Source: a bacterium
GTDB taxonomy: Bacteria; Actinomycetota; Acidimicrobiia; Acidimicrobiales; Bin134
Length of the DNA stretch: 64,000 nt
Direction: 5' to 3'
Assembly: GCA_026708015.1 (NCBI GenBank)
Contig: JAPOVT010000065.1
Span: 5,345 to 69,344 of the forward strand
Within the stretch, counting starts at the first letter, position 1, and every line of letters begins with the position of its first letter. The notes below the pieces were generated by a model. The model searched no databases. It saw only the letters and a program-made list of their open reading frames with translations, and was not told the origin of the DNA. Made by a program: the position numbers and the translations under genes. Shown one piece after another: positions 1 through 64,000 of the stretch.

Positions 1-21
1 GGCTCTCCAGAGGGACATGTC

Positions 22-1635
22 ATGAAGGACCGAGTGCGGCCAACCCCCCGCCCAGGCATGGTGCTGGAGGTAGACCGCTCTACCCCGCCGATCCTGTTCC
101 ACCACGGCGAGGGCTTCCGCACCGAGAAGCTCCCCGCCGGGCGCAGCCGGGTGATCTATCCGGCCGAGCCCCTGCTGGGCCTGGCCGACCCCGAGGGCGC
201 CATCCGCCGGGCGCTGCTCAACCCCATCGACCAGGATCCGCTGCCCGCCCAGCTGCGCCCGGGCATGAAGCTCACCATCGCCTTCGACGACATCTCCCTG
301 CCGCTGCCCCCCATGCGCCGCCCCGACATCCGCCAAATGGTGATCGAGCAGGTGCTGGAGATGGCCGCGGCGGCCGGGGTGGACGACGTTCACATCATCG
401 CCGCGCTGGCCCTGCACCGGCGCATGACCGAGGACGAACTGCGCTACTCGCTGGGCGACCGCACCTATGACGCCTTCGCCCCCTCGGGCTGCCTCTACAA
501 CCACGACGCCGAGGACCCCGACGGCATGGTGGTGCTGGGCACCACGCCCCACGGCGAGGAGGTGCAGTTCTCCAAGCGGGCCGCGGAGAGCGACCTGGTG
601 GTGTACGTGAACATCAACCTGGTGGCCATGGACGGCGGCCACAAGAGCACCGCCACCGGCCTGGCCGGCTACCAGGGACTGCGCCACCACCACAACGTCA
701 AGACGATGCAGGAGTCCAAGTCGTTCATGGACCAGCACCGCTCCGAGCTGCACGCCTCCAACTGGCGCATGGGCAAGGTGCTGCGCGACGCCGGGGTGAA
801 GATCTTCCAGATCGAGACCACGGTCAATAACAACACCTTCGGGGTGGACGGCCCGCTGGCCATGCTCCAAAAGCGCGAGTGGGAGTGGACGGCCAAAGAC
901 CGGGCCGCCTTCGTGGCCATGACCACCGGGCTGAAGTACGCCCCGCCCCAGATGGCCCGCCAGATCTTCCAGTCTTGGCGGGCGCCCTATGAGCTGACTT
1001 CGGTGCAGGCCGGCGAGGTGGAGGCGGTCCACAAGGTGACCACCGAGAACGTATACACCCAGCACTTGGTGCCCGTCGAGGGCCAGACCGACATCTTGAC
1101 CATGGGCCTGCCCTACATCTGCCCCTACAACGTGAACTCGGTGATGAACCCCATCCTGGTCATGTGCCTGGGGCTGGGCTACTTCTTCAACCTCTATCGG
1201 GGCCGCCCGCTGGTGCGGGAGGGAGGCGTGGTCATCATGGGCCACCCCACCCGCTGGGAATTCCACCCGGTACACCACCCCAGCTACATCGACTTCTTCG
1301 AGCAGGTGCTGGCCGACACCACCGACCCGGTGGAAATCGAGGCCCGCTACGAGCGCCAGTTCGCCGAGGACGAGTGGTACATCCACCTCTATCGCACGTC
1401 GTACGCCTACCACGGCGTCCATCCCTTCTACATGTGGTACTGGGGGGCACACGCCCTTCAGCACCTGGGCGAAGTCATCATCGTGGGCGGCGACACCCGG
1501 GCGGTTCAGCGCATGGGCTTCCGCCCCGCATCCACCCTCCAAGACGCCCTTGAGATCGCCAGCGACACCGTGGGCCGCCAGCCCACCGTCACCCACCTCC
1601 ACAACCCCCCCATCCTGATGGCCGATGTCAGCTAG
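22..1635 (+). CDS. LarA-like (lactate racemase/DUF2088) domain protein
   Basis: 537 aa; motifs TIAFDDISLP, ALALHRRMT, YNHDAED and DGGHKS resemble LarA family segments; AGGGA upstream; overlaps the next gene. Confidence 0.8.
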   Translation: MKDRVRPTPRPGMVLEVDRSTPPILFHHGEGFRTEKLPAGRSRVIYPAEPLLGLADPEGAIRRALLNPIDQDPLPAQLRPGMKLTIAFDDISLPLPPMRRPDIRQMVIEQVLEMAAAAGVDDVHIIAALALHRRMTEDELRYSLGDRTYDAFAPSGCLYNHDAEDPDGMVVLGTTPHGEEVQFSKRAAESDLVVYVNINLVAMDGGHKSTATGLAGYQGLRHHHNVKTMQESKSFMDQHRSELHASNWRMGKVLRDAGVKIFQIETTVNNNTFGVDGPLAMLQKREWEWTAKDRAAFVAMTTGLKYAPPQMARQIFQSWRAPYELTSVQAGEVEAVHKVTTENVYTQHLVPVEGQTDILTMGLPYICPYNVNSVMNPILVMCLGLGYFFNLYRGRPLVREGGVVIMGHPTRWEFHPVHHPSYIDFFEQVLADTTDPVEIEARYERQFAEDEWYIHLYRTSYAYHGVHPFYMWYWGAHALQHLGEVIIVGGDTRAVQRMGFRPASTLQDALEIASDTVGRQPTVTHLHNPPILMADVS

Positions 1636-2524
1636 GCGGGTGATCTCGAAGCTGGACTTCCCCTATCGGGCGGCCCGACCGCCCGCGGGGGTACCGCCCG
1701 CGCCAGAACTCAAGAATCGCGGGGCCGACTACGACACCGACTGGGCCCGCAAACCGGCAGCCCGAGCGGCCCGGCGGGTCATCACCGAAGTAGTGATGCA
1801 GCCGGCCATGGCCGCACTGGCCCGGCCCCAGCGCCGGGGCCTCGACCGGATCGAGCGACTGGATGGCCCGGTGATCTTCGCCGCCAACCACCACAGCCAC
1901 ATCGACACCCCGCTGCTGTTCACATCCATCCCACCCAAGTGGCGCAACCGGCTGGTGGTAGGGGCCGCGGCCGACTACTTCTTCACCGGGGCAGTCAAGT
2001 CGGCCGCGTCGGCCCTGGTAATCGGGGCCATCCCCGTCGAGCGGTCCAAAGTGGGGCGGCGATCGGCCCGACTGGCCGCTTCGCTCATCGAGGACGGCTG
2101 GAGCCTGCTCATCTTCCCCGAGGGCGGCCGCAGTCCCGACGGCTGGGGCCAGCCCTTCCTGGGCGGCGCCGGCTATCTGGCGGTGCGCTGCGGCGTGCCG
2201 GTGGTGCCGGTGCACGTGGAGGGCACCGACCGGATCCTGCCCAAGGGCCGAAACGTGCCCAAGGTGTCGGCCACCACCGTCACCTTCGGCGACCCCCTGG
2301 CGCCCACCGAGGAGGACAACGCCCGGCGGTTTGCGGCCCGCATTGAGGTGGCGGTGGCCACCCTGGCCGACGAGTGCGCCACCGACTGGTACCAGGCCCG
2401 CCGCCGAGCCCACGCCGGCACCACCCCCGGCCTCACCGGCCCTGATATCTCCCCCTGGCGCCGGGCCTGGGCCCTCGGCGACCGCTCCCCCCGCTCCCGC
2501 CGCCAACACCGCCGCTGGCCCTAA
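1625..2524 (+). CDS. Lysophospholipid (PlsC-type) acyltransferase
   Basis: NHHSHID (HX4D) and IFPEGGRS motifs; VPVVPV. Confidence 0.9.
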   Translation: MSARRVISKLDFPYRAARPPAGVPPAPELKNRGADYDTDWARKPAARAARRVITEVVMQPAMAALARPQRRGLDRIERLDGPVIFAANHHSHIDTPLLFTSIPPKWRNRLVVGAAADYFFTGAVKSAASALVIGAIPVERSKVGRRSARLAASLIEDGWSLLIFPEGGRSPDGWGQPFLGGAGYLAVRCGVPVVPVHVEGTDRILPKGRNVPKVSATTVTFGDPLAPTEEDNARRFAARIEVAVATLADECATDWYQARRRAHAGTTPGLTGPDISPWRRAWALGDRSPRSRRQHRRWP

Positions 2525-2550
2525 TAGAGAGCCCTTAGGGCTAGTTCCTG

Positions 2551-2823
2551 TCACAAACCTCGATATGTGCGTTCGTCTCGTCTTGCGACTCGCAACACCA
2601 TCAACCGCCGCTCGTCGTCGTGGACTTCATAGATGATCCGAAGCTGGCCAGCCCTCACGCGCCACACCGCAGCGAACCCTGACAACTTCACGCTTCTTGC
2701 CGGACGAGGTTCATCGACCAGGTTGCGAAGCACATCACGCACCTGTCGAGCAGCCTCCGGCGCGAGTCTTCGCACCTGACGCTGGGCGGCAGGAGACAGC
2801 TCAACCCGATACAACGCTGACAA
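2551..2823 (-). CDS. RelE/ParE family type II toxin
   Basis: 90 aa; [34 protein letters not shown]. Confidence 0.9.
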
Positions 2824-2829
2824 TCAGCC

Positions 2830-3063
2830 CTATGCCTGTGGGAGCCCGTCGAAGAAGGCCTCGAACTCCACCCCACCTTGTTCGGCTGCTTCACGGCGAG
2901 CCGCTTCGATTGCCGCGTGGTCGGCCTCATCCATCGTCGCATCTGCCAGCCACGAGACAATGGCTTCGGTCACCAGCTCCTGAATAGGCCTGCCATCGCG
3001 ATCGGCTGCTGCTTCAAGGGCCCCGTACAGACCATCGTCAACACTCATCGTTTTCATGGTCAA
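2830..3063 (-). CDS. Putative antitoxin (RHH-like N-terminus, acidic C-terminus)
   Basis: 77 aa acidic protein directly upstream of RelE; start could be ATG at 3057. Confidence 0.75.
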
Positions 3064-3201
3064 CTCCCTTCTGCATGTGCAGCCTCACCGGGTCAAACCG
3101 ATGCTATCCAGGATCCTGCACTGCACCTAGCCCATTTGGTGCAGGGAAGCGTCCCTTCCGCGACAAGGCCAATTCGCCAGCAGGCCCGTAGAATCGAGGG
3201 T

Positions 3202-5475
3202 ATGCCGGTTGCCGCTTCCACCCCTATAGAGCTGATCGAAAACGTGTATTCAACCCTGGACGAGCGGGTTGGCGCCGCCCGGGAGCGCTTCGGGCGAGAG
3301 CTCACGCTGGCCGAGAAAATCCTGGCCAACCACCTCGACGACCCTGCCGTCACCCCGGAGCGGGGGGCCACTTACGTGGATCTGCGGCCCGATCGGGTGG
3401 CCATGCAGGATGCCACCGCCCAGATGGCCTGGCTCCAGTTCATGACCGCCGGGCTCGACGAGGTGCAGGTGCCCACCACCACCCACTGCGACCACCTCAT
3501 CTCGGCCCGGGTGGATGCGCAGCGCGACCTGGCTGCCGCCCTCGACAACAACGAGGAGGTGTACAACTTTCTGGAGTCGGTGTGCGCCCGCTACGGCGCC
3601 GGATTCTGGAAGCCGGGCTCGGGAATCATCCACCAGGTGGTGCTGGAGCAGTACGCCTTCCCCGGCGGCATGATGATCGGCACCGACAGCCACACCCCCA
3701 ACGCCGGCGGCCTGGCCATGGTGGCGGTGGGCGTGGGCGGTGCCGACGCGGTGGACGTGATGACCGGATTCCCCTGGAACGTGCGCTGGCCCAAGCTGAT
3801 CGGTGTCTGCCTCACCGGAGAGCTCGACGGCTGGGCAGCCCCCAAGGACGTGATCTTGAAGGTGGCCGAAATCCTGACCGTGGCCGGTGGGACCGGGGCC
3901 ATCGTGGAGTACTTCGGGCCGGGGGCCCATTCGCTGTCGGCCACCGGCAAGGCCACCATCTGCAACATGGGCGCCGAGATCGGCGCCACCACCTCGCTGT
4001 TCGCCTACGACGACGCCATCGCCCGCTATCTCAAGGCCACCGGCCGGGAGGCCGTGGCCGACGCGGCCAATGCCGCCACCCACAACCTGCGGGCCGACGA
4101 CGAAGTGCTGGCCGAGCCCGGCCGCTACTTCGACCGGGTGGTGGAGATCGACCTGTCCAAGCTGGGACCGCACATCAACGGCCCCCACACCCCCGACCGG
4201 GCCCGCCCGGTGGCCGAACTGGGGGCCGAGGCCAAGCTGAACGGTTGGCCGCTGGAGGTGAGCGCGGCGCTGGTGGGGTCGTGTACCAACTCCAGCTACG
4301 AGGACATCACCCGGGCGGCCAGCATCGCCCGCCACGCCGCCGCCAACGGACTCACCGCCAAGTCGCCCCTCATGGTCACCCCCGGCTCCGAGCAGGTGCG
4401 GGCCACCATCGAGCGCGACGGCCTATTGGCCGACTTGGAGTCCATCGGGGCCACCGTTTTGGCCAACGCCTGCGGCCCGTGCATCGGCCAGTGGAACCGC
4501 GACGACGTGGCCGAGGGCACCCCCAACAGCATCGTCACCAGCTACAACCGCAACTTCCCCAAGCGCAACGACGGCTACGCCTCCACCAACGCCTTCGTGA
4601 CCTCTCCGGAGACGGTGGTGGCCCTGGCATTGGCCGGCACGCTGGACTTCGACCCCGCCAACGACACCATCACCGCCCCCGACGGCACCGAGGTGGCGCT
4701 CATGGTGGGGCCGGGCACCGAGCTTCCCGACCAGGGTTTCGACCCTGGCGCCAGCGGATTCACAGCCCCGCCCGACGACGGCAGCGGTGTGGACGTGCGG
4801 GTGTCGCCCGACTCCGAGCGGCTCCAGCTGCTCGAGCCGTTCTCCCCGTGGGACGGCGAGGACTTCCGCGGCCTGCCGGTGCTGCTCAAAGCCCAGGGCA
4901 AGTGTACTACCGACCACATCTCCATGGCCGGGCCGTGGCTGCGCTACCGGGGGCATTTGGAGAACATCTCCGGCAACCTCTACCTGGGTGCGGTGAACGC
5001 CTTCACCGGGGCGGTCGGCGAGGGCAAGAACCAACTCGACGGCAGCACCGGGTCGTTCCCCGACGTCGCCGCTGCCTACCACGCTGCGGAACAGCGGTGG
5101 GTTGTGGTGGGCGACCGCAACATCGGCGAGGGCTCATCCCGAGAGCACGCCGCCATGGAGCCTCGCTTCCGGGGATGCGCGGCGGTGATCGCCCGGTCGT
5201 TCGCCCGTATCCACGAGACCAACCTCAAGAAGCAGGGCGTGCTGGCCCTGACCTTCGCCGACCCCGACCACTACGACCGCATCGACGAGGACGACCGCAT
5301 CTCGGTGCTCGGCCTGGCCGATCTGGCCCCCGGCGCGCCGGTGCAGGTGCAGGTGGCCAAGCCCGACGGGACCACCGTGGACATCACCGCCGAGCACACC
5401 TTGTCGCACAACCAGATCGAGTGGTTCCAAGCGGGCAGCGCGCTGAATCTGATCCGCCAGCGAACCTCGGGCTGA
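3202..5475 (+). CDS. acnA: Aconitate hydratase, mitochondrial-like type
   Basis: [57 protein letters not shown]; start placed at the ATG 7 nt after TAGAAT. Confidence 0.93.
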
Positions 5476-5500
5476 CCGGCAACGCCAGCCGCTTAGTCCC

Positions 5501-5592
5501 GTGGACATCTGCTCCTCCTGCTGACCGTAGATTTGCAGCCGTGGACATCCGCTCCTCCTGCTGACCGTAGATTTGCAGCCGTGGACATCCGC
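5501..5592 (+). repeat. 40-bp tandem repeat (2 full copies plus a partial third) containing the LysR -10 box and start
   Basis: GTGGACATCYGCTCCTCCTGCTGACCGTAGATTTGCAGCC at 5501 and 5541; the third GTGGACATCCGC at 5581 is the LysR start. Confidence 0.95.
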
Positions 5593-6483
5593 CAGCTCGA
5601 CGCCCTGTTGGCGATAGCCGAGCACAAGACGTTCTCCAAGGCGGCCCGGTCGCTGCACACCGTGCAGTCCAACGTGTCCAAGCACATCGCCCGGCTCGAG
5701 GAGGAACTTGATGCCATCCTGGTGGATCGCGACGCCGGCACCCTCACTGAAGAGGGCGAGGCAGTGGTGGCCCGGGCCCGGCGCATCAGGGCCGAGACCG
5801 ACGCCATCGCCCACGACATGGCCGCCATGCGCGACGACATCTCCGGGGTCACCCGGTTGGGCACCATCGACTCCACCGCCCGGTGGCTGATCCCCATCGT
5901 TCTGCCAGCCCTGGAGGCCCAGTACCCCAACATCCGCCTAGAAGTGCTGACCGCCACCACCACCAGCCTTCTCCCCCAGGTGATCGCTGGAGATCTCCAC
6001 AGCGCGGTGGTCAACCTGCCCCTGCGCGACTCCGAGATCCGGGCTGAGGAGCTGTTCGCCGAAGACCGTTTGCTCATAGCCCCGCCCGACCATCCGCTGG
6101 CCCGCAAATCCTCGGTTACCCCCGCGGAGCTGAGCCGCCACGAATTGCTGCTGCCTCCCCCGGGCACTGCCTTTCGAGACGAGATCGACTCCGAACTCAA
6201 GAACCAGGGCGTGGAGCTCACCACCCGGGCCGAGATCGACGGCATGAGGATGATCGCCACCTTGGTGCTCACCGGGTTCGGCGCGGCCATTCTGCCCGCC
6301 ACCGCCGCCCCCGACGACGGCCCGTGGCGGCGAATCCCCATCACCGGTCTGGTACGGCGCTCGGTGGGCCTGATCGTCAGCCGCCGGGTGGCGCCTTCGG
6401 CCGTCACCCGAGCGGTGCGCGACGTGATCTTCGAAGTGGTGGGCACCCACGGCTACGACCAAGCCGGGGTGTACCCAAGTTGA
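5581..6483 (+). CDS. LysR family transcriptional regulator
   Basis: DIRQLDALLAIAEHKTFSKAARSLHTVQSNVSKHIARLEEEL HTH plus substrate-binding domain. Confidence 0.95.
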   Translation: MDIRQLDALLAIAEHKTFSKAARSLHTVQSNVSKHIARLEEELDAILVDRDAGTLTEEGEAVVARARRIRAETDAIAHDMAAMRDDISGVTRLGTIDSTARWLIPIVLPALEAQYPNIRLEVLTATTTSLLPQVIAGDLHSAVVNLPLRDSEIRAEELFAEDRLLIAPPDHPLARKSSVTPAELSRHELLLPPPGTAFRDEIDSELKNQGVELTTRAEIDGMRMIATLVLTGFGAAILPATAAPDDGPWRRIPITGLVRRSVGLIVSRRVAPSAVTRAVRDVIFEVVGTHGYDQAGVYPS

Positions 6484-6552
6484 GCCCGGCGCGAGACTGA
6501 CAGCACCGCCTATGACTGACGCCATCGCCACTACCGGGAACTGAGAGAACCC

Positions 6553-7932
6553 ATGTCTGACGCCATCGCCGCCACCGGGAACCGACCCGACCGGGTCCCG
6601 CTGAGAGCCGGGTCCCCGGGATCGGCCCGGGCCTGGCTGGACTCCTACGACGGCCGGGAATGCGTGGTCTTCGAGGTGGAGGACAACGAGGCCGACCGGG
6701 GAGCGCTCAGCCCGGCCGACAGCGAGACCCTGGAGCGGGCCGCGCAGGAGGCCCTCCAGCGCCGTCTCCCCCTGGTGGGGTTCATCGCCTCGTCGGGGGC
6801 CGATATCGACTCGGGCATCGCCGCCACCATGGGATGGGGCCGGGTTGCCAAAGCAGTGGTGAATTGCTCGGGACAGGTGCCCACCATCTTCTGCGCCACC
6901 GGCCCGGCCGTGTCAGGGCCAGCCCTGTTGCTGGGGCTGGCCGACATCGCCATCGCCACCGAGGACAGCTACGCCTTCGTGACCGGCCCCCGCATGGTGA
7001 GCCAGTACACCGGCGAGGTGATCAGCAACCAGACCCTGGGCGGCGCCGGCCAGCTTTCCCGGCGCAGCGGAGTGGCCGCCTTCTTGGTGGAGGACAAGGA
7101 CGCCGCCTCCGACCTGGTGGGCGCGCTGTTGAGCCTGCTCCCCGCCCACGCCGACGAACTGCCTCCCCGGTATCCGGTGGACGACCCCGTGGACCAGCCC
7201 ACCCCCGAGCTGCGCGACATTCTGCCCGAATCGCCCTTGGGCAGCTACGACATCCGGGATGTGGTGAGGGCGGTGGCCGACGACGGCGACCTGCTGGAGT
7301 ACAAGGCCGATTGGGCCGCCAACCTGGTGTGCGCCTTCACCACCGTGGCCGGACGCCCGGTGGGGATGCTGGCCAACCAGCCCCAGAGCCTGGCCGGAAC
7401 CCTCGATATCGCGTGCAGCCAGAAGGGGGCCCGGTTCGTGTCGTTCTGCGACGCCTTCAACCTGCCGCTGGTCACCTTCGTGGACACCTCGGGCTTCCAG
7501 CCGGGAAAGGACTTGGAGTGGCGGGGCATCATCCGCCACGGGGCGCAGCTGGCCTTCGCCTACGCCCGGGCCACCGTGGGCCGGGTGAACGTGACCCTGC
7601 GCAAGTCCTACGGCGGGGCCTACATAGTGATGGACTCCCGCCACATGGGCAACGACATCGCTCTGGCCTGGCCCTCAGCCGAGGTGGCGGTGATGGGGGC
7701 CCGGGGCGCGGTGGAGATCGTCCACCGTCGATCCAGCCCCGAGGAGCGGGCCGAGCTGGAAGCCGCCTACGAAGAGCGCTACCTCAACCCCTACATCGCC
7801 GCAGAGCGGGGATCCATCGACGCCGTGATCGACCCGGCCGACACCCGGGCCGAGGTGGCTGCCGCCCTGGAGATTCTGGAGTCCAAGCGGGAGACCCTCC
7901 CCCGCCGCCGCCACGACAACACCCCGCTCTGA
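6553..7932 (+). CDS. Acyl-CoA carboxyltransferase beta subunit (PccB/AccD-like, N-terminally shortened)
   Basis: ANQP, KGARFVSFCDAFNLPLVTFVDTSGF, RKSYGGAY, AVMGARGA, RRHDNTPL. Confidence 0.88.
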   Translation: MSDAIAATGNRPDRVPLRAGSPGSARAWLDSYDGRECVVFEVEDNEADRGALSPADSETLERAAQEALQRRLPLVGFIASSGADIDSGIAATMGWGRVAKAVVNCSGQVPTIFCATGPAVSGPALLLGLADIAIATEDSYAFVTGPRMVSQYTGEVISNQTLGGAGQLSRRSGVAAFLVEDKDAASDLVGALLSLLPAHADELPPRYPVDDPVDQPTPELRDILPESPLGSYDIRDVVRAVADDGDLLEYKADWAANLVCAFTTVAGRPVGMLANQPQSLAGTLDIACSQKGARFVSFCDAFNLPLVTFVDTSGFQPGKDLEWRGIIRHGAQLAFAYARATVGRVNVTLRKSYGGAYIVMDSRHMGNDIALAWPSAEVAVMGARGAVEIVHRRSSPEERAELEAAYEERYLNPYIAAERGSIDAVIDPADTRAEVAAALEILESKRETLPRRRHDNTPL

Positions 7933-8041
7933 GCAGCGGGACCGCCTCACGCTCAGGGGCGGCAACAGTCTCTCTGGGGCGAATAGAGCGACCTGAGGTA
8001 TGCTGCGGCAGCACCGGAGGGAGCTGGGAAAGGAGCCGTGC

Positions 8042-9310
8042 GTGCCTGAGTCCATAACGATCACCGACAATCGGACCGGTGAGTCGATTGAGGTTCCGAT
8101 TGTCGACGGTGGTGTGGATGCCGCAGCCTGGCGCAAACTGCTTCCCAACGTCTGGTTCCTCGACCCATCCTTCAGCACCACCGCGGCCACCACCAGCGCC
8201 GTCAGCGAGGTGGACGGCGAGAACGGCATCCTGCGCTACCGGGGCTATCCCATCGAGCAACTCGCCGAGCACTCCACCTTCCTGGAGGTGGCCTACCTGC
8301 TGCTTCACGGCGAGCTGCCCACCCCCGGCGAATACGACGTGTGGGTACACGAGATCACCCACCACACCTTCATCCACGAGCGCTTCCGCAAGCGGTTCAT
8401 GGAGTCGTTCCTCCACGACGCCCACCCGATGGGCATGTTCGTGTCCACCATCGCCGCGCTGTCCACCTTCTACCCGGAGGCCAAGGACATAGACGATCCC
8501 GAGAACCGCATGCACCAAATCGTGCGGCTCATCGCCAAGGTGCCGACGGTGGCCGCCGCGGGCTCACGCTTCAACTCCGGGCTGCCGTTCGTGTATCCCG
8601 ACAACAACCTCGACTTCGCCACCAACTTCTTGTCGATGATGTTCAAGATCGCCGAGCCCACCTACCAGTGCGACCCGGCCATGACCCGGGCGCTCGACCT
8701 GCTGCTCATCACCCACGCCGACCACGGCCAGAACTGCTCCACCAGCACCGCCCGAGTGGTGGGCAGCGCCCACACCGACCCCTACTCGGTCATCGCCGCC
8801 GCCGCCTGCTCTTTGTACGGCCCCCGCCACGGCGGGGCCAACCAGGCCGTTATGGAGATGCTCTACGACATCGGCAGCTACGAGAACATCGACCCGTTCA
8901 TCAAGGCGGTCAAGGCCGGTGAAACCCGGCTGATGGGGTTCGGCCACCGGGTGTACAGGAACTACGACCCCCGGGCCCGCATCATCAAAGATGCCGCCTA
9001 CGACGTGTTCGAGGTGACCGGCTCCAACCCGCTGCTCGACATCGCCCTCAAGTTGGAAGAGGTGGCGCTGGGCGACGACTACTTCGTGAGCCGCCGCCTC
9101 TATCCCAACGTGGACTTCTACTCCGGGCTCATCTACCAGTCGATGGGTTTCCCCACCGACATGTTCACCGTGCTGTTCGCCATCGCCCGCACCGCCGGCT
9201 GGCTCGCCCAGTGGGTAGAACTCCTGGAACAAGACAGCCGCATCGCCCGCCCCCGCCAGGTCTACACCGGCTCCGAAGAGCGCACCTACACCCCCATCAC
9301 CGAGCGTTAA
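8042..9310 (+). CDS. gltA: Citrate synthase
   Basis: GILRYRGYPIEQLA, HADHGQNCSTST, GPRHGGAN, LMGFGHRVY, YPNVDFYSG; AGGAG before the GTG. Confidence 0.93.
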   Translation: MPESITITDNRTGESIEVPIVDGGVDAAAWRKLLPNVWFLDPSFSTTAATTSAVSEVDGENGILRYRGYPIEQLAEHSTFLEVAYLLLHGELPTPGEYDVWVHEITHHTFIHERFRKRFMESFLHDAHPMGMFVSTIAALSTFYPEAKDIDDPENRMHQIVRLIAKVPTVAAAGSRFNSGLPFVYPDNNLDFATNFLSMMFKIAEPTYQCDPAMTRALDLLLITHADHGQNCSTSTARVVGSAHTDPYSVIAAAACSLYGPRHGGANQAVMEMLYDIGSYENIDPFIKAVKAGETRLMGFGHRVYRNYDPRARIIKDAAYDVFEVTGSNPLLDIALKLEEVALGDDYFVSRRLYPNVDFYSGLIYQSMGFPTDMFTVLFAIARTAGWLAQWVELLEQDSRIARPRQVYTGSEERTYTPITER

Positions 9311-9489
9311 TCCCCGAACGATGGAAGGCAGAATTGCGGCGTTTGCCTGGCGCCCATTCAAGGAGGAGTTGGACGCACCGGCCCTTCAAGGCGATTTCGA
9401 ATCCGTCTGTGGAATGGTGAGTGGCACATCTATTGACATGGCTCGCGATGGCAAGCAGGTCATCGCGGAAGCAGTTGGCCATCGAAATA

Positions 9490-9602
9490 TCGACAAACGC
9501 AGCTGAATAATGGACATGTCAGGGAGTCGCAACATGCCGCTCACCCGAGAATTCAAGGAGACGGTGCAGGCTCGTGCAAAGCGTGACCCGGAATGCCGGT
9601 GA
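9490..9602 (+). pseudogene. Remnant of an addiction-module TA pair; truncated antitoxin N-terminus at 9534-9602
   Basis: MPLTREFKETVQARAKRDPECR* resembles the start of a HigA-like antidote family (LTRDFKETVxARxxRDPxF) but stops after 22 aa. Confidence 0.6.
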
Positions 9603-9652
9603 TTGGCAAATCTGATTACCCACATTGTGGATAGTCCATTAGTCTTTTATGC

Positions 9653-10882
9653 ATGACCTACTTGCGGCGGCATCTCGATGACCGGCTAGCCCACCTGGCC
9701 AGTGTGCATCCGGCGTGCCTGATTGAAGGCATCCGGGGTGTGGGCAAAACCAGTACCGCCAGCCGTCTCGCGGCATCAACGCTTCGACTTGACCATCCCC
9801 CAACGGCCGATCTGGTGGCCCGCGACCCGGAGGCGGCCTGCGCGACATTGCCAAGGCCATTGCTCATCGACGAATGGCAACGAGTTCCAACGGTGTGGGA
9901 TGCAGTGCGGCGCATGATCGACGACGACCGGTCTCCCGGCCAGTTCCTCTTGAGCGGATCATCCCGAACGGCAATGAGTGCCGATATACATGCTGGTGCT
10001 GGAAGGATCATGCCCCTACGGCTGAGGCCGATGACCCTCTCCGAGAGACGGGGCCACGCCCCCATCGTTGCGCTAGCCGACGCGGGCGAGCACGGGATCG
10101 ACGTGTTGCGAGGCATCAAGTCGCCATTCTCGGCGGCTGAACAAATCTCCCCAACGGTGCATTCAGGCCTGCCCGGCTACCTTGAGATGGATGAGGTTGA
10201 CCACCAGGAAGCGCTGCGTGCCTATTTGGACCTCGCCATTTCACGGGACCTGACCGAGATCGCTGCTGGCCAGCGCAACGTCGGCAAGCTCCGCTCCTAC
10301 TTGCGTGCCTATGGGGCGACCTTGGGTACGACTGCAGAACACGCCACCATCCACAATGCCGCAGAAGTGTCGAAGGCCACCGGCGAGACGTACCACGACC
10401 TATTGGAACGGCTCGGGATTATCGAGCAATTGCCCGGCTGGTCCGACAACCGCCTGAAACGCCTTACCAAACGCCCGAAGCGCCACCTTGTAGACCCAGC
10501 CCTCGCCGCCGCTGACCACTTCGACACTGCGCCGAGATTGAGCGATAACCGGGAGCGTCTCGGCAACCTATTTGAGAGCGCGGCGACCTGCCAGATCAAG
10601 GCAACAGCTGAGGCACTGGGCTTGGGATGGCGGTTCTCCCACCTGCGATCAGCGGGCGGCGAGAATGAGGTCGACCTAATCGCTGACCTTCCCGACGGAG
10701 GAGTGATCGCATTTGAGATCAAGCTTGCTGAGGCAATTTCGACTAGGGACGCCCGACACCTCAGCGCCCTGCGAGACCGATTGGGCGATACCTTCCGCGC
10801 TGGACTCGTCGTCCACCCTGGCGCCACCGCCCACCGCCTCAACGAGCGCATCGCCGCCGCCCCCCTCGGCACCCTGGTCTGA
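9653..10882 (+). CDS. AAA_14 ATPase with DUF4143 and C-terminal PD-(D/E)xK-like domain
   Basis: GIRGVGKT, LIDEWQ, FLLSGS, KRHLVDPAL, GNLFES, EVDLI..IAFEIK. Confidence 0.9.
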   Translation: MTYLRRHLDDRLAHLASVHPACLIEGIRGVGKTSTASRLAASTLRLDHPPTADLVARDPEAACATLPRPLLIDEWQRVPTVWDAVRRMIDDDRSPGQFLLSGSSRTAMSADIHAGAGRIMPLRLRPMTLSERRGHAPIVALADAGEHGIDVLRGIKSPFSAAEQISPTVHSGLPGYLEMDEVDHQEALRAYLDLAISRDLTEIAAGQRNVGKLRSYLRAYGATLGTTAEHATIHNAAEVSKATGETYHDLLERLGIIEQLPGWSDNRLKRLTKRPKRHLVDPALAAADHFDTAPRLSDNRERLGNLFESAATCQIKATAEALGLGWRFSHLRSAGGENEVDLIADLPDGGVIAFEIKLAEAISTRDARHLSALRDRLGDTFRAGLVVHPGATAHRLNERIAAAPLGTLV

Positions 10883-10915
10883 GCGCGTCAAACCAAACTG
10901 CGCTGGCAGCCTTTC

Positions 10916-11605
10916 TCAGCTCACACTGGTCAATCCGTCGCGGAGGGCGGTGAGGAGGGCGGCGGCACCGATGGCGGCGGTTTCGGAGCGCAGGACTGAG
11001 GTGCTGAGGCGGATGGCGGGGAGTTGGCGGCGCTCGGCTTCAGACCAGCCGCCTTCGGGGCCGATGAGGACGGTGGGGTGGTCTAGGGATGGGGGGTTGC
11101 CGGTGATGTCGGCTCGCACGGCTCCGGGCTTAGCGGCCAGATCGGCAAACTCGGCCACTTCGCCGATCTCGGGGATTCGCACTTGGCGACTCTGCATGGC
11201 GGCTTCCCGGGCCACTCGGCGCAATCGCTCGATATGGCGGGTTGCCCGGTCGGAATTCCAGCGCACCACGCTGTGCTCAGCGGTGAACGGCACGATGGCG
11301 TCCACCCCTAGCTCGGTGAGCTTTTGCACGACTAGCTCGGGGCGGCCGCCCTTGATGAGGGCGAAGCCGATGGTGAGCTTGGGGCGGGGAGCCTCGACAT
11401 ACACGGCCTCGCCGTCGGGCTCGTCGTGGGGGCCGGACCCCAGGCGGCACACCCGCCACGAACCGACGCCATCGGAGGCGGTGAAGGAGTCTCCGGGCCG
11501 CAACCGCAGCGACCGGGTGAAGTGATGGCGGTCCTCGTCGCTCAGCTCGGGGTGTTCTAGGTCATCGACAAAGACGTGGGGGCCGTCACCGCCGCCGGGC
11601 TTCAC
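10916..11605 (-). CDS. rsmE: 16S rRNA m3U1498 methyltransferase
   Basis: [32 protein letters not shown]; start uncertain (11605 or 11641). Confidence 0.93.
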
Positions 11606-12713
11606 GGCGTCGCTTCCTGGTCGTGGGCGCCACCTCTTCACCCCGCAACTCGGCGAGCTGGCGGAGCAGGTCGATCTCGTCGTCGCTCAGCCCAGTGGGC
11701 GTCTCCACCATGGCCTGCACCAGCAGATCGCCCCGGCCCCGGCCCTCCAGCCGGGGAACTCCCCGGCCTCTGATGCGGAACACATCGCCGGACTGGGTGC
11801 CGGCGGGAATCTCCAGGTCTTCCACGCTGTCCAGCGTCTCGTACTTCAAGTCGGCGCCCAGGGCGGCTTGGACCATGGTCAAGTGCAGCCGGTCCACCAG
11901 ATTGTCGCCGTCGCGCTCGAAGCGGGGGTGGGGATACACGTCGATATGCACGTACAGGTCACCAGGAGGACCGCCCCGCGGGCCGGCCGCGCCCCGGCGG
12001 GCCACCCGCAGCGTGGATCCCTGACCCACCCCGGCGGGGACGGTGACCGTGTAGTCCCGGTCGCCCACCACCCGGCCATCGCCCCGGCACTCGCGGCACG
12101 GGTCGGCGATTACCTCGCCGCTGCCCGAGCAGGTGTCGCACACCGTGCGGGTGACCATCTGGCCAAGGATCGACTGGCGCACCCGCTGCACCTGGCCCAT
12201 GCCATCGCAGGTGCCGCAGGTAATGGGCTGGGTTCCCTCGGCCGCGCCCCGGCCCTCGCACTGCTCGCACACCGTGGCGGTGCGCACGGTCACCTCGGCA
12301 TCGGTGCCCAGCACCGCGTCTTCAAAGTCGAGGGTCAGCACCGCTTCCAGGTCGGCACCGCGCTGGGGACCGGTCCGGGCCCTCCCGCCCGCGGTACCGA
12401 ACGGGCTGGACCCAAACGGGCTCGATCCCCCGAAGAAGGCCTCGAAGATGTCGCTCAGGTTCATGCCGGAGAACGGATCGCCCCCTCCGGCCGCCCCCGG
12501 CGCGGTGCCGAAGCGGTCATAGTGGGCTCGCTTATGGGGGTCGCTCAGCGTCTCGTAGGCCAGGGCGATCTCCTTGAACCGGGCCTCGGCTTCAGCGTTG
12601 TCGGGGTTGGCGTCGGGGTGGTACTGGCGGGCCAGCTTGCGAAACGCCTTCTTGAGGTCGTCCTCAGTGGCATCTCGGCCCACGCCGAGCAGCTCGTAGA
12701 AGTCAGCGGCCAT
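11586..12713 (-). CDS. dnaJ: Chaperone DnaJ
   Basis: J domain with HPD, G/F region, four CxxCxGxG repeats. Confidence 0.97.
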
Positions 12714-12717
12714 CGAA

Positions 12718-13731
12718 CTAGGGGGACGACAGCCGATCGCCCAGGTTCTGGCTCACCACCGCCACCGCGGCCAGCGCCTGGGGATAGTTCATGCGGGTGG
12801 GGCCCAGCACCCCGATGGAACCCACCGGCTGACCGGCCACCTCGTAGGGAGCCACGATCAGCGAGCACTCGGCCAGGGTGGCCACCCCGGTTTCCGAGCC
12901 GATGGCCACCGTGAGGCCTCGATCCAGGATGTCTCTCACCAACGAAACAACCACCAACTGCTTCTCCAGTATTCCCAGAACCGAGCGGACCGTCTCGGTG
13001 GCGTCGAACAGCCCGGCCACGCTGGCCGCCCCTCCCACGTAGAGCTGCTCCTCGGCATCGCTCAGATCGGCCAGCGAGTCCAGCACCCGGGCCGCTAGCG
13101 GGGTAAGGGCATAATCCAGCCCGCGGTCTCGCAGGTCACTGGCCGGGCTTCCGGCCAGCAAGTCGGTGAGCTGGGTGGACGCCCGCGCCATCTCCACCGA
13201 GTCGGCAGGCCGGTCCATTTCGATGGTGCGCTTGTCCACCGACCCGTTCTCGTACACCACCAGGGCCATCACCAGCCGCTCCGACAGGTCCACCAAGCTC
13301 ACCGACCGGATAGTGGCGCTGGAGTGCTGGGGGCCCACCACCAGCGCGGCATAGGCGGTGAGGTCGGCCAACAGGGCGCTGGTGTCGGCCAGCATCTGCT
13401 CGAGCTCGCTGTGGGTGGTGTCGAAGAAGGCTCGCACCTGCTGGTGCTCGGTGCGGCCCAGGGTGCCGGACACGTCGGTGAGGGAGTCCACAAAGTGGCG
13501 GTAGCCCTTGTCGGTGGGGATGCGGCCCGCGCTGGTGTGGGGCTGGCTCAGGTATCCGGCCTGCTCCAAGGCCAGCATCTCGTTGCGGACCGTGGCCGGG
13601 GAGACGTCCAAATCGGCGATCTCGGAGACATGGGAGGAGCCCACGGGCTGGGTGGTGGAGATATATCCCTCCACCACGGCCCGCAGCACCGCGGCCTTGC
13701 GGGCCGAGAGCGTCTCGCCTTGGGTTCCCAT
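12718..13731 (-). CDS. hrcA: Heat-inducible transcription repressor
   Basis: [38 protein letters not shown]. Confidence 0.97.
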
Positions 13732-13792
13732 AAGCCTTGAATACTACTGGGGTGGCCTGGGGTGCCACCCGGCAAACGTCGGACAGGCGGTC

Positions 13793-15577
<1,785 letters not shown>

Positions 15578-15727
15578 GGGAACCGAGTAACGCTACCGCC
15601 CTCAATGACTAGGTTCCCATGTGGTTACGGAGAGTTGGAGGATTGAGAAGCCGAGTCATCTGATTGGTCAACGAGGTACTTCCCCCATGTGGTTGGCAGG
15701 GTTGGGGGACGGTAGAGTTGTCATTCT

Positions 15728-15997
15728 GTGGCAAACATCAAGAGCCAGATAAAGCGCAATCGCCAAAACGAGAAGCGCCGCCAACGCAACCGGGCCGTGC
15801 GCTCGGAGGTCATCACCCGAACTCGAACCGCGGAGGCCGCCGCCCAATACGGGGACGCCGAAGAGACCGCCGAGGCGGCCCGCATGGCCATCAAGCGCAT
15901 CGACAAGGCGGCCACCAAGGGCGTGTTGCACCCCAACACCGCCGCCCGGAAGAAGTCCCGCTTGATGAAGCGCCTGGCCCGGCTTCAGGCTGAGTAG
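15728..15997 (+). CDS. rpsT: 30S ribosomal protein S20
   Basis: ANIKSQIKRNRQ, IDKAATKGVLHPNTAARKKSRL. Confidence 0.98.
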   Translation: MANIKSQIKRNRQNEKRRQRNRAVRSEVITRTRTAEAAAQYGDAEETAEAARMAIKRIDKAATKGVLHPNTAARKKSRLMKRLARLQAE

Positions 15998-16018
15998 CCC
16001 CAGTCCAACTCCCAACCT

Positions 16019-17032
16019 CTAGCGGTTCAGCTGGGTCAGACGGGCCACCAGCACCTCCAGCACCCCCTCTGGGGGCACAGCAGAGGCACCTCGCAAGTCC
16101 AAGTCGGCTTGGGCCAGCAGCTCGATCGATCGGGCTACCCGCTTCGACCCCAGCTTCCTCACCTGGCGCAGCGCCTTTCGGGCCGGGAAGGTGGAGCCCT
16201 TGAGGCCCAGCAGCTCGGCCGCCTCCTTCTCGTCGGCCGCGTCGGCCCCGTCCAAGCGCAGCAGCCGGTTGTGGTGGTTGTAGAGGGTGGACAGCACCTG
16301 CATCTCGTTGCGGCCTCCGGCGTGGAGCATGCGGCGCAGTTTGTCCAAGGCGTCGGCGATGTTGCCCGACTCCACCGCATCGGTGAGCTCCCAAGGGGGC
16401 ACCGACCCGGCCTCCCAGATGAACGGGGCCACATCGTCGGCCTCCAATGCCCGATCCGGCCCATAGGCCGACGCCAGCGTGGTGAGCACCGCAGGCAGGC
16501 GGCTCATGTCCTCCCCCAGGTGGTCGGCCAGCAGCCGCTTGGCCCCGGGCCGAAGCCGGAGCCCCGCGGCGGCGATCTGGGTGTCCATCCACTTGGCCGC
16601 GCCGTCGCGGCCCCGGGGTACCCCGGCGCCGACCACCTCACCGCCGGCCTCGGCTACTGCTTCCGATAGGCGCTTGGGCACTGCGTTCAGCCTTTGAAGC
16701 GCCGGCCCCTTCTCCCACACCAGCACCAAATCGGTTGTCTCCAGGGGGTTCTCCAGATAGCCAAGCAATGGGCTGAGCGAATCGACGGTGGAGAATCGGC
16801 CCATCTCCCGGCCCACCACCACCCGCCGCTCGGTGAGGAACGGCGGGGTCTGGGCCGCGTCCACCAGCGGGGCGATGTGGTAGTCGTCGTCTTCCAAGTA
16901 GGCGGCCTCGGTCAGCTCGGCCACCATCAGCGACCGGTCGCCGTCGCCCACCAACTGGGCCACACGGTCGCGCACCGCGTTGGACAACAGCACCTCATCG
17001 TCTCCGTGCAGAAGGACCACCGTGGCGCTCAT
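16019..17032 (-). CDS. holA: DNA polymerase III delta subunit
   Basis: LLHGDD, AQTPPFLTERRVVV, PWELTDAV, LAQADLDLRG; convergent with rpsT, downstream of comEC. Confidence 0.88.
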   Translation of the reverse strand: MSATVVLLHGDDEVLLSNAVRDRVAQLVGDGDRSLMVAELTEAAYLEDDDYHIAPLVDAAQTPPFLTERRVVVGREMGRFSTVDSLSPLLGYLENPLETTDLVLVWEKGPALQRLNAVPKRLSEAVAEAGGEVVGAGVPRGRDGAAKWMDTQIAAAGLRLRPGAKRLLADHLGEDMSRLPAVLTTLASAYGPDRALEADDVAPFIWEAGSVPPWELTDAVESGNIADALDKLRRMLHAGGRNEMQVLSTLYNHHNRLLRLDGADAADEKEAAELLGLKGSTFPARKALRQVRKLGSKRVARSIELLAQADLDLRGASAVPPEGVLEVLVARLTQLNR

Positions 17033-17063
17033 CGCCGGCCCCTAAAGCGTTCAACTGTCGCGC

Positions 17064-17906
17064 TCATGCACACTCCCGTTGGCGTTGGAGGATTGCACTC
17101 ATGAAGTCGGCCACCCGGCGGGTGCCGGCAACATCGTGGGCCCGCAAGATCCGACAGCCCAGCCCGACCCCGAGGGCATGGGCCGCCAGCGTTGCCTCCC
17201 GCCGGTCTCCCACCTCGGTGTCGGTCAGCGCCCCCAAGAACCCCTTGTTGGACACTGACAGGAAGATGGGATAGCCCAAATCCACCAGCTCGTCGGCACG
17301 GCGTAGCAGCTCCGCCGACATCTCGGGGGTCTTGCCCAGATCATGGCCGGCATCGAGCATGACCCGCTGCGGGGGAATACCCGCGTCAACGGCCCATTGG
17401 GCCCGCTCGGCCAGAAACCGGCCCACCTCTCCCACCAGGTCGTCGTATACCGGCTCGGGATCGGCCACCCTCGGCGCCAACCGCACATGGCAGGCCACCA
17501 CTGATGCCCTCGCTTCTGCCGCCTCGTGTAGGAAGTCGGGGTCGGCGAACCCGCTGATGTCGTTGCCCACCACCGCCCCGGCAGCGTAGCTCTCCCGGGC
17601 CACCGAGGCCCGCCAGGTGTCCACCGATATGGGCAGGTCGAAGCGCTTCCGCAGCGCCTCTATGGCTGGCACCACCCGGTCCATCTCCTCGGCCTCGGTC
17701 ACCTCAGGGCCAGGACCGGCCTTCACCCCGCCCACGTCCAAGAAGTCGGCCCCCTCGGCCACCAGCTCATCCGCCTTGGCCAAAAAAGCGTCGAAATCCC
17801 AGTACTGACCGGCGTCATAGAACGAGTCAGGCGTGCGGTTCAAGATCCCCATGACCAGGGCCCGGGTGGTCACGTCATAGCGATGCGGCCCCAGCTCCAC
17901 AATCAC
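17064..17906 (-). CDS. folP: Dihydropteroate synthase family protein
   Basis: VMGILNRTPDSFYD, DVGGVKAGPG, ISVDTW, SNKGF, LRAHDV. Confidence 0.9.
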   Translation of the reverse strand: MIVELGPHRYDVTTRALVMGILNRTPDSFYDAGQYWDFDAFLAKADELVAEGADFLDVGGVKAGPGPEVTEAEEMDRVVPAIEALRKRFDLPISVDTWRASVARESYAAGAVVGNDISGFADPDFLHEAAEARASVVACHVRLAPRVADPEPVYDDLVGEVGRFLAERAQWAVDAGIPPQRVMLDAGHDLGKTPEMSAELLRRADELVDLGYPIFLSVSNKGFLGALTDTEVGDRREATLAAHALGVGLGCRILRAHDVAGTRRVADFMSAILQRQRECA

Positions 17907-17916
17907 ACCGGCGACG

Positions 17917-19695
17917 CTACACCGCGCTGGTGTCGGGTGACAGGGTTACCGACACCGTCAGACGGGGGTCGTGGGAGGTCACCTCTACTATGAGGTCTCC
18001 AACCAGGACTTGTTGGCCGGTGCGGATGGTGGTGGCGCCGCCGATGCGGTGGCCGGGCGGAGCGATGACCGTTCCCACCCACATCCGCTCTTTGAGCGAG
18101 AGAATCTGGTCGCGCTGGGCCCGGGTGCCCCGGTCGGCTACTACCGCATCCACGGCTTCAACCCCGGCCCGGCGCAAGTCCTCGAGTAGCCGTTCGGTCG
18201 ACCGGTTGGCGCCCAGAATGACCACTGTCGCGTGGTGATGGCGCCACACTTCGACGCCGGAGTCGAGCACGGCGTGGAACGGAGGATCGGCGATCCGCAG
18301 GGCCACCGCCGGCACCAACAGCGCCATGGCCAATCCCCCGGCGGCCGCCGCCCGCAGCAGTCGACGCCGGGCCAACCACCAGACGACCGCGCCCATGGCC
18401 ACTGCGACCAGATGCGGGATTTGCAGCTCGCCCAGTCGAGCTGACGCCGCCCAGCCGGCCACCGCCTGGATCCAGCCAATGCCCACGCTGGTGGGCCAAT
18501 GGATGACCTGGGCAAGCGGACCGCCCACCAGTCCGGCCACCACGCCGGCCGACAGACTCCACATCATGATCGGCCCGGCCACCGGGGCGGCCAGCAGGTT
18601 GGCGGGCAAAGAGGCCACCGGCACCCCGCCGAAGGTGGCGATCAGCAGCGGTGACACGGCCAACTGTGCTGAGATGGTCACGGCCACCGCGTCGGCCAAT
18701 ATCCGAGGACCGGGTAAGCGCTCGGCGAGGCGGGGGGACCACAAGATGATGCCCGTCGAAGCGGCCACTGACAGCCGGAAGGCCACCGAATGAACCAACA
18801 GCGGATCAACCAGCACCAACAGGGCCACGGCCAGGGCCAGCACACGGCGGCTAGAGGCCTCGCGCCCCACGAGGGTGGCGGTGGCGGCGATGGCGGCCAT
18901 GGCTGAGGCCCGCAGCACCGACGGCTCAAACCGGGTGACCAGAGCGAAAAAGCCGATGGCCCCCAGGGTGAGCACCCAGCGGCCCCGGTAGTCGAACTGC
19001 TCGATCAGGGGTCGGGCCAAGATGAGCACGAAGGCCACGTTCTGGCCCGACACGGCCAGCAGATGGGTGAGCCCCGAGGCCCGAAAGTCATCGGACACCA
19101 CCGGCGACTGGTGGCGGTCGTCGCCGTACGACAGCCCGGTGAACAGGGCGAGGCGGTCGCCGTCCATCGTCTGAGCGCCCCGGGCGATGGTTCGTCGCAG
19201 CCAGTTGGCCAGCCGATAGGGAACAGGTCCATCCTGATGACCGTGGATGCGGTCGATGTTCAGCCGATTGGCGATATGGCGGGCCGCTTGGTAGTCGGGA
19301 AGCGGCAGGATCGGCCGGACGCTACCGGCGACGTTGACGCGGTCCCCTGCCAATCGTTTGCTCAGGTCTCGGGCGGCGCGGCCGTAGGCCCAAGCCTCAT
19401 AGCGTCGTCCGTCCGCCCGCACGAACACCCGCATCCCCTCGCCCACTGGCACCGGATCGGACACCAGGGCGGCTTCGCCGTCAAACGCTGAAGGTTCAAG
19501 GGGATCGAGGCCCGCCCAGGCCCGCGCTCCCAGCGACGAACTCAGCAGCACGACCGCGGCCACCAGCAGCCACGGCCGGCGGACGGCCAGGGCAACAACC
19601 CCCAGGACAATCGCCGGAACCAGCGGGACGGCCGCCGACCACCAGGCACCGGCCAGAGCGGCGACGGCCAACGCCACCGCGTGGCGGTCACTCAT
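17917..19695 (-). CDS. comEC: Competence membrane channel ComEC/Rec2
   Basis: GLTHLLAVSGQNV, EPSVLRA, FRLSVAA, ANLLA; many TM segments; follows comEA. Confidence 0.92.
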   Translation of the reverse strand: MSDRHAVALAVAALAGAWWSAAVPLVPAIVLGVVALAVRRPWLLVAAVVLLSSSLGARAWAGLDPLEPSAFDGEAALVSDPVPVGEGMRVFVRADGRRYEAWAYGRAARDLSKRLAGDRVNVAGSVRPILPLPDYQAARHIANRLNIDRIHGHQDGPVPYRLANWLRRTIARGAQTMDGDRLALFTGLSYGDDRHQSPVVSDDFRASGLTHLLAVSGQNVAFVLILARPLIEQFDYRGRWVLTLGAIGFFALVTRFEPSVLRASAMAAIAATATLVGREASSRRVLALAVALLVLVDPLLVHSVAFRLSVAASTGIILWSPRLAERLPGPRILADAVAVTISAQLAVSPLLIATFGGVPVASLPANLLAAPVAGPIMMWSLSAGVVAGLVGGPLAQVIHWPTSVGIGWIQAVAGWAASARLGELQIPHLVAVAMGAVVWWLARRRLLRAAAAGGLAMALLVPAVALRIADPPFHAVLDSGVEVWRHHHATVVILGANRSTERLLEDLRRAGVEAVDAVVADRGTRAQRDQILSLKERMWVGTVIAPPGHRIGGATTIRTGQQVLVGDLIVEVTSHDPRLTVSVTLSPDTSAV

Positions 19696-19741
19696 CTCGG
19701 GCCGGCGACCACACGTTGGCGGTGCCGCCTCTGTCTGGCGC

Positions 19742-20425
19742 TCACACGGCGACCAGGGCCCGGATCTGTTCGAGTTTGCTGGGACCGATGCCCGACACCG
19801 CCAGCAACCCGTCAACAGAGGCAAACCCGCCGATCCGCTGTCGGTGTTCGATAATGGCCGCAGCAATGGCCGGCCCTACCCCGGGCAGCGACTCCAACTG
19901 CTCGGCGGTGGCAATGTTGAGGTTGAGTGGCCCGGAGCGGGCCTGCGCTCCACCGCCCCCTGACCCGCTTCCGCCCACCGGGGCGGGCACGGTGGTCTGG
20001 CCAATTCGCGGGAAGTACATCCATAGGCCGTCGGAGAGCGGAGCAGCCAGGTTCACCCGGTCGTGGTCGGCATCAGGGGTCAGCCCCCCGGCGGCCTGGA
20101 CCAAGTCGTGGACTCGGGCCTCCCCCCGGAACAAGTACACCCCCGGGGTATGAACCGCACCGGCGGCGTGGACCAGGATCGGAGTCGGCTCAACCGATGG
20201 TGTTGCGGCAACCGGCAGCGGTGTGGCCATAGGAATGATCGCCTCTGGCCGGGGGGTGCCGTTGGCACCGACCATCAGGTAGGCGGCCACTGCGATGGCA
20301 GCCACCAACCCGGCCCCGGCCATCAGCAGTCGGGGGCCGGTGATCAGATGGCGGTAGTCATCCCACATCTCCCGGACCCGTTCCGCGGGAGTCAACCGAG
20401 GAGGAGGAAGCGAGGGTTCTTCCAT
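19742..20425 (-). CDS. comEA: Competence DNA receptor ComEA
   Basis: TM segment, SLBB (VHAAGAVHTPGVY), HhH (LNLNIATAEQLESLPGVGPAIA). Confidence 0.95.
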   Translation of the reverse strand: MEEPSLPPPRLTPAERVREMWDDYRHLITGPRLLMAGAGLVAAIAVAAYLMVGANGTPRPEAIIPMATPLPVAATPSVEPTPILVHAAGAVHTPGVYLFRGEARVHDLVQAAGGLTPDADHDRVNLAAPLSDGLWMYFPRIGQTTVPAPVGGSGSGGGGAQARSGPLNLNIATAEQLESLPGVGPAIAAAIIEHRQRIGGFASVDGLLAVSGIGPSKLEQIRALVAV

Positions 20426-20509
20426 AGCCGTTTCCGGACGCGACGCGCTGCCTTTGCGAGAGGGGAAGCACCTGGATTATATCAGAAATAAATAAAAATA
20501 GTCTTTGGC

Positions 20510-21217
20510 TCAATAGAGCTGGGTGGTGAGGCGCCGACGATAGACCGAGGTGCGGGGATCGTCAGACCCCATGATCTCCAACAGGTCCACAAATTCCTGG
20601 CGGGCGTCCGGATCGGCCTTCACCCGGCCCAGCAGATCGTCGAGGCGGGCCTCGACATCTCCGTTGTCGGCGGCCCCCGGGCCGGTGCGGGCCAACGCGG
20701 CGATACGACGGACCTCGGCGGTCTCGGGAATCCGCTCCAGCAGATCGAGGGCCTCCTCGCCCCGACCATCAGCCACCAGCAAGTCGGCTAGCCCCACCAC
20801 GGCGTCCTCGTGGTCGGCGTCCAGTTCCAACGCCCGCCGCAGAGAGTCCTCGTCGCCGGCGGCCACCAAAGCCTCCACCTCGCTCTCCTTTTCGGTGGGA
20901 ATCAGACGCTGCACGAACTCGGCCACCGCGGCCTCGCCCTGGGCGCCGATGAATCCGTCCACCACCTTGCCGTCGCTCATGGCGTACACCGCGGGAATGC
21001 TCTGCACCTGGAACGCCTGGGCAGTCTGCGGGTTGTCGTCCACGTTGACCTTGGCCAGCTCCACCGCCCCGTCGGTGGCCGCCACCGCTTGCTCCAGGAT
21101 CGGCCCCAGGGTCTTGCACGGACCGCACCACGGCGCCCACAAGTCCACCACCACCGCCACGGTGTGGGAGCGCTCGACTACCTCAGCGGCAAACGTCGCA
21201 TCAGTCACATCAGCCAT
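20510..21217 (-). CDS. Thioredoxin-TPR chaperedoxin (YbbN/CnoX-like)
   Basis: WCGPC thioredoxin domain followed by TPR-like helical region ending YRRRLTTQLY. Confidence 0.9.
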   Translation of the reverse strand: MADVTDATFAAEVVERSHTVAVVVDLWAPWCGPCKTLGPILEQAVAATDGAVELAKVNVDDNPQTAQAFQVQSIPAVYAMSDGKVVDGFIGAQGEAAVAEFVQRLIPTEKESEVEALVAAGDEDSLRRALELDADHEDAVVGLADLLVADGRGEEALDLLERIPETAEVRRIAALARTGPGAADNGDVEARLDDLLGRVKADPDARQEFVDLLEIMGSDDPRTSVYRRRLTTQLY

Positions 21218-21264
21218 CGGCTACCTCTCATCGACCCTGAGGGAACGCTACCCTCACCAATTGC

Positions 21265-22299
21265 ATGGACCACATCCGAGGCATCCGGCACGACGCGGTC
21301 AGCGCGTGGTTCGACGCCAACGTGCCGGGCGTTGTGCTGCCTCTGACGTTCGAGTTGATCGCCGGAGGGCACTCCAACCTCACCTTCAAGGCCACTGATG
21401 CCAACGGCCAGTGCTACGTGCTGCGCCGACCCCCTCTGTATCAGGTGCTGGCCACCGCCCACGAGATGGGCCGGGAGCACAAGATCATCGCCGCCCTAGC
21501 CGATACCGACGTGCCGGTGCCCAGAACCCATGGTCTGTGCGAAGACGAGATGGTCAACGAGCGCCCGTTCTACGTGATGGAGTTTGTGGACGGCAAGGTG
21601 GTACGCAATCGCACCCACGCGGCCGCGTTGGCTCCTGAGCTGCGCCGAGCCGCCTCCACCTCGATTGCCGAGACGCTGGCCCACATCCACGCGGTGGACG
21701 TGGACGAGGTGGGGCTGGGCGACCTTGGCCGCAGAGAGGACTACATAGCCCGCCAACTCCGGCGCTGGCTGCGCCAGTTCGAGGAGTCCAAGACCCAGGA
21801 CCGCCCCCAGATCCAAGAAGTCCACGACCATCTTGTTGCCCGCATCCCCGAACAGGGAGAAGCCGGCATCGTCCACGGCGACTACCGCCTGGACAACTGC
21901 ATACTGAGTGAGCAAGGCCAGGTTTTGGCGGTGCTCGACTGGGAGCTGTGTACATTGGGCGACCGCAACGCCGACGTGGCCCAGCTCCTGGTGTATTGGT
22001 CTGAGCCCGATGATCCCGAATCCGCGCTGGACGATCCCCCCACCGGCGAGGCCGGATTCGCCAGCCGAGCCGAGATGTTCGACCTCTACTCGGAGGCGTC
22101 CGGCCGCGAAATCGACAACTTCGGGTTCTACATGGCCTTTGGCTACTGGAAGCTGGCCTGCATCTTGGAGGGCGTGTACAGCCGGTACGTGGGCGGCGCG
22201 ATGGGCGACAAGGCGCCGCCGCAAGGGGCTGACAGCTTCGTTGCCCGGGTGGACGCCCTAGTTGAAATGGCCTCATCTGCCGCGGAGCAGGTGGCATGA
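21265..22299 (+). CDS. Phosphotransferase family protein (APH/ACAD10-like)
   Basis: GGHSNLT, VLRRPP, VHGDYRLDN, AVLDWEL. Confidence 0.92.
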   Translation: MDHIRGIRHDAVSAWFDANVPGVVLPLTFELIAGGHSNLTFKATDANGQCYVLRRPPLYQVLATAHEMGREHKIIAALADTDVPVPRTHGLCEDEMVNERPFYVMEFVDGKVVRNRTHAAALAPELRRAASTSIAETLAHIHAVDVDEVGLGDLGRREDYIARQLRRWLRQFEESKTQDRPQIQEVHDHLVARIPEQGEAGIVHGDYRLDNCILSEQGQVLAVLDWELCTLGDRNADVAQLLVYWSEPDDPESALDDPPTGEAGFASRAEMFDLYSEASGREIDNFGFYMAFGYWKLACILEGVYSRYVGGAMGDKAPPQGADSFVARVDALVEMASSAAEQVA

Positions 22300-23165
22300 G
22301 CAGCGAACTCGTCACCGTCCATCAGATGCCCGATTTAGCTGATCCGGTGCTGGTGATGGCACTCGACGGTTGGGTGGATGCCGGCTACGGCATGCGCACT
22401 GCCGCCGAGATCATGACGCAGCCCGACGATGGTGTGCTGGTGGCCAGCTTCGATGCCGATCTGCTCATCGACCACCGAGCCCGCCGCCCCACTATGACCG
22501 TGCGGGACGGCCGAGTGGATGACATCAGATGGCCCGCCATCAGCCTCCAGGTGGTTCACGATCTCGACCAGCAGGAGTTCCTGATGCTCCACGGGCCCGA
22601 GCCCGACTTTCGCTGGCAGGCGTTCTGCACCGCCGTCGATGAGCTGGTGCAGCGGTTGGGAGTGGCCCGGGCAGTGACATTGGGGGCATACCCCGCGGCG
22701 GTGCCCCACACCCGGCCGGTGCGGCTGTCGGCCACCGGCACCTCCCAGAACCTCATCGAGCGATTCGGCTCTCCCCAGGGAACCCTGGAAGTTCCCGCCG
22801 GAATCGGGGCGGCTCTATCCAAGCGGTTCGAGGTGGCGGGCCTGGAAACGGTGTCGGTGTGGGCCCAGGTCCCCCACTATGCGTCCGGTTCCCCGTTCCC
22901 GGCCGCTGCTGCTGCTCTCTTCCAAGGTCTTCGGGCCGTGGCCGATTTGCGGTTCGATTCGGCCCCGCTGATCGCCGAGGGGCTGGAGGTGTCCCGGAAA
23001 TTGGACGCTATGATCGCCCAGAACGCCAGCCACCAGCGGCTGGTTGGGCAGCTGGAGAGCGCCTACGATGCCAGCGCAGGTGAACAAGATACCGAGATCC
23101 CTACCGGCGACGAACTGGCCGAAGAACTAGAGCGCTTCCTACGCGACCAGGACGAGTCGAAATGA
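22296..23165 (+). CDS. PAC2 family (proteasome assembly chaperone-like) protein
   Basis: GWVDAG, DHRARRP, GPEPDFRW, VPHTRP, WAQVPHY, ELERFL. Confidence 0.9.
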   Translation: MSSELVTVHQMPDLADPVLVMALDGWVDAGYGMRTAAEIMTQPDDGVLVASFDADLLIDHRARRPTMTVRDGRVDDIRWPAISLQVVHDLDQQEFLMLHGPEPDFRWQAFCTAVDELVQRLGVARAVTLGAYPAAVPHTRPVRLSATGTSQNLIERFGSPQGTLEVPAGIGAALSKRFEVAGLETVSVWAQVPHYASGSPFPAAAAALFQGLRAVADLRFDSAPLIAEGLEVSRKLDAMIAQNASHQRLVGQLESAYDASAGEQDTEIPTGDELAEELERFLRDQDESK

Positions 23166-23193
23166 CTGTGACCGCAACCCGAGAGGACACGAC

Positions 23194-24246
23194 ATGAAAC
23201 TGGACGGCGGACTAGCGGCAAGAGCGGCTAGAAAAGGCTCGGTTGGACCTCTGGCCGAGGTTGCCGATTCGGCCCGCAATCTGGAGGCCGCCGGCTACGA
23301 CGGGGTCTGGTCTATCGAGCTCGACCATGACCCATTCCTGCCGCTGGTGCTGGCCGCCGAGCACACCAGCCGCATTCAGATCGGAACCTCGATTGCGGTG
23401 GCATTCGCCCGCAACCCCATGATTCTGGCCAATTTGGGGTGGGATCTTCAGGCCTATTCCGGCGGGCGCTTCATTCTCGGCCTGGGTTCGCAGATCAAGC
23501 CCCACATCACCAAGCGTTTCTCCATGCCCTGGTCTCATCCCGCCGCCCGCATGAAGGAGATGGTCGACGGAATAAAGGCCATATGGGAAAGCTGGGAGAC
23601 CGGCGAGCGCCTGTCGTTCCGGGGCGAGTTCTATCAGCACACCCTCATGACGCCGATGTTCAGCCCCGGTGCCAATCCCTTCGGCCCACCCCCTGTTCAT
23701 CTGGCCGCGGTGGGCAACCTCATGACCGAGGTGGCCGGCGAGTCGGCCGACGGTTGGATCAGCCACGGATTCACCACCCCCAGCTACGTGCGGGAGGTGT
23801 CGCTGCCCGCCCTCGAGCGCGGGGCCGCCCGAGCGGGCCGCAATCCGATGGACATAGAAGTGTCGATGCCCGTGTTCATCGTCACCGGAGAGACCGAGGA
23901 GGAGATGGCGTCGTCGGCCCAAGCGGCCCGCCAGCAACTGGCCTTCTACGGTTCAACGCCCGCCTATCGCCCGGTGCTCGAGCACCACGGCTGGGGCGAG
24001 GCCCAAGACGAGCTGAACCGCATGTCCAAACAGGGCCAGTGGGTGGAGATGGCCGATGTGATCGACGACACCATGCTGGGAACCTTCGGCGTTGTGGCCG
24101 AGCCCCAGAACCTGGCCACCGGCGTCGCAGCCAGCTATGGCGGGCTGATCGACCGTATGTCATTCGGCCAGGGCCTCCGTTCCGACGGACCCTGGGGCGA
24201 AGTGCGGGAAGCACTTCGAGCTATTCCAGGACGGTCGCCCGAATAG
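23194..24246 (+). CDS. LLM-class F420-dependent oxidoreductase
   Basis: HDPFLPL, IAVAFARNPM, GRFILGLGSQ, AFYGSTPAY. Confidence 0.9.
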   Translation: MKLDGGLAARAARKGSVGPLAEVADSARNLEAAGYDGVWSIELDHDPFLPLVLAAEHTSRIQIGTSIAVAFARNPMILANLGWDLQAYSGGRFILGLGSQIKPHITKRFSMPWSHPAARMKEMVDGIKAIWESWETGERLSFRGEFYQHTLMTPMFSPGANPFGPPPVHLAAVGNLMTEVAGESADGWISHGFTTPSYVREVSLPALERGAARAGRNPMDIEVSMPVFIVTGETEEEMASSAQAARQQLAFYGSTPAYRPVLEHHGWGEAQDELNRMSKQGQWVEMADVIDDTMLGTFGVVAEPQNLATGVAASYGGLIDRMSFGQGLRSDGPWGEVREALRAIPGRSPE

Positions 24247-24257
24247 AGTCTCCAATT

Positions 24258-25445
24258 ATGGAGGCGCAGGAGCCGACGGACTTTCACGAGGGTTTGGCCC
24301 AAGCCGAAGAGGCGGCCATCAACCCCCACAGGGAGTGGGACCGAGGCCGGGCTGAGCCCCCGGAGGTTCGCGACGACGGATTCGGCGGGCGCATCCTGAA
24401 TCTGTATCGCCGCAACCACACCGAGTCGGTGCTGCGCAACAGCGCGGTGTTCTCCACCCGGGTGGTGGCCGAGTCGATGGGCCCGTTCATGGGACCGCTC
24501 ATGCTGGGCATGGACGGTGACGAGCACACTGCCTACCGGGGACTGGTATCGCACGCCTTTCGATCCTCAGCGCTGGCCCGATGGGAGACCGAGTTGGTGG
24601 CGCCCATCGTCAACGAGCTGCTGGACGAGATTGCGCCTCGGGGGAAGGCCGATCTGGTGGCTGAGCTCACCCAGCGATTCCCCACCCGGGTGATCGCCGG
24701 GATCATGGGAGTGCCGATGGACGACGCCGACCAGTTCCGGCTGTGGTCCGAGCAGGTGAGTGCCGGCCCTCTCCACCCCGAGGAGGGCCATGCCGCCTCT
24801 CAGGCCATGCGCGACTACCTCCACCCCATCGTGGAGGATCGCAAGCAAAGCCCTCGCAACGACCTGATCAGCGACATCACCCATGCCGAGATCGACGGAC
24901 AGCGCCTCGACGACGAGCACATCTACGGTTTCCTGCTGCTGCTCATGCCCGCCGGAGCAGAGACCACCTCCCGGGAGATGGGCATCGCATTGACGGCGCT
25001 GTTGACCAACGAGGGCTGGATCGACCGGCTGATGGCCGACTGGTCACTGCTGGACCAGGTAATCGAGGAGACCCTGCGGTGGGAGAGCTCCGCGCCGCTG
25101 GCCACTCGGGAGGCCACCGAGGACACCGAGGTGGATGGCTGCCCCATACCGGCCGGCACCCGGCTGATGATGACCATGACGTCGGCCAACCGGGACGAGC
25201 AGGTGTACGCCGACGGCGACCGCTGGAATCCCGACCGCGAGCAGCCCGTGGCCCACATGGCGTTCGGCTGGGGTCGGCATCTGTGCTTGGGCATGCACCT
25301 GGCCCGCCTGGAGATGCGGGTGGCCCTGCGGGCCATCCTCGAGCGGCTCGGTGGCCTGCGGCTCGACCCCGACGCCGATTCCCCGCTCATCCGGGGGGTG
25401 GCGTTCCGCGGCCCTGAAGAGCTTCACGTGGTTTGGGACGCCTAG
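24258..25445 (+). CDS. Cytochrome P450
   Basis: AGAETT I-helix, ETLR (ExxR), FGWGRHLCLG heme motif; start placed 8 nt after TAGAGT. Confidence 0.93.
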   Translation: MEAQEPTDFHEGLAQAEEAAINPHREWDRGRAEPPEVRDDGFGGRILNLYRRNHTESVLRNSAVFSTRVVAESMGPFMGPLMLGMDGDEHTAYRGLVSHAFRSSALARWETELVAPIVNELLDEIAPRGKADLVAELTQRFPTRVIAGIMGVPMDDADQFRLWSEQVSAGPLHPEEGHAASQAMRDYLHPIVEDRKQSPRNDLISDITHAEIDGQRLDDEHIYGFLLLLMPAGAETTSREMGIALTALLTNEGWIDRLMADWSLLDQVIEETLRWESSAPLATREATEDTEVDGCPIPAGTRLMMTMTSANRDEQVYADGDRWNPDREQPVAHMAFGWGRHLCLGMHLARLEMRVALRAILERLGGLRLDPDADSPLIRGVAFRGPEELHVVWDA

Positions 25446-25452
25446 CGGGCCG

Positions 25453-27924
25453 CTAGACCACCACGTTGACCAGCTTGGGCGGACGGGCGATGACCCGTCG
25501 GGGGTCGCCGCCGTCCAGATATTGCTGCACCCTCTCCGACGCCAACGCCAAGGCCTCCGCCTCAGCATCGGCGATGTCGGCGGGCACCTCGATGCGGTCG
25601 CGCACCTTGCCGTTGACCTGCACCACCATGGTCACCGTCTCCAGCACCAGCTTGGCCTCATCGGCAGTCGGCCACGGCTCGGCGTGAATGTTGCCGCCCC
25701 GGCGCATTTCCCACAGCTCGGCGCAGATGTGGGGCACCATCGGGGCCATCGCCAGCAGCAGGGAGTCGACGGCGAAGGCCAGCGTGTCGTAGTGGGGACC
25801 GTCGTCGGCTTGCACATAACGGTACAGCTCGTTGGTGAATTCCATGCAGCCGGCCACTGAAGTGTTGTATGACCAGCGGTCGAACTCTGAGGTGATGCGA
25901 TCGATGAGCCGGTGAGTGGCGGCGTCGATGGCGAGATCGGCTTCGGTCACAGGTCCTGATCGGGCCGGATTGGCCCGCTCTGCGGTGCCTGCGGCCAGGC
26001 GCCACAGACGGCCCAAGAAGCGGTTACAGCCCTCGAGGCCGAAGTCCTCCCAATCCACATCCTCGGCGGGGGGCTTCACCTGCAAAATGGCCAACCGCAG
26101 CGCATCGGCACCGTGAGCGTCGATGATGTCCTCAGGAGCCACCAGGTTGCCGCTCGACTTCGACATCTTGCCCCCGCCCATTCGCACCATGCCCTGGGTG
26201 AACAGCCGCTGGAAGGGCTCCCGCAGCCCGGCGGGGGCCACCCCCAAATCGGACAGCGCCCGGGTGAAGAACCGGGCGTACATCAAGTGCAAGATGGCGT
26301 GCTCCACCCCGCCGATGTACTGGTCCACCGGCAGCCACCGCTCCAGCGCCTCCGGGCTAAACGGCAGCTCCTGGTTCTTGGGATCGGCGAAGCGCAGGAA
26401 GTACCAAGAGGAGTCCACAAAGGTGTCCATGGTGTCGGTCTCCCGGCGAGCCGGTCCGCCGCAGTTGGGGCAGGGCGTGTTCAAGAAGCCGGGGTGGTCC
26501 ACCAGCGGTGAGCGGCCGGTGGGCATGAAGGCTACGTCGTCGGGCAACCCCACGGGCAGATCCTCGTAGGGCACCGGGACCGCCCCGCACGCCTCGCAGT
26601 ACACAACGGGGATTGGGCACCCCCAGTAGCGCTGGCGGGACAGCAACCAGTCGCGCAGCCGATAGTTCACCTTGCGCTCGCCAATGCCCTGGTCTTCCAG
26701 CCAGTCGATGGCTGCCGCCTTGGCCTCGTCCATCCACAGTCCGTCGAGCCACTCGCTGTTTATGGACGGGCCGTCGCCGGTGTAGGCCTCGCCGTCGAAG
26801 TCCTCGGGGGGCTGCACGGTCCGGATGATGGGCAAGCCGTAGGCGGTGGCGAATTCCCAGTCGCGCTGGTCCTCGCCGGGCACGGCCATGATGGCTCCGG
26901 TGCCGTAGGTGGTGAGCACGTAGTCGGCCAAGAAGAGCGGGATGGGCTGGCCGGTGAACGGATTTATCACCCGAGTGCCGGTATCCACCCCCCGCTTGTC
27001 GGCCGGCCCGGCCACCGACAGGCGCTCGAATTCACTGCGCTCGGCAACTGCGGCGATGAATGCCTCCACCTCGGCTCGGCAGTCATCTGTGGTGAGCTCG
27101 GCAACCCGAGGGTGTTCGGGAGACATGACGGCGAAAGTCATACCGAAGCTGGTGTCGGGCCGGGTGGTGAACACCGCGATCCCGTCGATGTCGTCGCGGG
27201 CAGTGCCGTCGGCATCGGCGATCGGCAGCGTGAAATCGGCCCCCTCGGAGCGGCCGATCCAGTTGCGCTGCATGATTTTCACCCGGTTGGGCCAGTCCAA
27301 GCCGTCGAGGCCGTCGAGCAGTTCCTCGGCATAGGCGGTGATGCGGTAGAACCACTGCTCCAACTCGCGCTGTAGGGCCATGTCGCCGGAGCGCTCGCAG
27401 GTGCCGTCGGCCAGCACCTGCTCGTTGGCCAGCACCGTCTGGCACCCGGGGCACCAGTTCACCGGAGCGGTGGCCCGGTAAACCAGGCCAGCCTCGTAGA
27501 ACTTCAGGAAGATCCACTGGGTGAAGCGGATGTAGTCGGGGTCGTGGCTGCTGAGCGTGCGGCGCCAGTCGTACACCGCGCCGATGCGGCGCAGCGACGA
27601 CGAGAGCCGTTCAATGTTCTCATCGGTGTGGATCCGGGGGTGGGTGCCGGTCTTGATGGCGGCGTTCTCCGCGGGCAGGCCGAAGCTGTCGAATCCGATG
27701 GGCGACAGCACCCCGTCGCCCTGCATGGTGCGGTAGCGCACCAGCAAGTCGCCGAAGGTGTAGTTGCGTACGTGGCCGATGTGGGCGGGACCGCTGGGAT
27801 ACGGGTACATGCTCAGCACGTAGTAGGGCGGTCGGGGATCGTCGTTGTCGATCTCGTAGGTGGCGTCGTCGATCCAGCGCTGCTGCCATTTGGGCTCGAT
27901 CGCCTCTGGGTCGTAGCCGTCCAT
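25453..27924 (-). CDS. leuS: Leucine--tRNA ligase
   Basis: [27 protein letters not shown]. Confidence 0.98.
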
Positions 27925-28016
27925 CGCCGCTCAATCTACCGAGCCGCCGGACAAGGCCAATAACCGTTATCCCATGTGGGGAAGCGTCAGGATGGCTGGT
28001 ACAGTGCCCTCTTCGC

Positions 28017-28090
<74 letters not shown>

Positions 28091-28098
28091 CAGCTTCC

Positions 28099-28407
28099 TC
28101 AGCAGTCGGCAATTGCACCCAGGGCGGCGCAGACCTCGTAGCGCCGATGAGCAATCGTTCCCACATAGCGGGTGAGCGAAGATTTTGGGATTACGCGGAG
28201 ATTGTCGAAGCTAGCCGCACACTGCCCACTCATGCCGTCGTCAATATCAAGCGGCACCTCTGTGGGAATACCGCGTACGCTACGCGTGATCGGTGCGACC
28301 ATAATCCTTCGAAGCCCCTGAATGGCTCGGCCTCGAGTAACAACCAACACGGGACGAATGTCGTTCTCGGTCTCTGCCCACCAGATTTCACACTGTGCCG
28401 GGCTCAC
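28099..28407 (-). CDS. PemK/MazF family toxin
   Basis: EIWWA..RPVLVVTR..VAPIT..GIPTEV..DNL; GTG overlaps the antitoxin stop. Confidence 0.92.
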   Translation of the reverse strand: MSPAQCEIWWAETENDIRPVLVVTRGRAIQGLRRIMVAPITRSVRGIPTEVPLDIDDGMSGQCAASFDNLRVIPKSSLTRYVGTIAHRRYEVCAALGAIADC

Positions 28408-28661
28408 CAGCGCTCCCACGGCTCCTCTGCGACCATCTCTCGGAGATTCTGCTCAGCCCAGCGCAACTCCTCCTCGGTCTCGGGAATGCGCCGGTAGCCC
28501 TCCACAATCGCCTCACCGATGAGCCGGCGTCGACGCTGATCAAGCATATCCTCGAGCGCACACCGCACCGCGTCAGAGCGAGACTTCGCCTCACCGCTGT
28601 CGACCATCTCATCCAATTGAGCCACCAGCTCGTCGTCAACCCTTGTCACCAGCTGTGCCAT
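28404..28661 (-). CDS. Ribbon-helix-helix antitoxin
   Basis: QLVTRVDDELVAQLD..SRSDAVRCAL; upstream of PemK; TATGCT 6 nt before the ATG. Confidence 0.88.
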   Translation of the reverse strand: MAQLVTRVDDELVAQLDEMVDSGEAKSRSDAVRCALEDMLDQRRRRLIGEAIVEGYRRIPETEEELRWAEQNLREMVAEEPWERW

Positions 28662-28707
28662 GCAATAAGCATACCAATTTGCAATACAATCTGGTTTGCC
28701 GGGATGA

Positions 28708-29076
28708 TCAGCCAGCCAATTGGTACATGATGACGTCGGATGGAACCAGCCGCTCCTCCGCCGGGTCCACGGCCAGGGCCAGCCCTTGTAGTGTGTAAGC
28801 CCCCAACAGAATCGGACCATCGTCCTCGCCGAACACCACCAGGGTCCCCTCGCTCTCGCCTTCTACCGTTACCCATGCTCGGCCGTAGTTCATGAATATC
28901 CGCCGTCCGTCGGCCAGACGGAGTCGCCGCGTACCGATGGGCTTCACCCCCAACTCGCGCAGCAGCCTGTCTGGCAGCATGGTGTAGAAGGAACCGGTGT
29001 CCACCATCGCCTCAACCTCCATGGATTCCCCGCCTTCCGCAGCCGAGATCTGGATTGGCACTTTGAAGACTCCCAT
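28708..29076 (-). CDS. Clan AA (retropepsin-like) aspartic protease
   Basis: AMVDTGS catalytic motif, LADG flap, ILLG. Confidence 0.88.
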   Translation of the reverse strand: MGVFKVPIQISAAEGGESMEVEAMVDTGSFYTMLPDRLLRELGVKPIGTRRLRLADGRRIFMNYGRAWVTVEGESEGTLVVFGEDDGPILLGAYTLQGLALAVDPAEERLVPSDVIMYQLAG

Positions 29077-29106
29077 ACCAGAACGCTATCCCAATGCAAT
29101 TCAGAC

Positions 29107-29126
29107 TGTCAATCAACAGATTGACA
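29107..29126. terminator. Perfect 8-bp hairpin after the GH3 gene (terminator or operator)
   Basis: TGTCAATC-AACA-GATTGACA just past the GH3 stop and upstream of the protease. Confidence 0.4.
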
Positions 29127-29130
29127 CAAA

Positions 29131-31662
29131 TTATATTGTAAATTCATTAAACTGGACTTCGGCGGGGTGGACGAGGTTGGCGCTGGAGCGGGCGGTCCAG
29201 ATGGTGTAGGGGCCGGGGTCGACGTACCAGCCGGGATCGGTGCGCTTGTGGGACTCCCCGGCGGGAACCGGGCTCATTGAGTCGAGTCCTTGTGGGGTCT
29301 GGTCGCCGGGGTCGTAGTAGGCGAAGGCCCGGCGGGTGAGCACGATGCGGGCGGTGGTTCGCTCACCGGGGGCCAGGTGGACTTTGGCGAAGCCCTTGAG
29401 CTCCCGAACCGGGCGGTGCAGCAGCGACTCAGGCGGCTCCACGTACACCTGCACCACATCGCTGCCTGACCGGTCGCTGGTGTTGGCCACGTCGACTTCC
29501 ACGATCACCGGGTCGACCATCTCGGTGTCTCCCCCGCCCGACACCCGAGGCTCCGACCATTCGAAGGAGGCGTACGACAGGCCGTGGCCTAGGGGAACAG
29601 CCGGCTCGATGGACCGGGCGTCGAACCAGCGGTGGCCGATATAGAGGCCCTCGCCGTAGCGCACCACTCCGTTCTCGCCGGGATAGTTGAGAAACGCCGG
29701 GCTGTGCTCGTAGCGGGCCGGCACGGTCATCGCCATCCGCCCACCGGGGTCGGACTGGCCGAACAGAACATCGGCCACCGCGTAGCCCATCTCCTGACCT
29801 CCGAATCCGGCCACCAGCACCCCGGCCGCCTCGTCGGCCCAGTCCAAGTTGCAGGCACCGCCGGTGTTCACCACCACCACGGTGTTCGGATTGGCCGCCG
29901 CCACTCGGCGGATCAGCTCGGGCTGGTCGCCGGGCAGGTCGAAGGAGTCCCGGTCGCGGCCCTCGGTCTCCCAGTCGGCGTTGGTTCCCACCACCACCAC
30001 CGCCACGTCGGCGGCAGCCGCCGTTTCCACGGCCTCAGCGATAAGATCCCGATCAACTTGCGACTTGAGGCCCACCCGCACCCCGCAAAGCATGAAGCTG
30101 TCCCGGCTCGTGTACTCGATGACGATGGGCGTCTCGCGGCCTTCGGTGAGCTGCACCGGCGAGGTGATCACCTCAGAGCCCATCCCGAAGAAGTCATCGC
30201 CCTTGTCGTAATCGCCCTCGGTGGCATCCAACACCGTCTCGCCGTCGAGCAGAACCCGACAGCGTCCGAGCTGCACCAAGCCCAGGGCGTATTCTCCGGT
30301 GTCCTCGGCCACTAGCACCCCCGAAGCCCGAACCGAAAATGCCTCCGGGTTCACCCCCGGTCCCGGTTCGCCGAAGAAGACCATCTCAGCCGACGCCGAC
30401 TCTCGGGTGTGTACCACCGGACCCGACCAGTCGTGGCCGTTGAAGTACTCCAGCCGGAGCTTGCCCCTCAACATCGGGGCCGACAGCGCAATCAGGGAGC
30501 GCTCTATGTCGCAGCCCTGGGCGTAGCGGATATCGAGATGGCCGTATTCGTCTCCCAGCGCATCCATCAGGCTCACGTTGCGATAGGCCTGCACGGTGGC
30601 CGATCCCCCGCCCATGATCTGCGCCTTGCGAGCGTTGGGGCCGATCACGGCCAGCGGCCCTGACATGGACGAATCCAGTGGCAGCACCCCGCTGTTGGAC
30701 ACCAACACCGTCCCCGCCGCGGCCGCTTGTCGCACCAGCGCTCTATCCTCGGGCCGGTCCAGCTCCTGCTCTTGGCCGGGCTGGCAATCGTCGTCCCCGT
30801 CCAGCGCCCCGGTGCGCTCCAGTAATCGCAGCATGTCGCCGGCAATGCGATCGAGATGAGCGTCGTCCATCTCCCCCGCCGCCAGCGCTTCGCCGATCGG
30901 GCCGCGGTTGTACCACTGGCCTGGCCCGGGCATCTCCAAGCTCAATCCGGCTCGGGCCGAAGCTGCCGTAGATCGGGCTGCGAACCAGTCGGAGACCACG
31001 AACCCGTCGAAGCCCCACTCATCCCGCAGCACTCGGGTGAGCAGCCATTCATTCTCCGAGCAGAAGATTCCGTTGAGTCGGTTATAGGCGCTCATCACCC
31101 CCCATGTGCCGCCTTCGGCCACCGCGTACTCGAACGGCACCAAGTACAGCTCTCGCAGGGTGCGCTCGTCGACCTGAGAGTCGATGGTATTGCGCTCGAA
31201 TTCAGAGTCGTTGGCCACGAAGTGCTTGGGCGTGGTGGCTACTCCCCGCGATTGCACGCCCCTCACGAATGCCGCGGCCACCAAACCGGACAAGATCGGA
31301 TCCTCGCTGTAGCACTCGAAGTTGCGTCCCCCCAGCGGGTTGCGGTGCAGGTTGATGGTGGGGGCCAACAGCACTCGGCACCCCTTGGCCCGGGCCTCGT
31401 CACCCAAGAGCCCGCCCAGCCGTTCGACCAGCTCTGGGTCCCATGTGGCCCCTAGCACCGCCCCGGCCGGAATACACGCCGTGGCAGTGCCGGTGCCCAG
31501 CAGCCCACCGCCCCGGGCTCCGTTGGGACCATCGGTGACGCCGATAGCGGGAATGCCCGCGGCCGGGAAGCTCTTGGTGGTCCAGATGGCCTCACCGGCC
31601 ACCAGGTCAGCTTTCTCTTCGGTCGTCAGGGCAGCCATCCGCGTCCCAATTGATTCCGACAT
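29131..31662 (-). CDS. GH3 beta-glucosidase with PA14 and Fn3-like domains
   Basis: TDGPNGARG, GGRNFECYSEDP, KHFVAN, VVSDW, YGEGLYIGHR, RELKGFAK. Confidence 0.95.
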   Translation of the reverse strand: MSESIGTRMAALTTEEKADLVAGEAIWTTKSFPAAGIPAIGVTDGPNGARGGGLLGTGTATACIPAGAVLGATWDPELVERLGGLLGDEARAKGCRVLLAPTINLHRNPLGGRNFECYSEDPILSGLVAAAFVRGVQSRGVATTPKHFVANDSEFERNTIDSQVDERTLRELYLVPFEYAVAEGGTWGVMSAYNRLNGIFCSENEWLLTRVLRDEWGFDGFVVSDWFAARSTAASARAGLSLEMPGPGQWYNRGPIGEALAAGEMDDAHLDRIAGDMLRLLERTGALDGDDDCQPGQEQELDRPEDRALVRQAAAAGTVLVSNSGVLPLDSSMSGPLAVIGPNARKAQIMGGGSATVQAYRNVSLMDALGDEYGHLDIRYAQGCDIERSLIALSAPMLRGKLRLEYFNGHDWSGPVVHTRESASAEMVFFGEPGPGVNPEAFSVRASGVLVAEDTGEYALGLVQLGRCRVLLDGETVLDATEGDYDKGDDFFGMGSEVITSPVQLTEGRETPIVIEYTSRDSFMLCGVRVGLKSQVDRDLIAEAVETAAAADVAVVVVGTNADWETEGRDRDSFDLPGDQPELIRRVAAANPNTVVVVNTGGACNLDWADEAAGVLVAGFGGQEMGYAVADVLFGQSDPGGRMAMTVPARYEHSPAFLNYPGENGVVRYGEGLYIGHRWFDARSIEPAVPLGHGLSYASFEWSEPRVSGGGDTEMVDPVIVEVDVANTSDRSGSDVVQVYVEPPESLLHRPVRELKGFAKVHLAPGERTTARIVLTRRAFAYYDPGDQTPQGLDSMSPVPAGESHKRTDPGWYVDPGPYTIWTARSSANLVHPAEVQFNEFTI

Positions 31663-31666
31663 GGCC

Positions 31667-33085
31667 TTAGGGTCTCACACCTAATTGGCCGCCTCGCAGT
31701 CCACGCCGCACGAGGGCGGTACCGGAGGGGAAGGCGACCACGATCACCGCCGCTGAGGCCGCAAATGTGGCGATGACCCAGACCCAGGCCCTCTGGAATC
31801 CAGCCAGCAGCTCATCGCTGGGCGCCGAGTTGAACAGCGCAACCACCACGGCAATACCCAGGGCGAAGCACACCTGCTGAACAGTGCGGGTGGTGGCATT
31901 GGCGATGGCGAATTGCGTTGGTGGGATGTCGCTCATGGCAGCGCTGACAAAGGTGGCGATGGACAGGCCCACCCCGATGCCCAAGGCAATGTTGGCGGGC
32001 AGGAACACGGTGAAATAGGCCGACGACTCCCCCGCCAGCAGCAGCAGCCACAGGTACGAAAGCCCGCACAGCACAACTCCCGCCGCCAACAGCCAGCGAT
32101 GACCCCAGCGGTCGGCCATCCGTCCGATGGGAATGGACAGCACCGATGCCATAATCGGCCCCGGTGTGAGCCCGAGACCGGCCTCCAGCACGGTGAGCCC
32201 CCACAGGTCTTGGAGCAGCAGCGAGCTCATCAAGAAGCCCGGCACGAACCCTAGCGCGTACAGCCCGAACGAGGCGGTGGCCGCCCAGAATGACCGGTAG
32301 CTGAACAGGCTGAGGTCGAGGAGCGGATTGGGGTGCGACCGCGACCGCCAGATCACGAACGGCAGCAAGACAACTCCCAGCAACGCGAAGACGATGATGC
32401 GGTAGTCGCCATAGCCCCAGCCCTCGCCCTGGACGATGGCCACCATGACCAGCGCCAAGGCCAGGGTGCCAATCGGCACCCCCACCACGTCGAGGCGGCC
32501 CTCGGCTTCCTCGTCGCGCGACTCCCGCACCAAGCGGGTGGTGGCCGCGAACACCAGTGCGGCGATGGGCAAATTGACGTAGAAGATCCACCGCCAGCCC
32601 AGGCCCTCTATCAACAGCGCGCCGATGGATGGGCCGAACGCCGCCCCCAGCGCGCCCATCGCCCCCCACATCCCGATAGCCGCGGAGCGGCGGGACACGG
32701 GGAATTCCGGCAACACCATGGCCAACGACGACGGCATGATCAGCGATCCGCCCATGGCCTGCACCACTCGGGCGGCGATCAGAATCTCCACTCGGGGGGC
32801 CACTCCGCTGAGCAGCGAGCCGACGGCGAAGATCACCAAACCGAGATTGAACATCTTGCGCCGGCCCTGGCGGTCGGCCAGCCGCCCCGACAGCAGCAGG
32901 AACGACCCCACCGTGATGGAGTAACCGCTCACGATCCATGACAGCGCGGCGTTGGAGGCATCCAGTGATCTCTGGATCGACGGGAAGGCCACGTTGACGA
33001 TGGAAACGTCCACCACCACCATGAACGCCGCCGCAGTGGCCGCCCCCAGCGCCAGCCAGGAGCGGCGCTCAACCGGCTCTACCAC
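31667..33085 (-). CDS. MFS transporter, DHA2 (EmrB/QacA-like)
   Basis: DVSIVNVAFP, GRLADRQGRR, GWRWIFYVNLP; about 14 TM segments; start uncertain. Confidence 0.92.
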   Translation of the reverse strand: MVEPVERRSWLALGAATAAAFMVVVDVSIVNVAFPSIQRSLDASNAALSWIVSGYSITVGSFLLLSGRLADRQGRRKMFNLGLVIFAVGSLLSGVAPRVEILIAARVVQAMGGSLIMPSSLAMVLPEFPVSRRSAAIGMWGAMGALGAAFGPSIGALLIEGLGWRWIFYVNLPIAALVFAATTRLVRESRDEEAEGRLDVVGVPIGTLALALVMVAIVQGEGWGYGDYRIIVFALLGVVLLPFVIWRSRSHPNPLLDLSLFSYRSFWAATASFGLYALGFVPGFLMSSLLLQDLWGLTVLEAGLGLTPGPIMASVLSIPIGRMADRWGHRWLLAAGVVLCGLSYLWLLLLAGESSAYFTVFLPANIALGIGVGLSIATFVSAAMSDIPPTQFAIANATTRTVQQVCFALGIAVVVALFNSAPSDELLAGFQRAWVWVIATFAASAAVIVVAFPSGTALVRRGLRGGQLGVRP

Positions 33086-33203
33086 GGGGCGCCTTCCATC
33101 GGGGCCACGGTAGCGGTGCGCCGCGGGTCCCCGGCCAGCGACGGAACGAAATGCTCTGACCACCGCCGGATCGGGGACCCGTGGCCACTGTACCGGCCTG
33201 TGT

Positions 33204-33584
33204 CTAGGTCGGCAACGGGTTTGCGGCCAGGGTGGGGCAGTCTTTCCAGAGGAGATCGAGGGCGTAGTAGTCCCGGGCTGACGAAGAGAAGATGTGAACT
33301 ACGAAGTCGCCGTAGTCCATCAGCACCCACTCGTGGTCAGTGAGGCCCTCGATGCAGATGGGCTTGGGACCGCCACAGAGATCCACTGCTTCTTCGATCC
33401 GCTCGGTCAGTGCCCTAACCGCCCGAGTATTCGGCCCACTGGTGATCACAAAGTGATCGGTGATGACCAGCACGTCGCCCACATCGATGATGACGGTGTC
33501 AAACCCGGGGCCATCTTCTGCCGCGTCCGCTGCGGCCTTTACCCAATCCCACACGACCGTTGCGTCAGCGGTGCTGACGCTCAT
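33204..33584 (-). CDS. rsfS: Ribosome silencing factor
   Basis: ITDHFVITSG, WVLMDYGDFVVHIF, RDYYALDLLW. Confidence 0.95.
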   Translation of the reverse strand: MSVSTADATVVWDWVKAAADAAEDGPGFDTVIIDVGDVLVITDHFVITSGPNTRAVRALTERIEEAVDLCGGPKPICIEGLTDHEWVLMDYGDFVVHIFSSSARDYYALDLLWKDCPTLAANPLPT

Positions 33585-33656
33585 GTGGCGATCACGTCAT
33601 CATCCGCAATGGTCGTGAGACGGGTATGGCGCTCATGCGGGCATCACGCTCTCACT

Positions 33657-34826
33657 CTAACCATCTCCGGTCATCAGATGGGAGAAATCTGCGCCGAAGG
33701 TCACCGTGATGTCAGCGGAGGCATTGGGCAGCTCTTCGGCGATGGCCGATCCGGTGCCCAAGGCGTCTCGGTAAGCCTCGGCGTGGGCGGCGAAGCCAAC
33801 ATCGTGATAGGCGACTTTGGTGGTTTCCCATCCGAACTCCGCGGCATTTCCGATCCGCGTGATCTGCGCACCGGCCCGGCTGAGCTCTCGGGCCGCAGTT
33901 TTGGTGAGCTCAAGGTCTCCAACGCCATTGAGCAACCGAACTCTGGGCAAGCTCCCGCTCGAAGCCGAGATGGGAAACGGGATGACTTCCCTCACCTGCC
34001 GGCCAACCCTCTCCGGATCTACTACCACTACTCCACTGTCATCGACCCCCCCAATGATCGTGCTCATGAACACCTCCCCCGCAGCGAGGGCCCGCCCGAA
34101 TCGGCCCATCCCTCGGTCAGTCTCGCCAGGAATAACGTTGGGCGCGGTCGAGTCCCCCACCTGCCTCAGCCAACCCCCCCAGAACGACAGGTGACGAGAC
34201 AAGGCTTCGAACGGCGACTCGCCCGGACTGCGCCCTGCCAAATAAGGCCCGACATCGGCCGCGGCCAAGTTCACCAGTCCGGCCCCGAACCGGGTCTCCC
34301 CGTCAGGGCCAACGAGCGGAACAGCACTGATGAAGGCAATAGGCTCCACCGCCGACACCAACGCCGCCCAGCTGCCATCGTCCACCACCTGCGTCTCGCC
34401 GGGGCGGACATCCAACAACTCGGCAATTGAGTCGGCTACTCCCGCGCTGGCCGACTCGACCCAGCGTTCGCTAATCGACCCTCCAGAGGTCAACGTCTCA
34501 GAGGGAATGAACAGAACCGCCCCCTCGACTCCGGGGTCAGTCAGCGCCAGCAGTGTGACCCCGTGGAGACGGTCGCCGTTGGCGTGGATCAACAGCAGCG
34601 TGGGCGTCGGGTCTACAAATGCCTCGTACCCGGGGGCGTCGGGATTGGCCGGGGTGCTCACCTCCGTACCGTCGCTGCTGCCGGAAATGGCCGACCACCC
34701 CAGCCACACCAGCAGCGGCACCGCGGCGGCTAGACCCAACACCAGCAGCGGCCAGCCCCAGCGCCACCAGCGTGGCGATCCCTTCCTCGGCGCTGCGCCA
34801 CCGGCGCCTGGTGTGGAATCACCCAT
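33657..34826 (-). CDS. Membrane-anchored LCP-like protein with LytR C-terminal domain
   Basis: N-terminal TM segment; C-terminal VRLLNGVG..GNA..DITVTFGADF. Confidence 0.8.
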   Translation of the reverse strand: MGDSTPGAGGAAPRKGSPRWWRWGWPLLVLGLAAAVPLLVWLGWSAISGSSDGTEVSTPANPDAPGYEAFVDPTPTLLLIHANGDRLHGVTLLALTDPGVEGAVLFIPSETLTSGGSISERWVESASAGVADSIAELLDVRPGETQVVDDGSWAALVSAVEPIAFISAVPLVGPDGETRFGAGLVNLAAADVGPYLAGRSPGESPFEALSRHLSFWGGWLRQVGDSTAPNVIPGETDRGMGRFGRALAAGEVFMSTIIGGVDDSGVVVVDPERVGRQVREVIPFPISASSGSLPRVRLLNGVGDLELTKTAARELSRAGAQITRIGNAAEFGWETTKVAYHDVGFAAHAEAYRDALGTGSAIAEELPNASADITVTFGADFSHLMTGDG

Positions 34827-35391
34827 ACAGCCTCTTTTGGCGGCAGTAGGCCAGCGCAGCGGGAGGGACCAAGCCGTCAAGCGGCTGGCCAGCGTCAGCC
34901 CACTCCCGCACCTGGGTACTGGACAGGTCAACCAGCGGGCAGTCCACCACCATGTGGGCCACAGGCGGGCGATCTCCCATCGCACCGGGCCGGTCCACCA
35001 CGACCACTTCAGCCATCGCGGCGATCTCCTCCAATCGGCGCCAGGTATCCAGTCCGCCAGCGGCATCGCTGCCCGTGATGAGGAAGAGCGAACTCTCGGG
35101 GTTGTCGGCCCGGAATGCCTCCAAAGTGTCCACGGTGTAGGTCAGGCCGCCGCGATCTATCTCCACCGATGAGGCCACCACCCCTTCGATCCCATCCACG
35201 GCCGCTTGCACCATGGCCAGTCGATCCTGTGCGGGGCTGAGCTGTGGCCGATCCAGCTTCTGCCAGGGTTCGTTGGCCACCACCAACTCCACCCGGTCGA
35301 GGTCCAACTCCGCCCGCACCCAGCCAGCCACTGCGAGATGGCCGACGTGGATTGGGTCGAACGTGCCCCCGAAAATGCCGATGCGACTCAC
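34819..35391 (-). CDS. nadD: Nicotinate-nucleotide adenylyltransferase
   Basis: GIFGGTFDPIHVGH, TYTVDTL, LSSTQVR; GTG 7 nt after TACACT. Confidence 0.96.
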   Translation of the reverse strand: MSRIGIFGGTFDPIHVGHLAVAGWVRAELDLDRVELVVANEPWQKLDRPQLSPAQDRLAMVQAAVDGIEGVVASSVEIDRGGLTYTVDTLEAFRADNPESSLFLITGSDAAGGLDTWRRLEEIAAMAEVVVVDRPGAMGDRPPVAHMVVDCPLVDLSSTQVREWADAGQPLDGLVPPAALAYCRQKRLYG

Positions 35392-35575
35392 TGTCGGCAG
35401 TGTACGAAACAAAGTGCCGGCATCCTTGCCACCCGTGACACCGCCGCCATCCAAGAAAATCGTGCGGGATTCAACGCAACCCAACGGTAATTTCGCGAGT
35501 CAAAGTGAAAGGCAACCGGGAACAAATCAGAGCGCGGATTGGTTGCAGATCACGAAGACAACAAGACAGGGACAA

Positions 35576-36409
35576 ATGGACGATTCAACAGGCCAGTATC
35601 TCAACGCAATCGGCTTGGTGCCGCTCCTCACCAAAGAAGACGAAGTACGACTTGCTCAGACAATCGAGCGAGGCCGCGAGGCCCAAGCCCGGTTGGACGC
35701 CGGAGAACGCAGCCCCCGGCTGCATACCCAAGTACGAGAAGCTGCCAAAGCCAAGGAGCGCTTCATTCGAGCCAACCTTCGCCTGGTGGTCAGCGTGGCC
35801 AAGAAATACCCCCTGCCCACCGGCATGGAACTGCTGGATTTGGTGCAGGAGGGCAATTTGGGTTTGGACCGAGCGGTGGAGAAGTTCGACTGGCGCAAGG
35901 GATTCAAGTTCTCCACCTACGCCACCTTCTGGATCCGCCAGTCCATCGGTCGGGCGCTGGACCAAAAGGCCAACCTGATCCGGCTTCCCGGCGAGCGGGC
36001 CGCCAGTCTGAGGGCTGCGGTGCGCCAAGCCACCGGGGGCGGCGAAGAGTTGGACTCCGAGCACGCCCTGCTGCACCGGCTCACCTCGCTCACATCGTTG
36101 AATACCACGGTGGGAGACGACAACAACAGCGAACTGGTAGATCTCCAGCCCGATGCCAGCCCCGGACCAGAAGATCTGACCATGGCCGCCGACCAGTCGG
36201 CCACGCTAGCTGGGCTGCTCAGCGATCTGGACGAAAGGGCCCGGTTCGCAGTGGAAATGCGCTACGGGCTCATTGACGGGGAAAAGCACAGCTACCGGGA
36301 GATCGGCGAAGCGCTGGGGCTGACCTCAGAGGCCATCCGACGCATCATCGGCCGATCGCTGGACTCGGTCCGGGCTCGGGCCGAACTGCTGGATATCGAC
36401 GCCGCGTAG
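35576..36409 (+). CDS. Sigma-70 family factor (RpoD/SigB-like, regions 1.2-2-4, shortened region 3)
   Basis: YLNAIGLVPLLT, ANLRLVVSVAKKY, DLVQEGNLGL..AVEKFD..KGFKFSTYATFWIRQ. Confidence 0.92.
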   Translation: MDDSTGQYLNAIGLVPLLTKEDEVRLAQTIERGREAQARLDAGERSPRLHTQVREAAKAKERFIRANLRLVVSVAKKYPLPTGMELLDLVQEGNLGLDRAVEKFDWRKGFKFSTYATFWIRQSIGRALDQKANLIRLPGERAASLRAAVRQATGGGEELDSEHALLHRLTSLTSLNTTVGDDNNSELVDLQPDASPGPEDLTMAADQSATLAGLLSDLDERARFAVEMRYGLIDGEKHSYREIGEALGLTSEAIRRIIGRSLDSVRARAELLDIDAA

Positions 36410-36464
36410 CCTCCCGCCAGTAATTGGTTTTGCCTCATAGTCGACGACAGGCGACCATTTTGCC

Positions 36465-37838
36465 ATGAGTTCGGCCCCAGTCGAAGCGGCCAGCACGCCT
36501 CCGGTTGCCTGGAATCCCGCGTCTTGGCATGACCGGCCGGCAGCCCAGCAACCGCAATGGCCCGACCAGGCCACGCTGGATCAGGTACTCAAGACGCTGG
36601 GCGAACTGCCTCCGCTGGTTTTCGCCGGTGAAGCCCGCCAGCTCCAAGATCAGCTCGCGGAGGCCGCCGCGGGCCGGGCATTCGTTCTCCAGGCCGGAGA
36701 CTGCGCCGAGTCCTTCGACGGTGTGACCGCCGACAGCATCCGAGACAAGCTCAAGGTCATCCTCCAAATGGCGGTGGTGCTGGCTTTCTCGGCCGGGGTG
36801 CCCACGGTGAAGATTGGCCGGATTGCCGGCCAATTCGCCAAACCCCGGTCATCGTCCACCGAGGTGGTCGACGATGTGGAACTCCCCTCCTTCCGGGGCC
36901 ACATGGTCAACGACATCAGCTTTTCCGAACACTCGCGCGTCGCCGATCCTGAACGCCTAGTGCGGGCCTACCACCAGTCGGCGTCCACACTCAACCTGCT
37001 ACGGGCATTCACCAAGGGGGGTTACGCCGATCTCCGCCAAGTCCACGTGTGGAATCAGGAGTTCATCGCCGCCAGCCCAGAGGGACGACGCTATGAGCGG
37101 GTGGCCGACGGCATTGAAGCCGCTTTGCGATTCATGGCCGCCTGTGGAATCTCCACCGACGCCCCTGAATTGCACCAGGTGGACTTCTTCACTAGCCACG
37201 AGGCGCTGGTGCTCGACTACGAACAGGCCCTCACCCGCCAAGACTCCATTACCGGCCAGTGGTACGACTGCTCGGCCCACATGTTGTGGATCGGCGAGCG
37301 CACCCGCCAGCTCGACGGGGCCCACGTGGAGTTTATGCGGGGCATCAAGAACCCGTTGGGCTGCAAGCTGGGACCAACCACCACCCCCGCAGATGTACTC
37401 GAGCTTTGCCAGATCCTCAATCCCGACCGAATTCCCGGCCGGCTCACCCTCATCAGTCGCATGGGCGCCGACAAGGTGTCCGATGCGCTGCCGCCTCTGC
37501 TAGCCGCCGTGCGCGATGCCAGCCATCCGGTTGTTTGGGAGTGCGACCCCATGCACGGCAACACCTACACCACCGCCGGCGGGCGAAAGACCCGCCACTT
37601 CGACGACGTGATGGCCGAGATCGACCGCTATTTCACGGCTCACGCCGAGGCCGACACCTGGCCCGGAGGCATCCACGTGGAGATCACCGGCGACGATGTC
37701 ACCGAATGCGTGGGCGGCGCCGAGGCCATCAGCGACGACGATTTGGAGCGCCGCTACGAGACCATGTGCGATCCCCGCCTCAACGGCACCCAGAGCCTGG
37801 AATTGGCCTTCCGGGTCGCCGAGCGGCTCAGCGTCTGA
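36465..37838 (+). CDS. DAHP synthase, class II
   Basis: LQAGDCAESF, GRIAGQFAKPRS, WIGERTR, CDPMHGNT, CDPRLN. Confidence 0.96.
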   Translation: MSSAPVEAASTPPVAWNPASWHDRPAAQQPQWPDQATLDQVLKTLGELPPLVFAGEARQLQDQLAEAAAGRAFVLQAGDCAESFDGVTADSIRDKLKVILQMAVVLAFSAGVPTVKIGRIAGQFAKPRSSSTEVVDDVELPSFRGHMVNDISFSEHSRVADPERLVRAYHQSASTLNLLRAFTKGGYADLRQVHVWNQEFIAASPEGRRYERVADGIEAALRFMAACGISTDAPELHQVDFFTSHEALVLDYEQALTRQDSITGQWYDCSAHMLWIGERTRQLDGAHVEFMRGIKNPLGCKLGPTTTPADVLELCQILNPDRIPGRLTLISRMGADKVSDALPPLLAAVRDASHPVVWECDPMHGNTYTTAGGRKTRHFDDVMAEIDRYFTAHAEADTWPGGIHVEITGDDVTECVGGAEAISDDDLERRYETMCDPRLNGTQSLELAFRVAERLSV

Positions 37839-37864
37839 CGCTGCGACAATCCTGTTTTCGGATT

Positions 37865-37942
37865 ATTCGGACCAAAACACTCGGAATTTGATTTCAGGTC
37901 GCTATCCTGATAAACAACTAATCGGATCAAAGTAGTCCGATT
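37865..37942 (+). promoter_or_regulatory. Two 7-9-7 inverted-repeat operator-like sites upstream of sir-cysH
   Basis: ATTCGGA-N9-TCGGAAT (37865-37887) and AATCGGA-N9-TCCGATT (37920-37942) in an AT-rich spacer. Confidence 0.7.
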
Positions 37943-37988
37943 TAGTGGTTGCCTGAACCCCGATCCCCAACACCCCGAAGAAGGTCCG

Positions 37989-39773
37989 ATGGTCACGGTC
38001 CAAATCGACAACACCGCGGTAATCGACCCCGCTCAGCAAGCCGACATCGACAAGTTCGAGCGGATGCTGGCTCGCTACAAGGCCGGTGAGATACCAGAGG
38101 ACGTGATGCGGGTGTTCCGCCTGAACAACGGCATCTATGGACAGCGCCAGGGCGGGACCAACCAGATGGTGCGGGTCAAGATCCCCGCTGGCATCGCCCA
38201 CCCCGAACACTTCGAGGCTTTGGCCCACATCGCCCGGACCTATTCCCGAGGCTGGGGCCACATCACCACTCGCCAGAACATCCAATTCCACTATGTGCAG
38301 ATCGACGACGTTCCCGACGTGATGCGAACCCTGGCCTCGGTGGGGCTCACCACCCGGGAGGCCTGCGGCGACACCGTCCGCAACGTGCAGGGCTGCCATC
38401 TGGCCGGCGCCTGCCCCCATGAGGTGCTCGACATCACCGCCTGGGCCAGGGCTACCGCACTGCACTTCTTGCGCCATCCCTACGCCCAGCGCCTGCCCCG
38501 CAAGTTCAAGATCAACTTCTCGGGGTGCGCCACCGACTGCGGTCAGGCCATGTTCAACGACGTGGGCGTAATCGCCGCCACCCGCGAGGTGGACGGTGGC
38601 GTGGAGGCTGGGTTCCGGGTGTTCGTGGCCGGCGGCCTGGGGGCCAACCCCCATCCGGCGCTGGCCCTGGAAGACTTCACCTCCCGCGAGGACCTGCTTC
38701 CCACCATCGAGGCCTGCCTGCGGGTGTTCGACCACGACGGCTATCGGGACAACAAGCTCCGGGCACGAATGAAGTGGCTGGTGGAGAAGTTGGGCTTCGA
38801 GGAGCTCCAGCGCCGCATTTTCCGGGAACGCAAGTTCTTGCTGGCCTCCTCCAGTTGGCCCGGCGGCATCCCCGATTTGGTGAAGATCCACGGCGACGCT
38901 CCTGCTGGGCGCCACGCTGAAATCGAGGTCACACCGGTGGGTCAAGGGGTGGCGGTCTCCATTGGCGGCCGGGCGCCGTACGAACGGTGGGAGCAGGCCA
39001 ACGTGGTGCGGGGCGCGGCCAAGGGCACGGTCTCGGCCTATGCCTGGGCCCGTCTGGGCGACATCACCGCCGACCAATTCGACTCTCTGGCCGACATCCA
39101 GCGGGAACTGGGCGCGGAGTGCCGGATCACCAACCGCCAGAACATCGTCTTCCGCGACTTGGCCGAGCACCAGCTTCCCCGGCTGTTCGAGGCCTTGTCG
39201 TCTATCGGCATGGCCGAGCCCGGCGCGGAGCTGTTGAGCGATGTTGTGGCCTGCCCCGGCGCCGACACCTGCAACCTGGCCGTGACCCAGTCCCGGGGTT
39301 TGGCCGACGCCATCGGCAACCGCTTGGACGAGGAAGGCCTCGCCGAGGTGGGCGGTTTGCGAATAAACATCTCGGGCTGCACCAATTCGTGCGGCCAGCA
39401 CCACGCCTCCGACATCGGCTTCTTCGGTGCCGAGCGCCGAGCGCACGGGCGGTCGGCACCGGGCTACCAGATGCTTCTCGGCGGCTATGTGGGCGACTCC
39501 CAGATCCACTTTGGTACCAAGGCCCTGCGTCTGCCGGCCCGCAATGCCCCAGAAGCGGTGGTGCGGGTGGTGCGCCAGTTCACCGCCGAACGGGAGGCCG
39601 GCGAAGAGTTCCGCCACTGGCTGGAGCGCAAGGGCGGATCGAGGGAGGTCGGCAAGACGCTGACCGACTTGGACGAGTTCCCCTTGCCCGACGATGGACC
39701 CGAGTTCTACGTCGACTACGACGAGACCGGTCCCTACGAAGCGGTGATCGGCGATTCTGAATGCGCAACCTGA
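37989..39773 (+). CDS. sir: Ferredoxin-type sulfite/nitrite reductase (probably sulfite)
   Basis: HITTRQNIQFH, ACGDTVRNV, LPRKFK, CPGADTC, SGCTNSCGQH; adjacent to cysH. Confidence 0.9.
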   Translation: MVTVQIDNTAVIDPAQQADIDKFERMLARYKAGEIPEDVMRVFRLNNGIYGQRQGGTNQMVRVKIPAGIAHPEHFEALAHIARTYSRGWGHITTRQNIQFHYVQIDDVPDVMRTLASVGLTTREACGDTVRNVQGCHLAGACPHEVLDITAWARATALHFLRHPYAQRLPRKFKINFSGCATDCGQAMFNDVGVIAATREVDGGVEAGFRVFVAGGLGANPHPALALEDFTSREDLLPTIEACLRVFDHDGYRDNKLRARMKWLVEKLGFEELQRRIFRERKFLLASSSWPGGIPDLVKIHGDAPAGRHAEIEVTPVGQGVAVSIGGRAPYERWEQANVVRGAAKGTVSAYAWARLGDITADQFDSLADIQRELGAECRITNRQNIVFRDLAEHQLPRLFEALSSIGMAEPGAELLSDVVACPGADTCNLAVTQSRGLADAIGNRLDEEGLAEVGGLRINISGCTNSCGQHHASDIGFFGAERRAHGRSAPGYQMLLGGYVGDSQIHFGTKALRLPARNAPEAVVRVVRQFTAEREAGEEFRHWLERKGGSREVGKTLTDLDEFPLPDDGPEFYVDYDETGPYEAVIGDSECAT

Positions 39774-39810
39774 GGCCCGCGGCAACCGTCATCCCGATCG
39801 GCAATTCCGA

Positions 39811-40485
39811 ATGCGCAACCTGACCGTACCGTCGTTCACCGACGAAGAACTGGCCGCTCTCAACGAGGAGTTCGAGGGGCTGCCCGCGGAGAAGGTCATC
39901 CAGTGGGGAGTGGACAACTTCTCACCCCACCTGGCCCTGGCCGCGTCGATGACCGACGCGGTGCTGATTGATTTGGCCGTGAAGGTGGACCCAGCCATCG
40001 AGGTGGTGTTCATCGACACCGGGTTCCACTTCCCCGAGACGCTGGAGACGGTGGAGCGGGTGCGACGCCACTACGGCCTGAACCTGCGGCTGATGACGGT
40101 GGCCCGCCACGACCCCGAACTGTGGAACATGGATCCGGAGAACTGCTGCTCAGCGGTCAAAGCGGGCCAGCTCGACCGAGCGCTGGCCGGCAAGGCGGCC
40201 TGGATGAGCGGTCTTCGCCGGGTTGAGGCAGTAACTCGGGCATCGGCCCCCATCGTGGTGCGCGACCTGAGGGGTCTGGTGAAACTGAACCCCATCGCCA
40301 CCTGGACCGACGAGCAGGTGGCCGACTACATGGCCGAGCACCGGGTACCGTTCAACCCCCTGTTGGAGCGGGGCTACCCCTCCATCGGCTGCATGCCCTG
40401 TACCAAGCCCGTGGCCCCCGGCGACGACCCCCGCTCCGGCCGCTGGGCCGGCACCGACAAGACCGAGTGCGGCCTGCACGACTAG
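39811..40485 (+). CDS. cysH: APS/PAPS reductase (CC...CxxC suggests the Fe-S APS type)
   Basis: IDTGFHFPET, ENCC, GYPSIGCMPCT, RSGRW, KTECGLH. Confidence 0.95.
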   Translation: MRNLTVPSFTDEELAALNEEFEGLPAEKVIQWGVDNFSPHLALAASMTDAVLIDLAVKVDPAIEVVFIDTGFHFPETLETVERVRRHYGLNLRLMTVARHDPELWNMDPENCCSAVKAGQLDRALAGKAAWMSGLRRVEAVTRASAPIVVRDLRGLVKLNPIATWTDEQVADYMAEHRVPFNPLLERGYPSIGCMPCTKPVAPGDDPRSGRWAGTDKTECGLHD

Positions 40486-40545
40486 GCGCTCTCAGCCTGT
40501 CGATCGAAGTCATCCTCTCGCCTGCCACCGCATAGGGTGGCCGCC

Positions 40546-41313
40546 ATGTCTGCATTGGAGATGTCACCGACCACCGGTGTGGTGGTCACGGGAGGAGCGT
40601 CGGGGATTGGACGGGCTTGCGCTCGCGCCTTGGCCGAGGTGGGGCGACCGGTGTCGCTGTGGGACCTCAACGGCGACGGCGCGGCCGAGACAGCGGCCTC
40701 GATTGCCGCCGACTGCGGAGTGGTGACCCACTCGGTCGGGCTAGACGTGACCGACCGAACCGCGATTGATGAGGCAGTGGTCTCCGCCCGAGGGGAGTTG
40801 GGCACCATCGGCGGGTTGGTCCACGCCGCGGGGATCGTGACCTCCATGGACATCGACCACCTCACCGAGGAGATCTGGGACTCGGTGATCGGGGTGAACC
40901 TGCGGGCCGAGGTATTTGTGGCCCAAGCCCTACTGGCCGACCTCCGCAGCCATGAAGGATCGGCCATCGTGGGAATCGGGTCCATCATGTCGGTGGTGGG
41001 CAGCCCGACAATTCCGTCGTACACCGCCTCCAAGCATGGCGTGGTGGGACTGACAAAGTCGCTGGCCAACTACCTCGGCCCCGACGGCATCCGGGTGAAC
41101 GCCGCGGGCCCCGGCTACATCGAGACGCCGATGACCGCCGTGATGATGGACGACCCCCCAAGCAAGGCCGCCTGTGTGGAAAAGGCCCCGCTCGGCCGGG
41201 TGGGCACCCCCGCTGACATCGCAAAGGCCGTCCGCTTCCTCATGTCCGACGAGGCCGGATTCGTGACCGGCACCATCCTCATCGTCGACGGCGGCGTTAC
41301 CAGCCACGACTAA
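40546..41313 (+). CDS. SDR family oxidoreductase
   Basis: [22 protein letters not shown]. Confidence 0.95.
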
Positions 41314-41327
41314 GGCGGCGTTCCGAC

Positions 41328-42974
41328 GTGGAAGGGGCAGTGCTGTCATCGGCGTCAGGGCCCACTGACATCCCCCTGCTCGACGAGACCATTTCGGAGA
41401 ATCTGGCCCGGACAGTGGCCGCCCATGGCGATCGGGACGCGCTGGTGTCTGTCGAACAAGGGCTTCGCTACACCTACCGGGAGTTTGCAGACGCGGTCGA
41501 CGAGGTGGCCCCTGGGCTGTTAGCGCTGGACGTGCAAGTGGGCGACCGGGTAGGGATCTGGAGTCCAAACTGTGCGGAGTGGGTATTGGTGCAATACGCC
41601 ACGGCCCAAATAGGCGCGATCTTGGTCACCATCAACCCGGCTTACCGGACGGCCGAGCTGGAATACGTGCTCAACCAGTCTGGCATCAGCGTGCTGGTGG
41701 CTGCGGAGTCGTTCTCCCACAGCGACTACCGGGGCATGGTCGAGGAGGTGTGGGACCGGGTGCCGGCCCGGCAGGCGGTGTACCTCCAGACTTCGGATTG
41801 GGATGAGCTTCTGGCCGGTGGGGCCGCGGTTTCTTCTGATCGGCTGGTGAAGCGAGCCGCGGGACTGCGACCGGATGATCCGATCAATATCCAGTACACC
41901 AGCGGGACCACCGGGTTTCCCAAGGGGGCCACGCTCAGCCACCGCAACATATTGAACAACGGCTTTTTCGTGGGTGAGGCCTGCGGCTACACCCCCGCCG
42001 ACCGGGTGTGCATTCCGGTGCCGTTCTACCACTGCTTCGGCATGGTGCTGGGCAATTTGGCCTGCACCACCCACGGGGCGGCCATGGTGGTCCCCTCCGC
42101 GGGATTCGACGCCGCGGCCGCCTTGCGGGCCTGCGAGCAGGAGCGTTGCACCAGCTTGTACGGGGTGCCGACCATGTTCATCGCCGAACTGGGCGAGCCC
42201 GACCTCGACAACTACGACCTGTCATCGCTGCGCACCGGGATTATGGCTGGCTCGCCATGCCCGGTGGAGGTGATGAAGCAGGTGGTGGACCGGATGAATA
42301 TGAACCAGGTGACCATCGCCTACGGCATGACCGAGACCTCCCCTGTCTCCACCCAGACCTCCGCCGACGACTCGCTCGACAAGCGAGTTGCCACCGTGGG
42401 CCGGACCCATCCCCACGTGGAAGTCCGCATTGCCGATCCTGAGTCCGGCGACACTGTTCCCCGGGGCCAAGCCGGAGAGCTCATGACCCGGGGCTACTCG
42501 GTGATGCTGGGCTACTGGGACGATGAAGCCCGCACCGCCGAGGCCATCGACGACGAAGGCTGGATGCATACCGGCGACCTCGCCACCATGGACGACGACG
42601 GCTACATCAACATCGTCGGGCGCATCAAAGACATGATCATCCGGGGCGGCGAGAACGTCTATCCCCGCGAAATCGAGGAGTACCTCTACCGCCATCCCGA
42701 CGTAGTAGAGGTGCAGGTGATCGGGGTGCCCGATGCCCGATACGGCGAGGAGATCATGGCCTGGGTGCAACTGCGGGATGGGGCTGCACTGGACGCCGAC
42801 GACATCAAGGCGTTCTGCCAAGGGCAGATCGCCCACTACAAAATCCCCCGCTACATCAAGTTCACTGACGAGTTCCCCATGACCATCACCGGCAAGATCC
42901 AGAAGTACCTGATGCGGGAGCAGTCGATTCAAGAACTCGGTTTGGGCGCAACAGCCCAAGAACGACACGCTTGA
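41328..42974 (+). CDS. AMP-binding acyl-CoA synthetase
   Basis: [39 protein letters not shown]. Confidence 0.95.
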
Positions 42975-44242
42975 CAGCAGAACCAAGCGAGGAAGCAAAG
43001 ATGGGGCACTACGAACACTTGCCGCGACCTGACTGGGTACGGCGCATGAACTTGTTTGGGACGGCGGTAGGAGATCCGGCCCGGCTGGTGAACCTGGACG
43101 CCGACGAGATGCTGGCGATAGCAGTCGAATCGGTAGGCCTGTCGGACTTCGGCGACGAACCGGGCTGGGAGGCCGGCTACCGGGCGTTGTGCGATGCACT
43201 AAATGAAGACGCCCAGCTGAATGTGGTGGGGCGGCTCAGTGCCCGGGGAGAGATTGTTCGAAACCTGCAGAACCGGCTGCGGATGGTGGACTATTGGAAG
43301 GCCAACCCCGATGCCCTCGCGGCCGATGTCGCCGCGCCGGTTTTCGTCTCCGGACCGCCCCGCACTGGGACCACCATCCTGCTGGAGCTTTTGGCGCTGG
43401 ACCCCAACTTGCGAGGCGTGCGGGGATACGAGGCCCACTTCCCACTGGGAACGCTGCCGGAGACGGGGGCCGACCCGCTGCTGTGCAGTGAGCCGGAACA
43501 GGAGTTCTGGGCCGACATCCAGCCCGAGTTCATGACGATGCACGAGCTGCGCAGCGACCTGCCAGTGGAGTGCATCCACTTCTGCCAGCCCGAGTTCCGC
43601 AGCTGGCACTGGCCGATGATGCACGCCATCGGCGATCTTGCCGAACGGGGTGCCCCTCTTGATTTCGGCGCGGTGTACCGATGGCACAAGAACTTCCTAC
43701 AGACTTTGCAGCACGTCGACGGAGCGCCGGCCCAGTTCCTGTTGAAGTCGCCAGCCCACATGGGAACGCTTACCGACCTTTTTGCCGCCTACCCCGATGC
43801 CCGGGTGATCCTGACCCATCGCGACCCGGTCAGGTTCTTGGGCTCGGTGGCCAACCTCACCACCACCCTCCACTGGATGCGAACTGATTCGGTAGCCCCG
43901 AGTGAGAATGGCCCGGTGATGCTGTTCATCTACCAGATGATGATGGACATGGTTATGCGCCAGCGGGCCTCGGGAGAGGTTCCCGACAACCAGATTGCCG
44001 ATCTCTTGTTCCGGGATCTGGTGAGCGAGCCGGTGACCGCGTTACAGGCCGTGTACGACCGATTGGGCCTGGAGTTCTCCGACGAGCTGGCCACCGCCAT
44101 CCCCGCCTATCTGGCCGATAAGCCCAAGGACAAGTTCGGCAAGCACGTCTACGACCCTATTGCTCTCGGACTCGACGAGTCCGCCATCCGCGACCAGTTC
44201 GCCGAATACATCGCTCACCACAACATCCCCCTCGAAGACTGA
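42971..44242 (+). CDS. Sulfotransferase (actinobacterial Stf-like)
   Basis: [12 protein letters not shown]-binding loop, LKSPAH, THRDP; start TTG 42971 or ATG 43001. Confidence 0.9.
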
Positions 44243-44245
44243 GCT

Positions 44246-44632
44246 GTGAACGAAGTCACAAAACCGCTGATCAGGTCAATCCTTCATGTGCAGGTCGCCA
44301 TCCCGGTTGGCGGAGAAGACAAGGCTCGGGCGTTCTATGGCGGGCTGCTGGGGTTGGTTGAAGTCGCCAAGCCGCCCGAGCTGGCCAAGCGGGGCGGATG
44401 CTGGTTCGAACTGCCGGAGGGGACGTGCGGGCAGTTGCACCTGGGAGCCGACCCAGACTTCCGACCGGCCCGAAAGGCGCATGTGGCTTTCCAGGCCACC
44501 GATCTGGGTGAATTGGCCGACGCCGCCCGATCTCAGGAATATGAAGTGGTCAACGACACAGCCGATGGGACTGAGCGTGTCTACGTTTACGACCCGTTTG
44601 GCAACCGCCTAGAGTTCTGCGCCCATGATTGA
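44246..44632 (+). CDS. VOC/glyoxalase family protein
   Basis: HVQVAIP, ARAFYGGLLGL, QLHLG, AHVAF, DPFGNRLE. Confidence 0.9.
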   Translation: MNEVTKPLIRSILHVQVAIPVGGEDKARAFYGGLLGLVEVAKPPELAKRGGCWFELPEGTCGQLHLGADPDFRPARKAHVAFQATDLGELADAARSQEYEVVNDTADGTERVYVYDPFGNRLEFCAHD

Positions 44633-45821
44633 CGCGGCGTCGCTGGACGATCCCGATACGTTTGTCGCGGGGCTGCCGCTGGGGTTGTTGGCCCAACTCC
44701 GGGAAGAGGAACCGGTGCACTGGCTCCCCCACCGGCGGGGCGGAGGGCGCTATGTGGTCACCAGCTACCAATACGTGCGGGAGTTCAACCGGGACTGGCG
44801 GCAATTCTCCTCCTCCCAGCTGGCTGTTTCAGGGGGCGAGGGCGAGCACCGCGGCCAAGGGGCCATCACCTTGCTGGAGTTCGACCCTCCGGACCACACC
44901 GCGCTGCGTCTGTTGGTGAATCGGGGATTCACTCCCCGCGCCATCCGTCGACTGGAGGAAAGCGCCCACCGCATCGCGGGTGAGCTAGTCGACAAGTTCA
45001 TAGCCGAGGGTGGGGGCGACGCCGCCGAGTTGCTAGCCGCCCAGCTGCCCCTCCAGGTGACGGGTGAGATGCTGGGCATCCCGGTGTCCGACCGGAACGA
45101 CATCTTGGCCTGGACCAACACCGCCATCGGGGCTTTCGACCCCGAGATGTGCCCAACGATGGACGACGCCCGGGCGGCCATGGCCAACTTCGCCAAATAC
45201 GGCCAAGCCCACATCGCCCGCCGGAAGGGCGAGCCCGGCGACGACGTGTTCAGCAGCCTCGTCCACGCCGAATACGAAGGACGGCGGCTCACCGATGAGG
45301 AGTTGGGCGGATGGTGGCAGCTCTTGGTCACCGGCAGCACTGAGACCACCCGCAACCTGCTGAGCAGCGGGCTGATGCTGCTGTTGGACCACCCCGACCA
45401 GGCCACGGCGCTGGCCGCCGATGAGTCGCTGCTGGACGGGGCCATCGACGAGATGCTGCGGGTGGTGACCCCGGTCATGCACCACCAGCGACGGGTGACC
45501 GCTCCGACGGAGCACGAAAGCGGGGTCAGCTTCGAGTCCGGGCAGATCGTTGACCTCTGGATGACCTCGGCTAATCGCGATCCCGAGGTGTTCGACAACC
45601 CCGACGTCTTCGACATCCGCAGAGACGCCAGCCACCACCTGTCGCTCGGCTCCGGGGGTCCCCACTACTGCTTGGGCGCCAACCTGGCCAAGACCGAGGC
45701 CCGGGCCTACTTCTCGGCCCTGGTCCCCTACCTAGGACGCATGGAGCGGACCGGTCCTGAGTCGAGGCTTCGCACCACCCATTTCAACAGCCTCAAGCAC
45801 TTGCCGGTGGCAGTGAAATAG
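44625..45821 (+). CDS. Cytochrome P450 (CYP125/142-like)
   Basis: DPPDHTALR, GSTETTRN, EMLR, LGSGGPHYCLGA. Confidence 0.92.
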   Translation: MIDAASLDDPDTFVAGLPLGLLAQLREEEPVHWLPHRRGGGRYVVTSYQYVREFNRDWRQFSSSQLAVSGGEGEHRGQGAITLLEFDPPDHTALRLLVNRGFTPRAIRRLEESAHRIAGELVDKFIAEGGGDAAELLAAQLPLQVTGEMLGIPVSDRNDILAWTNTAIGAFDPEMCPTMDDARAAMANFAKYGQAHIARRKGEPGDDVFSSLVHAEYEGRRLTDEELGGWWQLLVTGSTETTRNLLSSGLMLLLDHPDQATALAADESLLDGAIDEMLRVVTPVMHHQRRVTAPTEHESGVSFESGQIVDLWMTSANRDPEVFDNPDVFDIRRDASHHLSLGSGGPHYCLGANLAKTEARAYFSALVPYLGRMERTGPESRLRTTHFNSLKHLPVAVK

Positions 45822-45903
45822 TTCGCTCTCCCGCCGGGTTGTAGAGCATGACGCAGGCGACTCGTGTTGTCGGCTATGAGAAGATGGTTCAAGAGGAGGC
45901 CCA

Positions 45904-46335
45904 ATGAGGTTGCAGCTGGCGTTGAACGTGTCCGATCTGGAAGAGGCGGTGGACTTCTACTCCCGCCTCTTCGGGGTGGAGCCCGCCCGACGGCGACCGG
46001 GGTACGCCAACTTCGCCATCGATGAACCGCCGCTCAAGCTGGTGCTGTTCGAGGCCGGCAGCGGGGCGGCCGACGAAGAAGGGTGCTGCAACGGCGCTGG
46101 CGGCACGATCAACCATCTTGGGGTGGAGGTGGAGACCACCGAAGAGGTGCTCGACGCTGAACGCCGAATCAGCGAATCGGGCCTAGCCACTTCGGGAGTG
46201 GACGACACCCAGTGCTGCTTTGCCGAGAAGACCGAGACTTGGATAGCCGGCCCCGACGGCACCGCCTGGGAATGGTACGTCCGCACCGGCGACAGCGAAG
46301 TCCTAGAGAACGTGGTGACCGCCACCCGCAGCTGA
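45904..46335 (+). CDS. ArsI/CadI family VOC metalloenzyme
   Basis: RLQLALNV, GYANFAI..PPLKLVL, NHLGVEV, CCFA, PDG..WEWY. Confidence 0.9.
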   Translation: MRLQLALNVSDLEEAVDFYSRLFGVEPARRRPGYANFAIDEPPLKLVLFEAGSGAADEEGCCNGAGGTINHLGVEVETTEEVLDAERRISESGLATSGVDDTQCCFAEKTETWIAGPDGTAWEWYVRTGDSEVLENVVTATRS

Positions 46336-46387
46336 GCCCCACCTCCTACCTGGGGCCCATCACGAGAGCTAGGTTGCCGATACTGGC

Positions 46388-46415
46388 TTGATATCTGAAT
46401 TAGTTCAGATATTCT
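46388..46415 (+). promoter_or_regulatory. Promoter with perfect palindromic operator
   Basis: TTGATA-N16-TATTCT, 6 nt before ATG 46422; ATATCTGAA-TTAG-TTCAGATAT at 46391-46412. Confidence 0.8.
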
Positions 46416-46421
46416 GACTCG

Positions 46422-46886
46422 ATGCAGGTTATCGAGCGCACCTTCTCCGAATTCCTCCGACAGCCGAAAGAGGTGACGGCCGACCTTTCCCAGCACGACG
46501 TGGTGCTGCGCCGGCGCAATGCCCCCGATCTTTACCTCAGCCTCGCCGCCCGCGACACAAGCCGGGCTAAGACCATCGAATGTCTGGCCCGCCTTCTCTG
46601 CAAAATTTCTGCGGATTCTCCCGGAGCAATGGAAGATGCCATTGAGGACGCCTTCCCATGGGTCGAATTCCTCTCTGCCGATGGCCGTCGCGAATTCGCC
46701 GAGGATCTGACGCGGACCATTCTGGCCTCGGCCAGCGTCGAGAGCTTTGAACTAGTCGATCTCACCATCGACTCTTGGCAGAATACGGCCGAAATACTCA
46801 GCGACCCCGAACTCACCGCCCTGCTCTCCGGTCCCTTCACCATCACCCACGGCGGACCCGTCCTTCCTCCCCCTGCCGCTGACTGA
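46422..46886 (+). CDS. Putative extended Phd/YefM-like antitoxin
   Basis: FSEFLRQPKEV..DVVLRRRNAPDLYL N-terminus; WQNTAEILSDPEL; TGATG coupling to the next gene. Confidence 0.65.
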   Translation: MQVIERTFSEFLRQPKEVTADLSQHDVVLRRRNAPDLYLSLAARDTSRAKTIECLARLLCKISADSPGAMEDAIEDAFPWVEFLSADGRREFAEDLTRTILASASVESFELVDLTIDSWQNTAEILSDPELTALLSGPFTITHGGPVLPPPAAD

Positions 46887-47230
46887 TGCCCCGACGCCGG
46901 GACCGAGTCGCCCCACCGCCGCGCAAGGGCGGATGGGACTGCCGCTTCGACAACAATGCAGCAGCCAAGTCCTGGGAACAGGTCAGCGCCTCTGTCCCCA
47001 ACAATGTCCGAGCGGCATGGGAGCTCATCACCGCCGATCCTCGTCGTTGGGATAGGCGCCAAAAGTCGCTAAAGGACGACTTGGCCACGGCAGTAGTCAA
47101 TGGCATCGAGATGCCCCAGTGGCAATACGAGGTCACCGCCGGTGCCCGCATCTGGTACTGCATCGACGACGACAAGAAAACCATCTGGGTGACCGCCGTC
47201 CACCCCGGCCACCCCAAAGCCACCGAGTAG
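46886..47230 (+). CDS. Putative divergent RelE-fold toxin
   Basis: 114 aa; LK, WQYEVTAGARIWYCID..IWVT..HP pattern resembles RelE strands. Confidence 0.6.
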   Translation: MPRRRDRVAPPPRKGGWDCRFDNNAAAKSWEQVSASVPNNVRAAWELITADPRRWDRRQKSLKDDLATAVVNGIEMPQWQYEVTAGARIWYCIDDDKKTIWVTAVHPGHPKATE

Positions 47231-47282
47231 GCATTCTGCCGTCGGGGGCAAGCTGTCACAGGCAGGGGATAGATTGTCAGCG

Positions 47283-50135
47283 ATGGCAGAAATAGAAGTT
47301 TCAGACAGGGAACGGCAACTCCGCAAGCGCTGGTATGAAGCGCATCGAAGGCGATTCTTGGCGGATGAGGTAGGGCTCAGCCAGATTGACAGCAACTACG
47401 CAGGGTTTGATGCCAGCGCCGCGGAGGCTTTGGAGTTGCTGGTGGGCCTTCGGCGATCGGGCGGCTTGGATGCCTTCATCGGGGAAATTCGCAAGTGGGC
47501 GGTGAAGCCCGGCACGCTTGCTTTCAACGGGCACAGCGGCCAAATGATGTTGAACCAGTTGGCTAAACATTCTGACGATCCCGAACGGTTAGCCATGTTA
47601 CTGGCCGAATCGCTCAGCGAACCGGGCTCCGAACGGGATGCTGTCAGCAAAATCGCCACCCTGGTCGCCTACGTGGAAGAGATCAAGGTCGGCAGCCACC
47701 CGGCACCTGGGCATGTCCCATTTCTGTGCTCGTATTTCTGGGGACTCGCCAATCATCAGCGCTGGCCGGTGATTTGGACGAGCGGCACCTCCTACATTGA
47801 ATACTCCACCGGGGAAAGCCTGCCCGAAGACCAAGCAGAAAAGTACGGGTTCTTCCTGAAATGCATAAGGGAGCTCACTGATGATCCCGTCGAGTTCGAG
47901 AAGACTGCCTCTTGGTGGCAGAGCCAAGGGCCTGTATTTCTTGACGAGGTGCTGGCTGATCGCGCTTCGTTCGGTTTGGAGGCCGAGTTGGCGACAGAAG
48001 AGGACTTGGGGCGCAACGCCCGCGCCTTGGTGAGCGTCGCCAGCTTTTGGGGCAAACGGCTTGCCAATGATGTCGAAGAGGCACTCGGACGTGCAGTCAC
48101 CGTTGGCAAACCCTCGGTACACCTCAAGCAGGGCAATCCAAGATCTGACGTCTGGGTGGACTGGCGAGTCCAAAGTTCACATGCGAATGACCTCAATCTG
48201 CGGGTTTGGACAGTTCCTCAGGGCGCAGCGGTGGGCTTGCGGCCCGGGGTCAGAACCAAGGGCTGGAGGAAGAAAATCGCCGAGGTCCTCGACCGGGCCG
48301 ATTATCCGGGCTGTCGCGTGCTCGGAAATGCCAACACCCCCATCGGCGACGATGTTGGCCTGTTAGGCGCACACGGCGGGGAAATTGTCTACGGACGGTG
48401 GTTGGACCGGGAGAACTTTGCAGACCTCGACTTGGCGGCCACGGTTGTTGAGACGGCTAGGCAGCTGAGGCCGTTGTTCGATGAGATGTTGACCCTCGCC
48501 ACTGACTCGCCGCCCGGCCCGCGGGAGGTTCCTGACGATCATTTCCTCAAGCCGCTAGTGGAGAAGTGGTTAGCTGAAACCGATTACCCGAACCAATGGC
48601 ACAAAGACGCAGTAGCGCAGCGCGAGCGCTTCGCCGAGCTGCTGGCTCCTGAAAGGATTTCGATAGACGACTGGCCAGAAATCCGCCGCATTTGGACTAC
48701 GAAGGAGGCTGGCGGCGCAGGGGCGATGGGTACCTTGAATACAGCACTCAAGGATGCGGACGAGTCTGAAATCCGCAGATTTCTAGAGATCGTTCGCTAC
48801 TTGTGCTGGGGGACAGATCCCGATGTAGAGCGTATTCGCCGAGTTCTTGAAGATGACGAAATGCGGTTTACAGGATTGGGCGAATCCCTGGTCATGAAGT
48901 TTCTGTGGATCTCCCACCCAGAACGTTACGGGAGTATCTACAAGTATTGGGACGATAACGGCAAGCAGGCAGTTCTCAATCGTCTCAACATCGAAGAGCC
49001 AAGCGGTTCCCGGGCCGAGAGGCAATATGAGTCCGCACGGATTCTCAACGAGCTAACCGAGCCGTTCTTTCCCGGGGACACATTGGCTCAGTCGGATTTT
49101 TTCTGGTGGGTGCTCCGTCGACCTGAAGAGCCAGAGAACGGAGTACCAGGGACTGGGGAGTCTGACTCAGAGGGCGAAACCGACCTGATGGAGGATCTGG
49201 CTGCGGAGCTGTTGATTCAACGGGAGTTCTTGGACGATGCGGTGGCCCTGCTGGAGGACAAGGGGCAGGTGATCTTCTATGGGCCGCCGGGGACGGGGAA
49301 GACCTACTTGGCTCGCAAGTTGGCCGAAGCCCTCACCGCTGACCCGAGCCGTCGGGCGTTGGTGCAGTTTCACCCGTCTAGTTCCTACGAAGACTTCTTT
49401 GAGGGATACCGGCCCGAAGCCGAAGAAGGCGACATGACTTATCGACTCACCCCGGGCCCCCTTGCGCTTATGGCTGAACGGGCCGAGGAATCCCCTGCTC
49501 GTCAGCATGTGATGATCATCGATGAGATCAACCGGGCCAATCTTCCCAAGGTGCTGGGCGAGTTGCTGTTCTTGCTGGAGTACCGGGACGAGAGCATCCA
49601 AACCCTGTACCGGCCCGAGGAAGAGTTCGCGTTGCCGGGCAACCTCTGGTTCATCGGCACCATGAACACGGCAGACCGCTCGATTGCCCTTGTGGATGCC
49701 GCCCTGCGCCGCCGGTTCCACTTCATCCCGTTTTTCCCGAACCGCAAGCCAATAGCGGGGCTGTTGGATCGCTGGCTCGAGGCGAACGATGAACCTGCGT
49801 GGGTGGGCGAGTTTGTGGCACAAGTCAACGACGAACTCAAAGATGTATTAGGTGGGGACGACTTGCTTGTCGGGCCAAGTCACTTCATGAAGGACGGCTT
49901 AGACACCGAGGCTGTGCGGCGAATTTGGGAGTACAACATCGAACCGTTCATCGAAGACCAGTTCTTCGGCGATCCTGCGGAGATCGAGCGGTTCAGGTTT
50001 GACAATGTCTATCGGCGGTACCGCAGCTATTCGGGTCAAGACGAACTGGAGGCGGTCCAAGAACAGCCCGCAACCACCGAGCCGTCCGACGAGGACGACG
50101 AATCGCAAGAAAACCAACACGGCGAGGCGGAGTGA
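47283..50135 (+). CDS. mcrB: McrB-like AAA+ GTPase with ~640-aa N-terminal region
   Basis: GPPGTGKT, VQFHPSSSYEDF, IIDEINR, MNTADRS, ALRRRF; ATG 7 nt after TAGATT. Confidence 0.92.
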   Translation: MAEIEVSDRERQLRKRWYEAHRRRFLADEVGLSQIDSNYAGFDASAAEALELLVGLRRSGGLDAFIGEIRKWAVKPGTLAFNGHSGQMMLNQLAKHSDDPERLAMLLAESLSEPGSERDAVSKIATLVAYVEEIKVGSHPAPGHVPFLCSYFWGLANHQRWPVIWTSGTSYIEYSTGESLPEDQAEKYGFFLKCIRELTDDPVEFEKTASWWQSQGPVFLDEVLADRASFGLEAELATEEDLGRNARALVSVASFWGKRLANDVEEALGRAVTVGKPSVHLKQGNPRSDVWVDWRVQSSHANDLNLRVWTVPQGAAVGLRPGVRTKGWRKKIAEVLDRADYPGCRVLGNANTPIGDDVGLLGAHGGEIVYGRWLDRENFADLDLAATVVETARQLRPLFDEMLTLATDSPPGPREVPDDHFLKPLVEKWLAETDYPNQWHKDAVAQRERFAELLAPERISIDDWPEIRRIWTTKEAGGAGAMGTLNTALKDADESEIRRFLEIVRYLCWGTDPDVERIRRVLEDDEMRFTGLGESLVMKFLWISHPERYGSIYKYWDDNGKQAVLNRLNIEEPSGSRAERQYESARILNELTEPFFPGDTLAQSDFFWWVLRRPEEPENGVPGTGESDSEGETDLMEDLAAELLIQREFLDDAVALLEDKGQVIFYGPPGTGKTYLARKLAEALTADPSRRALVQFHPSSSYEDFFEGYRPEAEEGDMTYRLTPGPLALMAERAEESPARQHVMIIDEINRANLPKVLGELLFLLEYRDESIQTLYRPEEEFALPGNLWFIGTMNTADRSIALVDAALRRRFHFIPFFPNRKPIAGLLDRWLEANDEPAWVGEFVAQVNDELKDVLGGDDLLVGPSHFMKDGLDTEAVRRIWEYNIEPFIEDQFFGDPAEIERFRFDNVYRRYRSYSGQDELEAVQEQPATTEPSDEDDESQENQHGEAE

Positions 50136-51364
50136 TCAACACGATCACGCTCTACGAGTACGAGCGGAAATCGCATCGGATCTCTGAATCCCAATCACGT
50201 CGCCTTGCCTCCGTGGGAAAGGGCGCGATCACCGTAGAGCCGGAGGCTCACCACGGTTACTACTCAATCACCGCCCAGAACATGGTAGGCACCCTGGTGG
50301 TCGATGATCTCCGGGTGCTGATCCGCCCGAAGATCCGCCCTGAGAACCTGTTTCTGCTGCTGGAAGTGGGCTTGGACCCAAATGCTTGGCGGCAGGAGGC
50401 CTTCGACTACGCGATAAGCGCCAACCTATTGCCTTCGGTGATTGCCTTCTATGCACGCACCTTGGAGACCACCCTGGCCCGAGGACTCCTTCGCTCGTAC
50501 CGCCATACCGAGGAGCGGCTGGTGTCGCTGCGGGGGCGTATCGACATGGCCGGGCAGTTCCGCCAAGCAGGAATCCGGGTGCCGGTGGCGTGCCGATTCG
50601 ACGAGCACACCTCCGACATCGCCGAGAACCGCTATCTGAAGGCCGCAACCCGATTGGCACTGAGGGTTCCCGGTGTGGCTCCAGAGGATCGTCAAAGGTT
50701 GCTCCGGGAGGTCGTGTCACTGGAGGATGTGGCCGACGTCCACGTTCAACCTGACGAACTCGACCGAATTGCGTTCACCCGTTTGAACGTTCACTATCAG
50801 CCTGCGCTGCGCCTCGCCCGACTGCTGCTCGCGAATCTGACTCTGGCCGACCGGCTCGGGCACAACGCCGCTTCGTCGTTCCTGGTGGACATGAACCAAC
50901 TCTTCGAAGACTTCATCACCCAGCGGCTGCGACGGGCGTTGCAGGGCCGTCTCGAAGTAGTGAGCCCATTGAACTCCCATTTGGCAACTCGCAACCAAGT
51001 GCCGATCCGACCCGACTTGGTGTTCCGCAGTCAGGGCCAAGAGGTCTATGTGGCCGACATCAAGTACAAGCTCACCGACGATGCCCGGGCCCGGACCAGC
51101 GACTACTACCAGCTATTGGCGTACACAACCGCTTTGGATCTGCCAGAGGGAGTGCTGATCTACTGCGTAACAGACGGGGGCCGTCCCGAACGGACCGTCA
51201 CCGTCCGCCACGCCGGGAAGCTCCTCCACACCCTGGCCATCAATCTCCGCGGGTCGCCTACCGAAGTAGCCGCAGAAATCGCCATGGCTGCCACCTGGAT
51301 CAATCAGCGTGTCCGGGCAATCCACCCGTTGATTGCCCCTGTTCGACGAAAGCCAGCAGCTTGA
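50132..51364 (+). CDS. mcrC: McrC-like PD-(D/E)xK nuclease subunit
   Basis: GRID, DIAENR, LVDMNQLFE, RPDLV..ADIKYK..DYYQLLAY; GTGA overlap with mcrB. Confidence 0.92.
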   Translation: MINTITLYEYERKSHRISESQSRRLASVGKGAITVEPEAHHGYYSITAQNMVGTLVVDDLRVLIRPKIRPENLFLLLEVGLDPNAWRQEAFDYAISANLLPSVIAFYARTLETTLARGLLRSYRHTEERLVSLRGRIDMAGQFRQAGIRVPVACRFDEHTSDIAENRYLKAATRLALRVPGVAPEDRQRLLREVVSLEDVADVHVQPDELDRIAFTRLNVHYQPALRLARLLLANLTLADRLGHNAASSFLVDMNQLFEDFITQRLRRALQGRLEVVSPLNSHLATRNQVPIRPDLVFRSQGQEVYVADIKYKLTDDARARTSDYYQLLAYTTALDLPEGVLIYCVTDGGRPERTVTVRHAGKLLHTLAINLRGSPTEVAAEIAMAATWINQRVRAIHPLIAPVRRKPAA

Positions 51365-51986
51365 TCCGCGCCCAGAGGCTTGCGGCAAAGTGAGCTGGGA
51401 TAAACGCCAACGCTGGTAGGCAGCCGCCTTTGCTAGTCGCGGCCTGGGGCTTGTTCTTCGTTGCGAATCTCACAGGCGTGTCCTTGGTCATGAACCCGAT
51501 GAGCCTGTCGTTGGCCGGTGGATGGCTTGTGGCCTCGGCGATATACGCGTCGATTTCATGCAAGTCGCCAGGGTCACAGCGCACCATTAGCTCTAGGTTG
51601 TCGGATAGGCCTTTGTCCGTGAGGTTTGCCGAGCCGACCAAGGCAGCCACCGCTTCATTCCTGCCACCCTGAAGAGCAACCACTGCCTTCCCGTGAGCAA
51701 TCTTCTTGACCGGCTTCTGGCGATACCAGTTATGTACCTTTACGTCGCCTCGGCGCAGGAACGCAGCGGCGACCCTTCGATCGTCTTCTGTCGCGACTGC
51801 GAATGATTGCTCAGTCATATCACCAATGACGATTGTGACCCGTTGGCCACTGCCGACTTGCCTGGCCAACCATGCCAGTCCCTTGACGGAGGCGGACCCC
51901 GTGCAGACCACCACGTCGGCACTGCGGTGCTCGTCTAGAAATGCCTTAATCTTGTAAGCAGGTTGAGATGGGCCTCGGCCATTCAC
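51300..51986 (-). CDS. Single-domain PLD-superfamily (HxK) nuclease-like protein
   Basis: TGSASVKGL, IAHGKAVV, LVGSANLT..GL..NLEL; start uncertain. Confidence 0.75.
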   Translation of the reverse strand: MNGRGPSQPAYKIKAFLDEHRSADVVVCTGSASVKGLAWLARQVGSGQRVTIVIGDMTEQSFAVATEDDRRVAAAFLRRGDVKVHNWYRQKPVKKIAHGKAVVALQGGRNEAVAALVGSANLTDKGLSDNLELMVRCDPGDLHEIDAYIAEATSHPPANDRLIGFMTKDTPVRFATKNKPQAATSKGGCLPALAFIPAHFAASLWARIKLLAFVEQGQSTGGLPGHAD

Positions 51987-52145
51987 GGTGTCGGAGGCTA
52001 GACACCTACCGCCAGCTGCGCCACAGCGGATCGAAACTGAAGGCGGCGCGGCACCTGATTCGACCACTGCTCCTCTGCAACATCTTGGGGGATGGTGCAG
52101 TCGGTCAAGGACAAGCTGTCACTGGTCGTCGGTATAGTGCCCGTC

Positions 52146-53339
52146 ATGGCTTATGGGGCTGTGGCCAGGGATTTTGAGGTCACCGCTGAGGTGCCGGCTC
52201 TCGACCCGGCAGACATGTCGAGCGACATGCGACGGGCTGCTTTGGCATCGGTGCGGCGGGCTGAAGCGCGACTGGCCGGATGGAAGATCCGGCTAATCAA
52301 CGCGGAGCGCGATCAGCATGGCGTGGGCGCAGCCGAATTGGCAGTCCGGGAGGAGCTTCAGGCTTCCAAGCGGGAAGCCAAGCGGGATGTGGAAACTGCA
52401 ACCAGATTGTCGGGGCTGGCCGAGACTTGGAGGGCTCTCGAAGCTGGGGAAATCCCCCAAAAGCACGCCTGGCTGATCGCCCGAGCTTCAGCAGAGGGGC
52501 CGATTGATGAGACCGCCTTGACTGAAGCGGCTAGACACCAGCCCTACGACCAGTTTGCCCGCACCCTCCGCCAGCAGCAGCGGGATCTCTCAACCGATGA
52601 CGGCCAATCGATTCTGGACTGTCAAGGCGAGAAGCGCACAGGGCAGATGTTCGAGAGCCGGGAAGACGGCATGTTCGTGGTGTCTGGCGAATTCGACCCC
52701 ATCACCGGCAATCGGATCGCCTTGGCCATCTCCGACAAGGAGCGAGAACTGTGGCGCAAGGAAGACCCGAAGAGTCGCCGCACGCCACAGCAGCGGATGG
52801 CTGACGCGCTGGCTGAGTTGATTCTCGAACCGAAGTCAGGCCAGCCGTCGCGCACCGCATTGCTGGTGATCGCCGACTACGACGCCGTTCATCGCGAGCT
52901 GGTCAATGCCCGGCTGTGCGATGGCACTCCAATTCCGGTGGGCGAGCTGCGTCGGTTGGCCTGTGATGCCGACATTCTGCCCGCCGTGTTCCGAGCCAAG
53001 ACCCAGGAACTCTGGCTGGGCCGAAAGCGGCGGATAGCCACTGAGGCCCAGCGGGCCGCATTGGCACTGCGAGACAAGGGCTGCATCGGTTGCGATGCCA
53101 ACCCCGCCTGGTGCCAAGCGCACCACATCCAACCCTGGTCCTGGGGCGGGCCGACTAACCTCGACAACTTGGTGCTGGTCTGCGCCCGCTGCCACCACAA
53201 CATTCACGATGACGGGTGGGAAGTGGCCCAGTGCCCCATCACCGGGCGATATGACCTGAGGCCACCGCCTGAGCCGTTCCCCGAAACCGGTACGGCTATC
53301 GACCGACCACCTCAGCGAAACCCAGTGCTCTTGAGATGA
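52146..53339 (+). CDS. DUF222 (13E12-repeat type) HNH endonuclease
   Basis: QRMADAL, RRLACDA, RDKGCIGC..AHHIQPW..GGPTNLDNLVLVCARCHH; ATG 7 nt after TATAGT. Confidence 0.92.
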   Translation: MAYGAVARDFEVTAEVPALDPADMSSDMRRAALASVRRAEARLAGWKIRLINAERDQHGVGAAELAVREELQASKREAKRDVETATRLSGLAETWRALEAGEIPQKHAWLIARASAEGPIDETALTEAARHQPYDQFARTLRQQQRDLSTDDGQSILDCQGEKRTGQMFESREDGMFVVSGEFDPITGNRIALAISDKERELWRKEDPKSRRTPQQRMADALAELILEPKSGQPSRTALLVIADYDAVHRELVNARLCDGTPIPVGELRRLACDADILPAVFRAKTQELWLGRKRRIATEAQRAALALRDKGCIGCDANPAWCQAHHIQPWSWGGPTNLDNLVLVCARCHHNIHDDGWEVAQCPITGRYDLRPPPEPFPETGTAIDRPPQRNPVLLR

Positions 53340-53481
53340 AGATCACCAACTGGGCAAGCGGCAATCCCCGCGGCTGGTCCCCGATGTCCCGGAAACCGGC
53401 AATCTAAAGCCGTCAAACCGCACTAGCACCTTGACAATTGAATGGAGAGAGGTTGCGTGGACAGCCGCCGCCTACCTCGGC

Positions 53482-54942
53482 CTACACCAAGTTCTCGACG
53501 AATCCTTCGAGTTGGCGGAGGTTGCGGACTTCGAAGACGCCGTCGCAGTGGACGCCGTATTCGGAGACGATGGAGTCGCCGGTGTCCCAGTAGGCGCCGG
53601 GCTCGGGGTTGAGCCAGAAGACTTTGCGGGCTCGGTGCTCGATCTCCTTGAGGATCCAGGCCTGGGAGGCGTGGTAGTTGTTGCGGGCGTCACCCAGGAT
53701 CATCACCGTGGTCTTGGGGCCGACGTCTTTCCCGTAGCGCTCCCAGAACACCTCGAAGGCATGGCCGTAGTCGGAGTGGCCGTCCACCCACACCACGTCG
53801 GCCTCGGCGTTCACTCGGTGGACGGCTTCGCCGATGTCGTCCACCCCCTCGAAGAAGCTTGTCACCTCGTCGAGGCCGTCGATGAACACGAATGAGCGCA
53901 CCTTGGAGAACTGGTTGCTGATGGCGTACACCAGATGCAGGGTGAACCGGGCGAAGGCGGCCACCGACCCGCTCACGTCGGCCACCACCATGATCTCGGG
54001 CTTGGCCGGGCGGGGATAGCGGAACTTGGGCTCGGCGGGCACGCCCCCGTAGGAGAGCGAGTGACGCATGGTGTTGCGGAAGTCCAGAGGGCCCTTGCGG
54101 CCGTGGCGCCGCTTGCGGGCCAGCCGCACGGCCAGCTTGCGGGTGAGCGGGTAGATGGCCCGGCGCAGGGCCATCATCTCCTCCCGGCTGGCGTGCATGA
54201 AGTCCACGTCTTCGGGCAGGGGCTTGCGGAGCGTTTTGGCCATAGCCTCCACTCCCCGATCAGCCACTAGACGGCGGCGGATCTCGGCCTCCACTTCCTT
54301 GCGGAGTTGGTCGACTCGGGCCTCGAACTCGTCACGCTCCAGCCGCTCCTCGAGCGGAGTGAGATCGCCAGGGGCGTCTTGGCGGGCCTGGTCCATCAGA
54401 CGCTCCAGCACGCCATCGAGATCGAGATTCCGCAGCGTGCGATACAGGTAGTAGGTGCCGCCCACCGGCCGACCAGGCTCCATGCCAGCGTAGCGCTGCA
54501 CCGCTTGACGGGCGATGGCCCGCATTAGGGCGTCGTCGCCCCGCATCAGGGCTTGGAACAGCATCTCGGCCAATTGCTCGGCCGACATGGCCTCGCCGCC
54601 GCCCCCGCCTTGGCGGCGCTGCTGGCCGTCCATGCCGTCGACGAAGTCGGACAGGTCCATTCCTTCGGGCCACTCGCCATCGATGAGGTCGTACTCAGCT
54701 CCCCGGAGCGAGAAGTACACCTCGAACACCGTCTCGAATGCCCGCCAGTGGGCGTGGTTCTTCACCAGGGTGGCGGCCAACGCATACTTGAACGCATCCC
54801 GGTCCTCGATGGGGATGTGCTGGATGGCCTCCATGGCGTCCAGGTTCTCGGTGAGACTGACCGGCAGCCCCGCGGCCCGCAGCTCGGAGATGAACCCGGC
54901 CAGAAGCGCCAGCAGCGGCGAAGTGGCGGGCTCGACCTTCAT
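53482..54942 (-). CDS. CoxE-like VWA domain protein
   Basis: LRAAGLPVS, DVSGS MIDAS, LGDARNN, WLNPEP. Confidence 0.92.
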   Translation of the reverse strand: MKVEPATSPLLALLAGFISELRAAGLPVSLTENLDAMEAIQHIPIEDRDAFKYALAATLVKNHAHWRAFETVFEVYFSLRGAEYDLIDGEWPEGMDLSDFVDGMDGQQRRQGGGGGEAMSAEQLAEMLFQALMRGDDALMRAIARQAVQRYAGMEPGRPVGGTYYLYRTLRNLDLDGVLERLMDQARQDAPGDLTPLEERLERDEFEARVDQLRKEVEAEIRRRLVADRGVEAMAKTLRKPLPEDVDFMHASREEMMALRRAIYPLTRKLAVRLARKRRHGRKGPLDFRNTMRHSLSYGGVPAEPKFRYPRPAKPEIMVVADVSGSVAAFARFTLHLVYAISNQFSKVRSFVFIDGLDEVTSFFEGVDDIGEAVHRVNAEADVVWVDGHSDYGHAFEVFWERYGKDVGPKTTVMILGDARNNYHASQAWILKEIEHRARKVFWLNPEPGAYWDTGDSIVSEYGVHCDGVFEVRNLRQLEGFVENLV

Positions 54943-55011
54943 GGCAGCCTCAGCGCAGGGGCGTCGAGGGATGGCGCGAGGGGCGGGTGACCTTGCGTTG
55001 GACGAGGAGGG

Positions 55012-55926
55012 TCACGACGTTGCGACCGGGGCGGCAAATTCCTCGTCGGAGGAGGCGAACTCCTTGAGCGCCTTTTCGATGTCGCTGCGGTACTTGAGCA
55101 GGATGTTCACCGTCTCGGCCGCAGTGTCGGCGTCGATGTGCTCCACCCCCAGCAGCACCAGGGTGCGGGCCCAGTCCAGGGTCTCCGACACCGACGGGGC
55201 CTTCTTCAACTCGATCTGGCGAACCGATCGCACGATGCGGGCCACTTGGTCGGCCAGGCTCTCGCCCACGCCGGGAACCTTGGCCAGCACGATCTCCTTC
55301 TCCCGGTCGAGATCGGGATAGTCGATGTGCAGAAACAGGCACCGCCGCTTGAGGGCTTCCGACAGCTCCCGGGTGTTGTTGGACGTGAGGAACACCAGTG
55401 GGATCTGGCTGGCGGCCACCGTGCCCAACTCGGGGATGGACACCTGGTAGTCGGACAGGATCTCCAGCAACAGCGCCTCGGTCTCGATCTCCACCCGGTC
55501 GACCTCGTCGATGAGCAGCACCACCGGCTCAGCGGCGCGGATGGCCTCGAGCAGCGGCCGGGTGAGCAGGAACTCCTCGGAGAACAGATCGTCCTCGATC
55601 TGCTGCCACATGCCGTCGCCCTCGGGGCCTTGTCCCTGGCGCTCGGCTTGAATGCGAAGGAGTTGCTTCTTGTAGTTCCACTCGTACAGCGCCTTGGACT
55701 CGTCGAGGCCCTCGTAGCACTGGAGGCGGATGAGACGGGCACCGGTGGCCTCGGCCACGCTCTTGGCCAATTGGGTCTTGCCGGTGCCCGCCGGACCCTC
55801 CACCAGCACCGGCTTCTGTAGCCGCTCGGCCAGATAGACCACACCGGCGATGCCCTCGTCAGCCAGATACTGCACGCCGCTCAGGCCCTTGCGCACCGAG
55901 TCGACGTCGGCAAAGGAGAAGCTCAT
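55012..55926 (-). CDS. MoxR/CoxD-like AAA+ ATPase
   Basis: EGPAGTGKT, RLQCYEGLD, LLIDEVDR, LSEALKRRC. Confidence 0.94.
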   Translation of the reverse strand: MSFSFADVDSVRKGLSGVQYLADEGIAGVVYLAERLQKPVLVEGPAGTGKTQLAKSVAEATGARLIRLQCYEGLDESKALYEWNYKKQLLRIQAERQGQGPEGDGMWQQIEDDLFSEEFLLTRPLLEAIRAAEPVVLLIDEVDRVEIETEALLLEILSDYQVSIPELGTVAASQIPLVFLTSNNTRELSEALKRRCLFLHIDYPDLDREKEIVLAKVPGVGESLADQVARIVRSVRQIELKKAPSVSETLDWARTLVLLGVEHIDADTAAETVNILLKYRSDIEKALKEFASSDEEFAAPVATS

Positions 55927-55984
55927 GGTTGAAGGCTACGCCCAGCCTGTTCCGGCCCCGAAATCACGGCTTCTCTGTGAACGG

Positions 55985-57241
55985 CTAGCCGCGAATTTGG
56001 CCCTCGCCCCGCACCACGTACTTGGTGGTGGTGAGCTGGCGCAGGCCCATCGGGCCCCGAGCGTGCAGCTTCTGGGTGCTGATGCCGATCTCGGCGCCGA
56101 AACCGAACTCCTCGCCATCCACAAACCGGGTGGAGGCATTGACCAGCACGGCAGCGGCGTCCACCTCGGTGCAGAACCGATCGGCAGCCTCCAGATCGGC
56201 CGTGATGATGGCCTCGCTGTGGCCGCTGCCGGTGTCGTTCACGTGGGCAATGGCCTCATCGAGGTCGTCGACCACCTTCACCGACAATTTCAGATCTAGG
56301 AACTCGGTGAAGTAGTCGGCCTGGGTGGCCTTGCCGATGCGATCCGGCCCCAAGATCGCCCGAGCGGCCTCGTCGCCCACCAGCTCAACCCCGGCCAGGT
56401 CGTCGGTCAGCGGGGGCAGCAACTCGGCGGCCACCGCCCGGTGTACCACCAGGGACTCGGCCGCGTTGCACACCGACGGGCGCTGGGTCTTGGCGTTCAC
56501 CACAATGCGCCGGGCCATGTCCAGATCGGCCGAGGCGTCGACGTACACATGGCAGTTGCCGTCGCCGTCGATCACATAGGGCACGGTGGCGTTCTCGAGT
56601 ATGGAAGCGATAAGCCCGGGCCCGCCTCGGGGGATGAGACAGTCGATGGTGTCTCGGAGCTGCATGAACTCGGCGGCTGCCTCATGGCTGGGGTCGGACA
56701 CCAGCACCAGGGCATCGCTGGGCAGACCGGCCTTCTCATAGGCGTCCCGCATCACCCCCGCTATGGCCAGGTTGGAGCCCAACGCGCTGGACGAGCCCCG
56801 CAAGAAGGCGGCGTTGCCCGACTTGAGGCACAAACCGGCGGCATCGCTGGTCACGTTGGGGCGGCTCTCGTACACGATGGCCACTACGCCCAGCGGCACC
56901 CGGACCTGGCTGATCCGCAGGCCGGTCGGCACCACCCAGCCGCTGACGATCTCCCCCACCGGGTCGGCCAGCCCAGCCACCTTGCGCAAACCCCCGGCCA
57001 TACCCTCCAACCGGGAGTCGGTCAGCGTGAGCCGATCGACCAGGGTGGCGCTCATACCCCAATCGGTAGCGGCATCCACATCGGCCCGATTGGCCTCCAG
57101 CAGATCGTCGCGGGCTTGCTCCAATTGGTCGGCGGCCAGCAGCAGCGCATGGTTCTTGGTCTCGGTGTCGGCGGTGGCCAGAACACGAGCCGCGGCTTTG
57201 GCCCGGTCGGCCAGCTCGGCCATCGAGGTATCTGCGCTCAC
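55985..57241 (-). CDS. proA: Glutamate-5-semialdehyde dehydrogenase
   Basis: YESRPNVT, SVCNAAE, SGHSEAI, GAEIGISTQKLHARGP; GTG 6 nt after TACGCT. Confidence 0.97.
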   Translation of the reverse strand: MSADTSMAELADRAKAAARVLATADTETKNHALLLAADQLEQARDDLLEANRADVDAATDWGMSATLVDRLTLTDSRLEGMAGGLRKVAGLADPVGEIVSGWVVPTGLRISQVRVPLGVVAIVYESRPNVTSDAAGLCLKSGNAAFLRGSSSALGSNLAIAGVMRDAYEKAGLPSDALVLVSDPSHEAAAEFMQLRDTIDCLIPRGGPGLIASILENATVPYVIDGDGNCHVYVDASADLDMARRIVVNAKTQRPSVCNAAESLVVHRAVAAELLPPLTDDLAGVELVGDEAARAILGPDRIGKATQADYFTEFLDLKLSVKVVDDLDEAIAHVNDTGSGHSEAIITADLEAADRFCTEVDAAAVLVNASTRFVDGEEFGFGAEIGISTQKLHARGPMGLRQLTTTKYVVRGEGQIRG

Positions 57242-59042
57242 GGCGCGAGCGTACCCGACTGGGTTCCGGCTCCTGGAAGTGCTTTCTTCGAAGTGCTGGT
57301 GCTCGGGCTGCCCAAAGCGAAACCCATTGCTCCGGTAGCGTGTTTTGGCATTCCACCGGTTGAGCAGCGATTCGAAGGCCCCGACGACTCCCCGCGCCCC
57401 AGCGGCAAGGGAGCCGTGCTGGTGGGTGCAGGGATCTTCTTGTCCCGCGTCTCCGGCATCGGCCGAGAAGTGGCGGTGGCGGCGTTCATCGGCGCGGGCC
57501 GCATCGGTGACGCCTACCGGGCCGCCTTGACAATCCCCCGACTGCTGCAAAACCTGCTAGGCGAGGGGGTGCTGTCGGCCTCGTTCATCCCCATCTACTC
57601 GCAGCTTGTCGAACAAGACCGGCGCAAAGACGCCGGTCGGCTGGCCGGAGCGGTGTTCGGACTCCTGTCCGTGGTCACCGGGTTGTTGGTGTTGGCCGGA
57701 TGGTTGCTGGCCGAGCCGATCGTGTCCCTCCTGCTGTGGCGGCTGTCGGACGACACTGCTGAACTGACCGTGGAGCTGGTGCGGGTGATGTTCGCTGGGA
57801 TCGGCTTCATCGTGCTGGCGGCGTGGGCCTTGGGGGTACTGAACGCCCATCGCCGGTTCTTCCTGTCCTATGCCGCACCAGTCATATGGAACGCCGCCCA
57901 AGTGGCGTTCATGGCGGGGGCCTGGCTGGTGTGGCACAACGTCGACCCCGCCACTCGGGCCTCCGATGTGGCCAAGATGGCCGCCTGGGGCGTGGTGCTG
58001 GGCGGGGCCCTCCAGTTCCTAGTGCAGGTGCCGCTGGTGCTTCGGCTAGTGCCAGCGCTGCGGCTCAGCCTCAACTGGCGGCGCCCCGACGTCCGCACCG
58101 TGCTCGACCGGTTCGGCCCTGCGTTCATCGGCCGAGGCGTGGTGCAAGTATCGGCCTACGTGGACCTGATCTTGGCCGGGCTGCTGGCCAGCGGGGCCAT
58201 TGCCGCTCTGGGATTCGCCCAGGTGATCTATTTCTTGCCCATCAGCCTGTTTGCCATGAGCGTGGCGGCCAGCGACCTACCCGAGATGTCCCGAGAACAG
58301 GACAACCCTGAGGCGCTGAGGCAGCGTCTGCAAACTGGGCTGGACCGCATTGGGTTCTATGTGCTGTTCTCGGCGGTGGCGTTCATCACCCTGGGCGGGC
58401 TGATCGTGGGAGCGCTGCTGGAGCGGGGGCAGTTCAATGGCGACCAGACCGTTCAGGTGTGGTGGATCTTGGCGGCTTACTCCTTGGGACTGGTGGCCTC
58501 GGCGTCTTCTCGTCTGCTTCAGAACGCCTGCTTCGCCGCTGGCGATGCCAAGGGGCCGGCTCGAGTGGCCGGGGTGCGGGTAGTGCTGGCCGCCGCAACA
58601 GGAGTGGTGCTGATGTTCAGCTTCGACTCCTACGCGGTGGTGGACGGGAGCGTGGAGCGACTGGGCGACTTCCAGGTGTTGTCGCGGCTGTCAGATGCCG
58701 CGCGGGCCGAAGGAGCGGTTCGGTTGGGAGCGGTGGGCTTGGCTCTGGGCAGCACGGTGGCCGCTTGGGTGGAATACGGCATCTTGCGCCACCGGGTCCG
58801 CTACTTGCTGGGCCGAAGCCGGCCAGTGAAGGGACCCGCAGGACGCTTGGCCGTTGCCGCTCTTTCAGCCGCGGTGCTGGGGGCTGTTTTGGCGTGGGGT
58901 CTAGAGCCGTTGCCGCTGTTGTTTGCCGCACCATTCTCTTTGCTGTTGACCGGGGTGGTCTATGTGATGTTGGGCCGGGGCTCAGGGGTGGCTGCGGCCG
59001 AAGAGGCTGCCGGGCTGATGGAGCAGGCCCTCAAGCGGGTCT

Positions 59043-61429
<2,387 letters not shown>

Positions 61430-61478
61430 TCAATCCGCACTCGTCTAAGTCAAGCGGCTGTGAGCCGCTGGGAGACGA

Positions 61479-61730
61479 TCAGCCGGTGATGACGTCGACG
61501 AGCTTGCGGCGGCGCCGATGGCCGAACTTGACCCGGCCGTTGGCGGTAGCGAAGAGGGTGTCGTCGCGGCCGCGCCTGACGTTCTCACCGGGGTGGATGC
61601 GGGTTCCCCGCTGACGCACGATGATCGAGCCCGCAGTCACCTGCGTGCCGTCGAACACCTTGACCCCAAGGCGCTTGGGGTTGGAATCTCGGCCGTTGCG
61701 GGTTGAGCCGCCGCCTTTGGTCTTGGACAT
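61479..61730 (-). CDS. rpmA: 50S ribosomal protein L27
   Basis: [24 protein letters not shown]. Confidence 0.98.
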
Positions 61731-61758
61731 CTCCTGCTCCCTTCAGCGTTCCGACTGG

Positions 61759-62064
61759 CTATGCCTTGATGGCCGTGATCTGGATGCGGGACTTGCGCTG
61801 ACGGTGGCCCCACCGCCGACGCTGATTGCTCTTGTTCTTGTAGGTGAAGCCGTTGATCTTGCGATCCTTGACCGAGTCAACCACCGTAGCGGTGACCTTG
61901 GCCTTGCCGAGCGCGTCGGGGGCAGCGGTCACCGAGTCGCCGTCCACCAGCAGAAGGGGGATCAGCTCCACCTCGGCCCCGGGCTCGCCCAACAACTCAA
62001 CGTCAAGGACTTGGCCCTCTTCAACTTTGTACTGCTTTCCGCCTGTGCGGATGACGGCATACAC
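61759..62064 (-). CDS. rplU: 50S ribosomal protein L21
   Basis: YAVIRTGGKQYKV, GHRQ. Confidence 0.98.
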   Translation of the reverse strand: MYAVIRTGGKQYKVEEGQVLDVELLGEPGAEVELIPLLLVDGDSVTAAPDALGKAKVTATVVDSVKDRKINGFTYKNKSNQRRRWGHRQRKSRIQITAIKA

Positions 62065-62162
62065 CTGCTTGCGCCTCGCTCACTACTTGCCGGCAGGTCC
62101 GACGGATAATTCTAGACGAACCATCAGAGGCCAACCCCAACCGTTAAGACCCAGCCAAACAG

Positions 62163-63821
62163 CTACTTCTTCGAGGCGAGCGTCTTGTCCAACTCCAGGC
62201 CCCGCCCCTCGCAGGTCGGGCAGACCGATGAGCACGACTCCAACAGACCCTCCCCGATGCGCTTGCGGGTCATCTCCACCAATCCCAAATCGGAGATGTC
62301 CAGCACCTGGGTACGGGTCTTGTCCCAGGCCAGCGACTCCCGGAATGCCTTCATGACCTCTTCCCGATTTCCCCGCTTCTCCATGTCCACGAAGTCGATC
62401 ACGATGATTCCGCCGATGTCGCGCAGCCGCAGCTGTCGAGGGATCTCCTGAGCCGCCTCCAGGTTGTTGCGGAAAACGGTCTCCTCCAGGTTGGAGTCGC
62501 CGACATTTTTGCCGGTGTTCACGTCGATGACCGTGAGCGCCTCGGTGCTCTCGATGATCAGCGATCCGCCGCCAGGCAGCCACACCTTCTTGTCCAGTGC
62601 CTTGAGGAACTGCTCATACACGTGATGGCGCTCCAGCAAGCTCAGATGCTCGGTCTCGGCGTCGTAGTACTCCAGCCGCTCGCCCAGTTCGGGGGCCACG
62701 CTGGACACGTAGTCGTACACCTGGTCGAACAGGCGCCGATCATCAATCTGGACCGAGCGGAAGTCCTGGTTGAACTCCTCCCGGATGACCCGAACCGCCA
62801 TCTCGGGCTCCCGGTACAACAGCCCCGGTACCTTGGCCTTCTTGGACAGAGCCTCAATCTCTTCCCATTGCGAGACCAGCCGCTTCACGTCGCGCTCCAG
62901 CTCCTCGGCGGTGATCTTCTCGGCCGCGGTGCGGACGATGATCCCGTGCTCCTCCGGCTTGCACCGGTCCAGCACCTTGCGAAGACGCTTGCGCTCCTTG
63001 TCGGGGAGCCGCTTGGAGATGCCGTAGGTCTTGGAGTTGGGCACCAGCACCACGAAGCGGCCTGGCAAAGACACTTCCTGGGTCAGCCGGGCCCCCTTGT
63101 GGGCTATTGGATTCTTGGTGACCTGGCACATGATGGTCTGGCGGGCCTCCAAGAGGTTCTCGATGCGAGGTGAGCCATCGGAGGTCTCCACATCGTCGGG
63201 GTCGAACACCACATCTCCCCGGTACAGCACCGCATTCTTGGGAGTGCCGATGTCCACGAAGGCGGCCTCCATGCCGGGCAACACATTTTGAACTCGGCCC
63301 AGATAAATGTTGCCGTGGATCTCGCCCACATCGTCGGCCGGGCGGGAGACGTAGTGCTCAATGAGAGCCCGGCCCTCCAACACCGCTATCTGGGTGGCTT
63401 CTGGGCGCACTTGCACCAGCATCATATAGCGGCCTACCGGGCGTCCCTTGCGACGACGGCCCCGACGGCGCTCAAGCGTCTTCTCGTCGAGCTCTACCGG
63501 GCCGTCGGAAACCTTGTGCTCTACCGGTTGGATCGGGCGGCTACCGCCGCCGCGGCCCCTCCCTCCCCGACGGCGTCGGCGCTTGCGGCCCGAGCCGGAA
63601 CCGCCCGAGCCTGAGTTCGAACCGCCCGAGCCTGATCCTCCGGAACCCGAGCCCTCGGAAGAGCCCGATCCGTTCCCGCTTGGCGCGGGGCGGGAATCCC
63701 CGATCTTGGGGCGATTGTCGGAAGGCGGGAGCGCGGGGCGGGAATCCCCGATCTTGGGGCGGTTATCGGAAGGCGGGAGCGCGGGGCGGGAATCGCCGAT
63801 CTTGGGGCGACCTTCGGTCAT
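62163..63821 (-). CDS. rne: Ribonuclease E/G with disordered N-terminal extension
   Basis: GNIYLGRV..PGMEAAFVDIG, KGARLT, IDVNTG, RQLRLRDIGGIIVIDF, CPTC. Confidence 0.96.
   Translation of the reverse strand: MTEGRPKIGDSRPALPPSDNRPKIGDSRPALPPSDNRPKIGDSRPAPSGNGSGSSEGSGSGGSGSGGSNSGSGGSGSGRKRRRRRGGRGRGGGSRPIQPVEHKVSDGPVELDEKTLERRRGRRRKGRPVGRYMMLVQVRPEATQIAVLEGRALIEHYVSRPADDVGEIHGNIYLGRVQNVLPGMEAAFVDIGTPKNAVLYRGDVVFDPDDVETSDGSPRIENLLEARQTIMCQVTKNPIAHKGARLTQEVSLPGRFVVLVPNSKTYGISKRLPDKERKRLRKVLDRCKPEEHGIIVRTAAEKITAEELERDVKRLVSQWEEIEALSKKAKVPGLLYREPEMAVRVIREEFNQDFRSVQIDDRRLFDQVYDYVSSVAPELGERLEYYDAETEHLSLLERHHVYEQFLKALDKKVWLPGGGSLIIESTEALTVIDVNTGKNVGDSNLEETVFRNNLEAAQEIPRQLRLRDIGGIIVIDFVDMEKRGNREEVMKAFRESLAWDKTRTQVLDISDLGLVEMTRKRIGEGLLESCSSVCPTCEGRGLELDKTLASKK
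63684..63809 (-). repeat. 48-bp coding tandem repeat (RPKIGDSRPALPPSDN, ~2.6 copies) in the RNase E/G N-terminus
   Basis: Visible in both DNA and protein. Confidence 0.95.
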
Positions 63822-63836
63822 CTGTGTAGTCCTTTC

Positions 63837-64000
63837 TCATTGCACACCAACCAGGGTGTGCTGAGCAGGGGCTGCGCCGACCTCAAGTGGCTCCAAGTGG
63901 GCGCCATCCTGCTCAATCCATTGACGAGTGCGCCGAATCAGCACCGGTCGATGCACCGGTTCTTGAGCGGCCAAAAGCTCCGACGGGCGTGCTGCCCGCG
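63837..64000 (-). CDS. 3' end of a probable radical SAM-associated (DUF2344-type) protein, cut by the window edge
   Basis: Open frame RAARPSELLAA..IRRTRQWIEQDG..EPL..VQ*; usual position upstream of rne in actinobacteria. Confidence 0.55.
   Translation of the reverse strand, partial: RAARPSELLAAQEPVHRPVLIRRTRQWIEQDGAHLEPLEVGAAPAQHTLVGVQ

Follow-up and report, generated by a model that had tools for sequence, protein, structure and literature searches.

Short open reading frames at lengthened gene junctions that may pass re-initiating ribosomes from gene to gene in a genus of the Acidimicrobiales

ATGA and GTGA overlaps mediate termination-reinitiation coupling. The junctions considered here are bridged by relays, which we define as tiny ORFs that begin at the upstream gene's stop and terminate where the next gene downstream starts, each end lying on the codon concerned. 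Relays employ the same stop/start tetramer as the NTGA 4-nt termination-reinitiation overlaps described in the accessible portions of PMC12548453, PMC10666635 and PMC6728339, and show the stop/start overlap or few-base spacing of that process (the last step at the MoxR>VWA junction being 7 nt or a CTG), but they string two or more overlaps together by means of a disposable ORF that lies between a pair of complete genes. According to the available part of PMC10666635, little coupling is left in E. coli and H. volcanii once the genes are about 20 nt apart, which would provide a reason for a relay. The available part of PMC12548453 cites studies in which genes stay coupled at distances of 25 nt or greater with no ORF between them.

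Coupled leaderless small ORFs of mycobacteria (Shell et al. 2015; PMC4633059, in excerpt) resemble relays in their RTGA coupling, unconserved peptide and proposed delivery of ribosomes. They start, however, at the transcript 5' end, whereas the 75 relays found in the present genome start on the upstream stop codon. In mycobacterial interspersed repetitive units (MIRUs; PMC12548453, in excerpt), an inserted short ORF is coupled at -4 nt and preserves downstream expression. The same -4 nt coupling of an internal ORF to the next gene is found in relays, although MIRUs form a mobile repeat family while relay spacers have no family in common and, where their origin is visible, come from the junction at which they lie. 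Chains of 4-nt and 1-nt overlaps, as seen here, also occur among the uORF-uORF and uORF-gene overlaps of M. tuberculosis (10.1101/2022.06.01.494293), for which a 70S hand-over and suppression of Rho-termination have been proposed. In the accessible text of that work purine starts dominate, as they do here, there are no CUG starts, the overlaps lie in leader regions and no origin by junction duplication is given. A 2026 preprint (10.64898/2026.09.10.750558) describes gene overlaps as labile; the terms "duplicat", "short ORF" and "insertion" are absent from its available part. No report of inter-gene relay ORFs arising from junction duplication was found in the literature covered, which lay outside subscription journals and bioRxiv supplements.

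The window analysed is a 64-kb stretch of DNA, for which a preliminary description had reported mini-ORFs at six junctions. These, together with the elements added by the present analysis, are as follows.

17067-17029, (-) strand: folP>holA relay mini-ORF of 12 codons, one 35-nt unit, with an ATGA overlap at both ends
19745-19692, (-) strand: comEA>comEC relay mini-ORF of 17 codons, a 50-nt unit, with GTGA first and ATGA last
23162-23197, (+) strand: PAC2>LLM relay mini-ORF of 11 codons, with ATGA at both ends
39761-39823, (+) strand: sir>cysH relay mini-ORF of 20 codons; here a junction with a 13-nt overlap is copied in tandem, the copy being 50 nt long
55015-54950, (-) strand: MoxR>VWA mini-ORF of 21 codons, which overlaps the MoxR stop and stops 7 nt before ATG 54942 of VWA
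54939-54953, (-) strand: possible second step at MoxR>VWA, in which a CTG overlapping the stop of the first mini-ORF would open a frame of four codons that reaches the VWA start with an ATGA
33655-33644, 33647-33633, 33636-33592 and 33595-33581, (-) strand: the four ORFs first described as a chain leading to rsfS
33644-33655, (-) strand: the first of these four, with 3 codons, which is probably a by-product of the -10 box
33654-33659, (-) strand: -10-like box TAGAGT, made up of the stop that ends the upstream gene and the 3 nt after it, and lying 6 nt ahead of GTG 33647; a leaderless promoter is predicted here
33581-33647, (-) strand: rsfS leader chain of three RTGA-linked mini-ORFs (4, 14 and 4 codons), which arose when 52 nt of a one-step leader were duplicated

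All coordinates of the six junctions were confirmed on the sequence, as were the 4-nt overlaps at both ends of the folP, comEA and PAC2 relays, the 13-nt overlaps at both ends of sir>cysH (this overlap occurs twice, 50 nt apart), and the upstream overlap of the MoxR mini-ORF with its end 7 nt short of the next start. The gene names held for folP, holA, cysH, rsfS and the F420 LLM gene, whose scores lie above NCBIfam cut-offs, while the PAC2, Competence, HHH, AAA and VWA_CoxE assignments are backed by Pfam. The gene designated sir encodes a NIR_SIR-family protein that falls below the named cut-offs, and that designated LCP has a LytR_C domain only. Strict relays account for three of the five RTGA-ended spaced junctions of the window, the others being nadD, which has a truly direct 8-nt overlap, and MoxR, a near miss.

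Genome-wide, the gene set comprised the 3270 genes of our own gene caller, by which at least one 8-nt overlap was overlooked, and spaced junctions were taken as co-directional pairs 5-100 nt apart (948 pairs). Relays were found behind 75 of 228 genes ending in RTGA, (A/G)TGA, compared with 26 of 304 ending in YTGA, (C/T)TGA (Fisher p 2e-12), and behind 43 of 416 ending in TAG or TAA. In nulls of 500 rounds each, shuffled spacers gave a mean of 51.4 relays (maximum 63), length-randomised spacers 33.6 (maximum 49) and swapped spacers 21.9 (maximum 36); the 75 observed thus exceed the maxima for shuffled and length-randomised spacers, the comparison on which the preliminary description would have its claim judged. 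Hidden direct starts do not explain the excess, as only 5 of the 75 relays have one, and it becomes stronger (70/152 against 23/286, p 1e-19) once every pair in which a direct start might lie close to the stop is removed (120 of 948), with persistence in all four gap bins. Among these 152 RTGA junctions, the other 82 lack a one-step relay. Counts for the relay frame and the third frame stand at 103:40 after an RTGA end, compared with 245:229 after the other stops, and two-step chains make up 7 of the 15 third-frame junctions that have RTGA on both sides. By comparison, the genome has 264 direct 4-nt overlaps among 1744 gene pairs. The enrichment was replicated in parts of two congeners, G014 (16/73 against 11/127, p 0.01) and G008 (8/20 against 0/12, p 0.014). 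A neighbouring direct overlap, as a mark of operon context, gave no signal, being present at 24/75 relays, 79/264 direct overlaps and 174/720 other junctions.

The same junctions were compared across the genus in 30 genomes (25 loci for rsfS), which are congeners and not independent of one another, and units may have expanded and collapsed from a single old event. Among these relatives, junctions are sometimes direct overlaps and sometimes carry one, two or three inserted units. At folP>holA the gap is -4 in 8 genomes, 31 in 16 and 66 in 6, and coupling is retained in all 30, in one of them via a TTG start. At comEA>comEC, 13 genomes have direct or in-frame junctions, 14 a one-step relay, two a three-step chain (3 x 17 nt) and one is broken. 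The PAC2>LLM gap is 19, 22, 25, 28 or 31 in 28/30 genomes. Strict relays are present in 26 of the 30, two have no start (TAA stop), one has an inner stop and one has no chain; upstream of LLM there is, in addition, a Shine-Dalgarno-like GAGAGGA belonging to that gene. At sir>cysH there are 10 direct 13-nt overlaps, 19 alleles with the 50-nt unit and one with a 47-nt unit, and every one of the 20 unit-bearing alleles retains an open frame and an ATG or GTG; four cysH alleles have the GTG. The MoxR>VWA gap takes values of 21, 22, 59, 69 and 75. By sequence, this junction possibly closes, although only via the CTG, a weak start, whose position is occupied by TTG in L169 and L171 and by GTG in L180; in 7 of the 30 no chain leads on from the stop of MoxR, and the lack of CUG starts in the accessible text of 10.1101/2022.06.01.494293 counts against the CTG step.

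Among 671 orthologous junctions compared, 56 pair a direct junction in one genome with a form in the second genome that exceeds it by 5 nt or more. RTGA was lost in 14 of these and kept in 42, of which 39 are still coupled, including 20/20 of the 3n+2 class. This agrees with the proposal that lengthened junctions survive mainly with their coupling geometry intact. Relay junctions of G000 are uncoupled in the relative in 7 of 41 cases. Upstream RTGA is retained in the relative at 33/35 relays, 134/149 direct overlaps and 22/38 uncoupled junctions (p 3e-4), an effect that is weaker when taken from the relatives' side (37/48 against 25/44, p 0.047).

The rsfS chain differs in its point of entry. 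The genome is rich in leaderless genes: of 810 divergent first genes, 204 have TANNNT 5-8 nt ahead of them, compared with 25 at a control offset, which bears out that part of the preliminary description. The link from relays to leaderless initiation is not a direct one, since none of the 75 relay starts is preceded by a -10 box (TANNNT). For the same reason leaderless uORFs were rejected as a general explanation of relays, and in a wider scan a boxed one-step uORF was found at only 11 of 883 RTGA-starting genes (2/883 in the control frame). At rsfS, TANNNT occupies the box site in 24 of 25 loci of the genus and the 25th has the box in the second copy. The chain from GTG 33647 enters the rsfS frame in 24/25 loci, four loci have a one-step 20-nt leader, and the four-codon first ORF is similar across the genus; no comparable leader was found at five rsfS loci from other families. 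All four ORFs of the original chain are present, but the start of the first is GTT in L008, L016 and L017 and is absent in L003. Thus the chain likely starts at a leaderless promoter rather than as a relay from the upstream gene and, with its -10 box 5-8 nt before ATG/GTG in 24/25 loci, likely belongs with the coupled leaderless small ORFs.

On the basis of these comparisons we consider it probable that junctions in this genus become lengthened, often by tandem copies of the stop/start overlap, and that the survivors are mostly those likely to carry a re-initiating ribosome across. An overlapping junction would gain 11-70 nt, whereupon the first overlap would open a short frame whose end is set by the length of the insert. 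An insert of 3n+2 ends on the second overlap, one of 3n yields an N-terminal extension, and one of 3n+1 breaks the link unless two steps are available. By analogy with other species, the terminating ribosome would re-initiate on the overlapping ATG/GTG, read the mini-ORF and re-initiate again, and the statistics on relatives suggest that selection would retain the two overlaps and an open frame between them, without regard to the peptide. The rsfS chain would work in the same way, its ribosomes likely coming from a leaderless start and not from the upstream gene. The derivation of several spacers from copies of the junction, claimed previously, was upheld by relatives that lack the insert (folP, cysH, comEC and rsfS, in a comparison that is unpolarised) and by the resemblance between the flanks of the two overlaps (9.0 of 20 compared with 5.9). 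A strong copy signature is, however, present in only 18/68 relays, and 32/70 have little. Other origins were rejected: none of 32 junctions with an extra gene in one genome is a relay in the other, which argues against collapse of an intervening gene, and the presence of the same spacers in relatives rules out an assembly artefact.

Might the double overlap be automatic, because duplications form in codon register (3n+2), with no selection at all? Microhomologies across direct junctions do favour 3n+2 over 3n+1 by 1.45 to 4.25-fold, the copy signature and the free drift of the peptides fit this account, and the relay frame retains some coding-like composition (hexamer score -0.15, against -1.0 and -0.9 in the other frames), as expected of copied gene ends. 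Under a rough model, however, this bias predicts 23-47 broken both-end junctions where 8 are observed, so that the neutral register bias is real but insufficient alone. Moreover, new stops avoid the relay frame, with 1 observed against 8.0 expected (p 0.003; the count read rsfS allele L008 one base out of register, and in its own frame the inner stop is an ATGA restart), while the other two frames have 12 against 10.3 and 7 against 7.3. RTGA is kept as it is at direct overlaps, and one-base indels in L008, L020 and L120 co-occur with rewired, still complete chains. We therefore regard a purely neutral by-product as unlikely. Alternatively, restart may occur while selection only blocks out-of-frame run-on, the next gene initiating alone, a reading akin to the idea in PMC5850271 of a fourth-base-A "catch". 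Fewer junctions run on into the following gene behind RTGA (24/228) than behind CTGA (66/234), PAC2>LLM tolerates relay loss, and a Shine-Dalgarno-like tetramer at 41/75 relay targets means that the hand-over may be dispensable for those. In that case any stop in the spacer would do, yet stops elsewhere are not enriched (61/228 against 90/234) and early stops are avoided, which makes damage control of this kind quite improbable.

A regulatory leader peptide or small protein whose sequence matters has been raised for the mycobacterial small ORFs (PMC4633059, in excerpt) and would suit the four-codon first ORF of rsfS, alike across the genus. Substitutions in relays are nevertheless even over codon positions (22/19/18 over 82 codons, where genes have 0.10/0.06/0.25 per site; 103/90/102 among 295 variants), the amino acid is kept at 48/82 relay codons between G000 and relatives, and the mini-ORF is absent in 8/30 genomes at folP and 10/30 at cysH. 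We judge such a role very unlikely, and the suggestion that the coupling peptides themselves have one was not supported. Even substitutions combined with stop avoidance indicate that selection likely acts on the open relay frame rather than the peptide. Finally, a mobile repeat that inserts at start codons and brings its own ORF could be envisaged from the -4 nt coupling of MIRUs (PMC12548453, in excerpt) and from the clustering of unit lengths at 35-44 nt, but a second genomic match exists for only 4/68 spacers, none with more than two, and the visible origins are the local junction; this reading is largely refuted and scarcely credible. Retention of lengthened junctions that pass the ribosome on is the reading we prefer.

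The idea has precedents in the ORFs of MIRUs and in mycobacterial coupled leaderless small ORFs, so that the advance lies in its scale, origin and evidence of selection. We offer only as a doubtful speculation that restart on an overlapping ATG/GTG might be near-obligatory in the genus, that a relay layer of about one per four direct overlaps might keep coupling when overlaps seem lost, with each step a tunable, fast-evolving dial on downstream output, and that the leaderless restart chain of rsfS might be an undescribed feedback switch tying synthesis of the ribosome-silencing factor to ribosome restart readiness. Free scanning of ribosomes over 30-60 nt would make the reading frame of the spacer irrelevant; here the frame appears to matter, which provides comparative evidence from natural genomes on the question of scanning versus overlap (PMC12548453 and PMC10666635, in excerpt). 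Counts of overlap "loss" can overstate the loss of coupling, and natural allelic series of 0, 1, 2 and 3 units exist. The preferred reading predicts about 70 unannotated short ORFs in the genome, which would be kept for their position and not their product.

Mini-ORFs that open on the stop of an upstream gene and close on the start of the next are here termed relays; co-directional pairs 5–100 nt apart were considered. The mini-ORFs that the preliminary description placed at six junctions of the window (folP>holA, comEA>comEC, PAC2>LLM, sir>cysH, LCP>rsfS, and MoxR>VWA) are all present as described. The gene names also hold, except that ‘sir’ encodes simply an NIR_SIR-family protein, and ‘LCP’ has the LytR_C domain alone. 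The window is part of contig C5 of a 3.5 Mb genome (64% GC), in which our own hexamer gene caller predicted 3270 genes; from the well-scoring ones, 1744 neighbouring co-directional pairs were taken. Relays are found in 75 of 228 pairs behind an ATGA or GTGA tetramer (RTGA) versus 26 of 304 behind CTGA or TTGA (p = 2e-12), the figure for TAG or TAA being 43 of 416. The comparison with randomised spacers that had been proposed bore out an excess: shuffled, length-randomised, and swapped spacers yielded means of 51, 34, and 22 relays, respectively, and 75 was never reached in 500 rounds. The ratio of downstream genes in the relay frame (insert of length 3n+2) to those in the third frame (3n+1), a count independent of the caller's start calls, is 103:40 behind RTGA and 245:229 otherwise. 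After removal of 120 pairs in which the downstream gene might start directly near the stop, relays numbered 70 of 152 versus 23 of 286, an excess significant in each gap bin from 5–19 through 70–100 nt; the remaining 82 of these 152 RTGA junctions fall outside the one-step relay class. The relay excess was replicated in 1.6 Mb and 0.4 Mb of two related genomes, G014 and G008, respectively. On the minus strand of contig C24 there are eight relays, six of them inside about 23 kb.

Spacer alleles were compared across 25–30 congeners per junction, and at the junctions examined their lengths are stepwise. The folP>holA spacer is built of 35-nt units (0, 1, or 2), that of sir>cysH has 0 or 1 unit (50 or 47 nt), and that of comEA>comEC measures 0, 17, 50, or 3 x 17 nt, with one 123-nt form. 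Four genomes have a 20-nt rsfS leader, and in the others it mostly measures 72–75 nt. Where an origin is visible, the spacer is the junction copied in tandem, and the mini-ORF is thus the start of the downstream gene fused to the upstream gene's end. The flanks of the two overlaps agree genome-wide at 9.0 of 20 bases versus 5.9 at random, the match being strong in only 18 of 68 relays and weak in 32 of 70; a copy origin is shown for part of the spacers. Collapsed middle genes were considered as a source, and no sign of them was found. The MoxR>VWA chain closes solely via a CTG start or by sliding 7 nt, and any chain is absent from 7 of 30 genomes; at PAC2>LLM, where the SD is clear, 4 of 30 genomes have lost the relay.

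In the window (34826–34819, minus strand), nadD and the LytR_C gene share a direct 8-nt overlap, because of which the LytR_C gene likely starts at 34826. In one relative (locus L020) this junction is duplicated as a 55-nt unit, the length its phase requires, and a relay again results. At comEC>folP (17917–17906, minus strand; L046–L059) a direct GTGA overlap occurs in 7 of 27 loci, and in the host genome and 18 others a stop lies 10 nt ahead of folP. In locus L059 the junction has been duplicated over 61 nt, and its two-step chain closes via an inner TTG step. In G008 (L261–L280), junction units recur in several nearly perfect tandem arrays and form three- and four-step chains, which suggests ongoing expansion.

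A 4-nt overlap copied at length 3n+2 yields a relay automatically, and microhomology counts at 257 direct junctions favour the relay register 1.45- to 4.25-fold because of coding periodicity. Neutral register bias might therefore be invoked for the whole pattern, which we consider unlikely, as four observations go beyond it. Junctions with RTGA at both ends occur 64 times in the relay frame and 15 times in the third; two-step chains make up 7 of these 15, leaving 8 without a chain where a rough model of the bias expects 23–47. Of 56 junctions that one genome has as a direct overlap and another in longer form, 42 keep RTGA, of which 39 are still coupled, and 14 are without it. New stops in the relay frame number 1 versus 8.0 expected, with other frames at expectation, in a count of 295 variants from seven allele sets whose kin are not independent. 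Finally, one-base indels are accompanied by rewired chains: L008 carries an additional ATGA, in L020 the ORFs are fused, and L120 shows an in-frame extension.

Selection against run-on alone is a somewhat weaker candidate still. Functional peptides are improbable, since relay substitutions are spread evenly over codon positions, at about the rate of third positions of genes; the relay peptide is neutral and free to drift. A mobile repeat is scarcely credible, as the spacers are without a shared repeat family genome-wide. Several results speak against the favoured reading. Relays of the host genome are uncoupled in a relative in 7 of 41 cases, an SD-like tetramer precedes 41 of 75 relay targets, similar to 125 of 264 direct overlaps, and the comEC junction of L108 is broken; the 82 junctions outside the one-step class and the genomes lacking a relay or chain at PAC2>LLM and MoxR>VWA belong here too. 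We think it probable that the ribosome would restart on the first overlap and be handed over at the second, in a course of translation that is predicted, and that selection would act on this hand-over.

The rsfS chain is a different case from the other junctions. The upstream gene stops with TAG or TAA in 25 of 25 genus loci, and in 24 of 25 the stop plus three bases reads TANNNT, 6–7 nt ahead of GTG, a pattern shared by 204 of 810 divergent first genes. From this GTG the chain leads into the rsfS frame at 24 of the 25 loci. In our reading the chain is a four-codon ORF, leaderless and coupled to rsfS, that was duplicated later; its transcript start is predicted.

Other features of the window are as follows.
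19742–23165: possibly a recombined patch, judging from identities; comEA is nearest to G009 (88%) and PAC2 to G003 (93%), both only 84–85% identical to G007, to which holA and cysH are 99% identical.
28099–29076, minus strand: PemK/MazF-type toxin and ribbon-helix-helix partner, downstream of a small aspartyl-protease-like gene.
47274–53339: likely a defence patch; an McrB-like gene and an McrC-like one overlap directly through GTGA and are followed by a PLD/NgoFVII-like ORF on the opposite strand and by a DUF222-HNH gene.

Relays would work like the termination-reinitiation coupling outlined in PMC12548453 and PMC10666635. A throw-away ORF that delivers ribosomes is described in PMC4633059 for leaderless small ORFs, in 10.1101/2022.06.01.494293 for uORF chains, and, as summarised in PMC12548453, for MIRUs; PMC5850271 offers an alternative reason for ATGA starts. 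Our literature search found no account of inter-gene relays arising by junction duplication. Among the 793 convergent-pair gene ends of the host genome, 60 are RTGA and 230 CTGA, a scarcity that fits RTGA acting as a restart signal that is avoided where nothing follows, though it may have other causes. Within one genus, relays are real and genome-wide, and comparison of alleles indicates that they are likely to be under selection.
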